A DNA stretch of 64,000 nt from positions 832,001 to 896,000 of the forward strand of contig CBDCFN010000016.1 of NCBI GenBank assembly GCA_965216315.1, written 5' to 3'. This document shows positions 1 to 64,000 of this stretch, in pieces. The first letter of the stretch is position 1, and each line of letters starts with the position of its first letter. Position numbers and translations under genes: made by a program. The notes under the pieces are model-generated. The model saw nothing but the letters and a program-made list of their open reading frames with translations, had not been told where the DNA came from and ran no database searches. This stretch comes from a bacterium. GTDB taxonomy: Bacteria; UBA10199; 2-02-FULL-50-16; JAJFLM01.

Positions 1-1264
1 CGATCTGTCGGGATACGCGTATTTTTGCCTCGCGTAGCTCTTGGCGGATGTTGTCGATCAATTTAGTGACCGCCCGGATTTCATCGAGGCTTGATATCAT
101 GGGTAAGAGGATACGCAGTTTGCCGAAGCGTGAGGCGCGGAGTAGGGCGCGTAACTGAGTTGTGAATAAGGCTTTATCATGAAGGCAATAGCGAATCGAT
201 CGCAGTCCGAGGGCGGGGTTGAGACTTTCTCCCGGTAAGGAGTCCGGTAGGACTTTTTCGCCGCCGATATCAAGCGTCCGTATGGTGACACGGCGCGGTT
301 TCATCCGCCCTAAAATCCGTCGATAATGCTCGTATTGATCGTCTTCTGAGGGAGACATTTGACGTCTTAGAAAAAAAGCTTCGGTTCGGTAAAGGCCGAT
401 GGCATGTGCGCCGTGCGACTTAACAATGGGGATTTCTTCAATGAGTTCGATATTAGCGGAGAGGCGAATTTCAAAACCGTCCAGCGTGATGGCTGGCAAT
501 TGCGCTTCTTTTAAGAGGAGTCGATCGGTTTGTTCATGCTTTTTCTTGAGAGTGCGGTATTTTTTCAAGTCGGCTGCTCGAGGATGGAGAATAACAATGC
601 CTTTCGATCCATCGATGATGATCGGGGCTTCTTCTTCGACGGCTTTATCGATATCTTCAATGCCGGCGACGGCGGGAATTTCCAGGGCGCGTGCCATGAT
701 TGCGGTATGCGATGTCGTTCCGCCCGCAACGGTTGCAAAACCGCTTACCGTACTCCGTGACATATGAGCCATGTCGGCCGGAGACAAGTCCGGTGCCACG
801 ACGACAGCGCCCTTTTTGAATTGGGGGAGGCTTGAGTGCTCCTGTCCTGCTAAGTGTTTCAGGATTTGGTGAGCCACATGACAAAGGTCTGAGTTGGTTT
901 CGCCCATTGACGCGTTCATTGTGTCGACAGCCTTCATAAAAGCCCATTCGACATTGACCAGTTCATTGTTGAGATACTTGAGCGTGGCTTCACGTAGAGA
1001 TTGGTCTTTGGCAATGAGTTGGTAACTGTCGAGAATTTGAGCCTTCTCTCCTACTTGAAACTTGCAGAGGTCTTGCTGCAGCTTCAAGAGATATTGCTGG
1101 CATTGCTGGATTGCCTTGCGAAAGCGCCGGGATTCCGCATTGATCTCTTTTTCCGTGATCCAGTATTTGGGATAATTTTCGACGCTCAGGTCGATCTTTT
1201 GGACTTTCCCTATCGCAACGCCGGGAGAGACGGATAAGCCATGAAAAACACGTTTTCTCGCCAT
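1..1264 (-). CDS. ptsI: PTS enzyme I (PEP-protein phosphotransferase), 5' part; runs off the window start
   Basis: Not in the ORF track (no stop inside the window). Hand translation from ATG 1264 is open: MARKRVFHGLSVSPGVAIGK...GGTTSHTAIMARALEIPAV (phospho-His motif)...IGLYRTE...IRTLDIGGEK...NPALGLRSIR...LRILLPMIS. Confidence 0.93.
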   Translation of the reverse strand, partial: MARKRVFHGLSVSPGVAIGKVQKIDLSVENYPKYWITEKEINAESRRFRKAIQQCQQYLLKLQQDLCKFQVGEKAQILDSYQLIAKDQSLREATLKYLNNELVNVEWAFMKAVDTMNASMGETNSDLCHVAHQILKHLAGQEHSSLPQFKKGAVVVAPDLSPADMAHMSRSTVSGFATVAGGTTSHTAIMARALEIPAVAGIEDIDKAVEEEAPIIIDGSKGIVILHPRAADLKKYRTLKKKHEQTDRLLLKEAQLPAITLDGFEIRLSANIELIEEIPIVKSHGAHAIGLYRTEAFFLRRQMSPSEDDQYEHYRRILGRMKPRRVTIRTLDIGGEKVLPDSLPGESLNPALGLRSIRYCLHDKALFTTQLRALLRASRFGKLRILLPMISSLDEIRAVTKLIDNIRQELREAKIRVSRQI

Positions 1265-1302
1265 ATTAGAATTTTCTCAGAAGACGCTTTATTGTACAAA
1301 CA

Positions 1303-1584
1303 CTAGCTCTCGCCGAATTTATTATTAATCAATTCAGTGAGGGCGTCTACAGCAGCACGGGCATCCGTTCCCTTGGCTTCAATTCGAACTTCCGATCCAT
1401 GTGCGGCTGCCAGAGTAAGTAAGCCCATTATCGATTTGCCATTGGCGTGCTGTTTGCCCTTAATGAGCGCAATGTCCGCCTGATACTGAAAGGCAATTTT
1501 GACGAAGTTGGCCGCTGCCCGTGCGTGTAATCCCAGCTTGTTCTGTATCTTGACGGTATTGGTGATGGGCTCAGAATTTTTCAT
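1303..1584 (-). CDS. ptsH: HPr phosphocarrier
   Basis: NKLGLHARAA (His15 motif) and ANGKSIMGLLTL (Ser46 motif). Start trimmed to ATG 1584, which overlaps the ptsN end. Confidence 0.93.
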   Translation of the reverse strand: MKNSEPITNTVKIQNKLGLHARAAANFVKIAFQYQADIALIKGKQHANGKSIMGLLTLAAAHGSEVRIEAKGTDARAAVDALTELINNKFGES

Positions 1585-2032
1585 CTTCTGATACGATGAT
1601 ATCGTAAAGAGTTTGACAGTCTCTGGCTTCATAGAGGCGATTGCGAAAATGAGCGTCTTTAAGGAGGCGAGAGAGACGCGCCATGGCCTTAAGGTGAAGA
1701 CTGGCAGAATTTTTAGGGGCGATCAGGACGAAAAATAAATGCACCGGTTTTCCGTCCTGAGAATCAAAATCGATTCCAGCGACGCTGCGGCCGAAGCCAA
1801 TGACAATTTGCTCTAGGGTCGCCAGTTTGCCATGAAGAATGGCGACACCATTGCCAATGCCGGTGCTGCCGAGTCTCTCCCGCTCGTTAAGGACCTCTTC
1901 GAGGGAATCCATTCCAGGGCCTGGATAGGCTGCAGACATCATGGAGGAGAGTTCATGGATGGCTTCTTCCTTGGTAGTCGATTTCAGTTCAGCTTGAATG
2001 CAATTATCCTGGAGGATTTCGCGAATCTTCAT
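1571..2032 (-). CDS. ptsN: PTS IIA(Ntr)
   Basis: RERLGSTGIGNGVAILH EIIA motif; located downstream of rpoN-hpf. Confidence 0.9.
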   Translation of the reverse strand: MKIREILQDNCIQAELKSTTKEEAIHELSSMMSAAYPGPGMDSLEEVLNERERLGSTGIGNGVAILHGKLATLEQIVIGFGRSVAGIDFDSQDGKPVHLFFVLIAPKNSASLHLKAMARLSRLLKDAHFRNRLYEARDCQTLYDIIVSEDEKF

Positions 2033-2050
2033 GGTGTCAGCTAATGTCCG

Positions 2051-2344
2051 TTAAACTTTGTGGGATTGGACCTTTTCCTTATGTTTTCGTAATTGGGTTT
2101 CAATTTTAGATAAGGCGCCATCAATTGACTGATAAATGTCGTCACTTTCTTCGACTGCCGTAATACGGTCACCATTATCGGTCAATGTGATTTCCGCCTT
2201 ACGCCGAAATTTTTCTGACTCGAGCACAACGTGAGCCGACTCAGGTTTGAGAAGGTATTTTTTTAGCTTGTCGACGCGCGCTTCAATATGCTGCCGAATC
2301 GGATCTGAAGGATCCATATGACGAAATGTCACGTTAAGTTCCAT
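2051..2344 (-). CDS. hpf: Ribosome hibernation promoting factor (short HPF/RaiA)
   Basis: VTFRHMDPSD...DIYQSIDGALSKIETQLRKHKEK; 97 aa with no C-terminal dimerisation domain; directly follows rpoN. Confidence 0.9.
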   Translation of the reverse strand: MELNVTFRHMDPSDPIRQHIEARVDKLKKYLLKPESAHVVLESEKFRRKAEITLTDNGDRITAVEESDDIYQSIDGALSKIETQLRKHKEKVQSHKV

Positions 2345-2383
2345 GAGATATCTCCTTAATAGATTGAGCGGATAATGTGAAGA

Positions 2384-3895
2384 TCATTTTCCTGCGGCAC
2401 GACCCGGATCGGCCATAACGCGGCGTCGACGGGAAGAAGGTAGAATTCCCATCATTTCTCTATACTTGGCTACGGTGCGTCTCGCAATGCGCGCTTCGGT
2501 GAGGGCCTTGAGCTGGTCAGCAATGGACTGGTCTGAGAGCGGCTTGGTCGCATCTTCTTGGGAGATCAGCTCCCGAATTTTTTCTTTGATAGCCTCAGAT
2601 GTGATCCCCTCATGGTTGTTGGAAGGGACGCGCGTATTGAAAAAGAACTTGAGTTCAAAGATGCCACGCGGTGTTTGCACATACTTGTTGGTCGTAACGC
2701 GACTAATGGTTGATTCATGCATTCCAATGTCATCGGCCACATCTCGAAGGACCATGGGTTTTAAGCTGGAGACCCCATGTTCAAGAAATTCCATTTGAAA
2801 TTTAACGATTGAGCCTGTGACTTTATAGAGAGTGCGTTGGCGTTGATGAATGCTTCTGATGAGCCAGACAGCCGAGCGCAATTTGTCTTGAATGTAGTCT
2901 TTTGTTTTGCCGGCAACATCTTGTCCGGACATGGCATTGCGATAAAAGCGACTGACTTGAAGTTTGGGCATGCCATCATCATTAAGCATGACGACGTATT
3001 CATCGCCGATTTTATGAACGTAAACATCTGGGATAATGTATTGGGGGCTTTGTCCGCCAAAGGGGCGGCCCGGTTTAGGTTCCATCATGTGAATGATGTG
3101 CGCCAATTCTTCAACGCGCTCGACACTAATGCCCATTTTTTTTGCAATGTGCGGATAGTTGTGGCGTTCTAATTCCGACATGAAATCATCAATGATGCGA
3201 TGCAGGAGTTCGGAACACTCTTCATGCGGTTTGGCTTGAAGCTTGAGGCATTCCCGGAGGTCGCGCGCGCCCACCCCGAGCGGATCAAATTCTTGAATCC
3301 GTAGGAGCACCGCTTCGACGTCTTCTTCGCTGCGGCCACTGCGTTTGCCGATATCCGCGAGGTCGCCGCGATAATAGCCGTCATCACCGATGTCGCAAAT
3401 AATTTCTTCAGCAATTTCAATGTCTTCACGCGGAAGCGTGCTTAAATGCAGTTGCCACAGCAGATGTTCGTCCAGGCTCGCCAGCTGCGGTGCGGAATTT
3501 TCATAAGAGGGGAGTTCATCCCCATTTTCGCGGATATTGGGAGCGCCCCCCTCGGCGGCATTGTAGGTGCCGAGATAATTTTCCCAGTCAAAATCAGTCG
3601 GTTCCTTGAGTTCTCCCTCTTTGGTTCCAACTTCATCAGTCTTATCAGCGCCTTGACTCGCCTCGGCGGCGTTTTCTTCAGGGGTTTTCGAGTCGCTTGA
3701 ATCGCCTTCGCTCTCCTCGGTTGTCTTATTAACATCACCGGTTTCCTCGAGAACGGGATTTTCAAGCAGCTCTTGTTGAACAAGATCTTGTAGCTCAAGG
3801 CGAGAAAGCTGAAGTAATTTGATAGCTTGCTGAAGCTGGGGCGTGATGACCAGTTGTTGGGCAAGTTTTAAACTCTGTTTGATTTCTAACGCCAT
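2384..3895 (-). CDS. rpoN: RNA polymerase sigma-54 factor
   Basis: Region I TPQLQQAIKLLQLS, HTH MHESTISR, RpoN box ARRTVAKYRE. Start trimmed to ATG 3895 (MALEIKQ). Confidence 0.97.
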   Translation of the reverse strand: MALEIKQSLKLAQQLVITPQLQQAIKLLQLSRLELQDLVQQELLENPVLEETGDVNKTTEESEGDSSDSKTPEENAAEASQGADKTDEVGTKEGELKEPTDFDWENYLGTYNAAEGGAPNIRENGDELPSYENSAPQLASLDEHLLWQLHLSTLPREDIEIAEEIICDIGDDGYYRGDLADIGKRSGRSEEDVEAVLLRIQEFDPLGVGARDLRECLKLQAKPHEECSELLHRIIDDFMSELERHNYPHIAKKMGISVERVEELAHIIHMMEPKPGRPFGGQSPQYIIPDVYVHKIGDEYVVMLNDDGMPKLQVSRFYRNAMSGQDVAGKTKDYIQDKLRSAVWLIRSIHQRQRTLYKVTGSIVKFQMEFLEHGVSSLKPMVLRDVADDIGMHESTISRVTTNKYVQTPRGIFELKFFFNTRVPSNNHEGITSEAIKEKIRELISQEDATKPLSDQSIADQLKALTEARIARRTVAKYREMMGILPSSRRRRVMADPGRAAGK

Positions 3896-3945
3896 CAGCG
3901 TACTCCGCAAGTTCTACAGTTCTAACTCCCCCGCTGTACATCCTG

Positions 3946-3974
3946 ATGATAAAAGTGTGCACGTGCTATGTCAA
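3946..3974 (-). promoter_or_regulatory. Sigma-70-type promoter of rpoN
   Basis: Minus strand reads TTGACA-N17-TATCAT, about 50 nt upstream of the rpoN ATG. Confidence 0.7.
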
Positions 3975-4002
3975 TAGGGTGTGCGCACTAACTTGCGAGA
4001 AT

Positions 4003-5844
<1,842 letters not shown>

Positions 5845-5857
5845 CTATGAAGGCGGC

Positions 5858-7153
5858 ATGATTCCACGCTATAGTCGACCGGAGATGACGGCCATCTGGG
5901 AGCCGGAAAATCGATTTCGCATCTGGCTCGATATCGAGTTGGCCGCCACCGAGGCATGGGTGAAGCTCGGAAGAGTACCTGAAGAGGCCCTCAAGGTTAT
6001 TCGTGAAAAGGCGGATTTCAAGGTCGATCGCATCGATGAGATCGAAAAGGAGGTCAAACACGACGTGATTGCCTTTCTGACCAGCGTGGCCGAACACGTG
6101 GGTCCGGAATCGCGCTATCTTCACTTAGGGTTGACCTCGTCAGACGTGCTCGACACCTGTTTCTCGCTTCAGCTCAAGCAGGCCGGTGAATTGTTGCTCC
6201 GTGACCTCGATCAACTCCTGGCTTCCCTGAAGAAGCGGGCTGAAGAACACAAGCAGACGCCGATGATTGGCCGCAGTCATGGAATCCACGCCGAACCCAT
6301 CACCTTTGGCGTCAAAGTCGCGACCTGGTACGCGGAGATGGCGCGGAATCGAGAACGCCTGGTCAAGGCCATCGGCAGTGTCAGCGTCGGCAAGGTGTCC
6401 GGTGCCGTGGGCGTTTACGGTAACGTGCTGCCTGAAGTGGAGCAGCATGTCTGTGAGAAGTTGGGCTTGGTCCCCGACGCTATTTCCACGCAGGTTATTG
6501 CCCGGGACCAGTATGCTGATTTTTTTAGCAGTTGCGCCCTCATTGCTTCAGCGGTGGAGCGCATTGCTACTGAGGTGCGCCATATGCAGCGCACGGAAGT
6601 CCTTGAGGCCGAGGAATTCTTTTCCAAGGGGCAGAAGGGGTCTTCCGCCATGCCTCATAAGCGCAACCCCGTGCTTTCCGAAAACTTGACCGGTCTGGCG
6701 CGTTTAGTCCGTTCCTATCTGGTACCGGCCCTGGAGAATATCACTCTCTGGCATGAGCGGGATATCAGTCATTCTTCGGTAGAGCGGGTGATCGGGCCGG
6801 ATACGACGATCACCCTGGATTTTATGCTGGCCAGGATGAACAATGTTATCGAAAACTTGATTGTTTACCCGGAAAATATGAAGAAGAACCTGGAAAAGAT
6901 GGGCAAGCTGGTTTTTTCTGAAGGGGTTCTTTTGGCTCTCGTGGAGACGGGGCGGACCCGGGAAGAGGCCTATCGCATGGTTCAATCACATGCGATGAAG
7001 ACGTGGGAAGAAGGGGCCGACTTTGAAGAACTCGTGCGGTCGGATCCAAAGATCCAAGCCGCCGTTTCGGATGAACGTTTGGCTCAAGTGTTTCAGTTGG
7101 ATCACCATCTGAGCCATGTGGATATAATTTTTGAGAAAGTGTTTGGCCGGTAG
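5858..7153 (+). CDS. purB: Adenylosuccinate lyase
   Basis: MIPRYSRPEM start, GRSHGIHAEP, GSSAMPHKRNP signature. Confidence 0.96.
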   Translation: MIPRYSRPEMTAIWEPENRFRIWLDIELAATEAWVKLGRVPEEALKVIREKADFKVDRIDEIEKEVKHDVIAFLTSVAEHVGPESRYLHLGLTSSDVLDTCFSLQLKQAGELLLRDLDQLLASLKKRAEEHKQTPMIGRSHGIHAEPITFGVKVATWYAEMARNRERLVKAIGSVSVGKVSGAVGVYGNVLPEVEQHVCEKLGLVPDAISTQVIARDQYADFFSSCALIASAVERIATEVRHMQRTEVLEAEEFFSKGQKGSSAMPHKRNPVLSENLTGLARLVRSYLVPALENITLWHERDISHSSVERVIGPDTTITLDFMLARMNNVIENLIVYPENMKKNLEKMGKLVFSEGVLLALVETGRTREEAYRMVQSHAMKTWEEGADFEELVRSDPKIQAAVSDERLAQVFQLDHHLSHVDIIFEKVFGR

Positions 7154-7188
7154 GGACCGAGTCACTCCGGCCAGGCGAGGAGAATGAA

Positions 7189-7899
7189 ATGGTCGAAAAA
7201 CGCGAACAACTTTATGAAGGTAAGGCAAAGGTCCTCTATGCGACGGATGAGGATGATAAATTAATCGCTCATTTTAAAGATGATGCGACGGCATTTAATG
7301 CCAAGAAAAAAGGAACCATTATCAATAAGGGGGCGTTCAACAACAAGATATCGACCGTTATTTTGAAGATGTTGGAGGATAAGGGGATTGCAACCCATTA
7401 TGTTGAGCAGCTGTCGGATCGCGAGAGCCTCGTCAAAAAGGTTGAAATCATCCCCGTTGAAGTTGTGGTGCGTAACGTCGTCGCCGGCTCTTTGGCGAAG
7501 AAATTAGGGTTGGAAGAGGGCTTGGTGTTAAAGCGGCCGATTGTCGAGTTCTTTTATAAAAGTGACGAACTTGATGATCCACCGATTAACGATGATATTG
7601 CGATTGCGATGGATTGGGCGACGGAAGAAGAGTGTAGCATTCTTAAAGAGAAAGCCTTGGAAATTAATACCTACTTAATCGAATTTTTTGACCGCCTAGG
7701 CATTCGTCTCGTTGATTATAAATTAGAGTTTGGCCGGAGCCCTGAAGGCATTTTATTGGCGGATGAAATCACGCCGGACGGATGTCGGCTTTGGGATAAG
7801 GAAACGGGTGAAAAGCTCGATAAGGATCGTTTCAGACGTGACCTCGGGCAGGTGGAAGAGGCCTATCAAAAGGTCTATGAGCTGGTGACCGGGTCTTAG
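7189..7899 (+). CDS. purC: SAICAR synthase
   Basis: LYEGKAK, LVDYKLEFG, LADEITPDGCRLWD, DKDRFR. Confidence 0.96.
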   Translation: MVEKREQLYEGKAKVLYATDEDDKLIAHFKDDATAFNAKKKGTIINKGAFNNKISTVILKMLEDKGIATHYVEQLSDRESLVKKVEIIPVEVVVRNVVAGSLAKKLGLEEGLVLKRPIVEFFYKSDELDDPPINDDIAIAMDWATEEECSILKEKALEINTYLIEFFDRLGIRLVDYKLEFGRSPEGILLADEITPDGCRLWDKETGEKLDKDRFRRDLGQVEEAYQKVYELVTGS

Positions 7900-8142
7900 A
7901 TGAAAGCGAAAGTATTCATTCGGTTAAAGAACGGCGTGCTTGACCCGCAAGGCAAGGCGGTTCAGCAGGCCTTGCATCGAATGGATTTTGGGCAGGTCAA
8001 GGATGTGCGTATTGGCAAGCTCATCGAGCTCGATTTGGATGGCATGGCTCGAGATGATGCTGAGGAAAAACTCAAGTCCATGTGTGAGCAATTACTCGCC
8101 AATACAGTCATCGAATCGTATTCATTTGAAATTAGTGAATAA
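7900..8142 (+). CDS. purS: FGAM synthase subunit PurS
   Basis: VLDPQGKAV, VRIGK, LLANTVIE; between purC and purQ. Confidence 0.95.
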   Translation: MKAKVFIRLKNGVLDPQGKAVQQALHRMDFGQVKDVRIGKLIELDLDGMARDDAEEKLKSMCEQLLANTVIESYSFEISE

Positions 8143-8147
8143 CCTTC

Positions 8148-8813
8148 ATGAAATTCGGAATCATCATATTTCCGGGCTCTAATTGTGACCGAGACTGTCA
8201 CCACGTGGTGACCGACGTCATGGGGCAGGAAGCGGTTTATATCTGGCATAAAGAAACGCGCTTGCCGCAGTTGGATGCCTTGATCTTGCCCGGCGGCTTC
8301 TCTTATGGAGATTATCTACGGCCCGGTGCGATTGCGCGGGTCTCACCGGTGATGGATGAAGTTATCAAGTTCGCCGGGCGTGGCGGGACGGTGTTGGGAA
8401 TTTGCAATGGTTTTCAAGTGCTCGTCGAATCGGGACTGCTGCCGGGGACCTTACAGCAGAATGAAGGGCTCAAGTTTTTGTGTCATGATACGCGCTTGCA
8501 GGTGCAACAGAATGGGACCCGTTTTACTTCCTCTTATGCAACGCAGCAAGAAGTGACGATGCCGATCGCCCATATGGATGGTCGTTATGTCGCGGATGCA
8601 GAGACGCGTCGGCGTCTGCGCGAGGAAGGCCGCATTGTTTTCACGTATTCAGGCAACAATCCCAATGGGTCCGAAGATGATATTGCAGGAATATGTAATG
8701 AGCAGGGTAATGTGCTCGGCATGATGCCTCATCCGGAGCGATGTGCCGAGTCCTTATTGAATAATGAGGATGGGCGTCCCTTGTTCGAATCGATTGTAAA
8801 GACATGCACATGA
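8148..8813 (+). CDS. purQ: FGAM synthase glutaminase subunit
   Basis: [33 protein letters not shown]. Confidence 0.96.
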
Positions 8814-11026
8814 CCTACGATCCACAAGTTATTGCCGACCATGGTCTGACGCCGGAAGAGTATGAGAAGATCTGCGATCACCTGGGGCGTGAGCCCAGTT
8901 ATGTGGAGTTGGGGGTTTTTTCAGTCATGTGGAGCGAACATTGTTCGTACAAGTCTTCGCGTATTCACCTGAAAAAACTGCCGACCAAGGGGCCTCAAGT
9001 TGTGTGTGGTCCCGGTGAAAACGCCGGCATTGTGGATTTAGGAGATGGTCTTTGCGCGGCCTTTAAGATGGAGTCGCATAATCACCCTTCATTTATCGAA
9101 CCTTATCAGGGCGCCGCGACGGGTGTCGGTGGCATTATGCGCGATATCTTTACTATGGGCGCGCGGCCCATCGCGCTCCTCGATAGCTTGCGTTTCGGTG
9201 ATATCAACCTGAGCAAGACAAAATCGTTGGTTCATGGCGTTGTCGCCGGGATCGCCGGTTATGGGAACTGCATGGGTGTTCCGACCGTGGGCGGTGAGAC
9301 GAGCTTTGATCCTTCTTACAATGGAAACAATTTAGTAAATGCTTTTTGTGTAGGGATTCTGCGTAAGGAAAAGATTTTTAGGGCCAAGGCGGCGGGTATC
9401 GGGAATCCTATTATCTATGTGGGTGCGAAGACGGGTCGTGACGGCATCCACGGGGCGACCATGGCCTCGGCTGAGTTTGATGAGGGTTCCGAGGAAAAGC
9501 GGCCGACGGTTCAGGTGGGGGACCCCTTTACCGAGAAGCGATTGTTGGAGGCCTGTCAGGAACTTATGGCCGGAGGGGATATTGTTGCGATTCAGGATAT
9601 GGGAGCGGCGGGTTTGACCTGTTCCAGTCTTGAGATGGCGGCAAGCGGCCGTGTCGGCGTCGAACTCGATTTGGATCAGGTTCCGTGCCGTGAAGACGAA
9701 ATGACCGCTTACGAGATGATGCTCTCCGAGTCTCAAGAGCGTATGTTGATGGTGGCCAAGAAGGGGAGTGAAAAACGGGTTCAAGAAATCTTTGAAAAAT
9801 GGGATTTAGATGCCGCCGTTGTCGGCAAGGTTGTTCGAGGAGACCAGGTTACCGTAAGGTATCAAGGAGAGGTCGTGGCACAACTACCGAGCCTTCCGAT
9901 TACCGAGGAAGCCCCCATTTATAAGCGGCCGACACGTGTTCCGAGTTATCTGAAGAAAGCACAGGAGTTGAATGAGGCGAGCATAAAAGAACCGAAACAA
10001 CTCGTTAATGTACTAAAAGACTTGTTGTCCAGTCCGAATCTTTGTTCGAAAAAATGGATCTATCAGCAGTATGATCATATGGTGGGGACAGATACAGTTG
10101 TTTTGCCCGGATCCGATGCGGCCGTGTTGCGGTTGAAAGGCAGTGGAAAGAATGGGCGGCCTGATAAAGGGATTGCAATCTCGGTCGATTGTAATAGTCG
10201 CTACTGCTATCTTGATCCGCGACGTGGCGCGATGCATGCGGTCGCGGAGGCGGCGCGTAATATTGTTTGTTCCGGTGGTAAGCCCTTGGCGGTTACCGAC
10301 TGTCTTAATTTTGGTAATCCCGAGAATCCGGAAATTATGTGGCAGTTTCAAAGTGCCGTTGAGGGAATTCGCGATGCCTGTCGCATTCTCGATACGCCCG
10401 TCGTTTCTGGTAATGTCAGTTTGTATAACGAGACCCAGGGACAGGCAGTGGATCCGACTCCCGGAATTGGAATGGTTGGTTTGCTCGACGATGTGAGTCG
10501 GCATTGTCGCCAGTTTTTTCAAGAGACGGGTGACGTTATTTTGCTCCTCGGGTGGAATCAGCCCCAGCTAGGCGGCAGCGAGTATCTTTACACGATTCAC
10601 GGTCAGAAAGCGGGCCGTCCACCGGCGCTCGATTTAAAGCGGGAAAAACGGTTGCAAGGGCTTTGCCGGGAGCTTATTCGCCGGGGCTGGTTGCGCAGTG
10701 CCCATGATGTTTCGGATGGGGGGCTTGCGGTAGCGCTTGCCGAGGCCTGTATTGGTCAGGAAGGGCAGGCCATCGGGGCCAAGGTCCATATCCCCGGAGA
10801 AAAGCGCGCCGATATTGCACTGTTCGGAGAGTCGCCGTCCCGTATTCTCGTCAGCGTTTCGCAGGATTACTTGCGTCAAGTCTTGGAATTGACCCGCAAA
10901 GAGGCCTGCCCGGTCGACCGTCTTGGCACGGTGGGCGGAAAAGAGCTGCAAATTGACGATAAAATCAAGGTCGGTATTGACCTTATGGCTGAATGGTGGT
11001 GGCATAGCTTTGAAAGGATGACTTAA
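8810..11026 (+). CDS. purL: FGAM synthase large subunit
   Basis: [36 protein letters not shown] overlap with purQ. Confidence 0.96.
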
Positions 11027-11028
11027 CC

Positions 11029-12405
11029 ATGTGCGGTATTGTGGGTATTTACAATCATCCCGAAGCGAGCAATCGGACCTATCTCGCGCTCCACGCCCTC
11101 CAGCATCGGGGCCAGGAGAGCGCTGGCATTGTTTCTTCCACCGGTGAGCGTCTCTTTGCGCAGCGGCGTATGGGGCTGGTGGCCGACATTTTTACGGAAG
11201 CGGTACTTAAGCGTTTACCCGGTCCCCATGCCATCGGTCATGTCCGTTATTCAACGACAGGTATGAGTGAATTGAAAAATGCACAGCCCTTTCGGGTTGA
11301 GTATGCACGTGGGGGTCTGGCCGTTGCGCACAACGGTAATTTGGTCAACATCCAGAAAATACGTGGAGAGTTAGAGGCACATGGATCCATTTTTCAGTCG
11401 ACAATGGATACCGAGGTTCTTGTTCATTTGATTGCGACTTCGCGTAAGAACTCGTTGCCGGATCGTATTGTCGATGCATTAAAACAGGTTAAGGGGGCCT
11501 ACTCGCTGGTCTTTTTGTCAGAGACTCGCATGATAGCTGTAAGGGACCCGCATGGGTGGCGTCCGCTTGTTGTCGGTAAGCTGGGCGATGGCTATGTCGT
11601 TGCTTCCGAGACCTGTGCACTAGATCTCATTGAGGCTGACTTTATCCGTGAAGTCGAACCGGGCGAGATGTTGGTTTTCGACAAGGCGGGAATGCATTCA
11701 AGTAAGCCGTTTGAGCAGTTGAAGAAAAAAGCCATGTGCATCTTCGAGTTTATTTATTTTGCCAAGCCCGACAGCCATATTTTTGGCCGTGATGTTTATT
11801 CAATGAGAAAAGGGTTTGGCCACCAGTTGGCGCGCGAGCATCCGGTTGATGCCGATGTTGTTATTGCTGTTCCTGATTCGGGCCTGCCTGCGGCCATAGG
11901 GTATTCCGAAGAGTCCGGGATCCCATTTCAGATGGGTTTGGTACGCAACCACTATGTTGGGCGTACCTTTATCGAGCCTAAACAGTCTATTCGGCACTTT
12001 GGTGTGAAGCTAAAACTCAATCCTGTCAAAGGTGTTCTGGAAGGTAAGCGAGTCGTTGTTGTTGATGATTCAATTGTGCGTGGTACGACATCGCGGAAGA
12101 TTGTTGAAATGATACGCGGTGCGGGTGCCAAAGAAATCCATTTCCGTGTTTCAGCGCCTCCCACGGCTTGGCCCTGTTTCTATGGAATCGATACGCCGAC
12201 ACGTGAGGAATTGATGGCATCAGATCATTCCGTCGATTCGATTCGAGATTTTATCAGCGCCGACACGTTAGGGTATCTTTCTTCGCAAGGCCTTTATTGG
12301 TTTGAGAAGAATCCTGGTGAATGGTTTTGCGATGCCTGCTTTACGGGGAATTATCCGGTCACCGTGGAAGACCAGGCCGTTCAACCTGTCAAGTTAGTCA
12401 AGTAA
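11029..12405 (+). CDS. purF: Amidophosphoribosyltransferase
   Basis: N-terminal [23 protein letters not shown], Fe-S cysteines (PCFYG, FCDACF). Confidence 0.97.
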
Positions 12406-12482
12406 TAATCAATGATAACTACCGTAGCCCAACCCATAGCGAGCAAAGCGAGCGAGAGGGGGAGGCTCCACGAGCCCCTATT

Positions 12483-13829
12483 ATGCTGTTTCGTTTAGGC
12501 GCTGCGTTTTCAACCCTTTCTCGCCGCTTCATCCCTGAACCCTACGTTTTTGCTCTGTTCCTGACGCTGCTGGCTCTCGTGATGACGGTGCTGGGACAGT
12601 TTCAATTGGGGAAATCCTGGTCCGGGGTGGGAGAGTTGCTCGTCTTCTGGCAAAAGACCGGACTGTGGCAGTACCTCGAATTTGGTATGCAGATGGTGTT
12701 GGTCTTAGTGACGGGTCATGCTGTTGCCACCTCGCGTCCTGTTTTTAAGGTACTAAAAGGCATGGCCAATTGGCCACGCACGCCGACCAGTGCGATTATC
12801 ATGACGGCGGCGCTGAGTATCTTGGCGGGCATCGTTCACTGGGGCTTGGCGTTGATAGTAGGTGCTTATTTTGCGCGTGAAGTCGCTCATCGCTTTCAAG
12901 CGAGGGGTGAGTTGCTTCATTACCCCCTCTGTGGAGCCGCGGCCTATTTGGGTCTCATGATATGGCATGGCGGTTTGTCCGGTTCGGCGCCTCTCGTTAT
13001 GAATACGCCGGGCCATTTTCTGTCCGATCAAGTTGCGCTCATTCCGATCACAACGACCGTCCTTTCTTCGATGAACCTCATCTTGTTGTTAGTGCTGTTG
13101 GTCGGTTTGCCTCTGGTTGTTGGAATGATGCACCCGCGCCGTGCGGATCAAGTTGACATGTCGGCCGTTCCACCGTTGGAGCCTGAGATGGAGGCCGAGG
13201 AAAAGGGTTCTAGCTTGGCTCAGTGGTTGGAGCGAAGCAGTACGCTTTCTATGTTGGTTGCCATCATCGGGCTCGCGTCACTGTTTATCGCGGGGTGGGG
13301 GCGGTTTCGTTTATCGCTAAACTCGCTTAATTTTATTTTTTTGTTTCTAGGAATTATTTTACACCGCACACCGCGAAGTTATCTCAACTCCATTCAAGCA
13401 GGCGTGAAGTCAGCCAGCGGCATAATTATATTGTTTCCTTTTTATGCCGGTATTTATGGACTCTTGGCCTATGACGACATGATACGACAGTGGATTCAAT
13501 GGGCCGTGACCAGCGCGAATGAGACAGTATTTATCGTGGGGACGTTTCTGAGTGCCGGATTGTTGAATCTATTTGTACCGTCGGGTGGGGGGCAGTGGGG
13601 CATCCAAGGTCCGTTGGCAATTGCGGGGGCTGAGCAGCTGGGCATTCCTTTCTCCAAGATTACTATGGCCGTCGCCTATGGCGATGAATGGACGAATATG
13701 TTGCAGCCGTTTTGGGCTTTGCCTATCCTTCAGATTACTGGCTTGAAAGCCCGTGAAATAGTGGGATATACCTCGTTGATTATGTTGTTGTCACTGCCTG
13801 CGTATCTGTTGGTGTTAATTCTCTTTTGA
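12483..13829 (+). CDS. atoE: Short-chain fatty acid transporter (AtoE family)
   Basis: Polytopic membrane protein with GLSGSAPL, FVPSGGGQW, YGDEWTNMLQPFWALP. Start trimmed to ATG 12483. Confidence 0.85.
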   Translation: MLFRLGAAFSTLSRRFIPEPYVFALFLTLLALVMTVLGQFQLGKSWSGVGELLVFWQKTGLWQYLEFGMQMVLVLVTGHAVATSRPVFKVLKGMANWPRTPTSAIIMTAALSILAGIVHWGLALIVGAYFAREVAHRFQARGELLHYPLCGAAAYLGLMIWHGGLSGSAPLVMNTPGHFLSDQVALIPITTTVLSSMNLILLLVLLVGLPLVVGMMHPRRADQVDMSAVPPLEPEMEAEEKGSSLAQWLERSSTLSMLVAIIGLASLFIAGWGRFRLSLNSLNFIFLFLGIILHRTPRSYLNSIQAGVKSASGIIILFPFYAGIYGLLAYDDMIRQWIQWAVTSANETVFIVGTFLSAGLLNLFVPSGGGQWGIQGPLAIAGAEQLGIPFSKITMAVAYGDEWTNMLQPFWALPILQITGLKAREIVGYTSLIMLLSLPAYLLVLILF

Positions 13830-13839
13830 GGAGTAAATT

Positions 13840-14088
13840 GTGTTTGGCTTAGGTTTTGGTGAAGTAACGATAATCCTGCTCGTGGCTCTGGTTTTTCTGG
13901 GTCCCAAGCGACTCCCTGATGTTGGTCGAAAAATCGGTGAATTCTACCGCCAGTTTCGCGATGCTGCGGATACCGTTAAAGGAACGATTTCGGGTGAATT
14001 TGAAGAAACAACGGAAAAGGATTCCGCTGAATCGTCGCAAGTGAATTCAGTGAGCAGAGATAAGGATAGCAGTGACCGAAGCGAATAA
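13840..14088 (+). CDS. tatB: Twin-arginine translocase TatA/TatB family subunit
   Basis: MFGLGFGE..., LGPKRLP; directly upstream of tatC. Confidence 0.8.
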   Translation: MFGLGFGEVTIILLVALVFLGPKRLPDVGRKIGEFYRQFRDAADTVKGTISGEFEETTEKDSAESSQVNSVSRDKDSSDRSE

Positions 14089-14797
14089 AATGCCCTTGAT
14101 GCAGCACCTGGAGGAGTTGCGTACGCGTATTTTGCGCATTATGGCGGCCATGGCGGCAGGGTGTGTCATTGGCCTGATTTTCTCCAAAAAAATCTATCAT
14201 TGGCTGGCGGCGCCGATGCAGCAAATCCTCGGTGAGCAGGCTCATTTTATTGCCACGAGTCCGTTGGAAGCCTTCATGACTTATATGCGGACCGGCTTTG
14301 TTGCAGGCCTGTTTCTTGCCGTGCCGGTAATTTTTTTCCAGTTTTGGCAGTTTATCGCCCCTGGGCTGCATAAAGGCGAGCAAAAGGGCACGATGTTGTT
14401 CGTCACCATGACTACCTTCTTTTTTATAGGGGGGGCATTATTTGGTTACTTCATTGTGTTTCCCACAAGCTTTCATTTTTTTGCCGCATTGCTGTCTGAT
14501 ACCGGCATTCAATTGCTTCCTAAAATGAATGAATATTTCGGATTTGCCGTCCGGCTTCTCCTGGCGTTCGGTCTCGTTTTTGAGCTGCCCGTCTTGATAT
14601 TGATGTTGGCGCGGCTGGGAATTGTCAGCTCAGCCATGTTGAAAAAAGCGCGGCCCTATACAATCGTAGCCGTGTTTATTGTGGCGGGCTTGATGACAGG
14701 CCCTGATATTGCCTCACAGTTTTTAATGGCGATTCCGCTCTTGATCCTTTTTGAAGTAGGGATCATACTAGCACGGTTGTTTGGCAAAAAGGGGTAA
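14072..14797 (+). CDS. tatC: Twin-arginine translocase TatC
   Basis: HLEELRTR, WQFIAPGL, FGLVFELP, PDIASQ. Confidence 0.95.
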   Translation: MTEANKMPLMQHLEELRTRILRIMAAMAAGCVIGLIFSKKIYHWLAAPMQQILGEQAHFIATSPLEAFMTYMRTGFVAGLFLAVPVIFFQFWQFIAPGLHKGEQKGTMLFVTMTTFFFIGGALFGYFIVFPTSFHFFAALLSDTGIQLLPKMNEYFGFAVRLLLAFGLVFELPVLILMLARLGIVSSAMLKKARPYTIVAVFIVAGLMTGPDIASQFLMAIPLLILFEVGIILARLFGKKG

Positions 14798-14875
14798 GGA
14801 AAGGCTTGGTAGGATCGATATAGCTGTGGTAGTATTTGGTTCATTTTTTCAATAAGCACAAATGGGGGTATTCCA

Positions 14876-15619
14876 ATGAAGTTTCGAAAGAATCAGGTTA
14901 ATAAGCTTATCTTCGCGATGATCATGGCAAGTTTTCTACCGGCTGCAGGTTGCACGGGGGGCATGTCGGATGAGGCGATTAAAGCCTATCTCGAGAAAAA
15001 TCCCGAAATCATTAAGGCCCAGGTTGAGGCCGTTCTTAACGAGAAAGGGATTCGGGGTCGGCCCAAGCCGAAATCGATCGACGAATTGATGAAATCCCGC
15101 ATTAAGGTGGGGTTGAACAATGCCCCGATCAAAGGGGCCAAAGATGCCCCGATCACGATTGTCGAATTTTCCGACTTTCAATGTCCTTTTTGTAAGCGCG
15201 TCAATCCTACCATGGATCAGTTGCTGAAAGACTACGAGGGTAAAGTTCGCGTCGCGTTTCGTCAGCATCCTTTAAGTTTCCATAAGCAGGCCATGCCGGC
15301 AGCGAAGGCGTCTTTGGCGGCCCATGAGCAGGGGAAATTTTGGGAAATGCACGACGAGTTATTCGAAATTCAGCGGCAGCTGACGGATGAGAATATTCTC
15401 AAGGCGGCTAAAAAAATTGGCCTGGATATTAAAAAATTCGAAAAAGACTGGAAGTCGAATAAATATGATGCCCAGATTCAGGAGGACATCAAATTTGCAC
15501 GTTCCAATGGGGCAACCGGGACGCCGGCTTTCTTTGTCAATGGTGTTTACGTTAAGGGCGCGAAGCAAGCCCCTTATTTTAAGCGCTTGATCGATAAATT
15601 ATTGGCAGAAAATAAGTAG
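14876..15619 (+). CDS. DsbA-family thiol-disulfide oxidoreductase, probable lipoprotein
   Basis: EFSDFQCPFC and GTPAFFVNG; lipobox-like AAGC. Confidence 0.88.
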   Translation: MKFRKNQVNKLIFAMIMASFLPAAGCTGGMSDEAIKAYLEKNPEIIKAQVEAVLNEKGIRGRPKPKSIDELMKSRIKVGLNNAPIKGAKDAPITIVEFSDFQCPFCKRVNPTMDQLLKDYEGKVRVAFRQHPLSFHKQAMPAAKASLAAHEQGKFWEMHDELFEIQRQLTDENILKAAKKIGLDIKKFEKDWKSNKYDAQIQEDIKFARSNGATGTPAFFVNGVYVKGAKQAPYFKRLIDKLLAENK

Positions 15620-15622
15620 GCT

Positions 15623-16135
15623 TTACTCAATGACGATGAGGGTCTGGCCGTCTTCGACGGCCTGACCTTCTTCGCATTGGATCTCTTTGACCGTTCCGGC
15701 AACTTCCGCGTTTAATTCATTTTCCATTTTCATGGCCTCGACAATCACAACCCCTTGGCCGGGTTCGACTTTGTCTCCTACCGCCACCTCGATTTTGACG
15801 ACACGGCCCGGCATGGGACTGGAAACGACTTGGGCCCCCTCCACGAGGCCTCCGGCAGCGGCGCCCGACCGTTTGCGCCGTGGATCATAGACATCGATGT
15901 CCCAGGTGGCGCCACGCAAAGTGACGCGCAATTTGTTGTTTTTTAGGGGCTGAATCGTGGCTTCATATGACTCGCCACCGATAATCAATGACCAGACGTC
16001 CGGTTCGACACGTTGTGAGTCGACAGTGAACGTCTTGTCGCCAAGCCGGATTGTATTGAGTCCCGCCTCATCTGTTTCCAGCTCAATCGTTTTGGTGTCG
16101 CCGCCAAAGAGGGCCTCGAGTTTTTTCTTAGTCAC
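15623..16135 (-). CDS. Biotin carboxyl carrier subunit of acyl-CoA carboxylase
   Basis: SPMPGRV and EAMKMENE biotinylation motif. Likely GTG start at 16135, overlapping the biotin carboxylase end. Confidence 0.9.
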   Translation of the reverse strand: MTKKKLEALFGGDTKTIELETDEAGLNTIRLGDKTFTVDSQRVEPDVWSLIIGGESYEATIQPLKNNKLRVTLRGATWDIDVYDPRRKRSGAAAGGLVEGAQVVSSPMPGRVVKIEVAVGDKVEPGQGVVIVEAMKMENELNAEVAGTVKEIQCEEGQAVEDGQTLIVIE

Positions 16136-17633
16136 TGTGAGTGGCCTCCCGACGCGCAGCAATTTTCCAGGGTGAGATAGCCGGGCCCGCCGCTTCGCGA
16201 TCATCGGAGTCTTGGGGACCCAGCTCATCAAAGGCGAGGGAGGCTGCGATGATCGCAACTTCTTCGAGCTCTGTAGGGTGTCCGGCCTGATACCATTCAC
16301 CCATTGTGCCGATAAAGCCGGTGTCAAACTTGCCTTCGCAAAAATCTTTATTGTTGAGAACTTCTTGGTGGAAGAGGATATTATGTTTGACGCCATCAAT
16401 TCGATACTCGCGGAGTGCACGTCGCATTCTCTCAATCATTTCTCGGCGGGTTCGACCCCAAACGATGAGTTTGGCTATCATTGGATCGTAGTAAATGCTG
16501 ATTTCACTTCCGGGGAATACCGCCGAATCAATGCGAATTCCAGGCCCCTCCGGATTGCGCACGGCTTCAATGGTTCCGGGCGATGGCATGAAGTTATTCT
16601 CGGCATCTTCAGCGTAGATCCGACATTCGAGGGCATGGCCGCGCAGTTGGATCTCATCTTGTTTGTAGCGTAAAGGTTCTCCTGCGGCGATGTGAAGCTG
16701 CTCTTTGACCAAGTCGAGACCGGTAACGAGTTCAGTGACGGGATGTTCCACTTGGAGGCGCGCATTCATTTCGAGAAAATAATAGTTTTGATCTCTATCG
16801 ACGAGAAACTCCAGTGTCCCCGCGCCCGCATAACCGACTTCTTTGGTGAGGTTGACGGCCGCTTCGAGGAGTTTTTGTCGAGTGTTATCAGAGATGAACG
16901 GGGAAGGCGATTCTTCTAAAACTTTTTGATGACGTCGTTGAATAGAGCAGTCACGTTCTCCCAACGCAATAACATTACCGTGGGTATCACCAAGGATCTG
17001 AATTTCAATATGATGGGGCTCAACGACAAATTTCTCAATAAAGACCGCATCATCGCCGAACGAGGACTTGGCTTCGGACTGTGTCATTTGAAAGGCCGAT
17101 TCGATTTCTTCGGCGCTCTCGACCCGACGCATGCCTTTGCCCCCGCCGCCGGCGCTGGCTTTAAGCATAACCGGGTACCCAATTTTGTCGGCAACCTCTT
17201 TGGCCTCGGGGGCGTCTTTGAGGGGGCGCTCAATACCTGGTACGGTTGGAACCCCGGCGCGATCCGCTAATTTGCGTGCTGAGATCTTGTCTCCGAGTGA
17301 TTTCATTGCTTTGGACGTGGGACCGATGAAGACAATGCCGGCTTTTTTGCAGGCGTCACTGAAGGCGGCATTCTCAGAGAGGAAACCATAACCGGGATGA
17401 ATCGCCTCTGCTTCAGTTTGCTTGGCGACTTCGAGTATCTTATCCATAACCAGATAGCTCTCATTCGCCGGTGCGGGACCGATGAGATAGGCCTCATCGG
17501 CCATGCGCACGTGGAGACCATCGCGGTCGGCCTCGGAATAGACGGCAACCGTCTTGATGCCACGTTCGCGACAGGTGCGGATGACGCGGATGGCAATTTC
17601 ACCGCGGTTGGCTATGAGAATTTTTTTAAACAT
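16128..17633 (-). CDS. accC: Biotin carboxylase subunit (acetyl/propionyl-CoA carboxylase)
   Basis: ILIANRGEIA, HPGYGFLSEN, GGGGKGMR, RLQVEHPVTE. Confidence 0.93.
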   Translation of the reverse strand: MFKKILIANRGEIAIRVIRTCRERGIKTVAVYSEADRDGLHVRMADEAYLIGPAPANESYLVMDKILEVAKQTEAEAIHPGYGFLSENAAFSDACKKAGIVFIGPTSKAMKSLGDKISARKLADRAGVPTVPGIERPLKDAPEAKEVADKIGYPVMLKASAGGGGKGMRRVESAEEIESAFQMTQSEAKSSFGDDAVFIEKFVVEPHHIEIQILGDTHGNVIALGERDCSIQRRHQKVLEESPSPFISDNTRQKLLEAAVNLTKEVGYAGAGTLEFLVDRDQNYYFLEMNARLQVEHPVTELVTGLDLVKEQLHIAAGEPLRYKQDEIQLRGHALECRIYAEDAENNFMPSPGTIEAVRNPEGPGIRIDSAVFPGSEISIYYDPMIAKLIVWGRTRREMIERMRRALREYRIDGVKHNILFHQEVLNNKDFCEGKFDTGFIGTMGEWYQAGHPTELEEVAIIAASLAFDELGPQDSDDREAAGPAISPWKIAARREATHSD

Positions 17634-19183
17634 TATAGTGGAATATTGCCGTGCTTCTTCGGTGGATTCTTATCCCGCTTGTTTTCTAGCATCTCGAGAG
17701 CATTAATGACCCGCGGCCGTGTTTCCGCCGGACGGATCACTTCATCGATATAACCAAGCTCCGCTGCCTTGTAAGGATTGGCAAAGGTATCACGGTAATT
17801 TTGTACGAGCTCTGTTCTCTTACTATCCGCATCATCGGCATTGGCCAGTTCTTTCCGAAAGATAATGTTAACGGCGCCGTCGGGGCCCATCACTGCGATT
17901 TCGGCTGTCGGATAGGCGAAATTGACGTCGCCGCGGATATGCTTGGAACTCATGACGTCATAGGCGCCCCCGTAAGCCTTGCGGGTAATAACCGTGACTT
18001 TGGGGACCGTGGCCTCGCAGAAGGCGTAGAGCAGTTTGGCTCCATGGCGGATAATGCCACCCCATTCTTGGTCCGTGCCCGGCAAGAAACCGGGAACATC
18101 GACAAAGGTGACGATGGGGATGTTAAAGGAGTCGCAAAAGCGGACAAATCGAGCGCCTTTTACCGAGGCGTTAATATCGAGGCAGCCGGCCAGGACACTG
18201 GGCTGGTTGGCGACGATGCCTACCGTGCGTCCGTCCATGCGCGCAAAGGCAATAATCATATTTTTGGCATAGTGCTCGTGGACCTCAAAGAAGGAGTCGG
18301 TATCGATGACGGCTTGGATGACTTTTTTCATGTCATAAGGTTTATTGGGATTGTCTGGAATGAGTTTGTCCAAGGACTCATCCATGCGATCCGCTTTATC
18401 CGTCGTCGGCAACTTGGGTGGGTCTTCCAGATTATTGGAAGGGAGGTAGCTGATTAGCTCGCGGAGACGATGGAGGCAATCTTCATCGTTTTCGGCGGCA
18501 AAGTGAGCGACGCCGGAGGTGGCGTTGTGAGTCATGGCACCGCCTAAGTCTTCCTTGTTAACATCCTCATGAGTGACGGTTTTGATGACTTCGGGGCCCG
18601 TAATAAACATGTGAGACGTGCCTTTCACCATCATAATAAAATCTGTCATGATTGGTGAGTAGACAGCGCCGCCAGCACATGGTCCCATAATCGCTGAGAT
18701 CTGCGGAATAACCCCCGATGACATGACGTTGCGTTGAAAGATATCGGCATAACCGGCGAGGCTGACGACACCTTCTTGAATGCGCGCGCCACCAGAGTCA
18801 TTGAGCCCAATAACGGGGGCGCCGACTTTCATGGCATGGTCCATCACCTTGCAGATTTTTTCAGCAAAGGCCTGGCCCAGAGAGCCGCCAAAGACCGTGA
18901 AGTCCTGGGCGAAAACAAAGACGAGCCGACCGTCTATCTTGCCATAACCCGTGACGACGCCATCGCCGTAGACCTTTTTCTTGTCGACCCCAAAATCAGT
19001 GCAGCGGTGGGTGACAAAACGATCGGTTTCGACGAAGCTCCCCGGGTCGAGGAGGAGATCGATGCGCTCACGGGCAGTTAATTTGCCCGCGGCGTGGTGC
19101 TTTTCGACGCGCTCGGGCCCGCCCGCTTGCGCGGCCAGTTCGGTTTTCTCTTGTAATTCCTTTAGCTTAGCTTCTAAACTCAT
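17633..19183 (-). CDS. pccB: Acyl-CoA (propionyl/methylmalonyl-CoA) carboxylase carboxyltransferase subunit
   Basis: [28 protein letters not shown]-terminal KKHGNIPL. Confidence 0.92.
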
Positions 19184-19211
19184 GGGTAATCTCTTGAAAT
19201 TATTGCGCTTT

Positions 19212-19240
19212 TTCTAAATATCCTGACGCAGAATGTCAAT
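19212..19240 (-). promoter_or_regulatory. Sigma-70-type promoter of the carboxylase operon
   Basis: Minus strand reads TTGACA-N17-TAGAAA upstream of pccB; coordinates approximate. Confidence 0.5.
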
Positions 19241-19272
19241 AAAAATTCCGGCGGGTCTCCAGCCCGCTTTAG

Positions 19273-19298
19273 CAACTCTGGGCGATCCCCGTCGATAG
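19273..19298 (+). promoter_or_regulatory. Putative alternative-sigma promoter, copy 1
   Basis: CAACT-N13-GTCGATAG immediately 5' of orphan ORF 19301/19313. Confidence 0.6.
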
Positions 19299-19300
19299 AA

Positions 19301-20194
19301 ATGCATCGGGTCATGGTGCTACTCAACCTCCATTCAGTGAAATTTGCTCAGGCCGCGGTGCTTGCGGGCAGTTCGGCCGCGCTGACACTTACCCAGGTCA
19401 TGCACAATATCAATACGCGCCTCGGGCACATCGAGCGGACCCTGGCCACGGAGCCGAATGTCCTGGCCGTAAAGGGGATCCAGGAGGTGGTTGATAAGCA
19501 CATGAGCTTTATCGCGGGGTTTGACCGCCAGCCCATCCATGTAGATGGTGAGATCGAACAAGATATTCGCGTCGATTTAGGCCGTTGGATTGACGGGATG
19601 ATCCAGTTTAACGAATATTTTAAAGTGCAAGGTGATCTTGAAAGGGCGCGGTATGATTTCAGTATTATGCGCAAGCCTTTCGATGAGCTCCAAGTCCGTT
19701 TGCGCGATGCGGATTTTTCGGACGCGATAGTCATAGAAGATGATGACATTGTTGAGGTCGATTCGTCCGAGCATGATATTTATATTTATGAAGAAGGCGA
19801 TGAGGCGGACTTACATCGGGTTGCGGCGGGTCGGCGCCATCATCGGGCCGCACGTGCGCGTTATCTTTTTCCGCAAGAAGTGATTGATTTGCGTCAGTAT
19901 AAAGATCGGGTGACCGTGGAGTATTTAATTGAAAAAATAATTAATCCACGGTTGGCGCTATTGTCAGAGGGGACGCATTTTATCATTGATGTTGAAGTCG
20001 ATCGGCAGACACTGCAAAATATGGCGTGGGCCCTTTGGCAGCGCTATAAATTGTCGGCAACGGCGTTTGAAGATAAGGCACTTATTTTAAGACTTTCCTC
20101 ACAAGGTCAGCAATGTCGCATCTATATTGACTCGACAAGTTCGCGTGGCAACTACCTGACGATGACACCAGAGGCCATTCCGATCCCGGAATAG
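19301..20194 (+). CDS. Hypothetical protein (start may be ATG 19313)
   Basis: 297-aa ORF filling the gap; acidic central tract; no family recognised. Confidence 0.75.
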   Translation: MHRVMVLLNLHSVKFAQAAVLAGSSAALTLTQVMHNINTRLGHIERTLATEPNVLAVKGIQEVVDKHMSFIAGFDRQPIHVDGEIEQDIRVDLGRWIDGMIQFNEYFKVQGDLERARYDFSIMRKPFDELQVRLRDADFSDAIVIEDDDIVEVDSSEHDIYIYEEGDEADLHRVAAGRRHHRAARARYLFPQEVIDLRQYKDRVTVEYLIEKIINPRLALLSEGTHFIIDVEVDRQTLQNMAWALWQRYKLSATAFEDKALILRLSSQGQQCRIYIDSTSSRGNYLTMTPEAIPIPE

Positions 20195-20239
20195 GGCTTT
20201 TCTTGCGAAATTTCGATAATTGACGCGGCGTTCAGGTCA

Positions 20240-20265
20240 CAACGGGAGCGAATCTTATCCGATAA
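20240..20265 (+). promoter_or_regulatory. Putative alternative-sigma promoter, copy 2
   Basis: CAACG-N13-TCCGATAA, followed by an AGGAGG RBS. Confidence 0.62.
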
Positions 20266-20276
20266 GGGCTTAGGAG

Positions 20277-20915
20277 GTGACTGTGATTCTAACCAGTGGA
20301 CTATCGCTTTGCGCACTGCCGGCCGCTATCTGTGCGGCGGCGCCCCCGCAAAATACGACCGTCAATGAGTCAATGAGTGTCGATGATGTACTGAGTGCAA
20401 CGCAGGCCATTGATGCGGGGGCACCTATTGTTAGCCGGTCTGTGCGACACTACTATCGATTGCCGGCAGCGATTGATGAAAGCACCGGAATACTCGCCAA
20501 TGCAATCACGGCCCTGAAAGCCACGCCATCTAATGGGGAAGCTATATTGCGCTTTAGCGTTGGATCGGAGACTCTTGAGACTATCGCGGCCCACTTAAGA
20601 GATGTCTTTAGTATTCGCGCGGGAGAGATCGCGACTCCTTTAAAGGCAATGAGTGCCGGTCTCAACAGGTTATACCTGGATGTCATTAATGACTGGGCGG
20701 CTGCAAATAAGGATTATCCTGCGGTGTCACGGTTTCAGGCTCTCGCTCGACAGGTCGGTGATGAATGGGTATTTCATCTGAAGAATCACGAATTACCATC
20801 GGAGCCAAAGACGCTCGTCTTGCAGGCCTGGGGAGCCTATGACAATCAAAAACTGCTCAATGAGATTAGAATCCAGATTGGTGCTGTATCTCAAGACGCA
20901 GCGAGCCTCAATTAA
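20277..20915 (+). CDS. Hypothetical protein (start may be GTG 20283)
   Basis: 212-aa ORF; AGGAGG at 20272-20277; no family recognised. Confidence 0.72.
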   Translation: MTVILTSGLSLCALPAAICAAAPPQNTTVNESMSVDDVLSATQAIDAGAPIVSRSVRHYYRLPAAIDESTGILANAITALKATPSNGEAILRFSVGSETLETIAAHLRDVFSIRAGEIATPLKAMSAGLNRLYLDVINDWAAANKDYPAVSRFQALARQVGDEWVFHLKNHELPSEPKTLVLQAWGAYDNQKLLNEIRIQIGAVSQDAASLN

Positions 20916-22101
20916 AGCGAATTTTTCTAAACTTACGCTTGCCAACCTGACAAAGATAGGCGCCGGGAACCTTTAGTTGGGTTTTGACATCACTTACTTT
21001 CTTCTCATCAATACGAACACCGCCTTGTTCAATCATTCGCCTTGATTCCGACTTGGATGCCGTCATGCCGGCCTCAGTGATGGCCTGAATGAGTGGATAG
21101 TTCGACTTCCCCGTCTCGATTGCAAATTCCTCGATTTCAGAAGGCAGCTGTTTGGCTGCAAAAATCTTTTCAAACTCCTGAACCGCGGCTTTGGCTGCAG
21201 CCTCATCGTGAAACCGCGCGGTTAATTCTTGGGCGAGTTGAGATTTGGCCGCTTTAGGGTGAAGGGTGCCGGCCGCGACGTCCTTTTTGAGCTGCTGTAT
21301 TGCTTCGCCCGAGCGATCGGTGAGGAGCTCGAAGTAATTCCACATTAATTCATCGCTGATCGACATGACCTTGCCGTAGATTTCTCCCGGGGCCTCCTGG
21401 ATACCGATGGCATTCCCATAAGACTTACTCATCTTTTGAGCGCCGTCCGTTCCTACTAAGAGGGGGAGGGTCATAATGCATTGCGGTTCTTGATCGTAAC
21501 GCTTCTGGATCGTGCGACCGGTAAGTAAATTGAAGAGTTGATCCGTGCCTCCCAATTCAATATCAGCTTTTAATACGACCGAATCGTAGGCCTGAATCAG
21601 CGGATAATAAAATTCCATGATGCTGATATCTTGTCCCTGGTCCATCCGCTTTTTGAAGTCATCGCGTTCCATCATTCGAGCGACCGTATGTTTAGAGCCT
21701 AAGGTGGCAAATTCAATGATAGACATCTTATCAAGCCATTCGGAGTTGTAACGAATTTCGGCCTTGTCGATGTCAACAACTTTGCCAGCCTGTTTGATAT
21801 AGGTTTCGGCGTGCGCGCTAATTTCTGCTTCGGAGAGCATGGGGCGCGTTTCGCTTCGTCCGGTAGGGTCGCCGATCCGTGCGGTGAAGTCACCGACTAG
21901 AAATATGACTTGATGTCCCAATTGTTGAAGTTGGCGCAGTTTTTGTAAAAGGACGACATGCCCCAAGTGGAGGTCGGGTGCGGTGGGGTCGAAACCCGCC
22001 TTAATGCGTAGCGGCTTGTTGCGGTTCAGCTTTTTTTGAAGCTCGTCCTCAGAGATGATCTCTACGGTTCCGCGACGAATTATAGTTAGTGGTTCGGTCA
22101 T
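20908..22101 (-). CDS. tyrS: Tyrosine-tRNA ligase
   Basis: GFDPTAPDLHLGH, GGTDQ, KMSKS, C-terminal S4 domain. Confidence 0.97.
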   Translation of the reverse strand: MTEPLTIIRRGTVEIISEDELQKKLNRNKPLRIKAGFDPTAPDLHLGHVVLLQKLRQLQQLGHQVIFLVGDFTARIGDPTGRSETRPMLSEAEISAHAETYIKQAGKVVDIDKAEIRYNSEWLDKMSIIEFATLGSKHTVARMMERDDFKKRMDQGQDISIMEFYYPLIQAYDSVVLKADIELGGTDQLFNLLTGRTIQKRYDQEPQCIMTLPLLVGTDGAQKMSKSYGNAIGIQEAPGEIYGKVMSISDELMWNYFELLTDRSGEAIQQLKKDVAAGTLHPKAAKSQLAQELTARFHDEAAAKAAVQEFEKIFAAKQLPSEIEEFAIETGKSNYPLIQAITEAGMTASKSESRRMIEQGGVRIDEKKVSDVKTQLKVPGAYLCQVGKRKFRKIRFN

Positions 22102-22880
22102 CAAATTGAAATATCGATACGTTCGATAGCCGTCGCCTGGCGAGTCATTTCATTGGCCTCGATAAGCACGGAGCAAAAACGCACATCGCCTGTGGCGACG
22201 ATAAATTTTTCACGAAGATGACCGAAAAGGCGTTTGAGCGCAACATTTTTGTCCAGCCCAATGACCGACTCATAAGGCCCTGTCATGCCGATATCGCCAA
22301 TGTAGGCGGTTCCACCGGGTAGGACTTGCGCATCGGCGGTCGGAATGTGGGTGTGGGTTCCGACGACGCCGGTCACGCGCCCGTCACAGTGCCAGCCCAT
22401 TCCTCGTTTCTCGGAGCTTGCTTCCGCGTGCATATCGACGAGGATAATCTCGGCCTTGCCCTGCATTTTTTTAATTTCGCGGTCAACGGCACGAAAAGGG
22501 CAGTCCGTGCGGCCCATAAAGAGTTGCCCTTCGACGTTAATGATGCCGACCGGAACATCATTGCGCGCCGTGACGACGACGCTGCCCGCGCCGGGCTGTT
22601 CGGGCGGGTAGTTAGCAGGGCGGATCAGCTTTGGGTTTTCCGAGATATAGGACAGGATTGAACGCTGATCCCAGATATGATTTCCCGTCGTAATGACATC
22701 AACGCCATTTTTGAATAGTTCGTCACACATCTTAGGGGTAATGCCGCGCCCTCCGGCTGCGTTTTCACCATTGGCGACGACAAAATCAATATTTTGGTCT
22801 TGTATCAGTTGGGGGAGTACGCTTTTGACCGCATTGCGGCCGGGTTCTCCAAAAATATCTCCGATTAATAGTAGTTTCAT
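22101..22880 (-). CDS. ymdB: YmdB-like metallophosphoesterase
   Basis: IGDIFG, NGENAAGG, TGNH, DMHAEASSEK, GTHTH. Confidence 0.92.
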   Translation of the reverse strand: MKLLLIGDIFGEPGRNAVKSVLPQLIQDQNIDFVVANGENAAGGRGITPKMCDELFKNGVDVITTGNHIWDQRSILSYISENPKLIRPANYPPEQPGAGSVVVTARNDVPVGIINVEGQLFMGRTDCPFRAVDREIKKMQGKAEIILVDMHAEASSEKRGMGWHCDGRVTGVVGTHTHIPTADAQVLPGGTAYIGDIGMTGPYESVIGLDKNVALKRLFGHLREKFIVATGDVRFCSVLIEANEMTRQATAIERIDISI

Positions 22881-23443
22881 AGGGTCTCAATGTGGCGTTT
22901 TTCGGTTATCACTTGGGCGCAGGGGACGTCATGTGGTTCGATCGGCAACTGGTCGACAATTTGAAAGTCATACGCAAGGCCGCAACTTCGGTGAGTCACA
23001 CCTGCTAATACGCGATCGTAGCCCCCATATCCATAGCCGAGGCGATACCCTTGCTTGTCAAAGGAGACTCCTGGAATCAGGATGAAGTCGAGTTCCTGAA
23101 CCGAAATCTCCGTGTCAGGATCAGGTTGCGGTTCACGTGTTCCCCAATTCTTTTTTTCTAATTGGGTGATATCGGTTGCTTTAAAAAAGCGAATGGCCAA
23201 TTGATCCGGATCCCAATGCGGAAAAAAGACTTCCTTGCCTGACTTCATGGACAGTCGAATGATTTTGTTGGTTCGAACTTCGTTGCGGATGCCATCATAG
23301 ACGGCAATTTTGCTGCTGTTCTTGAATTGATTCGATTCCAGCACGGCTTCTTGAATAAAATGGCTTAGGTTTCGAACCGTAGCGGCGTCAAGAGAAGTAC
23401 GTTTTTTCAGGATCTGCTGTCGAATAGAGTCTTTATCTGCCAT
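22877..23443 (-). CDS. 5-formyltetrahydrofolate cyclo-ligase
   Basis: IPGVSFD..GYRLGYGYGGYDR, EPHDVP; directly downstream of 6S RNA. Start trimmed to ATG 23443. Confidence 0.92.
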   Translation of the reverse strand: MADKDSIRQQILKKRTSLDAATVRNLSHFIQEAVLESNQFKNSSKIAVYDGIRNEVRTNKIIRLSMKSGKEVFFPHWDPDQLAIRFFKATDITQLEKKNWGTREPQPDPDTEISVQELDFILIPGVSFDKQGYRLGYGYGGYDRVLAGVTHRSCGLAYDFQIVDQLPIEPHDVPCAQVITEKRHIETL

Positions 23444-23458
23444 GCCTAAAAATGCGTA

Positions 23459-23643
23459 ATCCCCTGCCAATATGCCGTGTGGGAGGCGTCTTTAGAACCC
23501 CGTTTATCTAGGTGGAAATTTCATTACTGCTTTAGGCGTCCCGGAACGAAGTGCCGGGCAGGCACACCACAGTAAGCGGAAACTCCCGGGGTCTATGATA
23601 GGTCCTTAAAGCTAGCCACCAACTCACGAACACGGAAGGGGAT
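23459..23643 (-). ncRNA. ssrS: 6S RNA
   Basis: About 185 nt between zapA and the cyclo-ligase gene (the canonical site). 5' ATCCCCTTCCGTGTTCGTG pairs with 3' CACGGCATATTGGCAGGGGAT, giving a long rod-like fold. Confidence 0.88.
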
Positions 23644-23712
23644 CCGCGAAAGTCATACTAAATATTAAAAGATCTATAGTTGATAAAACGACCACAGGGC
23701 CCAAATGTCAAC

Positions 23713-23991
23713 CTAAAGCTGTAAGTCTACGATCTCCAAAAGGTCTTGAAGTTTCTTTTCGGCAAGCAGCTTTTTGTCCTCATTTTTGTTCTGTTGGCTG
23801 ATCAATTCATCGGCAATATTCATGCAGGCCAAAAGGGCGACGTTGAGGGAGGAGGCTGATTTCGCTTGGGTTTGAATTTCTCGGATCTTTTTGTTTACCA
23901 GGCTAGCGACCTGATTCACGTGCTTTTCCGTCGCATCGGTTTCGATGGAAAAGGTCTGATTCATTATCGATACTTGGAGTGCACTCTTCAT
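23713..23991 (-). CDS. zapA: Cell division protein ZapA
   Basis: 92 aa, VASLVNKKI..VALLACMNIADEL; upstream of 6S RNA. Confidence 0.88.
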   Translation of the reverse strand: MKSALQVSIMNQTFSIETDATEKHVNQVASLVNKKIREIQTQAKSASSLNVALLACMNIADELISQQNKNEDKKLLAEKKLQDLLEIVDLQL

Positions 23992-24091
23992 GTGATGTGG
24001 AAGCTATCAAAGGTCATTTAGGCGAAAATGGCAAGTCGATTAAGCAGGGCCTGAAGAGAGGTAGGGTAAGTCCCTGTCTTAAAAAGATATT

Positions 24092-25861
24092 TCAGCTATC
24101 ATCGGGGGGAGGTGCCATCTCAAGGTCAATCCAGCGCTTCTCCAAATCGACGCTGGCAATACGCACGTCGAGGGTATCCCCAATGCGGTAGTGCTTTTTC
24201 CGTCGCTTGCCGATCAGCGTGTGGGTTTCCTCGATAAAATGGTAATAATCATCATCCAGCTTGCGGATATGAAGCAGGCCCTCCACGAAAAAAGGAACGA
24301 GTTCTACGTAAAGGCCGAAGCGGGTGACTCCCGAAACGACGCCCGGGCAGCAGGTACCGATTCGGTCCGTCATGAAGGCGGCCTGCATCAGGCTGCGGAC
24401 GGCCCATTCGGCCTGCATGGCAATGCGTTCTCGCAAGGAGCATTGCTCAGCCATTTGATCGAGCCGTCTCAGGTTGGTTTTGCCGTCTTTTTTCTGCTCA
24501 AGCAGGGCCCCGAGCGTCCGATGCACCATGAGATCGGGATAACGCCGGATGGGCGACGTGAAGTGGGTGTAGCAGGTTGAGGCGAGGCCAAAGTGCCCCC
24601 TGTTCTCAATGCTGTAGATAGCCTTGGCGAGCGAACGCAGTAACAACGTGTTGATCATGCGGCTCTCGGGGCGGTCAGCCGCCTTTGCAATGATTTGCGC
24701 CAATGCTTTCGGTTCCAGCCGCTTTTTAGGGATTTTGAGGGCATAGCCAATATTGTGCAGCGTTGCTTGCAGCTCTTTGATGTTGTCGCGGCTGGGCTCT
24801 TCGTGGATACGGTAGATCATGGCGGATTCTTGTTCGGTAATGAAAGTAGCGACGGCTTCATTGGCCGCGATCATGAATTCCTCGATCATCATATGGGCTT
24901 CGGTTCGCTTGGACTTGACGATAGAATCAATGGTGCCTTCTTCAAGATTCATAATGATAACGGGTTCCGGCAGGTCAAAATCCAGGCTGCCTCGATCGAG
25001 GCGGCATTTGCGGAGCCGCTTGAACAGCGTATGCATAAGTTCCAGGTGAGGCAGTATGTGTCGAAGCTTGTGTCGTGTCGCTTCGTCTTTGTCTACCAGC
25101 GCACTTGCAACTTCGGTGTAAGTGAGTCGATGGTGATTGCGGATAATGCTCCGATAAAAATCTGTGTGAAGGATCTTTCCGGTGCGATCAAAGTCTATTT
25201 CGGCCGTAAAAGTCAGTCTATCTTTGTGCGGCACGAGAGAACAAATATCGTTTGATAATTTTTCCGGTAACATCGGGAGGACGCGCTCAGGAAAATAAAC
25301 GCTTGTGCCGCGTCCATAGGCCTCTTTGTCAATGCGGCTTCCGGGGGCGACATAGTAGCTTACATCCGCGATGGAGACGCGGAGACGGATGCGATTCTGA
25401 CCGATATCCTCGACAGCAATGGCATCATCAAAATCTTTGGCCGTTTCCCCATCTATGGTTACGGTGATTTGACTGCGTAAATCCGTACGTCGTTGGATTT
25501 CTTCTTTGTCAATGGAATCGGATATTTCGGCGGCTTCGGCCAACACGGCTTCAGGGAATTTTTTTGGCAGCTGAAACTCTTCTATGATTGAATCCATGTG
25601 CTCTGCGAGAACTTCTGCGATATCGTCAGTCTTTTGTTCGATCTGATCGGTTTGTTCTCTTTTCTCAGTAGGGTAAGCGAAGCGTTTGCCTCGATGGGTT
25701 GCGATCAAAGTCCCTTGTTTGACAAGTGTCTTAAGATGGAGGCGTAGTTTTCTTTTTTCCGGGAGTGGAACTTTCAGAAAGCGCGCCAGTTCTGATACGG
25801 TAAAAAAGGTGTCGGGATGTGCTTGAAGCCATGAAAGGGCACGGTCATGCTGTGAAGCCAT
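24092..25861 (-). CDS. rnr: Ribonuclease R-like exoribonuclease (short form)
   Basis: TIDGETAKDFDDA, YTHFTSPIRRYPDL, C-terminal S1 domain, N-terminal HTH-like region. Confidence 0.9.
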   Translation of the reverse strand: MASQHDRALSWLQAHPDTFFTVSELARFLKVPLPEKRKLRLHLKTLVKQGTLIATHRGKRFAYPTEKREQTDQIEQKTDDIAEVLAEHMDSIIEEFQLPKKFPEAVLAEAAEISDSIDKEEIQRRTDLRSQITVTIDGETAKDFDDAIAVEDIGQNRIRLRVSIADVSYYVAPGSRIDKEAYGRGTSVYFPERVLPMLPEKLSNDICSLVPHKDRLTFTAEIDFDRTGKILHTDFYRSIIRNHHRLTYTEVASALVDKDEATRHKLRHILPHLELMHTLFKRLRKCRLDRGSLDFDLPEPVIIMNLEEGTIDSIVKSKRTEAHMMIEEFMIAANEAVATFITEQESAMIYRIHEEPSRDNIKELQATLHNIGYALKIPKKRLEPKALAQIIAKAADRPESRMINTLLLRSLAKAIYSIENRGHFGLASTCYTHFTSPIRRYPDLMVHRTLGALLEQKKDGKTNLRRLDQMAEQCSLRERIAMQAEWAVRSLMQAAFMTDRIGTCCPGVVSGVTRFGLYVELVPFFVEGLLHIRKLDDDYYHFIEETHTLIGKRRKKHYRIGDTLDVRIASVDLEKRWIDLEMAPPPDDS

Positions 25862-25871
25862 AATAGTTGCC

Positions 25872-27332
25872 TTACCAATGCAAAAGACGACGCCACTGGC
25901 TTCGTGACGTGGTCATTACAAAATAGAGGATTAAACTAGGTATTCCCGCGCTGAAAATCACCAGCACAGGACTAAGATCGCGCATGATGTTTTTCAGTAA
26001 GTAAATAGCGATTCCGCTGGCAATACCAGCAAAGATAATTTGAACTGTATGGGCTGTCATGAAGTCTTTACTGTGGAGGCGGAATGTTTGAATGATTGAA
26101 ATAATCATGATCAATGAATATCCACTGCTGATGCTCACGGCAGCACCAAAGACGCCGTAAGCAGGAACAACAATGATTCCAGTGATTGTGACGGCTGCTA
26201 AGATGAGCAGCTCAGCCAATAGGAAAAACCGTGATCGTTGAGTTGTGACGAGAAAGAACATCAGGACAGAAAACGTCGAATACATGAATTGCCCGATCAA
26301 AAGAGCCAGGAAAGTATTATAGGACAGCAGTGAAGCATCCTTGCCGATCATCAGCATAATTTCAGGGCCGAAGGCGCCGAGAAAGAGGGCGAAGGCGATG
26401 TTGAGGAGCAATAGCTTTTCCATGGCAAAGCGCATTTGGCCCCACATTTCGCCTTTATCGTTGCGCAAGTAGGACTCCGAGGTGACTGGCACAAAGATGG
26501 GGCCGAAGGCATTTTTAGTCTGCGTGATGACGCGAGCAATTTGTTTGGCAAAGCCGTAAACGCCGACGACTTTCATCTGAGTTGGAGTTCCTGTTCCCAG
26601 GAAGAAAGTAACCAGAAAAATATCAATTCGGTAGAGCGTCGCATCTACAACTTCGATGATGTACATCGGTAGTGCATAACGAATGATCGCAAAGTAACGT
26701 CCCGGGCGGCGCCAGGTACGGAAAACTTCACGCCAGGAGAAAAACTTGCGAAATGTGAAGGCGCTCAGGATTACGACAATGAGCAGAGCCACGCCTTGGG
26801 CGAGGATGACTCCATAGGGCTTAAGCGGCGTTTTCCAGAATACAAAGAGCAATAGCAGCATCGCCGTCGGTTCAATGGCACTTCGGATGATGGCGTGGTA
26901 TTTCATCTCCTTGAGGCCCATGGTGGCCTGGATCAGCAGGACGCCAACATTATATAGGGGGATGATAGGTGCCAGGATGTACAAGCTGTTTCGAATCAGT
27001 GGCGTGTCGACAAAAATATAAGTGTAGAGGATGAGAGCGACGGCTCCTAGAGTTGAGACGGTGAGGCAGGCCTTTAAGCTGGAGGCGATCTTTTGATAGA
27101 GCTTTCGTGTTTCACCCGTATTTTTAAAATGAGCGAGCTCAAAGAGCATGCCGTGTTCGAGGCCGAGCATGCCATAGCGGTTTAGAAGTTCGGCAGAGGC
27201 CCAGGCGACCGTATAAACTCCGAATAATTCAGTCCCATAAAGTAGTGCGGCGACAACGAAGAAACCGGTGCGGCTAAAACGGAAGACGTTACCAATGATA
27301 TTAATTTTAATACCGCGAATCAGTTCCTGCAT
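25872..27332 (-). CDS. MOP-superfamily (Wzx-like) flippase / polysaccharide exporter
   Basis: 486 aa with many TM segments; YGTELFGVY, RIDIFL, VGVYGFA, YGVFGAAVS pattern. Confidence 0.7.
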   Translation of the reverse strand: MQELIRGIKINIIGNVFRFSRTGFFVVAALLYGTELFGVYTVAWASAELLNRYGMLGLEHGMLFELAHFKNTGETRKLYQKIASSLKACLTVSTLGAVALILYTYIFVDTPLIRNSLYILAPIIPLYNVGVLLIQATMGLKEMKYHAIIRSAIEPTAMLLLLFVFWKTPLKPYGVILAQGVALLIVVILSAFTFRKFFSWREVFRTWRRPGRYFAIIRYALPMYIIEVVDATLYRIDIFLVTFFLGTGTPTQMKVVGVYGFAKQIARVITQTKNAFGPIFVPVTSESYLRNDKGEMWGQMRFAMEKLLLLNIAFALFLGAFGPEIMLMIGKDASLLSYNTFLALLIGQFMYSTFSVLMFFLVTTQRSRFFLLAELLILAAVTITGIIVVPAYGVFGAAVSISSGYSLIMIISIIQTFRLHSKDFMTAHTVQIIFAGIASGIAIYLLKNIMRDLSPVLVIFSAGIPSLILYFVMTTSRSQWRRLLHW

Positions 27333-27345
27333 GTGGGGTCAGTTC

Positions 27346-29283
27346 TTAGGCCTTAGGAGGGGTGACGTCAAGGATGGGCAGATAGACCTCAAAAATTGTC
27401 TTGCCCGGTCGACTATCGACACGAACAAAGCCACCTCGTTGGCTGACCAAATGGCGCAAATTGGTTAGGCCGAGGCCTAAGTGGCCGGTCGCCGCTGTAA
27501 ACGAGTAGCGTGGCTTGGTGGTATAAAAAGGGTCGAAAAGGAGATGCCATTGGTCGCGGGGTATTCCGGGGCCGCTATCTTGGACGACAAACTTAACATA
27601 TTCGCCGGGCTGAGCCGCTGAAAAGCTCAAGTTTACTTCCAGCGAAGCGAGCGAATCCGTTGTAATCGTCCGCCGTGAGGTCCGGACCCAGATGCGGCCG
27701 CGATCACCTTCTGGGATGGCTTCGTAGGCATTTTCCAGCATGATGAAGTAAAGCTGCTGAATTTCCTCGACAGGTCCCCTGATTGGAATGGGATTGTCAT
27801 CCAGCTCAAAGGTAAGATCTGCGGCGTATCGGATGCGCTGGGGAACGGCCTCCGGGGTAAGGAGGTCATGTAGATTAAGGGGCGTGCCATCGGTCGATCC
27901 GTCTGTCAGGCCCGGGAGCCTGTTGAAGACTGTCTGAATTTGTTCAAGTTCATGTTTGAGCTCTTCGAGGGTAGTGATTTCAAGTTGTGGCGTGCGCCTC
28001 TCCCCTTGACGTCCCAAGGTGTTTATCTTGTGTTGTAAATCCTCAATGATTTCTAGTAGTGCCCGGCTGACTTGATGCTCGTGGTCGCGAATGACACTTA
28101 AGAAGGATTGGGCGCGATGAACTTGTAATAACTGTTTCTCAGTTTGAACGCGTATGCCCGCATTTGTATAAACGACCATGGCGTATTGTTTGTCTCCGGC
28201 CAAGCTGGGATGAGCCTGAATATCAACTTGGACAGTGCTACCATCTTTGCATATCATTTCTGCACCTCTCCAGTGAAACATGCCGGTGTTAACGAACGCG
28301 TCGATATGCTCCTTTAATTTAGGGCGAGTGGCTTCAGGGAAAAATGTTTCAAGAGGACTCTGAATCATCTCGTCATGCGTGTACCCTAAGAGGCGCTCAA
28401 GTGATTGGCTGCTCAGGATGGCGCGAGGGATCAGTTCGTAATCGGCTGTTTCATCAAGCACGAAGATAGATAGCGGTTGGAAGGAATTCTTGAGTAGCTC
28501 TTGGTAGCGTTGAATTTCTGCAAGGGCGCGTTGTCTTTCCGTTTGATCAAATAGGACATAATAGCCGATGCGTCGCCCTTCACGTCCGAATGGAAGGGTG
28601 GCGACGTGGATGTCGGCCCATAAATAGCTGCCGTCTTCTTTAAGGAGACGGACATTTTCAATGAAGCCGACGCCGTTCGCAACAACTCCCATGATGAATT
28701 CACCAAAACGGGCAAGGTCTGTCGGATGCACGTTCTTGGAGATGGTTTCCATCGACGTCAGATAGCCGGCTTCAAAGCCGGATGTACTGTCGTTGGCCGG
28801 ATTCGTTTCGATTAAGCGAACCATGTCATCGGGTGTTGCGGCCGCTGGGTTTAATTCAAATACACCCATGGGATGAGGAAAAGGCTTGATGACATCTGAC
28901 AGTAAAGAGACGATTTTTTCATATTCGGGATCTGCTGTGCTTTGTTGCGTTGCGTTTCCCCAGCGCCGTTGAAGCAAGCTGTAAAGACGTTTTGTTTCGT
29001 CATCGGCTTGTTCGATGCGGGGTGCTAAGCCGTTGACGACCTGACGCAGAGCCGTCTCAAAACTTACGGTATCATTGTAGGTATCGACGCCGGCATGATT
29101 TTCAACAAGAACATGAATGGGTTGGACGATCGGTGCGAGCACCGCGTCTTGATTCGCGAGTTGAATCGGGTGAGCGAGTCCCCGCAGGAGAACCCCCGCT
29201 GAGGTACCGAGAGTCAAACTCGCATCTGTTACCACGAGTTGTTGGATGACTCCATTGATGATTGGAATATTTGGTACGACCAC
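27346..29283 (-). CDS. PAS-domain histidine-kinase-like protein
   Basis: Two PAS/PAC-like segments (KEDGSYLW, CKDGSTVQV); N box ENAYEA, G1 DSGPGI, F box FDPFYTTK, G2 LGLGL; atypical H box. Start moved to GTG 29283 because the upstream 26 codons contain the promoter motif. Confidence 0.75.
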   Translation of the reverse strand: MVVPNIPIINGVIQQLVVTDASLTLGTSAGVLLRGLAHPIQLANQDAVLAPIVQPIHVLVENHAGVDTYNDTVSFETALRQVVNGLAPRIEQADDETKRLYSLLQRRWGNATQQSTADPEYEKIVSLLSDVIKPFPHPMGVFELNPAAATPDDMVRLIETNPANDSTSGFEAGYLTSMETISKNVHPTDLARFGEFIMGVVANGVGFIENVRLLKEDGSYLWADIHVATLPFGREGRRIGYYVLFDQTERQRALAEIQRYQELLKNSFQPLSIFVLDETADYELIPRAILSSQSLERLLGYTHDEMIQSPLETFFPEATRPKLKEHIDAFVNTGMFHWRGAEMICKDGSTVQVDIQAHPSLAGDKQYAMVVYTNAGIRVQTEKQLLQVHRAQSFLSVIRDHEHQVSRALLEIIEDLQHKINTLGRQGERRTPQLEITTLEELKHELEQIQTVFNRLPGLTDGSTDGTPLNLHDLLTPEAVPQRIRYAADLTFELDDNPIPIRGPVEEIQQLYFIMLENAYEAIPEGDRGRIWVRTSRRTITTDSLASLEVNLSFSAAQPGEYVKFVVQDSGPGIPRDQWHLLFDPFYTTKPRYSFTAATGHLGLGLTNLRHLVSQRGGFVRVDSRPGKTIFEVYLPILDVTPPKA

Positions 29284-29304
29284 ACCCGACCCCTTGCGAG
29301 AGGG

Positions 29305-29330
29305 GCATCGGATAGTTGCCAAAAAGGTTG
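29305..29330 (-). promoter_or_regulatory. Putative alternative-sigma promoter, copy 3
   Basis: Minus strand reads CAACC-N13-TCCGATGC, 21 nt upstream of GTG 29283. Confidence 0.55.
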
Positions 29331-29445
29331 TGGGTTTTATGCCAACGAGGGCTTGTTCCATAACTAATTGATCTAAAATGTGTTTTTGGCCATGTCGGGG
29401 TGATCGTTCTTGCCATCAGCTCGATGCTGTGCTTGGATGCGGCTC

Positions 29446-30177
29446 ATGAAAGCGTCTCGATTGATTGTTAGTTTTGTCATTCTGGCTTTATTCGGAATTT
29501 CTCCAGCGAGTGCCGGTTGGGACTGGGGGAAGCTGAAAGATGTGGCTGAAGAAGCGATTCGGGGGAAAGGATCGCTCAGTAATCAGGAAGTCATTCGTGG
29601 GCTGAAACAAGCCCTGGAAATAGGAACGAAAAATAGCACCAGCCGCGCCTCTCGGATCAATGGATACTATAAAAATCCGCGGATTCGAATCCCGTTTCCG
29701 CCGAGTGCACAAAAGGTCAAAAAGACGGCTGAGACGCTGGGGATGAAAAGTCAGGTTGATAAGTTTGTGATGACTTTAAATCGCGCGGCGGAAGAAGCGG
29801 CTAAGCAGGCGGCACCGATTTTCATCAATGCGATCAAATCAATGACAATTGAAGATGGCTTTCAGATCTTAAATGGTGGCAATAACGCCGCCACTCAATT
29901 TCTTAAGCGCAAGACCTCACGCCCTTTGTACAACAAATTTCAGCCGGTTGTAAAAAGTGCTATTAACCGGGTGGGTGTGACCAAGTATTGGAATCCGCTG
30001 GCGTCCCGTTATAATCAACTGCCCATGGTCACCAAGGTCAATCCTGATCTCGATCGTTATGTGACCGAGCGTGCGCTGAAAGGACTATTCACTTTGATTG
30101 CCGCCGAAGAATTAAAGATACGCAAGGACCCGGCAGCACGAGTGACGGACTTGTTAAGGCGTGTGTTTGGCAGTTAA
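29446..30177 (+). CDS. DUF4197-family exported protein
   Basis: Signal peptide; GLKQALEIG, LNRAAEEA, AATQFL, EELKIRKDPAAR..LLRRVFG. Confidence 0.85.
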   Translation: MKASRLIVSFVILALFGISPASAGWDWGKLKDVAEEAIRGKGSLSNQEVIRGLKQALEIGTKNSTSRASRINGYYKNPRIRIPFPPSAQKVKKTAETLGMKSQVDKFVMTLNRAAEEAAKQAAPIFINAIKSMTIEDGFQILNGGNNAATQFLKRKTSRPLYNKFQPVVKSAINRVGVTKYWNPLASRYNQLPMVTKVNPDLDRYVTERALKGLFTLIAAEELKIRKDPAARVTDLLRRVFGS

Positions 30178-30890
30178 GGCCTGCATTTTACCGAAAAATC
30201 AACGTGATAGTGTTCATCATGTCGAACCCATGAGCGGCGCTTAGAAAAGCGGAGCTTATTTCTTAGTAAACCTCCATATTTGGTTGCAAATAAATAGGGT
30301 TGCAGCTGGGGATCAAAGATAACCCGTCGAATGCCGATGCCATTTTTCTGTGCCGATTGATGCAAAGCCAATAAGTGAGCGCCGATGGCTTCAAAATCAA
30401 TACGGTATTTTTTGAACTGTCCGGCGGCATCAAATTCAATTGCATAACCCAACTTATTAATGAGGCTAGTGGGCAAGGGCACGGATTGATTTTTTTGATT
30501 GATGACGGGCACCATAAAGTCAACCGATAAGCCGTTTTGATGAGTCTTGTGCGGCTTAAAAGGCCCACCATGTTCAAAGCCGGTTTCGCCATACATATAG
30601 ACTGTATCAGGTCTTTGTTCGCTGAGCGCTTGGTAAGCCGAGGTGATAACCTGATAGACGGAGCTATGCACGTAGGTGCGCTGCAACCAGCCGCCGATCT
30701 GGCTGTAAGCGACAAAGTTTTCTCCCTGGGCCGGCAGTTGCCAGCCGTGTTCCAGGCGACCCTCACGCGTGGTTCCGTAACAAACACTCTTGGGCCGGGG
30801 TTTAGAATTCGGTGCTGTGGCAGTTACTGGGATGGATACGAAGATGGACGTGATCAGCGCTATTTGTGTTAAAAATTGTTTCGTGTGCAT
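30174..30890 (-). CDS. Penicillin-insensitive murein endopeptidase (MepA-like)
   Basis: Signal peptide; GGPFKPHKTHQNGLSVDF and HDEHYHV zinc motifs. Confidence 0.8.
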   Translation of the reverse strand: MHTKQFLTQIALITSIFVSIPVTATAPNSKPRPKSVCYGTTREGRLEHGWQLPAQGENFVAYSQIGGWLQRTYVHSSVYQVITSAYQALSEQRPDTVYMYGETGFEHGGPFKPHKTHQNGLSVDFMVPVINQKNQSVPLPTSLINKLGYAIEFDAAGQFKKYRIDFEAIGAHLLALHQSAQKNGIGIRRVIFDPQLQPYLFATKYGGLLRNKLRFSKRRSWVRHDEHYHVDFSVKCRP

Positions 30891-31034
30891 CGCTAGGCAC
30901 GCTTTCTAACATCTTTGTTGCCAAGCGTCTCTGACTATTACGGTCCGCTGATTTCGTTTGGTCTCATTCTCGCGGTATAGTATGATCTCCCTCATGATTA
31001 GTTCTAACTACCTTGAATTATAGGAGATTTTATT

Positions 31035-32108
31035 ATGGCCCCTGCAGCGACCCCTCAAGATATGGAAACAACTATGAATTTTGCCTTTAAGGTCGTCGGT
31101 GATCTGGCGGCGGCCATGTCGGGGCCGTTGATTTATATCGGGGATCGCCTCGGGCTATTTAAGTTGATCGCTGAAGAGGGGCCTTTAACGGTCGACGAGC
31201 TGGCAAGTGAAAGCGGGTTGCAGCGCCGCTATCTCAAGGAGTGGCTCTCGGCGATGGTCGCGTCGGAATACGTGACCTATAAGCCGAGTAATAAGACCTT
31301 TTTTCTCACGAGTTCTCAGGCGATGGTGTTTGCTAATGAAGAGAGCCCGGTATTTGTCCAGGGCTTTGCTCAAATGATCCCGGACCATTACGGGAAAATT
31401 CCCGGGATTATGCGCGTGATGAAGGAGGGCGGCGGTATCCCGTATTCGGAATATAGTCATGACACCTTTGAAGGAACGGAACGTTTCTTTAAGCCGGGAT
31501 ATCTGAATTTTCTCGTCCAAGAATGGTTGCCGGCGACGGGTTATGAAGAACGACTCAAGGCCGGCATCAAGGTCGGTGATGTCGGTTGCGGACGAGGCTG
31601 GGCGATCATTACAATGGCTAAGGCCTATCCCAATTCGCAATTTGTTGGCTTTGATAATTATGGGCCCAATGTCGAAGCAGCACGCGCCAATGCAGAAGCA
31701 GCAGGTGTGTCGGCAAACGTCAGTTTTGAGGAATGCGATTCAACGGAACTGCCACAGACGGGCGATTTCACCCTCATGACGAACTTTGACAGTTTACATG
31801 ATATGACCGACCCGGAAGCGTGTGCGCGATCCGTTTATGGGACGCTCCAAGATGGAGGCGCGTGGATGGTCGTAGAACCTAATGTGCAGGATAACTTGGA
31901 AGATAACATTAATCCGTTGGCACGGGCCTTCTATTCCGTAAGCATGCTGCAATGCATGACCTGCTCATTAGCCAATGATGGTGCCGGCTACGGAGCTTGC
32001 ATGGGGCCCGCCAAGCTCAAGGAAATCGCTGAGCAGGCGACATTTAAGAGTCACGAGCGCTTACCGATTGATAACCCGTTCAATGCAATATCGTTGTCGA
32101 CTAAGTAG
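31035..32108 (+). CDS. Class I SAM-dependent methyltransferase with N-terminal winged helix
   Basis: IGDRLGLF..RYLKEWL N-domain; DVGCGRG SAM motif; DSLHDM; AGGAGA RBS. Confidence 0.85.
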   Translation: MAPAATPQDMETTMNFAFKVVGDLAAAMSGPLIYIGDRLGLFKLIAEEGPLTVDELASESGLQRRYLKEWLSAMVASEYVTYKPSNKTFFLTSSQAMVFANEESPVFVQGFAQMIPDHYGKIPGIMRVMKEGGGIPYSEYSHDTFEGTERFFKPGYLNFLVQEWLPATGYEERLKAGIKVGDVGCGRGWAIITMAKAYPNSQFVGFDNYGPNVEAARANAEAAGVSANVSFEECDSTELPQTGDFTLMTNFDSLHDMTDPEACARSVYGTLQDGGAWMVVEPNVQDNLEDNINPLARAFYSVSMLQCMTCSLANDGAGYGACMGPAKLKEIAEQATFKSHERLPIDNPFNAISLSTK

Positions 32109-32183
32109 AGCCGCGGGTAAGCCGTATTTATATCTTAATTTGTTTCCTAGACAGAGTTAGGGAGGCAGAGTAGCCTAGTCGGT

Positions 32184-32828
32184 ATGTCGCAAGCATCTGT
32201 TTCTGGCAAAGGTCAAGCCCTGACACGGCTCGAACAGAAGGCGCAGACACGGCGTACGCTCGTGCAAGCTGCCCTGCGTTTAAGCGGACAGGTTGGTTTT
32301 GCGGGTATCAGCTTGCGAGAGGTAACGCGTGAAGCCGGAGTAGCTCCCGCGACTTTTTATCGCCACTTTGCTGATATGGATGAGCTCGGTCTGGCTTTGA
32401 TCGATGAGGTCGGTCTTTCATTACGCCAGATGATGCGTCAGGCGCGGCAACGAATTGGACGGCAGGGGAGCTTGACTCAGACTTCAATCGACGTGTTCAT
32501 GGAGTTTCTCGATACCAACGGGAATTTGTTTCGTTTGCTGTTAGGGGAACGTTCGGGGAGCTCCGCGGCATTTCGGGCCGCACTTCGCGCTGAAATGAAT
32601 CGATTTATTCATGAGTTGAGTGAAGACCTTGAGCGGCAGGCTCAGGCCATGGAGCGCCCCCTTGTCGATCCGGAGCTGACGGCAGAGGCGATTGTCGCGG
32701 TCGTTTTCACGGTCGGGGCGGAGGCCCTCGATCTCTCGGAGCCGGGCCGTAAGCAACTAGCCGATCGCCTGGTCAAAGAAATTCGCATCATTCTGCGTGG
32801 TGCTGAATCTCTCGCTCGGGCTAAATAA
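32184..32828 (+). CDS. fabR: TetR-family regulator, FabR/DesT-like
   Basis: SLREVTREAGVAPATFYRHF..MDELGL..DEVGLSLRQMMRQARQR, FRLLLGERSG. Confidence 0.8.
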   Translation: MSQASVSGKGQALTRLEQKAQTRRTLVQAALRLSGQVGFAGISLREVTREAGVAPATFYRHFADMDELGLALIDEVGLSLRQMMRQARQRIGRQGSLTQTSIDVFMEFLDTNGNLFRLLLGERSGSSAAFRAALRAEMNRFIHELSEDLERQAQAMERPLVDPELTAEAIVAVVFTVGAEALDLSEPGRKQLADRLVKEIRIILRGAESLARAK

Positions 32829-32850
32829 ATTCCTATCACGATGGGGGATT

Positions 32851-32916
32851 GTTAAGGGGGAGAGAGATTTTCTCCCCCTTAACTAAAGCAGGCGGGAAGC
32901 TGCGCTTTTTGCCTGC
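32851..32916 (+). terminator. Tandem hairpins between convergent fabR and tRNA-Leu
   Basis: Perfect 13-bp stem GTTAAGGGGGAGA/TCTCCCCCTTAAC (32851-32883) and second stem GCAGGCGGGAAGC/GCTTTTTGCCTGC (32888-32916). Terminator function is inferred from position only. Confidence 0.45.
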
Positions 32917-32923
32917 GTAATAG

Positions 32924-33007
32924 TGCCCGGGAATGGACTCGAACCATCACAGGGTTGCCCCCACATGAACCTGAATCATGCGCGTCTACCAATTCCGCCA
33001 CCCGGGC
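32924..33007 (-). tRNA. tRNA-Leu (anticodon CAG)
   Basis: GCCCGGG acceptor stem, GGCGGAATTGGTAGACGC D arm, CATGA-TTCAGGT-TCATG anticodon arm, long variable arm, GGTTCGAGTCC T arm. CCA not encoded (followed by CTA). Confidence 0.96.
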
Positions 33008-33132
33008 GAGGCGTCGTTCGTAGCCCATCCACCGGGACGCCTGCAAGGCAAATCCGATTATAACGCAAGTTGCTTATATTATTAAATAATTTACTACCAC
33101 CTCAGCGCGATTTTTAATACAATGCCCTCTTC

Positions 33133-36100
33133 ATGTCGCCGATTATCGCCTTTTTCATCAAGCACAGACGCGTCACGCACATGTTGGTTGTTCTGGTCCT
33201 CTTCGCCGGGCTCTTTTCGATGTCTCGGGTTCAGCGCCAAAAATTTCCCTCGTTTGCGTTGGATATCCTGAAAATTTCGGTCGTTTACCCGGGGGCCAGC
33301 CCCGAGGATATCGAAGTGAATGTTGTCGACCCGATTGAAGACGAACTGATCGAGGTTGAGGACATTGATGAGATCAAAAGTATCTCGATGGAAAATTTTG
33401 CAATGATCATGATCTATATTGATCCTGATGCTGCCGATATTCAGGAGGTCAAGGCGGATGTGCGGGCGGCAATCGATCGTGTTTCAGGGCTTCCGGATAG
33501 GGCAGAGACTCCGCAAATAGAGGAATTGCGCTCATCAAGTGTGCCGACACTGGAACTTGCATTGACAGGGACAGCTCCAGAACGGGTGTTGCGGGAATTC
33601 GCGCATGACCTTGAAATTGACATCAAAAATATTTCCGGTGTGGGGAGCATCGAGAAGGTCGGATATAGAAAGCGGGAAGTCCATATCTCTGTCGACCATG
33701 ATAAACTTGAAGAAATGCATGTTTCATTGAATGAAGTGATGCATGCGGTTCGGGCGCGCAACGTCCGTCAGGCAGGCGGGACATTGCAATCTTACGTCTC
33801 CGAGGCCGACATTGTGACATTTTCCGAATACGAGGATCCGCTTGATGTAGCTGATGTAATCATTCGATCGACTTTTACCGGAGAACACGTTCGTATCTCT
33901 GATATTGCTGATGTGGGAGAGACATTCGAAGATCATGAGATTATCACGCGTGCCAATGGGGATAGCGCCATATCGTTGATCATTAGGCCGCAAGAGCATG
34001 CGGATATTATCACGCTTTCAGAGAATATTATGGAGCGCGTCAGTCAGTTTCGGCGTCGGCTTCCGGCGCATATTAAAGTAGAGCCGCTTTATGATATCTC
34101 AAAATACACCGGCAGTTTGCTGAAGATCGTTTCATACAATGCCTTGATAGGGTTTTGTTTGGTTCTTTTTGTGTTGGCGTTTTTTCTTGATCTGCATACC
34201 GCATTTGGACGGCTTTTGGCCTGCCCGTTACCATTTTAGGATCATTTATCCTCTTTTTGCCTATGGGAATCACTTTAAACGTCATCAGTTTGTCTGCTCT
34301 GATTCTTGTCTTAGGGATCATGGTCGATGACGCTATTATCATTGCTGAAAATGTCCACCGTTATAAGGAGAAGGGGATGGCGCCCGTGGCTGCGACGGTG
34401 GAAGGAGTTAGCAATGTCTTGGCGCCTATTGCTGCATCAACTCTGACAACGATGTTTGCGTTTATGCCCATGCTGTTTATAGGTGGCATTTCCGGCAAAC
34501 TTCTTTGGACCGTTCCTGTCGTTGTTATCATTGTTATATTGGCTTCTTTAGTAGAATCGAGCTTGTTGCTGCCCTGCCATATTGCCTATACCGACGTTTC
34601 AAAGATAAATCCTTTGAGAACCCGTTGGTTGAGGCCGATCATTTGTCTTTATCGCTGGATTATTCGGCTATGCCTTCGCTTTAGGAAGAGCGTATTATTC
34701 CTGTTGATCGCTTTTTCCTTATGCGTCTTCTGGCAAGCGAAAGAAAAATTACAGACGGTTCTGTTTCCCCAAGAAGATCCAAATATATTCTTTATTGTCA
34801 TTGAAACGCCTCGAAATACACCGTTGGAAACAACATCTCGCAAAATCGTCGAAATAGAAAAAATTGTTGATGAAGTCGTTCCGGCACGGGCGAGGCAAAG
34901 TGTTGTCACTCGTATTGGCCATCATGATACAGATGTTTATGGTGACAGCCTAGGTCGCTATGATAATTGGGCATTGCTTAGCGTGTATCTGCACCCCTCG
35001 GAAGAACGAGATGTCCTGTCTGAAGATCTGATGGAGAAGCTTGAAAAACGCTTTGAAGGGCTAGCGGGATATGAGCGCTTGAGCGTTATTGCTCAGGATG
35101 ACAGCCCGCCGGTAGGGAAGCCGATTACCGTTATTTATTCGTCATATCATGACGATACCCGCAATAAATTGGAGCAGCAAACTATCGAGTTCCTCAAGGG
35201 CCTCGATGGTGTGTTTGCCATTCAGACCAGTAATGTGGAAGGGAAAAATGAGCTGCGGTTATTGCTTGATCATGAGCAGATGGCCCGCTTTGGGATTACG
35301 GCGATGCAAGTCGCTCAGACTGTAAGGGCAGCATTTGAAGGCGAGGTTGTGACGTCTATCCGACGCGAGGGCGAAGAGATTGATTTCCGAGTTCGTTTGC
35401 AGAATCCAGCAAAATATCGTGCCGAAGGGATCCGCAGTTTGCTTATTGCAAACAATCAAGGGGATTTGGTGCAACTTGGCAGCTTTGCTCGCTTAGGCCC
35501 GGCTCGTGGTGCCGCCGCGCTACACCATTATGATGGAGACCGATCTGTGACCATTACGGCAGAAGTCGACCCGCGTAAAATTACGTCTATGCAGGCAAGC
35601 GACTTGATTCGAGACAAATTTGAGCCGCTTCTGTTGCAATATTGGGGGGTCACGATGGAAGTGACAGGGGAGGCGAAACAAACACGTGAGAATATGAAGG
35701 ACTTTTTGTGGGCCATGCTCATTGCATTGGTTGCAATCTATATTCTTTTAGTTGTTGTCTTTGATTCTTATGCCCAGCCGTTTATGGTGATGTCGGTGAT
35801 TCCCTATGCCGTTGTCGGGGTTCTCCTGACTCTATTGATGCATGGCCTCCCGATGAGCTTTGTTGCGACTGTTGGCTTGCTTGGTTTGTTCGGCGTGGTC
35901 GTTAATGATACGATTGTCATGACAGCTAGAATTAACGAGTTTTGTGCAATTAAAGGCAAGACGCTTGATGCCGTCGCGGAAGGGGCGGCAAGTCGTTTTC
36001 GGGCGGTGGTTCTTACGTCCGTGACGACATTTGTTGCCTTGATACCGACGGCCTACGGAATTGGCGGCAAGCTTCATTTTGTCAGGCCGATGATACTCGT

Positions 36101-36188
36101 TCTGGCATGGGGGATCGCATTTGCGACCATAATTTCGCTCGTGATGATTCCCACGCTTTATGCGCTATTGGAGCGGATTCGGAAGTAG
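33133..36188 (+). pseudogene. RND-family (AcrB-like) transporter split by a 1-nt frameshift
   Basis: ORFs 33133-34239 and 34257-36188 are the N- and C-parts of one RND permease (YPGASPEDIE; LGIMVDDAIIIAEN; GVVVNDTIV; RFRAVVLTSVTT). One extra T at 34204-34206 restores AFWTAFGLPV. May be a sequencing error. Confidence 0.8.
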
Positions 36189-36196
36189 CGTCTTCG

Positions 36197-36787
36197 TCAG
36201 GAGGATGATGCGTAGAAGGGTTGGGTTCCTGATGCATGATCCGTTTCATCGACAACGGCGACGATCTCGGGAATGGCCTCTTTAATCCTGGTTTCAATAC
36301 CTTGCTTCAAGGTAACGGCAGCCATGCCACAGCCCTGACAGCCCCCACCCATAAGCAAATAGACTATATTATCCTTGACCGCGACGAGACGTGCGAAGCC
36401 ACCATGGGCGGCGATGCCTGGATTGATTTCATTGACGAGGATGTCATGGACTTTTTTGACTAATGGGTCAGAAAGATCAATCTCAACCCCTTCTGCGATT
36501 GGACTGGTTGCCTTAGGCTCAATTTTGAATCCCGTCGAGAGTTCGGACTCAATGAAATCGACGGTGGCTTCATTAAGTTGGCCGGCCGAGACTTCGTCGA
36601 TGAGGATCTTGACTTCACCCACATCGATGATGACATCAGACTCCTGTGCCTTGCTTAGCTCAGTAATCGAGAAGGCATAGTCATTCTTGGTCCGCAGCAT
36701 GATACGTATGCCCCATTCATTGCGATCACGGTCTTTAAGGTAGAAAAGCATCTTTTCGAGGGCAATATCAGTAACATTTAAATCCAT
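36197..36787 (-). CDS. nfuA: NfuA-like Fe-S cluster carrier
   Basis: Cys-less A-type-carrier-like N-domain plus Nfu domain INPGIAAHGG..GGGCQGC..DETDH. Start trimmed to ATG 36787. Confidence 0.85.
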   Translation of the reverse strand: MDLNVTDIALEKMLFYLKDRDRNEWGIRIMLRTKNDYAFSITELSKAQESDVIIDVGEVKILIDEVSAGQLNEATVDFIESELSTGFKIEPKATSPIAEGVEIDLSDPLVKKVHDILVNEINPGIAAHGGFARLVAVKDNIVYLLMGGGCQGCGMAAVTLKQGIETRIKEAIPEIVAVVDETDHASGTQPFYASSS

Positions 36788-36903
36788 TAATAATCCTTTA
36801 GTATGGGTTCTTCGCGGAACCAATTATGACCTGTACTCCTGAAAGTCTATGTTGTAGAGAGCCGGGTGTCAACTGGCTGATTTTCAATGTATCTGGAATA
36901 GTT

Positions 36904-37752
36904 ATGCATTTTGCCTCTGATGAAACATATGCTCACCCACCGTACTTGCAGATCACTCTCGATCAGTTTCAATTAATTGGTCGCAGTATTGCCGGCATCG
37001 AGACGGTGCTCTGTATTCCGCAATGGAACCTTTGCTTTGATGCCGGGCGGAGTCCGGATTTTGCTTTTGCTCAAAATTATTTGGCACTGACGCATTGGCA
37101 TTTGGATCATGCAGGAGGCATTGCCTATTATCTGGGGCTCCGCCATCTCAATGGCCTCGAGCCACTTAATATCATCATGCCGCGAGCCAAGATCGATCAG
37201 GCCGCCGAATATCTTCACCGTTTGAGACAGCTGAGTGAGAGCGAGCTCGATTACCAATTATGTGCGGCCGAAGAGGATTTGCCTCTTCCGCATCATAGGG
37301 TGCTGAAGGGGACTGAAAATTTTCACTGCACTCCGAGCACGGGCTATTTAGTCGAGCTGACGAAACATCATCTTAAAGAGGAATTTCAAGGGAAGTCGGC
37401 TGATGAAATTGTCTCGGCCAAGCAAAACGGTATTGCTGTTGAAGACGAAGTTTCTGAGCTGGTGTTGGCGGTTTCAGGCGACAGTAAGGGAGAGTTTCTG
37501 GAGACGGAAGCCGTTAAGGCCAAGCATCTGATTATGGAGTGCTCTTTTTTTGGAGATACGAGCAATTATGAAAAAATTCGTGCCTATGGGCACACGCATA
37601 TTGCTGATTGGAAACGATATGCGGATAAAATAGCAAGCCCGCATGTCATCATGTCACATACCTCGCAACGCTATTCAAGGCAGGAGATTGAAGCGTCTTG
37701 TCGTAAATATCTTCCCAAAGACTTGCAGGATCGCCTGATTGTCCTTAGGTGA
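36904..37752 (+). CDS. MBL-fold hydrolase, short RNase Z-like
   Basis: THWHLDHAGG (HxHxDH), SGDS, ECSF, GHTH, HTSQRY. Start trimmed to ATG 36904. Confidence 0.75.
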   Translation: MHFASDETYAHPPYLQITLDQFQLIGRSIAGIETVLCIPQWNLCFDAGRSPDFAFAQNYLALTHWHLDHAGGIAYYLGLRHLNGLEPLNIIMPRAKIDQAAEYLHRLRQLSESELDYQLCAAEEDLPLPHHRVLKGTENFHCTPSTGYLVELTKHHLKEEFQGKSADEIVSAKQNGIAVEDEVSELVLAVSGDSKGEFLETEAVKAKHLIMECSFFGDTSNYEKIRAYGHTHIADWKRYADKIASPHVIMSHTSQRYSRQEIEASCRKYLPKDLQDRLIVLR

Positions 37753-37758
37753 TTGCGT

Positions 37759-38937
37759 CTAGATCGTCCATAAGTTCTGCCGACGCAGGGCGTCGACCGC
37801 TTCAGTCAGACCGCTGACGCTGAGTGGAAACATTTTAAATATCTTGCCGATTTCATCAATCGTGGGGTGGTGCCAATAATGTTCCGGTTCGGGATTGAGC
37901 CAGACTGAGAGTGGATAATGCTGATGGAGGCGTTTGAGCCATTCAATGCCCGGAGTATCCTCATGAGACCAATAGTCGATGTTGCCGCCGGCAAAGAAGA
38001 GTTCGTAGGGATTCATGCAGGCGTCCCCAACGATGATCACGTAATGTGTTTTGCGGTAGCGGCGAAATAACTCATCAACGGAAATGGCGTTACGCCGATA
38101 TATGTCGGTATAGACCGAAGAATAAATGCAGTTATGGAAATAGTAGGAGTGAAAGGCTTTAAAATGGTTGGATGCATGGGCTGCGGAAAATAGAGCTTCG
38201 GCCATATGGGCATACATATCCATGCTACCGCCGGCATCCATCAGAAGAAGTAGCTCTGTTTGGTTCTTGCGAGGTGGGGCAAAGACGAGCTCGATGTCGC
38301 CGGCATTACGGCAGGTCTTGTCGATGGTGGCCTCCATTTGCAGTTCTTCCGGAAGGCCGATACGATCGAGCTTGCGCAACCGTTTGAGAGCCACCTTTAA
38401 CTGCCGTGTATCGAGGATGCGATCATTGCGGTAGTTTTTAAAACGCCTTTCTTCAGCTACTTGGACGGCGGAACGCCCGCCACCAGGCCCTCCAATGCGG
38501 ATTCCGGAAGGGTGGGCCCCTGAATGTCCAAAAGGTGACGTTCCTCCCGTGCCAATCCAATGGTTGCCGCCATGGTGTTCTTCCAGCTGCTCTTTAAGCC
38601 GCTCGAGAAAACGGCGGCGCAATTCTTCCAGGTCTAGCTTTTCCAGACCGGGAGGTAATTGCGGACGCTGAGCCGGGTCGACCATGCGATTGAGCCAATC
38701 TAACAACTCTTCCTTGATGTTAATGGATTCTTCGCCCTTGAAGCAGACGAGAAAAGCCTGGTCGAAGGCATCGTAGAGCGCTTCCGACTTCACGAGGATA
38801 GCGCGCGCTAAGTAATAAAACCGGGTAAGCGAGGATGCGGCCAAGTCCTGGCTCAGGGCCTCCATAAGAGTGACCCATTCTTGGGTGCCGACGGGAATCT
38901 TATGGGCGCGGAGGGTATATAAGAAGGGGATAAACAT
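37759..38937 (-). CDS. VWA-domain protein (CoxE-like)
   Basis: MIDAS-like DAGGSM, VGDACMNPYE, WLNP, HHGGNHWIGTGGTSPFG; follows MoxR. Confidence 0.85.
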   Translation of the reverse strand: MFIPFLYTLRAHKIPVGTQEWVTLMEALSQDLAASSLTRFYYLARAILVKSEALYDAFDQAFLVCFKGEESINIKEELLDWLNRMVDPAQRPQLPPGLEKLDLEELRRRFLERLKEQLEEHHGGNHWIGTGGTSPFGHSGAHPSGIRIGGPGGGRSAVQVAEERRFKNYRNDRILDTRQLKVALKRLRKLDRIGLPEELQMEATIDKTCRNAGDIELVFAPPRKNQTELLLLMDAGGSMDMYAHMAEALFSAAHASNHFKAFHSYYFHNCIYSSVYTDIYRRNAISVDELFRRYRKTHYVIIVGDACMNPYELFFAGGNIDYWSHEDTPGIEWLKRLHQHYPLSVWLNPEPEHYWHHPTIDEIGKIFKMFPLSVSGLTEAVDALRRQNLWTI

Positions 38938-38970
38938 TTATAGTTACTCGAACCACCCGGCGTCCAATCG

Positions 38971-39771
38971 TTATGATACATTCGGTAAGTCTTGTTCATT
39001 TTTAAGTAAGCAGCCGAGCAAAGGGGTGTCCGCGATGCCCTTGGCATCGACTCCCATGGCAATGAGGGCATGGAGCCAGTCAATGAGTTCCGACGTCGAA
39101 GGCGGTTTGCGTAGCTTATTCCAGCTGCGGATTTGATAAAATTTTTCCACGGCGGCTGCCATCAGTTTTTTGTCAATGTCAGGAAAGTGAACCTTGATGA
39201 TACGACCCATCAGCTCCATGTCAGGGAATTCAATAAAATGAAAGACGCAGCGACGCAGAAAGGCGTCGGGTAATTCTTTTTCCGAATTAGAAGTAATAAC
39301 GACCATCGGCCGCTGTTTGGCTTCAATGTGGGTATCCGTCTCCGGAATATGAAAGCGCATTTCATCGAGTTCCGCGAGGAGGTCGTTCGGGAACTCGAGA
39401 TCCGCTTTATCAATTTCATCGATGAGGAGGACGACCGGTTCATCCGCGACAAACGCCTCACCGAGCTTTCCGAGTTTTATGTAATGTTTGATGTCCGCGA
39501 CATCCCCGTCGCCAAAGCGGCTGTCATTGAGACGCTGGACGGTATCGTAGATATAGAGCCCATCAATCGCCTTGGTCGTCGACTTGATGTTCCAGCGGAT
39601 CAGCGGGCGGCCGACGGCCTCTGCAATCGAGGCGGCCAACAGTGTTTTTCCGGTCCCCGGTTCGCCTTTGAGGAGCAGGGGACGCTCAATGGCCAGTGAG
39701 ACGTTGACGACCTCCTGGAGGGCGTCCGAGGCGACGTAATTATTGGTTCCGGTGTAAATATCTTTTGCCAT
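38971..39771 (-). CDS. MoxR-family AAA+ ATPase
   Basis: GEPGTGKT, LLIDEIDKAD, ELPDAFLRRC. Confidence 0.92.
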   Translation of the reverse strand: MAKDIYTGTNNYVASDALQEVVNVSLAIERPLLLKGEPGTGKTLLAASIAEAVGRPLIRWNIKSTTKAIDGLYIYDTVQRLNDSRFGDGDVADIKHYIKLGKLGEAFVADEPVVLLIDEIDKADLEFPNDLLAELDEMRFHIPETDTHIEAKQRPMVVITSNSEKELPDAFLRRCVFHFIEFPDMELMGRIIKVHFPDIDKKLMAAAVEKFYQIRSWNKLRKPPSTSELIDWLHALIAMGVDAKGIADTPLLGCLLKNEQDLPNVS

Positions 39772-39823
39772 GGGGGATTAGACTTAGCGAATTATGGGCG
39801 CTGGATCAAGTTGCATGGGGACA

Positions 39824-39849
39824 CAACTTTTAAACGCCGGCGCCGATAG
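39824..39849 (+). promoter_or_regulatory. Putative alternative-sigma promoter, copy 4
   Basis: CAACT-N13-GCCGATAG immediately 5' of orphan ORF 39856/39865. Confidence 0.65.
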
Positions 39850-39855
39850 GTTGGC

Positions 39856-40320
39856 ATGCCCTATATGGCCCATATTCCCCTCATGCAGGGTCTCAGCATC
39901 AGTTACGTCGAGGCATTGATGTTTCAGCGTCAAGCCTATACGGCGGCGGCGCAGGCTAAACTGGGGCCTTTTCTGACGGCCGCCGGCAGTACGCTGGAGC
40001 GATTCCAGCGTGATGTCATTCAGGCTCCGGGGGCTATTTTGATGAAAAAAAGCGATTTGGAGGCGATGACGGCGTTTACGGTTATGACCGCAACACCAGC
40101 TGATTTATATGCTTGGAGTGATAGTCTCGGTTGTGACTGGCTGGCGCAGATTCATTTGAATGCGAGTTTTCACTCCACGGCCCACTATGCGCGCGCCTTT
40201 AACGAACGCCATCGATCCGCTGATTTTCATATCGCTGAGCCGGAATATTTTCCGTGGATTGATTTTTCGCTACAATTATCGCCGTCAATATTGGTGGGTA
40301 TCGACGCGGGCCTGCATTAA
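39856..40320 (+). CDS. Hypothetical protein (start may be ATG 39865)
   Basis: 154-aa ORF, no family recognised. Confidence 0.65.
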   Translation: MPYMAHIPLMQGLSISYVEALMFQRQAYTAAAQAKLGPFLTAAGSTLERFQRDVIQAPGAILMKKSDLEAMTAFTVMTATPADLYAWSDSLGCDWLAQIHLNASFHSTAHYARAFNERHRSADFHIAEPEYFPWIDFSLQLSPSILVGIDAGLH

Positions 40321-40368
40321 GGCCTCACTAAAAAAATAAATAATTACAATTAGTTAATGTGTTTTAAG

Positions 40369-40395
40369 CAACTAAACAGTCTTCAGTGCCGATAT
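40369..40395 (+). promoter_or_regulatory. Putative alternative-sigma promoter, copy 5 (14-nt spacer)
   Basis: CAACT-N14-GCCGATAT upstream of the HTH gene. Confidence 0.45.
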
Positions 40396-40448
40396 ATCAT
40401 TTTAGATATAATTGGGCTAGACGAGGTATATCACTAATGATATATAAT
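40393..40448 (+). promoter_or_regulatory. Two palindromic operators plus a -10 box upstream of the HTH gene
   Basis: TATATCA-TTTT-AGATATA (40393-40410), perfect TATATCA-CTAA-TGATATA (40427-40444), TATAAT at 40443-40448. Confidence 0.65.
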
Positions 40449-40453
40449 TATCA

Positions 40454-40825
40454 ATGGCAGCACACAAGAGCGAGATAGAATTTGATACATTGTTAGGGAC
40501 TGCACGTTTTGTGGCGGATTTCCGTATTCCTGCCGCTGCAAGAGAAGTTATTGAAAAAAGCATCGCAAAGGCTTTTGAGGATTATATTCCCGCGAGTGAA
40601 GTGCAGAAGAAAATCAAAAAAGATATTGATTGGGTTGATACGCCCAGAGGGGCACTGGTTGTATTTATGACGGCTCAAGGATTGACTCAAAAGAAACTCG
40701 CTAAAAAAACCGGGATTAATCAACCGAATATATCTGCGATGGTTAATGGGCGCCGCCCTATTACAGTGAAGACCGCGAAGTTGTTAGGGAAGGCGTTTGG
40801 GGTGAGTCATAAGTTGTTTCTTTGA
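40454..40825 (+). CDS. Xre/HigA-like helix-turn-helix protein
   Basis: C-terminal GLTQKKLAKKTGINQPNISAMVNGRRPITVKTAKLLGKAF. Confidence 0.85.
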   Translation: MAAHKSEIEFDTLLGTARFVADFRIPAAAREVIEKSIAKAFEDYIPASEVQKKIKKDIDWVDTPRGALVVFMTAQGLTQKKLAKKTGINQPNISAMVNGRRPITVKTAKLLGKAFGVSHKLFL

Positions 40826-40899
40826 GTGCTATGATGTCTTCGTGTTGGTGAAGTATATGTATTTTGAGAATATTTTATTGAATATATGCTTAGATTGTC

Positions 40900-41730
40900 A
40901 TGAAGAAATCTCACGAAATAAATTTAGAAATATACCAAGTTACTGAAGAAACTCTTTTGTATGATTATTTTTGCTTGTCCTCTCAAGTAAATGCAATGTC
41001 AGCTGAGGCAAACTACGAGAAATACCAAAAAACAAAAGATGGCTTTGAAAGGCTAAGTATTTTCCTTGCACAGAATGCACTCTTTGTTAATAGCTTGGAA
41101 GACACGGCTAGATTTTTGAATGCTATAAGTCTCAGTAAGGATTCTCAATCGTCTCTTTTTTCTCATCTTGCTGATAGAAGTAACTCATGTGGTTGGTTTG
41201 ATAAGGTATTAGATCATGCCACTGATCTTTCTAAGTTTCTAATATGGCTTGGGTTAGATCTGAAGCTTTTGGCTGATAGCACGGAGAAGCAATTTAAAGT
41301 ATCTCGTGACGAATGCCTAAGTAGCCTTGACGAACACTTCAATGCTTTAATGAATAGTATAAAAATGTGCCATACATATAAGATGCAACGGCAGGCTAGT
41401 TATAATAAGACGAAGCATGGTAAATCGGTATTCAGTAATCACCCTTTGTTTTTGAACAATCCAGATCAGATTGTGAAAGGTAGTGGGCCATATTTTGTCG
41501 TCGAAGCGAATAGCAACGGCGGATCTATGTGTCTCAGTGGATTTGGTATTCCATATACGGAAAATGATTTTAAAAAATTTACGTCAAATATTTTTATTAT
41601 GTCTGAAGTAATACGTGACCTAATCGTTTTGTATGCACTGCAACACTATCCAAAATTGGTTGAGAAACTACAGGGCCTTGAGAAAGACCAATCAAAGTTT
41701 AGAAGACGTTTTCCTGATTTATTTGATTAA
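40900..41730 (+). CDS. Hypothetical AT-rich protein (possible HEPN-like)
   Basis: 276-aa ORF in visibly low-GC DNA; largely helical-looking; contains RQASYNKTKHG. Confidence 0.7.
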   Translation: MKKSHEINLEIYQVTEETLLYDYFCLSSQVNAMSAEANYEKYQKTKDGFERLSIFLAQNALFVNSLEDTARFLNAISLSKDSQSSLFSHLADRSNSCGWFDKVLDHATDLSKFLIWLGLDLKLLADSTEKQFKVSRDECLSSLDEHFNALMNSIKMCHTYKMQRQASYNKTKHGKSVFSNHPLFLNNPDQIVKGSGPYFVVEANSNGGSMCLSGFGIPYTENDFKKFTSNIFIMSEVIRDLIVLYALQHYPKLVEKLQGLEKDQSKFRRRFPDLFD

Positions 41731-41768
41731 TGATATGCGATCTACTTAATCATTAGTAAAAAATCATA

Positions 41769-42101
41769 TCAAAAATGACACATCTTGCGACTGGTATGGC
41801 ATTCGGCGCTGCCTTCGGAGCGTTCCCAGTTTTTGCTCTTTGGCTTGGCGCCCGGTTGCGGGCGTGAGATGACGACCGGGATGTATTTGCTGGTCCGGTA
41901 GCGGCAGACGACTTTGTCGGTTTCGATGACCGCGGATTTCCAGTAGGCCCCGCGGGAGTAGGAATTGTCTTCGACTTTCCATCCTTCCGGAGGATACTTT
42001 TTAAGCAAAGGACAGACCTCGGCCCAAAGTATAGAAGCTGGAAGTAATAGCATCCCCAGGGTCGCTATACGGATGAGTATTTTTGTTTGTCTCCGTTTCA
42101 T
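41769..42101 (-). CDS. Small exported 4-Cys protein (DUF3757-like)
   Basis: Signal peptide ending ILWA, then CP...W...VCRY...W...C....CHF pattern. Family call from pattern recall only. Confidence 0.55.
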   Translation of the reverse strand: MKRRQTKILIRIATLGMLLLPASILWAEVCPLLKKYPPEGWKVEDNSYSRGAYWKSAVIETDKVVCRYRTSKYIPVVISRPQPGAKPKSKNWERSEGSAECHTSRKMCHF

Positions 42102-42160
42102 GCGCCCTGCATTACGGAATAAAATTGCGAAGGTCAAGGTCAGGATGTATAAGAGAGTCC

Positions 42161-42862
42161 ATGGCTCGTCGAGCAACTCAATTACGCCCTATTAAAATAA
42201 AACCCAAGCCGATCAAGACGGCCGATGGCTCCTGTGAGATTTCCTTTGGTGATACGCGGGTGATTTGCACCGCCATGTGGGAAGAGGGGGTGCCTCCTTG
42301 GAAGCAAGGGCATGGGAGTGGTTGGGTGACGGCTGAGTACGGGATGCTGCCGGGCTCCTCCCCGCAGCGGATCAAGCGCAAACATTCCAGTCGTGCGACC
42401 GAAATTCAACGTCTCATCGGACGCTCTTTGCGGGCGGTAACGGATTTGGAGGCGCTGGGTGAGAATATGATCAATGTCGATTGCGATGTTATTCAGGCGG
42501 ATGGTGGCACGCGCACGGCGGCGATTACGGGCGGCTTTGTTGCGATGGTCTATGCCATGGTGAAGGCGAAGAAAAATAAGATTATTTCGGAGATTCCCGT
42601 TAAAGATTATGTTGCGGCGGTATCGGTTGGGATTATCAATAATCGACTTTGCCTGGACTTGGATTACGAGCTCGATTCGCGTGCCGATGTGGATATGAAT
42701 GTCGTGATGACCGGATCCGGCAAGCTCATTGAAGTGCAGGGAACGGCGGAAGGCGATCCATTCAGCCGGCGGGAGCTTAATGATTTGGTTACGCTGGCGG
42801 CCAAAGGAATTCGCAAACTAATGGACGGTCAGAAAAAGTTGATTGGTAAGTACATCGACTAG
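42161..42862 (+). CDS. rph: Ribonuclease PH
   Basis: GWVTAEYGMLP, EIQRLIGRSLR, CDVIQADGGTRTA, EVQGTAEG. Confidence 0.96.
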   Translation: MARRATQLRPIKIKPKPIKTADGSCEISFGDTRVICTAMWEEGVPPWKQGHGSGWVTAEYGMLPGSSPQRIKRKHSSRATEIQRLIGRSLRAVTDLEALGENMINVDCDVIQADGGTRTAAITGGFVAMVYAMVKAKKNKIISEIPVKDYVAAVSVGIINNRLCLDLDYELDSRADVDMNVVMTGSGKLIEVQGTAEGDPFSRRELNDLVTLAAKGIRKLMDGQKKLIGKYID

Positions 42863-44427
42863 GCGGGTTGCATGCGGTTCCTCGCTAAATGAACTGCAAG
42901 AATGAGCATTTGAATCCCAAATATTGTCCCTAGAAAGATCGTTCCGCCCTCGCTGAACCCATAGCTGTGGAGGCCAGCGGCGAGAATGTAATTGACGCCA
43001 AACCAGGCCATCAAAATCCCTAAAAAGCTCAGCGCGACGAGCGGAATGAAACGTCGGAATGGGATCCAGCCCGAGAAGCGCCCATGGAGAATGGCGACGT
43101 ACATTAAGAGGGCGATGAGTGACCAGGTTTCTTTGGGGTCCCAGCCCCAGAAGCGTCCCCAACTGTAGTCCGCCCAGATTCCTCCGAGGATGATGCCGGC
43201 GGCTAACAAGATGACACCGACTTTGAGGCAGACATAGCAAAGGTTGCTGATGCGCCGGGTAAAAACTTGCGGTACGTCGCCAAAACTCGAGCGGATAAGA
43301 TAATAGTTGGCCATGAACCAGCTCAATGCAAAGACTGCGTAGCTGATCGTAATCGTTGTAACATGCGTTGAAAGCCAAAAATTATCGCGCAGGACGGGGA
43401 CGAGAGGTTTGATTTTAGGGTCGAGCATGCCATGGGCAAAGGTCATCATAAACAGACAGCTCAAATTAAGTCCGAGCCCGACCAAGACAAAGATTTTTTC
43501 GCGGCGCCAATAGGCGAGAATTGTTGCAATCAGGAGGCCGCCGACGCCGACCCACATTACGGTTTCGTACATATTCGTGACAGGTGCACGCTGGGAGATC
43601 ATGACGCGATAAACGATGGCCACTATTTCAATGATGAACGTGATGGCGAGTCCGGTGATGACAGCCGGGTGATTGATGCGTCGGCACGCGGCTGTTACGA
43701 TGAGTGTCAAGAGCGCTGCTAAGATCGCCCAATGAAATAAGCGAAGTCGCTCATAAGTCAATTCAGTCAGATGAGCATTGTCAACTTTGGCGGCATAATC
43801 GGCACCCATCCTGAGAAGAATCGGGGTCATCTTTGCAACGCCGTTTTGGTTTTCCTTAGACAGTGCGGCAAGTTCTCGTAACGGAATCCAAATAACCTTG
43901 TCAGCACTGACCTGGGCCCCGTCATGAAAAAAAGGCGCTTTCCAGTTATTGCCGTTGATGATGTCGTGGTAGAGCCGCGTTTTTTGAATGACTGCGCCAA
44001 TATCCTTAGCGAATGGTGATTTGTCTTTTTTCTCCGTCTTGAGAATAGAAAGCTGCGCTTCGAGTTCAGGGATCTTGGCGGTGATGTCAGTGTAGGTAAT
44101 CTGATTGCTGTCGATCTTGAGCAAGGCTTGGGTCTTGATATGATCCACGCGGATGGGCAGCGCGGGGGCTTTCTGCTGCGCCGGATCGAGGGAGCTTAAA
44201 CTAAGTCGGCAATACAACTCCATCGCCGATTGGCCCTCCCATTTTGATTTGCCGTAGATAAATTTAATGGTTTCCTTCGCATGAACCTCGAGGGGTTTAA
44301 CGCGCCCGCCTGCCAGAATAGGCAGGGCCTCCAGCTCTTTGGGGCAATCTTCCGCGGCAAGTGCCGGGGTGGCACAAAAAACTACCGTGATGAAGAGGAC
44401 GGTTTTAATGAGCAATTTGTGGGTCAC
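42859..44427 (-). CDS. ccsA: System II cytochrome c synthase CcsA with large periplasmic N-domain
   Basis: WWD domain WADYSWGRFWGWDPKETW, WLSTHV, GLHSY; GTGA overlap with the upstream gene; GGAG RBS. Confidence 0.9.
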   Translation of the reverse strand: MTHKLLIKTVLFITVVFCATPALAAEDCPKELEALPILAGGRVKPLEVHAKETIKFIYGKSKWEGQSAMELYCRLSLSSLDPAQQKAPALPIRVDHIKTQALLKIDSNQITYTDITAKIPELEAQLSILKTEKKDKSPFAKDIGAVIQKTRLYHDIINGNNWKAPFFHDGAQVSADKVIWIPLRELAALSKENQNGVAKMTPILLRMGADYAAKVDNAHLTELTYERLRLFHWAILAALLTLIVTAACRRINHPAVITGLAITFIIEIVAIVYRVMISQRAPVTNMYETVMWVGVGGLLIATILAYWRREKIFVLVGLGLNLSCLFMMTFAHGMLDPKIKPLVPVLRDNFWLSTHVTTITISYAVFALSWFMANYYLIRSSFGDVPQVFTRRISNLCYVCLKVGVILLAAGIILGGIWADYSWGRFWGWDPKETWSLIALLMYVAILHGRFSGWIPFRRFIPLVALSFLGILMAWFGVNYILAAGLHSYGFSEGGTIFLGTIFGIQMLILAVHLARNRMQPA

Positions 44428-46088
44428 GCTTCGCTTCTCCTTCGTTTGGCGCGAATCCTGTGATGAATAAGGATACCGCCAATCAATAATATGCAACCTA
44501 AGTATTTGATCGGTCGCCCGGGATCTCTATTGACAGACAGCACCGAGGCATATGATTTGCCGTCGCCTAAGGCAAAATAAGAGGCTTGATACAGGGTAAA
44601 GCCCCCTTTTTTAAGGGGATTATTCATATAGATATGGGCCTGAGTCGTTTCACTGGCGTCACTGACTTTGACGAAACTTTCGTAGCTAGCGGCATCCATC
44701 GTGCCTGGATTGGTGGCCATTTTGAATTCTTCGAGTTCAATCTGAAAGGGAAGTTGATGGACCCGGTCACCCAACATAATTTGGAAGCTGTCACCGTTTG
44801 CCGCCTCAAATGTCTTTGGGCTCTGGTTGTCGACCCAAAAAGAGTGACTCGTCGCTTGGCTTTCACGATCCGTAATCTTGATGAGAGCAGCGCGATGTCG
44901 CTGCGCTTGGCTGCCATCCGGGGGCTCATAAGACCACTCCAGATAAGGGAGCTTGTTGTCGATAATGCGCGTCAGTGTCATTTCCAGTCCCATCCAGGGG
45001 AGGCTGTAACCCCTGAAGAGCTCCTCGTCTTCGAATGTCCACTGGGTTCCTTTGCCATAAGCCAGCCGCTTATCTCGAAAAAATACAATGTTCGGTGATT
45101 GACGCCAGGTCTCCAACGGAACGAGATTCATGTCAGAATCTTCGTCAATGCGAATTTCTTCAGTGATGGGTTGGGCAATCATCTGCGGAAAGAAATTGTA
45201 TGTTGTTCCGTCGCGCGTTATCACGACTTTTTGATAAGGTTCCTCTTGCTCGGTTTTAAATTGCAGGCCTTGCTGCTTAATTCCTTGTAATGAGATTGCC
45301 GGGAGCACGAGGCAGCGTTGGTTATCCTGGTAGAGATACTGGGCCTGAGTGTCTTTGATAGCGCGGGCAAAGCACTGACTATCAATTCTCATCAAGAGGG
45401 TGATGCTCAAAGGCCCTAACTTTTTCTTGTCATCGCCGCGATTGTGATTGGAGACCTCAATTTTCTGCTGCATATTGGCGCCGGCGAGTTTGGCCCAGAT
45501 AAGACGTTTGGCCGGCTTGCCCGCGGGGTTGTCTCGCCAGAGCTGTCGGCCGGTTGCAAACGGGATATAGCGTTCGATGGAGATGTCGTAGTTGGCAAGG
45601 TTGATGTATGGGGTGTCCCCAAGTTCAATCTCTTTTGTCGCACGTGGTAGATCTGAGGCGTAGCGCAATGATGATTGTTTGGCATTGTCAAAGTAGTGGA
45701 CGTAGATTCGAGGCTCATTGATGAGGACATTGCCATTTGCCTTGCCCGGCATGAGTTCGAGCGAACCGTCGATCCCGAAGAGGGCGGTCACGGCGCTACC
45801 AATCAGTATGGTGAGAAGCCCCGCGTGAATAATATAAAAGCCGGTCAAGCGCACTCGATAGGGGAGGCGAACGAGGGCCGCAAACAGGATATTTAAAAAG
45901 AGGAAAATTTCTGTAATGATGAAAGGCGTAGAAAGGTAGACGGCGTCCTTAGCAAATGCCGCCCCATATCGAGATTCGGTGATGGTCCCCCAGATCATCA
46001 GAACCATCAGCGACAAAATCACGCAGACCGCCAGTTTGAGCGAGGCGAGAAATTTAACGACTTCATTTTTACAGAATTTCTTCCACAT
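44424..46088 (-). CDS. Cytochrome c biogenesis protein ResB/CcsB
   Basis: ASLKLAV, IIHAGL, IYMNNPL..GFTLYQASY, SVNRDPG; coupled to ccsA. Start trimmed to ATG 46088. Confidence 0.85.
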   Translation of the reverse strand: MWKKFCKNEVVKFLASLKLAVCVILSLMVLMIWGTITESRYGAAFAKDAVYLSTPFIITEIFLFLNILFAALVRLPYRVRLTGFYIIHAGLLTILIGSAVTALFGIDGSLELMPGKANGNVLINEPRIYVHYFDNAKQSSLRYASDLPRATKEIELGDTPYINLANYDISIERYIPFATGRQLWRDNPAGKPAKRLIWAKLAGANMQQKIEVSNHNRGDDKKKLGPLSITLLMRIDSQCFARAIKDTQAQYLYQDNQRCLVLPAISLQGIKQQGLQFKTEQEEPYQKVVITRDGTTYNFFPQMIAQPITEEIRIDEDSDMNLVPLETWRQSPNIVFFRDKRLAYGKGTQWTFEDEELFRGYSLPWMGLEMTLTRIIDNKLPYLEWSYEPPDGSQAQRHRAALIKITDRESQATSHSFWVDNQSPKTFEAANGDSFQIMLGDRVHQLPFQIELEEFKMATNPGTMDAASYESFVKVSDASETTQAHIYMNNPLKKGGFTLYQASYFALGDGKSYASVLSVNRDPGRPIKYLGCILLIGGILIHHRIRAKRRRSEA

Positions 46089-46145
46089 TTCTTTATTTTT
46101 CCACGGGTTCCCGATCGCGCCAATGATCTCATTACATTGGTGCTC

Positions 46146-46159
46146 ATGACGAATATCAT
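46146..46159. promoter_or_regulatory. Possible Crp/Fnr-family site
   Basis: ATGAC-GAAT-ATCAT in the divergent ccsB/HAO intergenic region; resembles the site at 53317. Confidence 0.35.
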
Positions 46160-46257
46160 ATCTGTCAGAGATATCAATCATGGCTGTAAGACCCTTATTT
46201 AAGGTATATAGATGGGATCTATAGGCGCAATTTATTTAATCTTTTTGAGGAGGCATC

Positions 46258-47712
46258 ATGAAGCCGGTTAAATTTAAGAGCCCTTTTCTACTTGGTCTCG
46301 TTGCAGCGGTAGTGATTCCGCTGATGGCGGCGCATGCGGGCAGTCTCCCCACTGAACTCAGCGCCGAGAGCAAGAAATGCGCAACCTGTCACCAGCAAGA
46401 AAATGATTCCATCTACCAACAGTGGGGCGAGTCAAAGCACTATCGGGCGAATGTTGGTTGTTTTGAGTGTCACGAGGCTCAAGCGGGAGATAAGGATGCC
46501 TTTAGTCATTATGGGCAGACAATCGCGACGATTGTTTCTCCTCAGGACTGCGCGAGTTGCCATGAAAAAGAAGTGAAGGAATTTACTGAAAGTCATCATG
46601 CTAAGGCCGGGCGGATTATGGGCTCATTGGATAATCTCCTCGCCGAAGTCGTTGAAGGGAATACCGGTATGAAGACAGCGGCCTTTCCCCATGGGATCTC
46701 CGCGGCGGCGGTCAATGGCTGCTGGCAGTGTCATGGTTCTGAAATCAAAGTTCTCAAGGGCGGAAAACTGGATCCTGCGACCTGGCCCAACTCGGGAATG
46801 GGGCGGATCAACCCGGATGGGTCCGAAGGTTCCTGTTCGGCCTGTCATTCACGCCACAGTTTTTCAGTCGCTCAGGCCCGCAATCCTGAAAATTGCGGTA
46901 AATGCCATATGGGCCCCGATCACCCACAACTTGAGATCTATAATGAATCAAAACACGGTATTGCCTACCAGGCGCACAAAGCCGATTTAAAGATGGATAG
47001 CGCTAAATGGGTTGTCGGCGAGGACTATAGCGCCGCCCCAACTTGCGCGACCTGTCATATGTCGGCGACCAAAAACCAGCCGGTCACTCATGATGTCGGA
47101 CTCAGGTTGTCGTGGAATAATCGGCCTCCTAAGTCGGTTCGACCCGAAGTCTCCGATGCTAAACTGGGGCTCAAGACAGCGAGCATCCCGTGGACGAAAC
47201 GACGTGCCAACATGAAGGACGTTTGTACTTCATGTCACAATAAGGATTTTACGGATAATTTTTACTTTCAGTATGATGAGCTTATCAAGCTGTACAATGA
47301 TAAGTTTGCAGACCCCGGGTTGAAGCTGATGGCTGCGGCCAAGCCCTTAATGAACAAGCCAAAATTTGCGAGTGACATTGATTTTATCTGGTTCGAGATC
47401 TGGCATCATGAAGGGCGCCGTGCTCGTCATGGCGCCTCGATGATGGGGCCTGACTATACGCATTGGCACGGAACCTATGAAATTGCGAAGCATTTTTATG
47501 TAAAACTGATTCCAGCGTTAGAAGAGCTTGCGAAGGATAATCTCAGTTCCAAGGATGCAACCACAGTTGCTGCCGCGAAGAAGTTGCAGGCAACGATCAG
47601 CGAGGTGCTCAACTCGGATGATCATAAGTGGTATTTGGACAAGGAAGATCCCAAGGTCAAGGCGGCCCGCAAGAAACGTCAGACTGAATTTAAGAAGCGC
47701 TACGGGAAGTAA
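46258..47712 (+). CDS. Octaheme c-type cytochrome, hydroxylamine oxidoreductase (HAO) family, copy 1
   Basis: 8 CxxCH (CATCH, CFECH, CASCH, CWQCH, CSACH, CGKCH, CATCH, CTSCH); GPDH catalytic Asp-His pair; WHHEGRRAR..MMGPDYTHWHG; Sec signal ending AHA; GAGGAGG RBS. Confidence 0.9.
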   Translation: MKPVKFKSPFLLGLVAAVVIPLMAAHAGSLPTELSAESKKCATCHQQENDSIYQQWGESKHYRANVGCFECHEAQAGDKDAFSHYGQTIATIVSPQDCASCHEKEVKEFTESHHAKAGRIMGSLDNLLAEVVEGNTGMKTAAFPHGISAAAVNGCWQCHGSEIKVLKGGKLDPATWPNSGMGRINPDGSEGSCSACHSRHSFSVAQARNPENCGKCHMGPDHPQLEIYNESKHGIAYQAHKADLKMDSAKWVVGEDYSAAPTCATCHMSATKNQPVTHDVGLRLSWNNRPPKSVRPEVSDAKLGLKTASIPWTKRRANMKDVCTSCHNKDFTDNFYFQYDELIKLYNDKFADPGLKLMAAAKPLMNKPKFASDIDFIWFEIWHHEGRRARHGASMMGPDYTHWHGTYEIAKHFYVKLIPALEELAKDNLSSKDATTVAAAKKLQATISEVLNSDDHKWYLDKEDPKVKAARKKRQTEFKKRYGK

Positions 47713-47728
47713 TTAAACGAGGTGATAG

Positions 47729-49213
47729 ATGAGATTAGTAATGATATCGGGAGCTGTTTTACTGCTCATCCCGTTCATGTTGGCCTGTTCCGGTGAAGCC
47801 GGTTCGCATGGTTTTTCCTCTTCCAAGTATGCGGTCAATACGTCGACCTTGCCGGCAGAACTGACTGACGAATCGCAAGCCTGCATTTCCTGCCATATGA
47901 AGGAAAACCCAAGCATCTACCAGCAATGGGGTGGTTCCAAGCACTACCGTGCCAATGTCGGCTGTTATGAGTGTCATCGCGCCAATAGCTCGGATCCTGA
48001 TGCCTTTGATCATTATGGGATGAGTATCTCCATTCTCGTGTCTCCTCAGGATTGTGCGCAATGTCATGCCAAGGAAGTCAAAGAATTTACATCGAGTCAT
48101 CACGCCAAAGCGGGCCGCATTATGGGCTCACTCGACAACCTTCTCGCTGAAGTCGTTGAAGGGAATAATAAAATGGTGACGGAGGGGTTCCCGGACGGGA
48201 TCTCGGCAGCTGCGGTTAACGGCTGTTGGCAGTGTCACGGGTCTGAGATCAAGGTGCTCAAGAATGGCAAATTGGATCCGGCGACCTGGCCGAATTCCGG
48301 TATGGGGCGGATTAACCCGGATGGCTCGGAAGGATCTTGTTCCGCTTGTCACTCACGGCATGAATTTTCCGTTGCACAGGCGCGCGGCCCTGAGAATTGC
48401 GGTAAGTGTCATATGGGTCCGGATCATCCGCAGATAGAGGCCTTTAATGAGTCAAAACACGGCATCGCTTTTTATGCCCACCGCGATAAGATGAACTTAG
48501 ATAATCCGAAATGGATTGTCGGCCAAGATTATACTGCGGCACCGACTTGTGCGACCTGTCATATGTCGGCGACCAAAGATCTGCCGGTGACCCATGATGT
48601 CGGACTTCGCATCTCTTGGAACAATCGACCGCCAAAATCAGTTCGACCTGAGTTGTCGGACGCCAAGCTGGGGCTTCCAACCGCCAAGGTAAAATGGACA
48701 GAGCGTCGTGATAATATGAAGAAAGTTTGTGTATCCTGCCACAATCAACAATTCACTGATAATTTTTATGTTCAATACGATGCCTTGATCGATCTTTATA
48801 ATACTAAGTTTGCGGATCCGGGTCTCAAGTTGATGAAGGCGGCCAAGCCGCTGCTTAAGCCCGTCAAATTCAGTAATGAGTTAGACTTTATCTGGTTTGA
48901 ATTATGGCATCATGAAGGGCGGCGAGCCCGTCATGGTGCTTCAATGATGGCGCCCGATATTACGCACTGGCACGGGACCTACGAGATCGCGAAACATTTC
49001 TATGAGAAGTTTATTCCTAAGCTGCAGAAGTTGGCTAAGAAGAATCTCGATAATAAAGATGCCGGCAAGGCAAAGGCCGCCAAAGAACTCAAAGAACTCA
49101 TTGTCACGGTACTCAACTCAGATGATCATAAATGGTTTATTGGGCAGGAGAGTCCGGAGGCAAAGAGAAAAAGAGAGCAGCGGCGAGAAGAATTTAAGAA
49201 ACGGTATAAGTAG
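47729..49213 (+). CDS. Octaheme HAO-family cytochrome, copy 2 (probable lipoprotein)
   Basis: 8 CxxCH; collinear paralog of copy 1; lipobox-like MLAC; MMAPDITHWHG. Confidence 0.9.
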   Translation: MRLVMISGAVLLLIPFMLACSGEAGSHGFSSSKYAVNTSTLPAELTDESQACISCHMKENPSIYQQWGGSKHYRANVGCYECHRANSSDPDAFDHYGMSISILVSPQDCAQCHAKEVKEFTSSHHAKAGRIMGSLDNLLAEVVEGNNKMVTEGFPDGISAAAVNGCWQCHGSEIKVLKNGKLDPATWPNSGMGRINPDGSEGSCSACHSRHEFSVAQARGPENCGKCHMGPDHPQIEAFNESKHGIAFYAHRDKMNLDNPKWIVGQDYTAAPTCATCHMSATKDLPVTHDVGLRISWNNRPPKSVRPELSDAKLGLPTAKVKWTERRDNMKKVCVSCHNQQFTDNFYVQYDALIDLYNTKFADPGLKLMKAAKPLLKPVKFSNELDFIWFELWHHEGRRARHGASMMAPDITHWHGTYEIAKHFYEKFIPKLQKLAKKNLDNKDAGKAKAAKELKELIVTVLNSDDHKWFIGQESPEAKRKREQRREEFKKRYK

Positions 49214-49218
49214 ATCTT

Positions 49219-49743
49219 ATGTTTAGACTACGTGTTGCTACGGTATTTTTTGTAGGATTTGTGCTGGCAGGTTTGTTGCTATTAATTTCATCTCAAACGC
49301 GCGCGATCGAGCTGGATCCTAATGTTGAGATTGATGTAAGGGGGATGCGTCTGGAGATGTTCCCTTGTTCTAAATGTCATAATCTAATCGGAAAAAGTGA
49401 AGGGCGTAAAGAAGCGGCGCATCGCAATGTCCATGTCCGTCACGGGGAGATCAATAAAAATTGTCTCAATTGTCACAATGGCGATAATATGGATACCTTG
49501 CATTTACTGAATTCAAAGAATGCCCTGCCATTCGAGAAGTCTTATCAAATTTGTGGGCAGTGCCATGGCAATATCTTGAATGAGTGGAATCTTGGAATTC
49601 ATGGTCAGCAGACGGGGAGTTGGAACGGCAAAAAACTGCGGCAAACCTGCTCGGCATGCCACAATCCGCACCAACCAAAATTTAAGGACATGAAGCCTCT
49701 TCCGGCGCCGCAACATCCGCATGAGAGGAGGGCAAGACGTTGA
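49219..49743 (+). CDS. Tetraheme c-type cytochrome
   Basis: CSKCH, CLNCH, CGQCH, CSACH; hydrophobic N-terminal signal/anchor. Confidence 0.88.
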   Translation: MFRLRVATVFFVGFVLAGLLLLISSQTRAIELDPNVEIDVRGMRLEMFPCSKCHNLIGKSEGRKEAAHRNVHVRHGEINKNCLNCHNGDNMDTLHLLNSKNALPFEKSYQICGQCHGNILNEWNLGIHGQQTGSWNGKKLRQTCSACHNPHQPKFKDMKPLPAPQHPHERRARR

Positions 49744-50684
49744 TACAGTGGACTCGAACCGATAAACGCGTGAGCGCCAAACTTAAGAAGCAGCTGCGGT
49801 CGCGAGTCAGTCGTCGCAATGTTCTCAAAGGATTATTTCTGGGAGCGGCGGCCGCGATGGTGACACCGGCAAAGACGGCCAAAGCTTTTTCTTGGGGCGA
49901 ATTTTTTCAGCGTCATTATAAAGAGCTAAGCCCGGAAGATAAGAAGAAGGTATTTGCGCGCATCGAAACGGAAACAAAAGAGCGCTATGGTGTCAATGTA
50001 GAGATCACTGATCCGCCTGCTATGGATGGTGTCGAGTTTGTTTATTGTCTTAATCTGTCCAAGTGTAATGGCAATAGAAAGTGCGTTGAGGCCTGCGTCA
50101 AAGAGAATAATCAATCGCGCGACCCGCAGATCCAATATATCAAGGTCCTTGAGATGCCGAAGGGTTCCATGAACTTAGAAGCAGGGGACCAATACTATGA
50201 ACATGATAAGGTTCCTCAGCAGGACAAGTATTATCTGCCGGTTCAGTGCCAGCAATGTCGTAATCCTCCCTGCACGAAGGTGTGCCCGGTTGAAGCGACC
50301 TGGCAGGAAAAAGACGGAATTGTGGTTATTGATTATAACTGGTGCATTGGTTGTCGTTATTGTGAGGCGGCCTGTCCCTATGAGGCGCGACGCTTTAATT
50401 TTACGACGCCGACAATTGCGCCATCGGAGATCAATCCTAAGCAAGGCTATCTATCGAATCGCGTCCGCCCCAAAGGGGTCGTGGAGAAATGTACGTTTTG
50501 CTTGCAAAGAACCCGGAAGGGCCAGTATCCGGCCTGTTTGGAGGCGTGTCCCACGGGTGCGCGCAAGTTCGGTAATATCCTCGATCCCAAGAGTGAGGTG
50601 AGGGCGATCCTCGAGAACAAGCGCGTCTTTGTCTTGAAAGAAGACTTGGGAACGATGCCGCGCTTTTATTACTTTTTTGATTAG
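49740..50684 (+). CDS. Tat-exported polyferredoxin (NrfC/DsrO-like)
   Basis: SRRNVLK twin-arginine motif; CQQCRNPPCTKVCP, CIGCRYCEAACP, CTFC..PACLEACP; AGGAGG before the TTG start. Confidence 0.88.
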   Translation: MIQWTRTDKRVSAKLKKQLRSRVSRRNVLKGLFLGAAAAMVTPAKTAKAFSWGEFFQRHYKELSPEDKKKVFARIETETKERYGVNVEITDPPAMDGVEFVYCLNLSKCNGNRKCVEACVKENNQSRDPQIQYIKVLEMPKGSMNLEAGDQYYEHDKVPQQDKYYLPVQCQQCRNPPCTKVCPVEATWQEKDGIVVIDYNWCIGCRYCEAACPYEARRFNFTTPTIAPSEINPKQGYLSNRVRPKGVVEKCTFCLQRTRKGQYPACLEACPTGARKFGNILDPKSEVRAILENKRVFVLKEDLGTMPRFYYFFD

Positions 50685-50692
50685 GAAGAGCT

Positions 50693-51916
50693 GTGATTAA
50701 ATATTTACACTTTTGTAAAGCGATGACCCTTGAGGTCCTGAGAGGATCAAAGCGCTACTATGCATGGATGGGATTTCTCGCGGTGATCATCCTTATCGGG
50801 GTCGTGGGCTATATTCATCAGTTAAATGAGGGGCTTATTGTCACGAATATGACGGACCAGGTGTCATGGGGCGCCTATATTGCGAATTTTACCTATATCG
50901 TCGGGCTTGCTGCAGCCTCGGTCATGCTAGTAATCCCGGCCTATTTTTATAAAATTAAAGAACTGATCCATATCACTTTTGTCGGTAAGTTGTTTGCGGT
51001 GGCTTCGATCATTATGTGCCTCTTGTTTGTTGTCGTTGATATGGGGCGCCCGGATCGTTTTTGGCACATTATGCCCTTTGTCGGCCGCATGAATTTTCCA
51101 TATTCTATCCTTGCCTGGGACGTCATTGTATTGTCGGGTTATCTGTTGCTCAATCTGCATATTCCCGGGTATCTTTTATATAAGAAATATATTGGTCACC
51201 CCCCAACCGACAATTACTATAAACCCTTTGTTTATATTGCCGTCTTCTGGGCAATCAGCATTCACACCGTGACCGCCTTCTTATACGCCGGCCTGGGCGG
51301 ACGGCCTTTTTGGAATTCTGCAATTGTGGCGCCCCGTTTTATTGCATCTGCCTTTGCGGTCGGGCCGTGTTTTCTGCTGATCGCGTTGCAGTTTATCAGA
51401 CGATACACCCATCTTAAGGTGGAGAATTACATCTACACCGTGCTTAAACGGATTATTGCGGTTGCGATGATTATCAATCTCTTTTTGCTTGGTTCGGAGG
51501 TCTTTAAGGAGTTTTATACGCAGTCGGCCCATACCGCAGCGGCGAAATATCTCTTTTTTGGGTTGCATGGGCACAACATGCTGGTTCCCTACATCTGGAT
51601 TGCGGTGGTTTTTAATGTCATCGCGACAATCATTTTTGCCAGTCGCAAACTGAGCCGCAAAATGAGACTCGTCAATGTCGCTTGCATTATGGCGATTGTG
51701 GGCATCTGGATTGAAAAGGGGATGGGTTTATTGGTTCCGGGCTTCATTCCCTCTCCGTTGGGCGATATTGTTGAGTACACCCCATCAATAACGGAGATTT
51801 CGGTGTGTGCCGGGATTTGGGCACTGGGGTTCTTCCTCTTTACGCTCTTCCTTAAGGCAGCGATCCCTATAGAAACGGGTGAGCTGCGGCTACATAAAAA
51901 AACGGCAACCCGGTGA
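50693..51916 (+). CDS. NrfD/PsrC/DsrP-family membrane quinol-interacting subunit
   Basis: About 10 TM segments; VSWGAYIANF, VDMGRPDRF, WAISIHTVTAF, PRFIASAF. Confidence 0.88.
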   Translation: MIKYLHFCKAMTLEVLRGSKRYYAWMGFLAVIILIGVVGYIHQLNEGLIVTNMTDQVSWGAYIANFTYIVGLAAASVMLVIPAYFYKIKELIHITFVGKLFAVASIIMCLLFVVVDMGRPDRFWHIMPFVGRMNFPYSILAWDVIVLSGYLLLNLHIPGYLLYKKYIGHPPTDNYYKPFVYIAVFWAISIHTVTAFLYAGLGGRPFWNSAIVAPRFIASAFAVGPCFLLIALQFIRRYTHLKVENYIYTVLKRIIAVAMIINLFLLGSEVFKEFYTQSAHTAAAKYLFFGLHGHNMLVPYIWIAVVFNVIATIIFASRKLSRKMRLVNVACIMAIVGIWIEKGMGLLVPGFIPSPLGDIVEYTPSITEISVCAGIWALGFFLFTLFLKAAIPIETGELRLHKKTATR

Positions 51917-51934
51917 AGGGTTGCCGTTTTTTAT
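51894..51934. terminator. Bidirectional intrinsic terminator
   Basis: AAAAAAACGGCAACCC-GGTGAA-GGGTTGCCGTTTTTT between convergent genes; the NrfD stop codon lies in the loop. Confidence 0.88.
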
Positions 51935-51952
51935 CTCTACGTTAAAGCGCGC

Positions 51953-53260
51953 TTAGAAGGAGAGGTTCGTCTGTAGGTAACCCCACAGCGGAACTTTCGA
52001 GCCCACGTTGGATTTGATAAATCCAGCGGGGATGAAGGCGCCAGCCCCGAATTGAAAGGCCAAGATATCGAGCGGTTTATAACGAAGCGTAAGATCCGCT
52101 TCGACGCCCGCAAAACGCGAGCCCGAAGGCCCTGCGGCACCGATCGGAGTCACGCCGTTGAGCCGGAAGAGTCCCGCTGACGTCTTGGTCCGCATCATCA
52201 TGTGCGTATCCAACTTGACCAGCCATTTTTCGCCTGGTTTCGCTGAAAGGTGGAGAACACCGCCCATGATGTTCCGGCGCCCGAAAAGGTCGATAAAGCC
52301 GAGCCATTTGTGGGCCGTCGGAAAGAGTTGGTTGTAATTGAGTGAGGTGACAAAGAACTCCAGGCCGACCCGGAAGTTGTACCAGTCTTCCCAGGTGTAT
52401 CCGCCCTCGACATCAAATTGCCAGTCGCGTTGATTGGCTCCAGCCAGTTTGCCGAACTGCCCGGTTCCTTCAAAACGATAGTCCCAGTTGTTGGGTTTCG
52501 ATTTGATGCGGAGCCCCCCGGTCACGTAGTTGTGGGGTCGAGGCGATGCCGTCTGATCGAGGCGATATAAGGCATACAGATCTAAGGCTTGAAAGAAGCG
52601 TCCCAAATCCAACGATGAATAGACACCGCCGAAATGGGCGTCTCCGAAGGAGCCGGTTGCGACACCGCGGCCAAACCCTGCTTCGACGTCATTGAGCAAG
52701 GACCAAAATAAGTCGACCCAGCCACTGTCGTGTTTGAAGTTTAGTTTGAGGGCATCAAAACTGCGGCCGACGTTGCTCCAGCCGACGTTGCCGATGACAA
52801 GATGATCCCCATAGATGAGTTCTTGTCGTCCTAGTTTGAAAGTGAACCAGTCAGAGGGGCTATAAGCGAGCCAACCCTGGTGGACACCGAGTGCCGGATC
52901 GTTGAGGACCGTCCCGCTCGTTGCCGCCGCGCCGGTCGCATTGGCGGCCGAATTGACTGTCGACAAGCTTGCAGTTGTCTCTCCCCAGCCGGCGGTGAAT
53001 TGAGGCTGAAAGAAGAGGACAATTTGCTCATGGGGGATGAAAGTAATGTCCGGGCGAATTCTCGTTAGAACAAAATCTCGGCGATCGGATGCCGAGGTAA
53101 AATCCGTATTTTGGAAATGTTCGTAACGGAAGCGTGCTTGCCCGCCGAACTTAAGTTTACCGTCAAGTAGCTCAAATTTCTCAGCCTGTGCGGTCGCCGG
53201 AAAGATAAAACCGACCGAGCACAGTGCGACGAGGAAGAGCTTCCAATAGTGCTGTTTCAT
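51953..53260 (-). CDS. Alginate-export (AlgE-like) outer-membrane beta-barrel
   Basis: Signal peptide; RFRYE, KLGRQELIYGD..IGNVGWSNVGRSFDA, FPTAHKWLG; C-terminal Phe. Confidence 0.82.
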   Translation of the reverse strand: MKQHYWKLFLVALCSVGFIFPATAQAEKFELLDGKLKFGGQARFRYEHFQNTDFTSASDRRDFVLTRIRPDITFIPHEQIVLFFQPQFTAGWGETTASLSTVNSAANATGAAATSGTVLNDPALGVHQGWLAYSPSDWFTFKLGRQELIYGDHLVIGNVGWSNVGRSFDALKLNFKHDSGWVDLFWSLLNDVEAGFGRGVATGSFGDAHFGGVYSSLDLGRFFQALDLYALYRLDQTASPRPHNYVTGGLRIKSKPNNWDYRFEGTGQFGKLAGANQRDWQFDVEGGYTWEDWYNFRVGLEFFVTSLNYNQLFPTAHKWLGFIDLFGRRNIMGGVLHLSAKPGEKWLVKLDTHMMMRTKTSAGLFRLNGVTPIGAAGPSGSRFAGVEADLTLRYKPLDILAFQFGAGAFIPAGFIKSNVGSKVPLWGYLQTNLSF

Positions 53261-53316
53261 GGCAGAGCCTCCTTATGATTGTGGGCTTATACAATTCCAT
53301 ATAGCCAGACATGAAA

Positions 53317-53330
53317 ATGATGCTTATCAA
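53317..53330. promoter_or_regulatory. Fnr/Dnr-type box upstream of the porin
   Basis: ATGAT-GCTT-ATCAA, one mismatch from TTGAT-N4-ATCAA, about 57 nt upstream of the ATG. Confidence 0.55.
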
Positions 53331-53360
53331 GGCCCCATATGATCTTGAATAGGCCGATTA

Positions 53361-55103
53361 TCATAGGATTTTGCGTTTGAGGACGCGGCCAATGAGGCGG
53401 GCGCGATCACGCCAGGGAAACCGGAGGAAATTCGTCTTGATGACGCCACGTGAGAAATAAGTCGGTGCGGAGTAGTCGATACGTACATTCACCAGGACGG
53501 GTTTTCCCTGTTGACTGAGCCGTCTTGCGGCGGCGAGCCGATCAGCGATATCGCCGTCCGTTTCAATTTCGAGGTATTCGAGATGGAGTGCGGCACTGAA
53601 GGCCTTGAAATCGAGGCTGGGTAGACTGGTACAGGTCTCGCGATTCAGCGAAGCTTTTTGAAATTGGGCGATTTGCGATAATTTCCCATCATTGAGAACG
53701 CAGATGACGGGGCCGATTCCATAGGTGGCGGCGGTCAGCAGCTCAAGTCCCGTCATCAAGAAGGCGCCATCACCGGCGAGGGCGACGACGGGGCGATCGG
53801 GGCTGGCTAATTTTGCACCGATGGCGGCGGGCACACTGTAACCCATGCAGGAATAATCCGTTGGGGCCAGAAACGAGCGTGCTCGGGTTAAACGAAGCAG
53901 CTCCATGGCGAGAAATGTGCCGTTACCACTGTCAGCGACATAGAGACTCTCGGGGCCAAATTCTTTGTCCAGAGCGTCGAGTAATTTGACTGGAGACACG
54001 CGCCGATTGTGGCTGGTTGCCCCTGCTTGTTCGTTTTTAACCGCTTCATGGGCTGCGCGTAAGGTCTTTAATCGGTTTTCGTTGCGTGGTTTGGCTTTAA
54101 GTTCCGTAGTGGTGAGTAGGGACGATAATGCTTCCGTGGCTTCACTCGTCCATGTGACTTCGGCCGGATAGTTCTTGTTAAAGACCTCCGGGTTGATGTC
54201 GATATGAAGCAGTCGTGATGGTGGTTTGAAACCGTAGCTGGCGGTCGCTACCTCGCCAAAGCGACAACCAATAGCCAAGAGGCAATCAAAATTTTTCTCG
54301 AGCTGGCGGATTGGCGTTGGAGCGGCGGCTCCCATCGTATTCCAGGCCCAGCGTGGATGATCCTCGGGAAAAACACCTTTGGCGGAGATGGTCGTAAAAA
54401 CGATCGCGTCAAGGCGGTCCGCCAGTTCGATGAGTTGAACGCGAGCCTGCTGGGTTCCGATGCCGGCATAGATAGCGATAGATTGAGATTCGTTAAGAGC
54501 CTGAACGATGGCATGAAGGTTGTGTTCGGAAGGGCTTGTTTTATAGGTTTCGATTGTTGAATCTTCATCATATTGTAACGCTTGTTCGTCAATGCCACCG
54601 ATAAATAGGTAGAGATTGGCTGGGATTTCTATCATGACGGGTCCTGCTGGCGCCAAGCGCGCGAGTGTGCAGGCTTCGCGAATCAGCCGATATAATTCCT
54701 GATGGGTATGGGCTTTAAAGACTTTTTTGCAAACCGGTGTAGCGATAGCGCATTGGTCAACGTCATGAAGTTGAAAGGCTGCACCTGTATCTTCACGAAG
54801 GCCACAGGAGAGCACGAGCATGGGGGTTTGATCGAGAAAGGCCTCGGCGATGCCGGAGAGGGCATGCGTGAGGCCGGCTCCCGGTACCAAGTTGAGGGCG
54901 GCCAGTTCCCCTGACGCGCGAGCGACGCCGTCGGCCATAAAGGAGGCGCATTGTTCATCGGTGACGAGTATGGGTTGGAGCCGGTCCGATTCGATCATCG
55001 CATCATAAAGTTCGATGTTGTGAGTTCCCGGAATTCCAAAGGTGAAGCGAACTCCTGCGTCTTCCAAGGAGCGACAGACGATTCGGGCGCCGCTCATTTT
55101 CAT
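53361..55103 (-). CDS. Thiamine-diphosphate-dependent enzyme (acetolactate synthase-like family)
   Basis: FGIPGTHN, EQCASFMADG, GDGAFLMTG...LND ThDP motif. Confidence 0.88.
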   Translation of the reverse strand: MKMSGARIVCRSLEDAGVRFTFGIPGTHNIELYDAMIESDRLQPILVTDEQCASFMADGVARASGELAALNLVPGAGLTHALSGIAEAFLDQTPMLVLSCGLREDTGAAFQLHDVDQCAIATPVCKKVFKAHTHQELYRLIREACTLARLAPAGPVMIEIPANLYLFIGGIDEQALQYDEDSTIETYKTSPSEHNLHAIVQALNESQSIAIYAGIGTQQARVQLIELADRLDAIVFTTISAKGVFPEDHPRWAWNTMGAAAPTPIRQLEKNFDCLLAIGCRFGEVATASYGFKPPSRLLHIDINPEVFNKNYPAEVTWTSEATEALSSLLTTTELKAKPRNENRLKTLRAAHEAVKNEQAGATSHNRRVSPVKLLDALDKEFGPESLYVADSGNGTFLAMELLRLTRARSFLAPTDYSCMGYSVPAAIGAKLASPDRPVVALAGDGAFLMTGLELLTAATYGIGPVICVLNDGKLSQIAQFQKASLNRETCTSLPSLDFKAFSAALHLEYLEIETDGDIADRLAAARRLSQQGKPVLVNVRIDYSAPTYFSRGVIKTNFLRFPWRDRARLIGRVLKRKIL

Positions 55104-56605
55104 GTACAGCCTCCAAGGTCGCGACGGATTCCTTCGGCGACACGATCAGCCAACGCCATGACAGTCAGGTAGGGATTGACTTCGGCAGCGGCAGGAAAGA
55201 GGCTGGCATCCGCCACGTAGATATCGTTATGGCCGTGGAGCTTCCCCCAGGGATTGGTGACGGAGCTTTGTTTGTCTTCGCCCATGCGACATCCCCCCAT
55301 GAGATGGCCAGCAGAAATGGAAGCTTGCCCCAATTTGAATAGCTTGCTTTGAATGAGCTTGTCCACCTCATTGGCCTGGGTGGAGCGAATAAAGAATGGA
55401 TCCATCGCCGGGGTGTGGACCTCTTCGGCTCCCGCAGCAAACAAGATCCGGGCTCCGGCGCGGCAGCCTTGTGTGAGGGCCTCAATGGTTTTTTTGCTGA
55501 AGCGGTAGTTTACCTGGGGATTGCCGTTTTGATCAAAACCGATGTGGTTATGTTCCTCGGCTTCATCAATCGCGAGCAAGAGGATCATTTGGAGGCTGTC
55601 AAAGTGGTCCGTATATTCGTCGAGTTCATGACCATAGGCGGCAACGCTTTTGGCGAAGGTGAAAGGGAAGTACATGCAAGTTTCCAACAAGAAGCGGTTT
55701 GAGTCGACAAAGTCATCGCAATAATAGCTCTTGGGGTGGCCGGCCGTGTTTTTGATCGCACGCGGGTGGCGTCCAGCCAGCATAAGAGCCGGGTGACAAG
55801 TGAAGAAATGTCCCAGCGCCGGAGATAAGTCGGAGCCATAAGAGCGGTGCAGTATAGCGGGTGAATGAATGGCTCCCGCTGCAACGACAATTTTATGGGC
55901 GTGAATGCGATAAGCGCCGGGGGCTAACGGAGAGGCATCGAGTCCGTGTTCGGGCGGAACGACTTCGGCGATGACGTCGTGATCGTCGATTTTGCGAACG
56001 CGGCAGAAGGGAATGACCTCAACGCCTAGCTCTTCCGCGCGGGGAATCTGGACAACGGCTGTTCCCTGTTTCGCGTGGACGGCACACCCAAGATTGCAAG
56101 TTCCGAGTCCCTGACAGTCTCTGACATTAACCGGGAACTGTTGGGCGTTCCACTTGAGCTGTTCACAGCCTTTAACAAAGAGACGATTATTGTCGTTGAT
56201 TTCATCCGGCGGAAGTAAATGTACGTTGTTTTCTTCACGGTATTTTTGAGTCCGTGGTTCCATGTCCGCGTTGTCAACGCCGGGGATGTTCCATTTTCGA
56301 AGCACGGTGTCGGGGATGCCGAGACTTGTTCCCGTGTAGACAGTGGTTGAGCCGCCGACGGCATGTGCAAGTGCCATTGTCATGTCCTGGCTCGTCGTTG
56401 GATAGGCACCCTTGTGAAAATAATACTTTTCGGCCATTTCTAATTCACGACGTGTATTGTCTTGAGGGCGAAATCGTCCTCCCCATTCGAGCAAGGCGAT
56501 TCGGGTTCCCTGCTGACACAAAGGAGCGAGTTCCTTGGCGACAGTCCCGCCACCGGCTCCGGAGCCGATGATCACAATGTCGTATTGAAGGCTTTGTTCA
56601 GTCAT
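55100..56605 (-). CDS. GMC-family oxidoreductase
   Basis: GSGAGGG FAD motif, VGGSTT, CQGLGTCNLGC, HLMGGCRMG, VNPYLT. Confidence 0.88.
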   Translation of the reverse strand: MTEQSLQYDIVIIGSGAGGGTVAKELAPLCQQGTRIALLEWGGRFRPQDNTRRELEMAEKYYFHKGAYPTTSQDMTMALAHAVGGSTTVYTGTSLGIPDTVLRKWNIPGVDNADMEPRTQKYREENNVHLLPPDEINDNNRLFVKGCEQLKWNAQQFPVNVRDCQGLGTCNLGCAVHAKQGTAVVQIPRAEELGVEVIPFCRVRKIDDHDVIAEVVPPEHGLDASPLAPGAYRIHAHKIVVAAGAIHSPAILHRSYGSDLSPALGHFFTCHPALMLAGRHPRAIKNTAGHPKSYYCDDFVDSNRFLLETCMYFPFTFAKSVAAYGHELDEYTDHFDSLQMILLLAIDEAEEHNHIGFDQNGNPQVNYRFSKKTIEALTQGCRAGARILFAAGAEEVHTPAMDPFFIRSTQANEVDKLIQSKLFKLGQASISAGHLMGGCRMGEDKQSSVTNPWGKLHGHNDIYVADASLFPAAAEVNPYLTVMALADRVAEGIRRDLGGCT

Positions 56606-57000
56606 TTTATGGGAGGGATAAGATAATGAAGGTCCGCATAGACCGAACTCTGGCCATAAACCCCTAGCTTGGCGAGAGTGCTGAGCCCCCAGAACCCCTT
56701 GCGCATCAGACCGATTGGCGAATTGTAAAATTGATGGAGCAGGGCCTCCTGTCGTGCGGGATTAAGACCCTTAAAGAGGTGGCCGGTCATGCATAATGAC
56801 CAGATATCGACAATAGTGAAAAAAAGGCTTAGTTTTTTCAGTTGTTGTGGTGGCTGTGAACGGAGAATGCGGTTGATGAGCTCAAGTGATTGTTTTCGCT
56901 GAGCGGCGGTAAAGTGCCGAGCTCGCGGAACGAGGCAGGCCTGCAGTGCTTCAAAACGTCGGGCGCGCTTTCCCTGTAAAAAGGGAGGTTTTGTTGCCAC
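56602..57000 (-). CDS. Small partner of the GMC enzyme (gluconate 2-dehydrogenase subunit 3-like)
   Basis: 132 aa, ATGA-coupled to the GMC gene; resembles the N-terminal extension of the GMC at 61798. Confidence 0.55.
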   Translation of the reverse strand: MATKPPFLQGKRARRFEALQACLVPRARHFTAAQRKQSLELINRILRSQPPQQLKKLSLFFTIVDIWSLCMTGHLFKGLNPARQEALLHQFYNSPIGLMRKGFWGLSTLAKLGVYGQSSVYADLHYLIPPIK

Positions 57001-57031
57001 GCTCGGGCCTTAGCCTGCCGGTTGTTCCGTG

Positions 57032-57652
57032 TCAATTCGAATGATAGCGATAGTGGCCTGTTATCGGATAGGTGAAGAGGATATCTTCTATTTGCGGGCC
57101 TTTCCCAATGTTGTGGACGATCAGTGGACGTTTGCCATCCGCAGAGTAGCGGTCGATGACGAGACCAATATGAGGAAGGTTGCCGGGAATCGTCCAGGTG
57201 ACTAGGTCCCCCGGCCGGTACGTCTCAGGTTTTTGGTTTGCCAGCAATTTTTGCCCCTTGCGACTGAAGAAGACCTGGAGGTTGGGAACGCGACGATGAT
57301 CGATATTGGTATCCGGTTGTCGCAGTCCCCACTTCTTCGGATAGAGGGCAAAATGAGCTTTCATGTCTTGATGGACTTCTTTCTGCAGGTCAATGCCGAC
57401 AGCCCGGTAAGCGCGGACAATGACATCCGTACAGACCCCGATGTTGTCCGGGACATCGCCTCCCGGATAGGGGATTTTCCGGTAACTACCGTCATAGCGC
57501 ACCTGATGCTGGGTTCGTTCCGTTGCCGCGGTGATCAACTGACGCACGAAGTCGTTTGTCGGGGCAGCCGTCACTTGCGCCCCGATGGGGGCGGCCACCG
57601 CCATTATAAAGAGGAGAATCGTCGAGACCTGATTTTTTATGAGCCAACGCAT
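57032..57652 (-). CDS. DUF1287 (YijF-like) exported protein
   Basis: YPGGDVP..GVCTDVIVRAYR, DTNIDHRRVPNL, PHIG, HNIG. Confidence 0.88.
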   Translation of the reverse strand: MRWLIKNQVSTILLFIMAVAAPIGAQVTAAPTNDFVRQLITAATERTQHQVRYDGSYRKIPYPGGDVPDNIGVCTDVIVRAYRAVGIDLQKEVHQDMKAHFALYPKKWGLRQPDTNIDHRRVPNLQVFFSRKGQKLLANQKPETYRPGDLVTWTIPGNLPHIGLVIDRYSADGKRPLIVHNIGKGPQIEDILFTYPITGHYRYHSN

Positions 57653-57729
57653 GAGAGTTGTCAGATAACATATCGAAATATATTAATATTTCAATAATAT
57701 TTAGTAGTCATTATAATAGGAGGAAAGGG

Positions 57730-57755
57730 CAACTTTTGAGGGGGCAGACCGAAGA
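57730..57755 (+). promoter_or_regulatory. Putative alternative-sigma promoter, copy 6 (weaker -10)
   Basis: CAACT-N13-ACCGAAGA upstream of the HlyIII-family gene. Confidence 0.4.
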
Positions 57756-57819
57756 ATTGCGTAGGAAATGAGTATTTGACCGTTTGGGGTCGCAAGGGTA
57801 GAGAGAGTCTTCAGCTGAT

Positions 57820-58473
57820 ATGATTTCAAAGCTCAAAGAACCAGTGAATGGCCTGACTCACTTGGCAGGTCTTTTCTTGGCAATCGCGGGTTTCTGCCTC
57901 TTGCTGATCGCTGCGGCAGAATACGGGACGAAGTGGCATCTGATCGCATTTGCGGTCTTCGGGACGAGTCTTATCCTCATGTACACATCGAGTTCACTCT
58001 ATCATCTTCTGCCGCTCTCCGAGCGCGGGACGCGCATGCTCAAGCGGGTTGACCATATGATGATTTTTATTTTGATCGCAGGGACGTATACACCGATTTG
58101 CTTGGTTCCCTTGCGTGGCGTCTGGGGCTGGACGCTTTTCGGGGTCGTTTGGGGGATGGCTGTGCTCGGGTTTGTGATTAAGCTGTTTTGGATCCACGCC
58201 CCACGTTGGTTTTCAACCGCCATCTATTTGGCCATGGGGTGGGTTTGCGTCTTGGCAATTTATCCCATGGTTGAAAAGCTTCCCATCGGTGCGCTGGCAT
58301 GGCTTGCCGCGGGTGGGCTCATTTATAGTGTGGGGGCTATCATTTACGGAACAAAGTGGCCCGATCCTTTTCCGAAGGTCTTCGGCTTTCATGAGATTTG
58401 GCATTTATTTGTTCTCGGTGGCAGTTTTTGTCATTTTTGGCTGATGTACTCATACGTGACTTATATAGGATAA
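57820..58473 (+). CDS. Hemolysin III / PAQR-family membrane protein
   Basis: EPVNGLTH, SSLYH, DHMMIF..IAGTYTP, FHEIWHLFV. Confidence 0.92.
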   Translation: MISKLKEPVNGLTHLAGLFLAIAGFCLLLIAAAEYGTKWHLIAFAVFGTSLILMYTSSSLYHLLPLSERGTRMLKRVDHMMIFILIAGTYTPICLVPLRGVWGWTLFGVVWGMAVLGFVIKLFWIHAPRWFSTAIYLAMGWVCVLAIYPMVEKLPIGALAWLAAGGLIYSVGAIIYGTKWPDPFPKVFGFHEIWHLFVLGGSFCHFWLMYSYVTYIG

Positions 58474-58478
58474 CAATA

Positions 58479-59534
58479 ATGGCACAGGCACAGACGATAC
58501 CCGCAGATTTTCTTGAAATGAATGACTTGATGCAGGTCTTCTTGGAACGGGTGCAGGCCGATATGGCGGCATTGAGTGAAAGTTCCGCGGAGGCCTTCCA
58601 AGGGCTTAAGGAAAACGTGCTTAAGTCGTGGGAAAAACTTCCTACAGTGATCAATGATTATAAGCGGTCGATGCAAAACATGCCGTGGGAACTGCGACAA
58701 CGTCGTTTTATCAAGGGGCTTTCCAAAGATATTGAAGCCTTTGAGCAGGATGTCAGGCGTTATGTCGCTGAATTAAAGGAAGCAAAGCTAGCGGATGTCT
58801 ACCGCAAAGCTCTGTACTCGCGGACACGACGCCTGGCTGAACGCATTGCTGAGTTGGAAAATCACAACCTGTTTCAAAAGTTCTTAAAGGGCGAAGTGAT
58901 TCTGGCCAGTAAGAAATCCATTCAGTGGGGCCGCAAGTTTGCGCATGCGGCCTTGGGGATGGCGTTTCTCTATATTTTTATCTATTCGGGATTTCCGCAA
59001 ACAGTTATCTGGTCGATAGCGGGTGCTTATTTGATTTGGTCCTTTTCGCTGGAGACGGCACGTCACATGAACCCTCGGATCAATGAGTGGGTGTGTAAGG
59101 CCTTTCGACCGATAATGCGAGAACGCGAGAAGACGCGGGTTAACTCGGCCATCTTCTACAGTATCTCGATGGCGATTGTGTATTTCGGTTTTCCGACCGA
59201 AGTGACCGTGTTGACGATGCTGTTTATTGCATTGGGCGACCCCGCCGCGGGTATTGTCGGTATCTACTGGGGGCGGAAAAAACTGACGCAGCATTCAAGT
59301 CTCGAAGGCTCCTTGGCATGCTTTGCTGTTTGCGCCCTTTCGGCCGCTATCTGTGGGGCTTTTCTTTTTGAGGTGTCACTCGGCTTTTTTCCGCTCGTTC
59401 TTTTCGCCGGGCTCTGTGGGCTCGTTGGGGCGGTCGCGGAGACCTCCTTTAAAAAATTCGATGATAATCTTGTCATGCCGCTCCTATCGGCGCCGGCCCT
59501 CTGGGTGTTGATGCAGGTTTTCGGTATTATCTAG
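58479..59534 (+). CDS. Phytol/dolichol/diacylglycerol kinase-like (CTP-dependent) membrane protein with helical N-domain
   Basis: RKFAH, MRERE, GDPAAGIVG..WG, SLEGSLA, DDNLVMP. Start trimmed to ATG 58479. Confidence 0.8.
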   Translation: MAQAQTIPADFLEMNDLMQVFLERVQADMAALSESSAEAFQGLKENVLKSWEKLPTVINDYKRSMQNMPWELRQRRFIKGLSKDIEAFEQDVRRYVAELKEAKLADVYRKALYSRTRRLAERIAELENHNLFQKFLKGEVILASKKSIQWGRKFAHAALGMAFLYIFIYSGFPQTVIWSIAGAYLIWSFSLETARHMNPRINEWVCKAFRPIMREREKTRVNSAIFYSISMAIVYFGFPTEVTVLTMLFIALGDPAAGIVGIYWGRKKLTQHSSLEGSLACFAVCALSAAICGAFLFEVSLGFFPLVLFAGLCGLVGAVAETSFKKFDDNLVMPLLSAPALWVLMQVFGII

Positions 59535-59545
59535 CCGTAATCGAA

Positions 59546-60319
59546 CTAGGTATCGAGATGACGGAAGCGCGCCGCTCTTTTCTCAAGAAATGCGGCCATG
59601 CCTTCGCGTAATTCAGGACTGCCGTAGCAGGGATAGAGCGCATCAAGGCCTCGTTCCCAGAGTTCCCAGGGGATTGATTCTTCAAGCGCGCGTCGAGAGA
59701 GACGCAACGACTGGGGGCTCTTGTCGAGGATTTCCTGACAGACTTTGGCGACCTCAGTGTCGAGGGATTCCGGTGTTGTCACTCCATTAATTAAGCCCAT
59801 CGCGACTGCGTCTTCTGCCGTGTATTGGCGACACAGGTAAATGATCTCGCGTGCCCGTTTTTGGCCGACGACTTGCGGAAGGATCTGCGTCGCTCCCCAG
59901 AGCGGGACGCTGCCGACTTTCGGTCCGGTCTGGCCGAAACGAGCCGTCGTATCGGCATAAGTCAGATCACACATGAGATGGATCTCGTGGCCGCCACCGA
60001 GGCAATAACCACGGACTTTAGCGATGATCGGTTTATCAAGTTCTCTCATGGCGCGAGCAAAACGGCGGAGTACTTCAATAAAGGCCTGTCCCGATTGTTG
60101 ATCGAGATCCTTCATTTCGCTGATGTCGCCCCCGACGCAGAAGGCCTTGTCTCCCGCGGCAGTGAGAACAACGACGCCGAGGCTCGAGTCTTTGGCGATG
60201 TCTTCCAGTGCCTCGCTGGCTTCAACTAAGGTCTGAGTGCGAAAGGCATTCAGTTTGTCAGGGCGGTTCAAAGTTAGGGTGGCAATGCCGTTTTGTTTAT
60301 TGATGATGATATCGGTCAT
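59546..60319 (-). CDS. Crotonase-superfamily enzyme (MenB/BadI-like)
   Basis: AFCVGGD, GGGHEIHLMCDLT, FGQTGPKVGS. Start trimmed to ATG 60319. Confidence 0.8.
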   Translation of the reverse strand: MTDIIINKQNGIATLTLNRPDKLNAFRTQTLVEASEALEDIAKDSSLGVVVLTAAGDKAFCVGGDISEMKDLDQQSGQAFIEVLRRFARAMRELDKPIIAKVRGYCLGGGHEIHLMCDLTYADTTARFGQTGPKVGSVPLWGATQILPQVVGQKRAREIIYLCRQYTAEDAVAMGLINGVTTPESLDTEVAKVCQEILDKSPQSLRLSRRALEESIPWELWERGLDALYPCYGSPELREGMAAFLEKRAARFRHLDT

Positions 60320-60397
60320 GCTGGTAACAAACGATCTTGGCGTCAATATGTCAATGGTTGCCTTGTGGGGCGCATTCTGGCATCTTAAGTCCTATCC

Positions 60398-61798
60398 ATG
60401 AGCCGCTCTCTTTACTCACGGATTGTCTTGATCTGGGCTTGGGTTTTCTTGATCGTCGGTTTGCTTTTTTGTCTGATGCCGGTGCGAGTCGGGCAGACCC
60501 TGACAGGTTGGGCTCATCTGATTGGTTTGACCGGGACCATTACGGCGCCGGCCGGAACCCTTTGGCTCGTTCTCTCACTCTCCTTAATGAGTATCATTAC
60601 CTATTGTTCCTTTAGGAGTGCCAAACATCCTCATTGTGTGGGGCCATATCGGGCGCTTTTGGTGGCGAAGTCGGTCAGTACGCTTGGTTTTGCGTGGCTG
60701 GCCATTACGCTGGGGCCGGCCTGGATTATTTGTGCGGTGGGAGATGGTTTTGTCGGCCTTACGCTATGGGCAAGCCATCGGTATAGCTTCCACAATCAAG
60801 GGCTCATTCGGCAAGACTTTGCGCGTCGCTACACGAGACAATCGCCTTTCTATGAAATATGGTTCGGAAAATTTAATATCGCGCCGGGGATCGCGTTTTG
60901 GTTTCGCTATACTTTACTGAATGGGGTGCGCCAAGAGGCCAGTAGCTGGGCCATACTCTTTCGTGACGGCGAGATTGAAGCCGGCAAGGATACAATGGAA
61001 CTTGGACAATTATCTCCGGCCAATCGTATCGTTGTTCCTTATAGCGACGCTCCCGAACGTTTTGGAGCGCATCCCCAAGTCTTTCATTTGGGTGCCAATT
61101 ATTTGGATGCATCGAATGCGCTCGGCAAGGCAGGTAATCTGACCTGGGACCTGGATTTTTTCGATCACGGCCTGAGTTTTAATCATGTTCCTAAGAGCTT
61201 GGCGTGCCTTGGACTTGCAAAAAGCACTTTGGCGAGTTGTTTCCTTGATCTCCGTTTCTCCGGCTATGTCGCCAATCAAGCGGAGGAACTCAGTTTCGAA
61301 GATGTTCCCGGAATGATTGGTCATATCTATGGCAAGCAACAGGCGCGCGAGTGGGCCTGGGCTCATTGCAATATTTTTGACGGTGGTGAAGATGTTGTCT
61401 TTGAAGGCCTGTCGGCGCGGATTCGTGTTGCGGGACGGCTGACACCACCGCTATCGTCATTTGTTCTCTTTGTAGAAGGGCAGCGTTATGCGTTTTCATC
61501 AGTGTGGAAAATTGCCTCGGCTGAATCCGAGTTTGGCGAGGGACGCTGGCGTTTTCGCGCTCAATCGGGGGGAGTCATTTTAGAAGGGGAGCTGGAGGCT
61601 CCTCCAGGGCAAGTAGCGGTCGTGACTTATACCGATACGGATGATTCGCATTTATGGTGCCACAACAGCAAACTCAGCCGCTTGCATTTGCATCTCATCG
61701 ATCCGACACGCAAGATTGATCGCCATTTCGAAGCGGGGGAGACAGCGGCCTTTGAAATTGTCAATCGCCAATCCCCTAAGAGGAGTGTGGTGCTCTAA
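60398..61798 (+). CDS. Membrane protein with tocopherol-cyclase-like beta domain
   Basis: About 4 N-terminal TM segments, then YEIW..FWFRYT...LTWDL...GMIGHIYG..A.EWAWAHCN. Confidence 0.6.
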   Translation: MSRSLYSRIVLIWAWVFLIVGLLFCLMPVRVGQTLTGWAHLIGLTGTITAPAGTLWLVLSLSLMSIITYCSFRSAKHPHCVGPYRALLVAKSVSTLGFAWLAITLGPAWIICAVGDGFVGLTLWASHRYSFHNQGLIRQDFARRYTRQSPFYEIWFGKFNIAPGIAFWFRYTLLNGVRQEASSWAILFRDGEIEAGKDTMELGQLSPANRIVVPYSDAPERFGAHPQVFHLGANYLDASNALGKAGNLTWDLDFFDHGLSFNHVPKSLACLGLAKSTLASCFLDLRFSGYVANQAEELSFEDVPGMIGHIYGKQQAREWAWAHCNIFDGGEDVVFEGLSARIRVAGRLTPPLSSFVLFVEGQRYAFSSVWKIASAESEFGEGRWRFRAQSGGVILEGELEAPPGQVAVVTYTDTDDSHLWCHNSKLSRLHLHLIDPTRKIDRHFEAGETAAFEIVNRQSPKRSVVL

Positions 61799-63627
61799 TG
61801 ATCAAGGCTTTTTGTGTGCGCTGGTTGCAGGCGGCAGGTCTGACCGGTGAAGAAGCCCGCCAGAGAGTTGTCTTCGCGCTTGAGCGGGTGAAGCGTTATC
61901 CCTTTCCAATGTCGTTCTTCTATCGGCTGTGTGTCTTTTTTTTGGAATATTTCGGGCCCATCTTTTCCATCGGAAAATTGAAGCGAGCGAGTAATCTGAA
62001 CGCCTTTGATTTTGAAAAGTTCGAACAAAAATTTCATAATTTTCGTTTTACTTTAATTCGCGGCATTTTTATTTTGGCGCGAGCACCACTATGGGAGCAA
62101 CTGGCTCCCGAACCGCAACCGGAAGCGCGTGCGCCGCATCCACTTGCCGGTAAGCTTTCCGTCCCCGCTAAGGGGGACCGCTTTGATGTCATTATTATTG
62201 GGTCCGGCGCCGGCGGGGCCCCATTGGCTTGGAAGCTCGCGCGTTCGGGCGTCAAAGTTGCCCTCATTGAATCCGGGGGCTTGGTCGTGCCGCAGACAAC
62301 GGCTTATGCCCTTGAGCATTATTATCTCCATCAAACGATGACCTTTTCCATGAAGGGCGGTCTGCTTCCCGTCTTTGCCGGCGATACGATCGGGGGGACG
62401 ACGTCGATTAATTCGGGGACCTGCCTGCGGCCCGATCCCGAGTGTCTCGCTGTCTGGGACAAAAAACTTGGGACATCGTTTGCCGAGGGCCTTCTCGATG
62501 CCTATTTTGACGTTATCGAAGATGTCTTGGGAATAGCGCCGCCGCCGCGGGAGATACTCGGACCATCGGCGTTTAAGTTTGAGGCGGGCTTAAAACAATT
62601 AGGTCGGAATGGCGCTTATGTATTACCTCGTAATGCTCCTGGCTGTGAAGGGTCGGGTCGTTGCTGTTTTATTTGTCCGACGGGTTCCAAGCTGGGCACG
62701 GATCTCGCGTTTTTACCGGATGCTATAGATAACGGGTGCGTGCTTTTCGGTGAAACGCGGGCACTTAAAATTCGTGAGCATGGAGACGGTGTTTGGGTGC
62801 GGGTTGTGCACCGAGGCCGTAAGAAGACACTCGAAGCCAAGAATTTGATTATTGCCGCCGGGGCCTTTGGAGCGACGCGGCTTATTCGCAATAATCGACT
62901 GGGGACTCATTGGCGCCAGGCCGGAAAACATCTGCGCGTTCATCCGGCATCCAAGGTGTTTGCGTATTATTCGGACCCCATCCACGGTGAGCGCGGCGTG
63001 CCGCAGGCGTTGGGTTACCGTGCGCCTGAGTTAGAGCGAGTTGTCTTCGAAGGCATTTTTACGCCCAAGTCGACGGCCGGGCCGGTGCTTTCTTCTGCGG
63101 GGGCTGCCCAAACCTGGTGGTTGGAGCGCTATGATCATCTCGCGAGTTTTGGGCTCATGGTTAGAGAGCGGGGCGAGGGCCGGTTATTCTATATCAAGGA
63201 TTGGCCGGTTATTCGTTATCGTCTGCACAAAAAGGACGTTCGCGATATGATGGCGGGGTTGATCCTCTGTGGGCAGGCCTTCTTGGCCTCCGGAGCCGAG
63301 CGCATTCTCTTGCCACTCATTGGGCATAAAAATGAATACGATGATATCGATGAACTCGGTGAGCTGGACCCCGCGGCCTTTAAGCAATCACACTTGATTA
63401 ACAGTGGTTTTCACCCGCAAGGGACCGCGGCGATGGGAGTGGTTGTGAACAAGAATTTATCACTGAAGGGGACCAATCACATTTACGTCTGCGATGCGTC
63501 CGTGTTGCCGGCGACACCGGGCGTGAATCCGATGGTGACGATCATGGGGCTCGCGCTTTATTTAGCGGATATGTTGCGGGCGAAAGATGAATTTAAGAGT
63601 GCGGTTTCTTGCCGCAAGAAGAATTGA
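61798..63627 (+). CDS. GMC-family oxidoreductase with N-terminal extension
   Basis: GSGAGG, GGTTSINSG, CEGSGRCCFICP, HPQGT, GVNPMVT. Confidence 0.88.
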   Translation: MIKAFCVRWLQAAGLTGEEARQRVVFALERVKRYPFPMSFFYRLCVFFLEYFGPIFSIGKLKRASNLNAFDFEKFEQKFHNFRFTLIRGIFILARAPLWEQLAPEPQPEARAPHPLAGKLSVPAKGDRFDVIIIGSGAGGAPLAWKLARSGVKVALIESGGLVVPQTTAYALEHYYLHQTMTFSMKGGLLPVFAGDTIGGTTSINSGTCLRPDPECLAVWDKKLGTSFAEGLLDAYFDVIEDVLGIAPPPREILGPSAFKFEAGLKQLGRNGAYVLPRNAPGCEGSGRCCFICPTGSKLGTDLAFLPDAIDNGCVLFGETRALKIREHGDGVWVRVVHRGRKKTLEAKNLIIAAGAFGATRLIRNNRLGTHWRQAGKHLRVHPASKVFAYYSDPIHGERGVPQALGYRAPELERVVFEGIFTPKSTAGPVLSSAGAAQTWWLERYDHLASFGLMVRERGEGRLFYIKDWPVIRYRLHKKDVRDMMAGLILCGQAFLASGAERILLPLIGHKNEYDDIDELGELDPAAFKQSHLINSGFHPQGTAAMGVVVNKNLSLKGTNHIYVCDASVLPATPGVNPMVTIMGLALYLADMLRAKDEFKSAVSCRKKN

Positions 63628-63733
63628 CTTCACAGTCCGAACAGTGACCTTTCTTTTTCCAATATGATCGGTAAAGCACCACAGTGACGATACCGAAGAT
63701 GCCGATCAGCCAGAGATAGTCATAAAGGCCCAT
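63593..63733 (-). CDS. FeoB-associated Cys-rich small membrane protein
   Basis: 46 aa: one TM segment then KKKGHCSDCEVNSSC; 7 nt after the feoB stop. Confidence 0.7.
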   Translation of the reverse strand: MGLYDYLWLIGIFGIVTVVLYRSYWKKKGHCSDCEVNSSCGKKPHS

Positions 63734-63740
63734 AACCTGA

Positions 63741-64000
63741 TTATCCTCCCCATCCGAGTAAAGATCCACCCTGATAGACCGCAAAGGCTGCGAGCCAGGC
63801 GAGGGCGGTTTGATAGGCGAAGGCGAGCGCGGGCCACTTCCAGGTGCCGAATTCAGTGCGCATCGCGATCGCGACAACGACGCAGGGCATGTAGAGCAGG
63901 ACAAAGATAAGAAAGGCGTAACTTTGTAATGGAGTGAAGGCGCGGCGGACAGACGATTGCAAGGGGGAGTTATTGGCGTCTGCTTCCGTCGACAGGCTGG
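63741..64000 (-). CDS. feoB: Ferrous iron transporter FeoB, 3' end (partial)
   Basis: Frame is open to the window end; AFLIFVLLYMPC...EFG.WKW...YQ..LAW..AF.VYQ is the FeoB C-terminal pattern. Confidence 0.88.
   Translation of the reverse strand, partial: SLSTEADANNSPLQSSVRRAFTPLQSYAFLIFVLLYMPCVVVAIAMRTEFGTWKWPALAFAYQTALAWLAAFAVYQGGSLLGWGG

Follow-up and report, generated by a model that had tools for sequence, protein, structure and literature searches.

The closest described systems are FliA of Pseudomonas aeruginosa and of Bdellovibrio bacteriovorus, HrpL of Pseudomonas syringae and the T3SSs of myxobacteria. In P. aeruginosa FliA promoters, the -10 octamer spans -15..-8, and residue Q228 of FliA is required for -35 recognition and contacts positions -36/-35 in the structure (PMC12784957; PDB 9wsf/9wsm). 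FliA of B. bacteriovorus drives 92 of 140 attack-phase promoters (PMC3627812), while HrpL acts through the hrp box (PMC8228185). The word 'sigma' is absent from the main text of three papers on myxobacterial T3SSs (PMC3459982, PMC12075869, PMC12428579). Here, we describe a bacterial promoter set through its motif with its strand polarity and spacer classes, the phasing of ATGs, the enrichment of orphans and the gene context, together with the residue changes, conservation and distribution of the sigma factor that very probably reads it.

Promoter sites in the window

An earlier note had proposed six promoter sites in the window, i.e. the whole stretch of 64,000 nucleotides analysed. All six lie at the positions given there, on the coding strand and 5' of a gene:

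19271..19298, + strand: promoter site, N15 class (CAAC-N15-TCGAT), matrix score 18.4
19313..20194, + strand: target gene, no Pfam family; uncharged leader with VLAGSS; start 19313 inferred, ORF open from 19301
20238..20265, + strand: promoter site, N15 class, score 13.1
20283..20915, + strand: target gene, no Pfam family; 210 aa, uncharged leader
29305..29332, - strand: promoter site, N15 class, score 17.9
27346..29283, - strand: target gene, PAS + HATPase_c kinase-like protein; no HisKA match, uncharged N-terminal leader
39822..39849, + strand: promoter site, N15 class, score 23.3; ATG 6 nt past the -10 box (leaderless geometry)
39856..40320, + strand: target gene, no Pfam family; 154 aa
40367..40395, + strand: promoter site, N16 class, score 15.1
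40454..40825, + strand: target gene, HTH_3 (XRE-type) regulator
57728..57755, + strand: promoter site, N15 class, score 19.6; -10 variant CCGAAGA
57820..58473, + strand: target gene, HlyIII-family membrane protein

The first ATG of the first target gene (19301) lies only 2 nt past the -10 box, so its start is probably at 19313. The loose pattern of the earlier note matches 17 times in the window (12 at N13, 5 at N14); 40 third-order simulations gave 6.45 matches on average and 11 at most. Using a genome-trained matrix, 14 window sites score at least 11, 8 of them inside genes and 6 intergenic, the latter being precisely the six listed above. The suggestion that the four best copies precede three orphan genes and the kinase holds only in part: the sites at 39822 (23.3), 19271 (18.4) and 29332 (17.9) are among the top four, but so is 57728 (19.6), which precedes the HlyIII-family gene and no orphan, while 20238 is the weakest of the six by matrix score (13.1). 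TTGACA-N17 promoters had also been proposed for rpoN and pccB. The former has TTGACA-N17-TATCAT as described, the latter TTGACA followed after 17 nt by TAGAAA, a weaker -10.

A genome-wide promoter set

The six window sites belong to a set of about 270 promoters, ~11% of the genome's genes, in which the sigma-28 lower box is retained and the upper box is changed. The consensus across the genome is RCAACTTT-N11-RCCGATAA, a bipartite, non-palindromic and strand-polar motif with an unconserved spacer. Enrichment 5' of genes with strand and spacing bias, as the earlier note anticipated, was found genome-wide: 275/2,346 sense upstream regions score at least 12, against 7-14 in five dinucleotide shuffles. 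Antisense regions reach this score in 102/2346 cases, probably because of divergent gene pairs. The genome is 14% non-coding, and intergenic DNA holds 105 of its 178 CAAC-N15-CCGAW sites; 94 of the 178 are at most 150 nt sense-upstream of a start versus 25 antisense. CAAC-N15-CCGATA occurs 60 times genome-wide versus 3-26 times at 24 other spacings; TAAA combined with CCGATA gives no peak at any spacing in this genome. T3SS apparatus promoters have a spacer 2 nt longer (N17) than the N15 class. Gene calls came from a hexamer-based caller made for this analysis and some gene starts are therefore wrong.

At 289 strong sites, ORF-opening ATGs are found at offsets 6, 7, 8, 9 and 10 past the -10 octamer in 15, 25, 12, 13 and 16 cases, with mostly 2-6 at each offset from 11 to 39, so that the peak lies 7 nt past the -10 box. 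SD-like motifs are present in 11/54 genes with a near ATG versus 127/216 with a more distant one. Given the octamer position in P. aeruginosa, offset 7 corresponds to +1, and the leaderless-ATG peak falls where the predicted sigma-28 start should be.

A FliA-like sigma factor encoded in a T3SS cluster

Two further features lie outside the window:

C16:339083-372364: non-flagellar T3SS cluster
G000:C16:350583-351410: proposed sigma gene, inside the T3SS cluster

The genome contains five sigma-70-family genes, including an RpoH-like factor and two ECF factors. The sigma-28-family homologue sought after the earlier note is present as a single FliA-like gene, located between sctJ and sctK/L/N-like genes. 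Regions 2 and 4 are present, the nearest solved relatives are WhiG/FliA, and the best matches are FliA/WhiG models, so it is not an ECF factor. Its best NCBIfam match is TIGR02479 at 133.1 bits, under the 189.6 cut-off; in relatives, orthologues of the sigma score 129-147 and flagellar FliA 208-231. Based on alignment, the equivalents of P. aeruginosa FliA D66, R80, R97 and S224 are retained, the first three being the residues that read the -10 box, here GCCGATAA. The -35 helix in region 4.2 is KSWTSR in place of FliA ESRVSQ, with R at the position of Q228. The proposal of a sigma-28-like factor with altered -35 specificity is thus supported by the FliA-like gene, its changed region 4.2 and a target set rich in genes without Pfam families. 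The largest -35 box changes are at -34, -33 and -30, away from the Q228 contacts, so any mapping of the Q228 change onto particular box bases is tentative. A quick 52-row tree, to be read with a long-branch warning, separates 34 KSW-type rows (SH-aLRT 98) from 16 canonical FliA. Flagellin, rod and FlgM gave no match in this 98.3% complete genome. A small protein is encoded just upstream of the sigma (C16:350010-350369); 21 such upstream proteins align poorly (8-17% identity), with no Pfam family in the two tested and no named Atlas cluster.

The cluster encodes SctV, J, L, N, Q, R, S and D and no flagellum-specific genes. SctN and SctS are above cut-off, the other Sct proteins are best or near-best matches and SctV was scanned in part. 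No SctU match was found among the cluster's 35 scanned proteins (SctT-like gene left out). The cluster has no secretin, the genome's one strong secretin being in a T2SS operon. SycD-type chaperones adjoin large helical proteins. The needle candidate g0741 is weak: its Atlas cluster is 11% T3SS_needle_F at low recognition, its model has a pLDDT of 54, and Pfam and PDB profile searches, AlphaFold and Foldseek returned no firm match to a family, solved structure or fold. The genome contains no Tad/Kil ATPase.

Distribution in the class and in outgroups

Sigma and motif were found in 61/61 class genomes, with 11-83 motif sites per genome versus 0-6 at N18. At 30/30 sigma loci examined, the KSW helix and T3SS-cluster neighbours occur together, and in 8/8 relatives the motif, always N17, precedes the orthologue or likely orthologue of the first small T3SS gene. 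In 7/7 flagellated relatives, flagellin genes have a TAAAG-type box (T-AAG..TCCGT), and all seven upstream regions score at most 6.5 on the CAAC matrix; a separate ESR[VI]SQ FliA is encoded in 5/5 flagellated relatives tested. TAAA-N15-GCCGATA shows no clear excess in 4/5 flagellated relatives, where the flagellin -10 is TCCGT.

Among outgroups, 18 genomes with canonical FliA have 0-5 motif sites, and of 7 with a KSW-type sigma one has many strict sites (18) and the rest 0-4. The KSW-type helix is also found in a myxobacterial order, in which 53/61 genomes have a sigma homologue, only 5/61 have at least 20 sites and 18 have none; a site lies just past the sigma gene at 5/11 loci having the sigma's T3SS neighbour gene. 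One genome, G149, has 9 sites in one cluster before short repeated genes and no sigma found.

Target genes and their leaders

Orphan enrichment among targets, part of the original proposal, is clear: 177/255 target proteins have no Pfam match versus 29/110 controls (p=2e-14), with 9/270 left out of the scan and the 6 window targets scanned separately. The other 78/255 include housekeeping proteins such as SMC, UvrA, BioB and PanD. N15-class genes are poor in Sec-like signals (18/212 vs 403/2084) and rich in uncharged leaders (91/212 vs 139/2084). In 37 cases, a LAS leader motif uses 27 different codon strings, placing the signal at the protein level; a mobile DNA cassette as source of the leaders is ruled out by this codon diversity. 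With starts guessed by script, uncharged leaders occur in 4/10 and 4/9 targets of same-family genomes, in 0/8 of one same-order genome and in 4/43 of a distant genome, where the leaderless peak is also weak. Uncharged leaders are thus confined to this genome's family and are not class-wide.

G at position 2 is found in 27/270 targets vs 120/2084 (p=0.011) and MG with an early Cys in 9/270 vs 15/2084; MGxxx[ST] is not enriched among the 270 targets. Myristoylation-type N-termini, considered as a sign of a eukaryotic host, were set aside because one paralogue family supplies part of the signal. No ankyrin, LRR, F-box or U-box match was found in 255 targets at E<=1e-6, which weakly disfavours a eukaryotic host.

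Proposed mechanism and alternatives

We consider it likely that a FliA-derived sigma encoded in the T3SS cluster drives the motif promoters, linking a secretion machine with mostly unknown genes. Region 2 would still read the sigma-28 -10 box, while the region 4.2 change would direct it to RCAAC instead of the TAAAG read by FliA, the geometry staying unchanged. Once active, the sigma would transcribe the secretion-apparatus operons, including its own, as well as many Sec-exported or lipoproteins, both mostly from N17 promoters. N15 promoters would serve about 210 genes scattered over the genome, some of them leaderless. The ~43% of N15 genes here that begin with an S/T/A/L-rich, uncharged leader and lack a Sec signal would be candidate T3SS cargo. 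Judged from sequence, we lean slightly towards targets that include T3SS cargo and leaders that are T3SS signals. The sigma/motif pair would then act like HrpL and the hrp box on a sigma-28 scaffold. We infer positive autoregulation of the sigma and a contact-phase programme, including any host or prey; the life-stage or predatory reading of the regulon put forward in the earlier note has the same standing.

A quite possible, though not favoured, explanation is that the same sigma and promoter serve a general life-stage programme in which the T3SS is one of many components and the orphan proteins mostly belong to the surface, periplasm or cytoplasm rather than being T3SS substrates. The targets do include lipoproteins, subtilases, TSP3-repeat proteins, SMC, UvrA and cofactor enzymes; in two other genomes (G023, G140) many targets carry Sec or lipoprotein signals and few an uncharged leader; many myxobacterial sigma loci have no sct gene beside the sigma; and attack-phase FliA of Bdellovibrio, with its 92 of 140 promoters (PMC3627812), is a precedent. 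However, the N15 class here is Sec-poor and uncharged-leader-rich, LAS behaves as a protein-level signal, and the sigma is T3SS-linked at every class locus examined. The two explanations share the promoter step and differ solely in cargo.

It is improbable that the RpoH-like factor or one of the two ECF factors reads the motif, the FliA-like gene being incidental. Strict sites are missing from some KSW-sigma genomes, and in G149 sites occur although no sigma was found, but the -10 box is the sigma-28 consensus, and only the FliA-like protein retains the residues that read it. Moreover, 8 relatives keep the motif in their T3SS cluster, several myxobacteria have it immediately after the sigma gene, and an E. 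coli RpoH-type pattern occurs in 0/270 targets. An operator bound by a regulatory protein, or a mobile-cassette remnant, is highly improbable as an alternative to a core promoter: the genome's 14 DUF4423 paralogues, of which the regulon includes 5, and the clustered sites before short repeated genes in G149 would fit, but the motif is bipartite and strand-polar without palindromic symmetry or spacer conservation, its phase to leaderless ATGs is fixed, leader codons are diverse and sigma-70-type patterns are scarce at target genes (3/270 vs 75/2084 others).

A broader joint reading, which we regard as doubtful, would make this uncultured lineage a contact-dependent parasite or predator of bacteria with a two-tier regulon, anti-sigma release and cargo delivery. 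Spacer-coded tiers would separate machine and surface proteins (N17) from cargo (N15), the sigma would be freed by export of a putative small anti-sigma encoded just upstream, and around 90 leader-tagged proteins would be sent into the partner cell, including signalling enzymes (histidine kinases, GGDEF, cyclase and protein kinase) and complete enzymes of lipid synthesis.

Comparison with known systems

A search of the open-access literature, with subscription papers and supplements outside its scope, did not find this sigma/promoter system, apparently an undescribed sigma-28 subfamily with a recoded -35 box. Two insulated sigma-28 paralogues coexist naturally in single genomes, so that a helix swap can test specificity directly. 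The system ties a deep-branching T3SS to a master sigma, offers an entry point to the lifestyle of an entire uncultured class of deltaproteobacteria with small genomes and gives a promoter-based list of about 270 co-regulated, mostly unknown genes, as hrp boxes did for P. syringae. It may also open a route to the unidentified cargo of myxobacterial T3SSs, which the same promoter would mark if the joint parasite/predator reading were true.

P. aeruginosa FliA shares the -10 element GCCGATAA and the promoter geometry (TAAAGCTC-N11-GCCGATAA at fliC, RCAACTTT-N11-RCCGATAA here), in contrast to the RCAAC -35 box, KSWTSR helix and Q228 to R change found here, where there is no flagellum, no FlgM match and the sigma gene sits in a non-flagellar T3SS cluster (PMC12784957). 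Bdellovibrio FliA is likewise a global sigma-28 regulator of many non-flagellar or uncharacterised genes with a CCGATA -10, but uses TTAAG-N16-CCGATA in a flagellated organism, whereas here the -35 is recoded and linked to a T3SS (PMC3627812). As with HrpL and the hrp box, an alternative sigma and one motif would connect T3SS apparatus, dispersed effectors and unrelated genes; HrpL, however, is of the ECF type, with the plant host known, whereas the factor here is a sigma-28 offshoot that has about 270 targets and spacer classes and lacks a known target cell (PMC8228185). The cluster itself resembles the Myxo-group T3SS and needleless T3SS* of Myxococcus xanthus in being deltaproteobacterial and secretin-less with FliG/FliM/FliO-like parts (PMC3459982, PMC12075869, PMC12428579), and a related sigma occurs across Myxococcota. 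Unlike these systems, it combines SycD-type chaperones beside large helical proteins with a weak needle-like candidate in a genome free of Tad/Kil ATPase.

A fixed-spacing, promoter-like motif throughout the genome

The observation of the earlier note, six copies of a fixed-spacing motif in the window, is confirmed, with all sites present at the positions it reported (19273, 20240, 29330 on the reverse strand, 39824, 40369 and 57730). A loose pattern matched 17 times in the window versus a simulated mean of 6.45. A matrix of position scores for both boxes, trained genome-wide, yielded 14 window sites scoring at least 11; those six sites are the only intergenic ones among them. Based on the whole genome (G000, with the window at C16:832001-896000; 2.96 Mb, 98.3% complete, 2,354 genes from a custom gene-calling script), the consensus was refined to M-R-CAAC-TTTT, a gap of 10 and R-CCGATAA, i.e. 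RCAACTTT-N11-RCCGATAA. Fixed spacing, as originally claimed, is evident from 60 genomic copies of CAAC-N15-CCGATA versus 3-26 at other spacings; TAAA-CCGATA showed no spacing peak genome-wide. CAAC-N15-CCGAW occurs at 178 sites, 105 of them intergenic, and has the expected strand bias, 94 being located sense-upstream (within 150 nt of a start) versus 25 antisense. Further, 275 of 2,346 upstream regions score at least 12, compared with 7-14 in five shuffles, a count somewhat flattered because the matrix was trained on the same upstream regions; the fixed-pattern counts (60 and 178) are free of this bias. Gap lengths among the 275 regions are 10 (214), 11 (30), 12 (30) and 9 (1).

The motif has the behavior of a core promoter. 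ATGs that open ORFs of at least 100 aa were counted at the 289 strong intergenic sites; there are 15, 25, 12, 13 and 16 of them at 6, 7, 8, 9 and 10 nt past the octamer. Counts are 0-4 at the shorter offsets (0-5) and mostly 2-6 at those longer than 10, apart from a second bump (8 and 11) at offsets 22-23. A P. aeruginosa sigma-28 structure paper places the octamer at -15 to -8, and offset 7 would therefore be +1; the fliC promoter described there has an 11-nt gap, equal to that of our motif (PMC12784957). Shine-Dalgarno-like motifs precede 11 of the 54 genes located at most 11 nt from a site versus 127 of 216 more distant genes. We infer that targets with an ATG just past the -10 box give rise to leaderless transcripts.

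Two other features of the window were observed:
33133-36188 (+): AcrB-family transporter in two ORFs (368 and 643 aa) spanning model positions 1-353 and 379-1020, the result of either gene disruption or misassembly
42859-51916: multihaem cytochrome pair, NrfC/NrfD-type partners and cytochrome c assembly genes

A FliA-like sigma factor in a non-flagellar T3SS cluster

The sigma factors of G000 are RpoD, an RpoH-like protein, two ECF factors, RpoN and one FliA/WhiG-like protein (contig C16, 350583-351410), here called KSW sigma. The proposed sigma-28-like factor with altered -35 specificity is supported by this gene and its region 4.2, where ESRVSQ of P. aeruginosa FliA is changed to KSWTSR, replacing Q228; D66, R80, R97 and S224 are kept (alignment, chain offset 5). 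Loss of Q228 cripples transcription by P. aeruginosa FliA, according to the same paper (PMC12784957). The gene lies in a cluster with SycD-type chaperones, homologues of SctV, D, J, L, N, O, Q, R and S, and genes that are FliG-, FliK- and FliO-like. Searches of this 98.3% complete genome found neither flagellin, rod or FlgM genes nor a Tad/PilT-type ATPase. The T3SS cluster contains no secretin, the sole strong secretin of G000 being part of a T2SS operon. One T3SS-cluster gene (L095:3524-4669, reverse strand) has weak TolB_N/FlgO-like and TPR matches; its product is possibly an outer-membrane-associated part of this secretin-less cluster.

Seven motif sites lie inside the T3SS cluster, all on the sense strand:
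before sctV
before the small gene g0741 (spacer N16, counted between CAAC and CCGAT)
before g0744, head of the sigma-containing run (spacer N17)
before four large downstream genes (four sites)

Conservation and a natural control

KSW sigma is encoded in all 61 class genomes (56-100% identity), which contain 11-83 RCAAC-N15-CCGATA sites each (median 30) versus 0-6 at N18, although these genomes are kin and their counts not independent. The KSW helix and T3SS-cluster neighbors were found at 30/30 examined class sigma loci. A site precedes the g0741 orthologue in 8/8 relatives, always N17 (six orthologues by BLAST/alignment, two by position), and the g0744 orthologue in 5/8, all N17 (one by position). 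RpoN of G000 is closest to that of MAGs titled Deltaproteobacteria, two of which are labelled UBA10199; one such MAG has both a close sigma orthologue and the motif. Of 80 named genomes, 50 were examined: five with a close sigma orthologue have 17-50 strict sites (four are apparently included in the class counts above), 18 sites occur in one Polyangiales MAG, and the remaining 44, including 18 with canonical FliA, have 0-5.

Flagellin is encoded in seven of the 61 class genomes. Each of the five flagellated relatives tested also encodes a canonical FliA that has ESR[VI]SQ and passes the TIGR02479 cut-off. All seven flagellin upstream regions carry T-AAG-.TT, about 11 nt and then TCCGT, and their CAAC-matrix score never exceeds 6.5. 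These promoters are another sigma-28 variant, this one changed in the -10 box, which fits the replacement of DWVPR by DVLPR in region 2 of the flagellar FliA. Thus, where one genome has both paralogues, a TAAAG-type box and flagellin accompany the canonical helix, while RCAAC and the T3SS accompany the KSW helix. This paralogue contrast provides the strongest indirect link between KSW sigma and the motif.

Target genes and uncharged leaders

In G000, 270 genes have a motif site within 200 nt upstream. The association with orphan genes noted earlier holds genome-wide: 177 of 255 scanned targets match no Pfam family (E<=1e-6) versus 29 of 110 non-targets drawn at random from the same tiles (p=2e-14). 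The 78 matched targets include three patatins, a T4-type lysozyme, two SLT and one M23 enzyme; a RelA/SpoT domain, GGDEF, adenylate/guanylate cyclase, histidine and protein kinases; a macro domain, RtcB and five DUF4423 regulators; and the housekeeping genes SMC, UvrA, BioB and PanD.

Individual targets of note are:
C16:1632121-1639854 (-): 2,577 aa, uncharged ILAAS leader; biotin carboxylase, biotin carrier, ACC central region, carboxyltransferase and C-terminal biotin ligase, hence a predicted self-biotinylating carboxylase; top PDB matches are bacterial carboxylases
C15:370007-381571 (+): 3,854 aa, LLAAG leader; FAS/PKS-like, combining a MaoC dehydratase domain with two acyltransferase stretches, no ketosynthase match
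C16:91474-94470 (-): fusion of a ResIII/DEAD helicase and RpoD-like sigma-70 region 4
C16:2159181-2196937: tandem array of more than 12 orphan genes, the majority individually preceded by a high-scoring promoter; five are paralogues, three beginning MGC[DE]LYGAS

Spacer class correlates with protein type under crude sequence rules. In the N15 class, 91/212 proteins have at most one charged residue at positions 2-26 versus 139/2,084 non-targets, and 18/212 look Sec-dependent; the N17 class contains 15/28 Sec-dependent-looking and 9/28 lipoprotein-like proteins. LAS occurs within the first 40 residues of 36/270 targets versus 45/2,084 non-targets, with 27 different codon strings in 37 cases. The uncharged leader appears in 4/10 and 4/9 in two same-family genomes versus 0/8 in a same-order and 4/43 in a distant genome, which makes it a family rather than a class trait. 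We slightly favor the view that these leaders serve as T3SS signals.

Sigma homologues in myxobacteria

In the order of genome G091, apparently Polyangiales, 53/61 genomes encode a sigma homologue, with a KSW/RSW helix in 27/27 examined. Sigma and an SctN-like ATPase are both present in 51 genomes, both missing in six and discordant in two and two, though some ATPase matches could be flagellar. In a quick tree the 34 KSW-type rows all fell on the same side (SH-aLRT 98). The downstream T3SS neighbor of sigma has a homologue nearby at 11 of 15 selected myxobacterial loci, five of these 11 having a site just past the sigma stop. Several counts speak against a simple one-to-one rule between sigma and strict motif: only 5/61 genomes have at least 20 strict sites, 18/61 have none, most sigma loci examined lack an sct neighbor within 1.5 kb, and one genome (G149) has nine clustered sites with neither sigma nor SctN found. 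The G149 sites (C6:20001-60000) cluster before short repeated genes, toxin-antitoxin-like by eye. In a 4-Mb myxobacterial genome (G140:C1:900001-920000), sites lie beside a TadA-family ATPase and a prepilin-peptidase-like gene.

Proposed mechanism and comparison with known systems

KSW sigma is most likely a master switch that would transcribe the apparatus genes of the run in which it lies, followed by surface proteins and scattered targets. In most class loci, a gene of 105-125 residues lies directly upstream of sigma; by position, its product is a candidate exported anti-sigma comparable to FlgM. Evidence on the target cell points both ways. Cell-wall hydrolases, bacterial signalling domains and the absence of ankyrin, LRR or ubiquitin-ligase domains would suit bacteria. 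SycD-type chaperones adjoining large helical proteins would instead suit a translocon, and translocons in known systems serve eukaryotic targets (PMC3459982).

No description of such a sigma factor or regulon was found in the open-access literature; supplements, for example myxobacterial T3SS gene lists, might bear on whether the sigma was noted. The system works in a fashion similar to sigma-28 promoter systems, and its regulatory logic is similar to that of HrpL (PMC8228185) or of FliA in Bdellovibrio, with its expanded regulon (PMC3627812). It departs from the FliA/WhiG family in cut-off, helix, -35 box and context.
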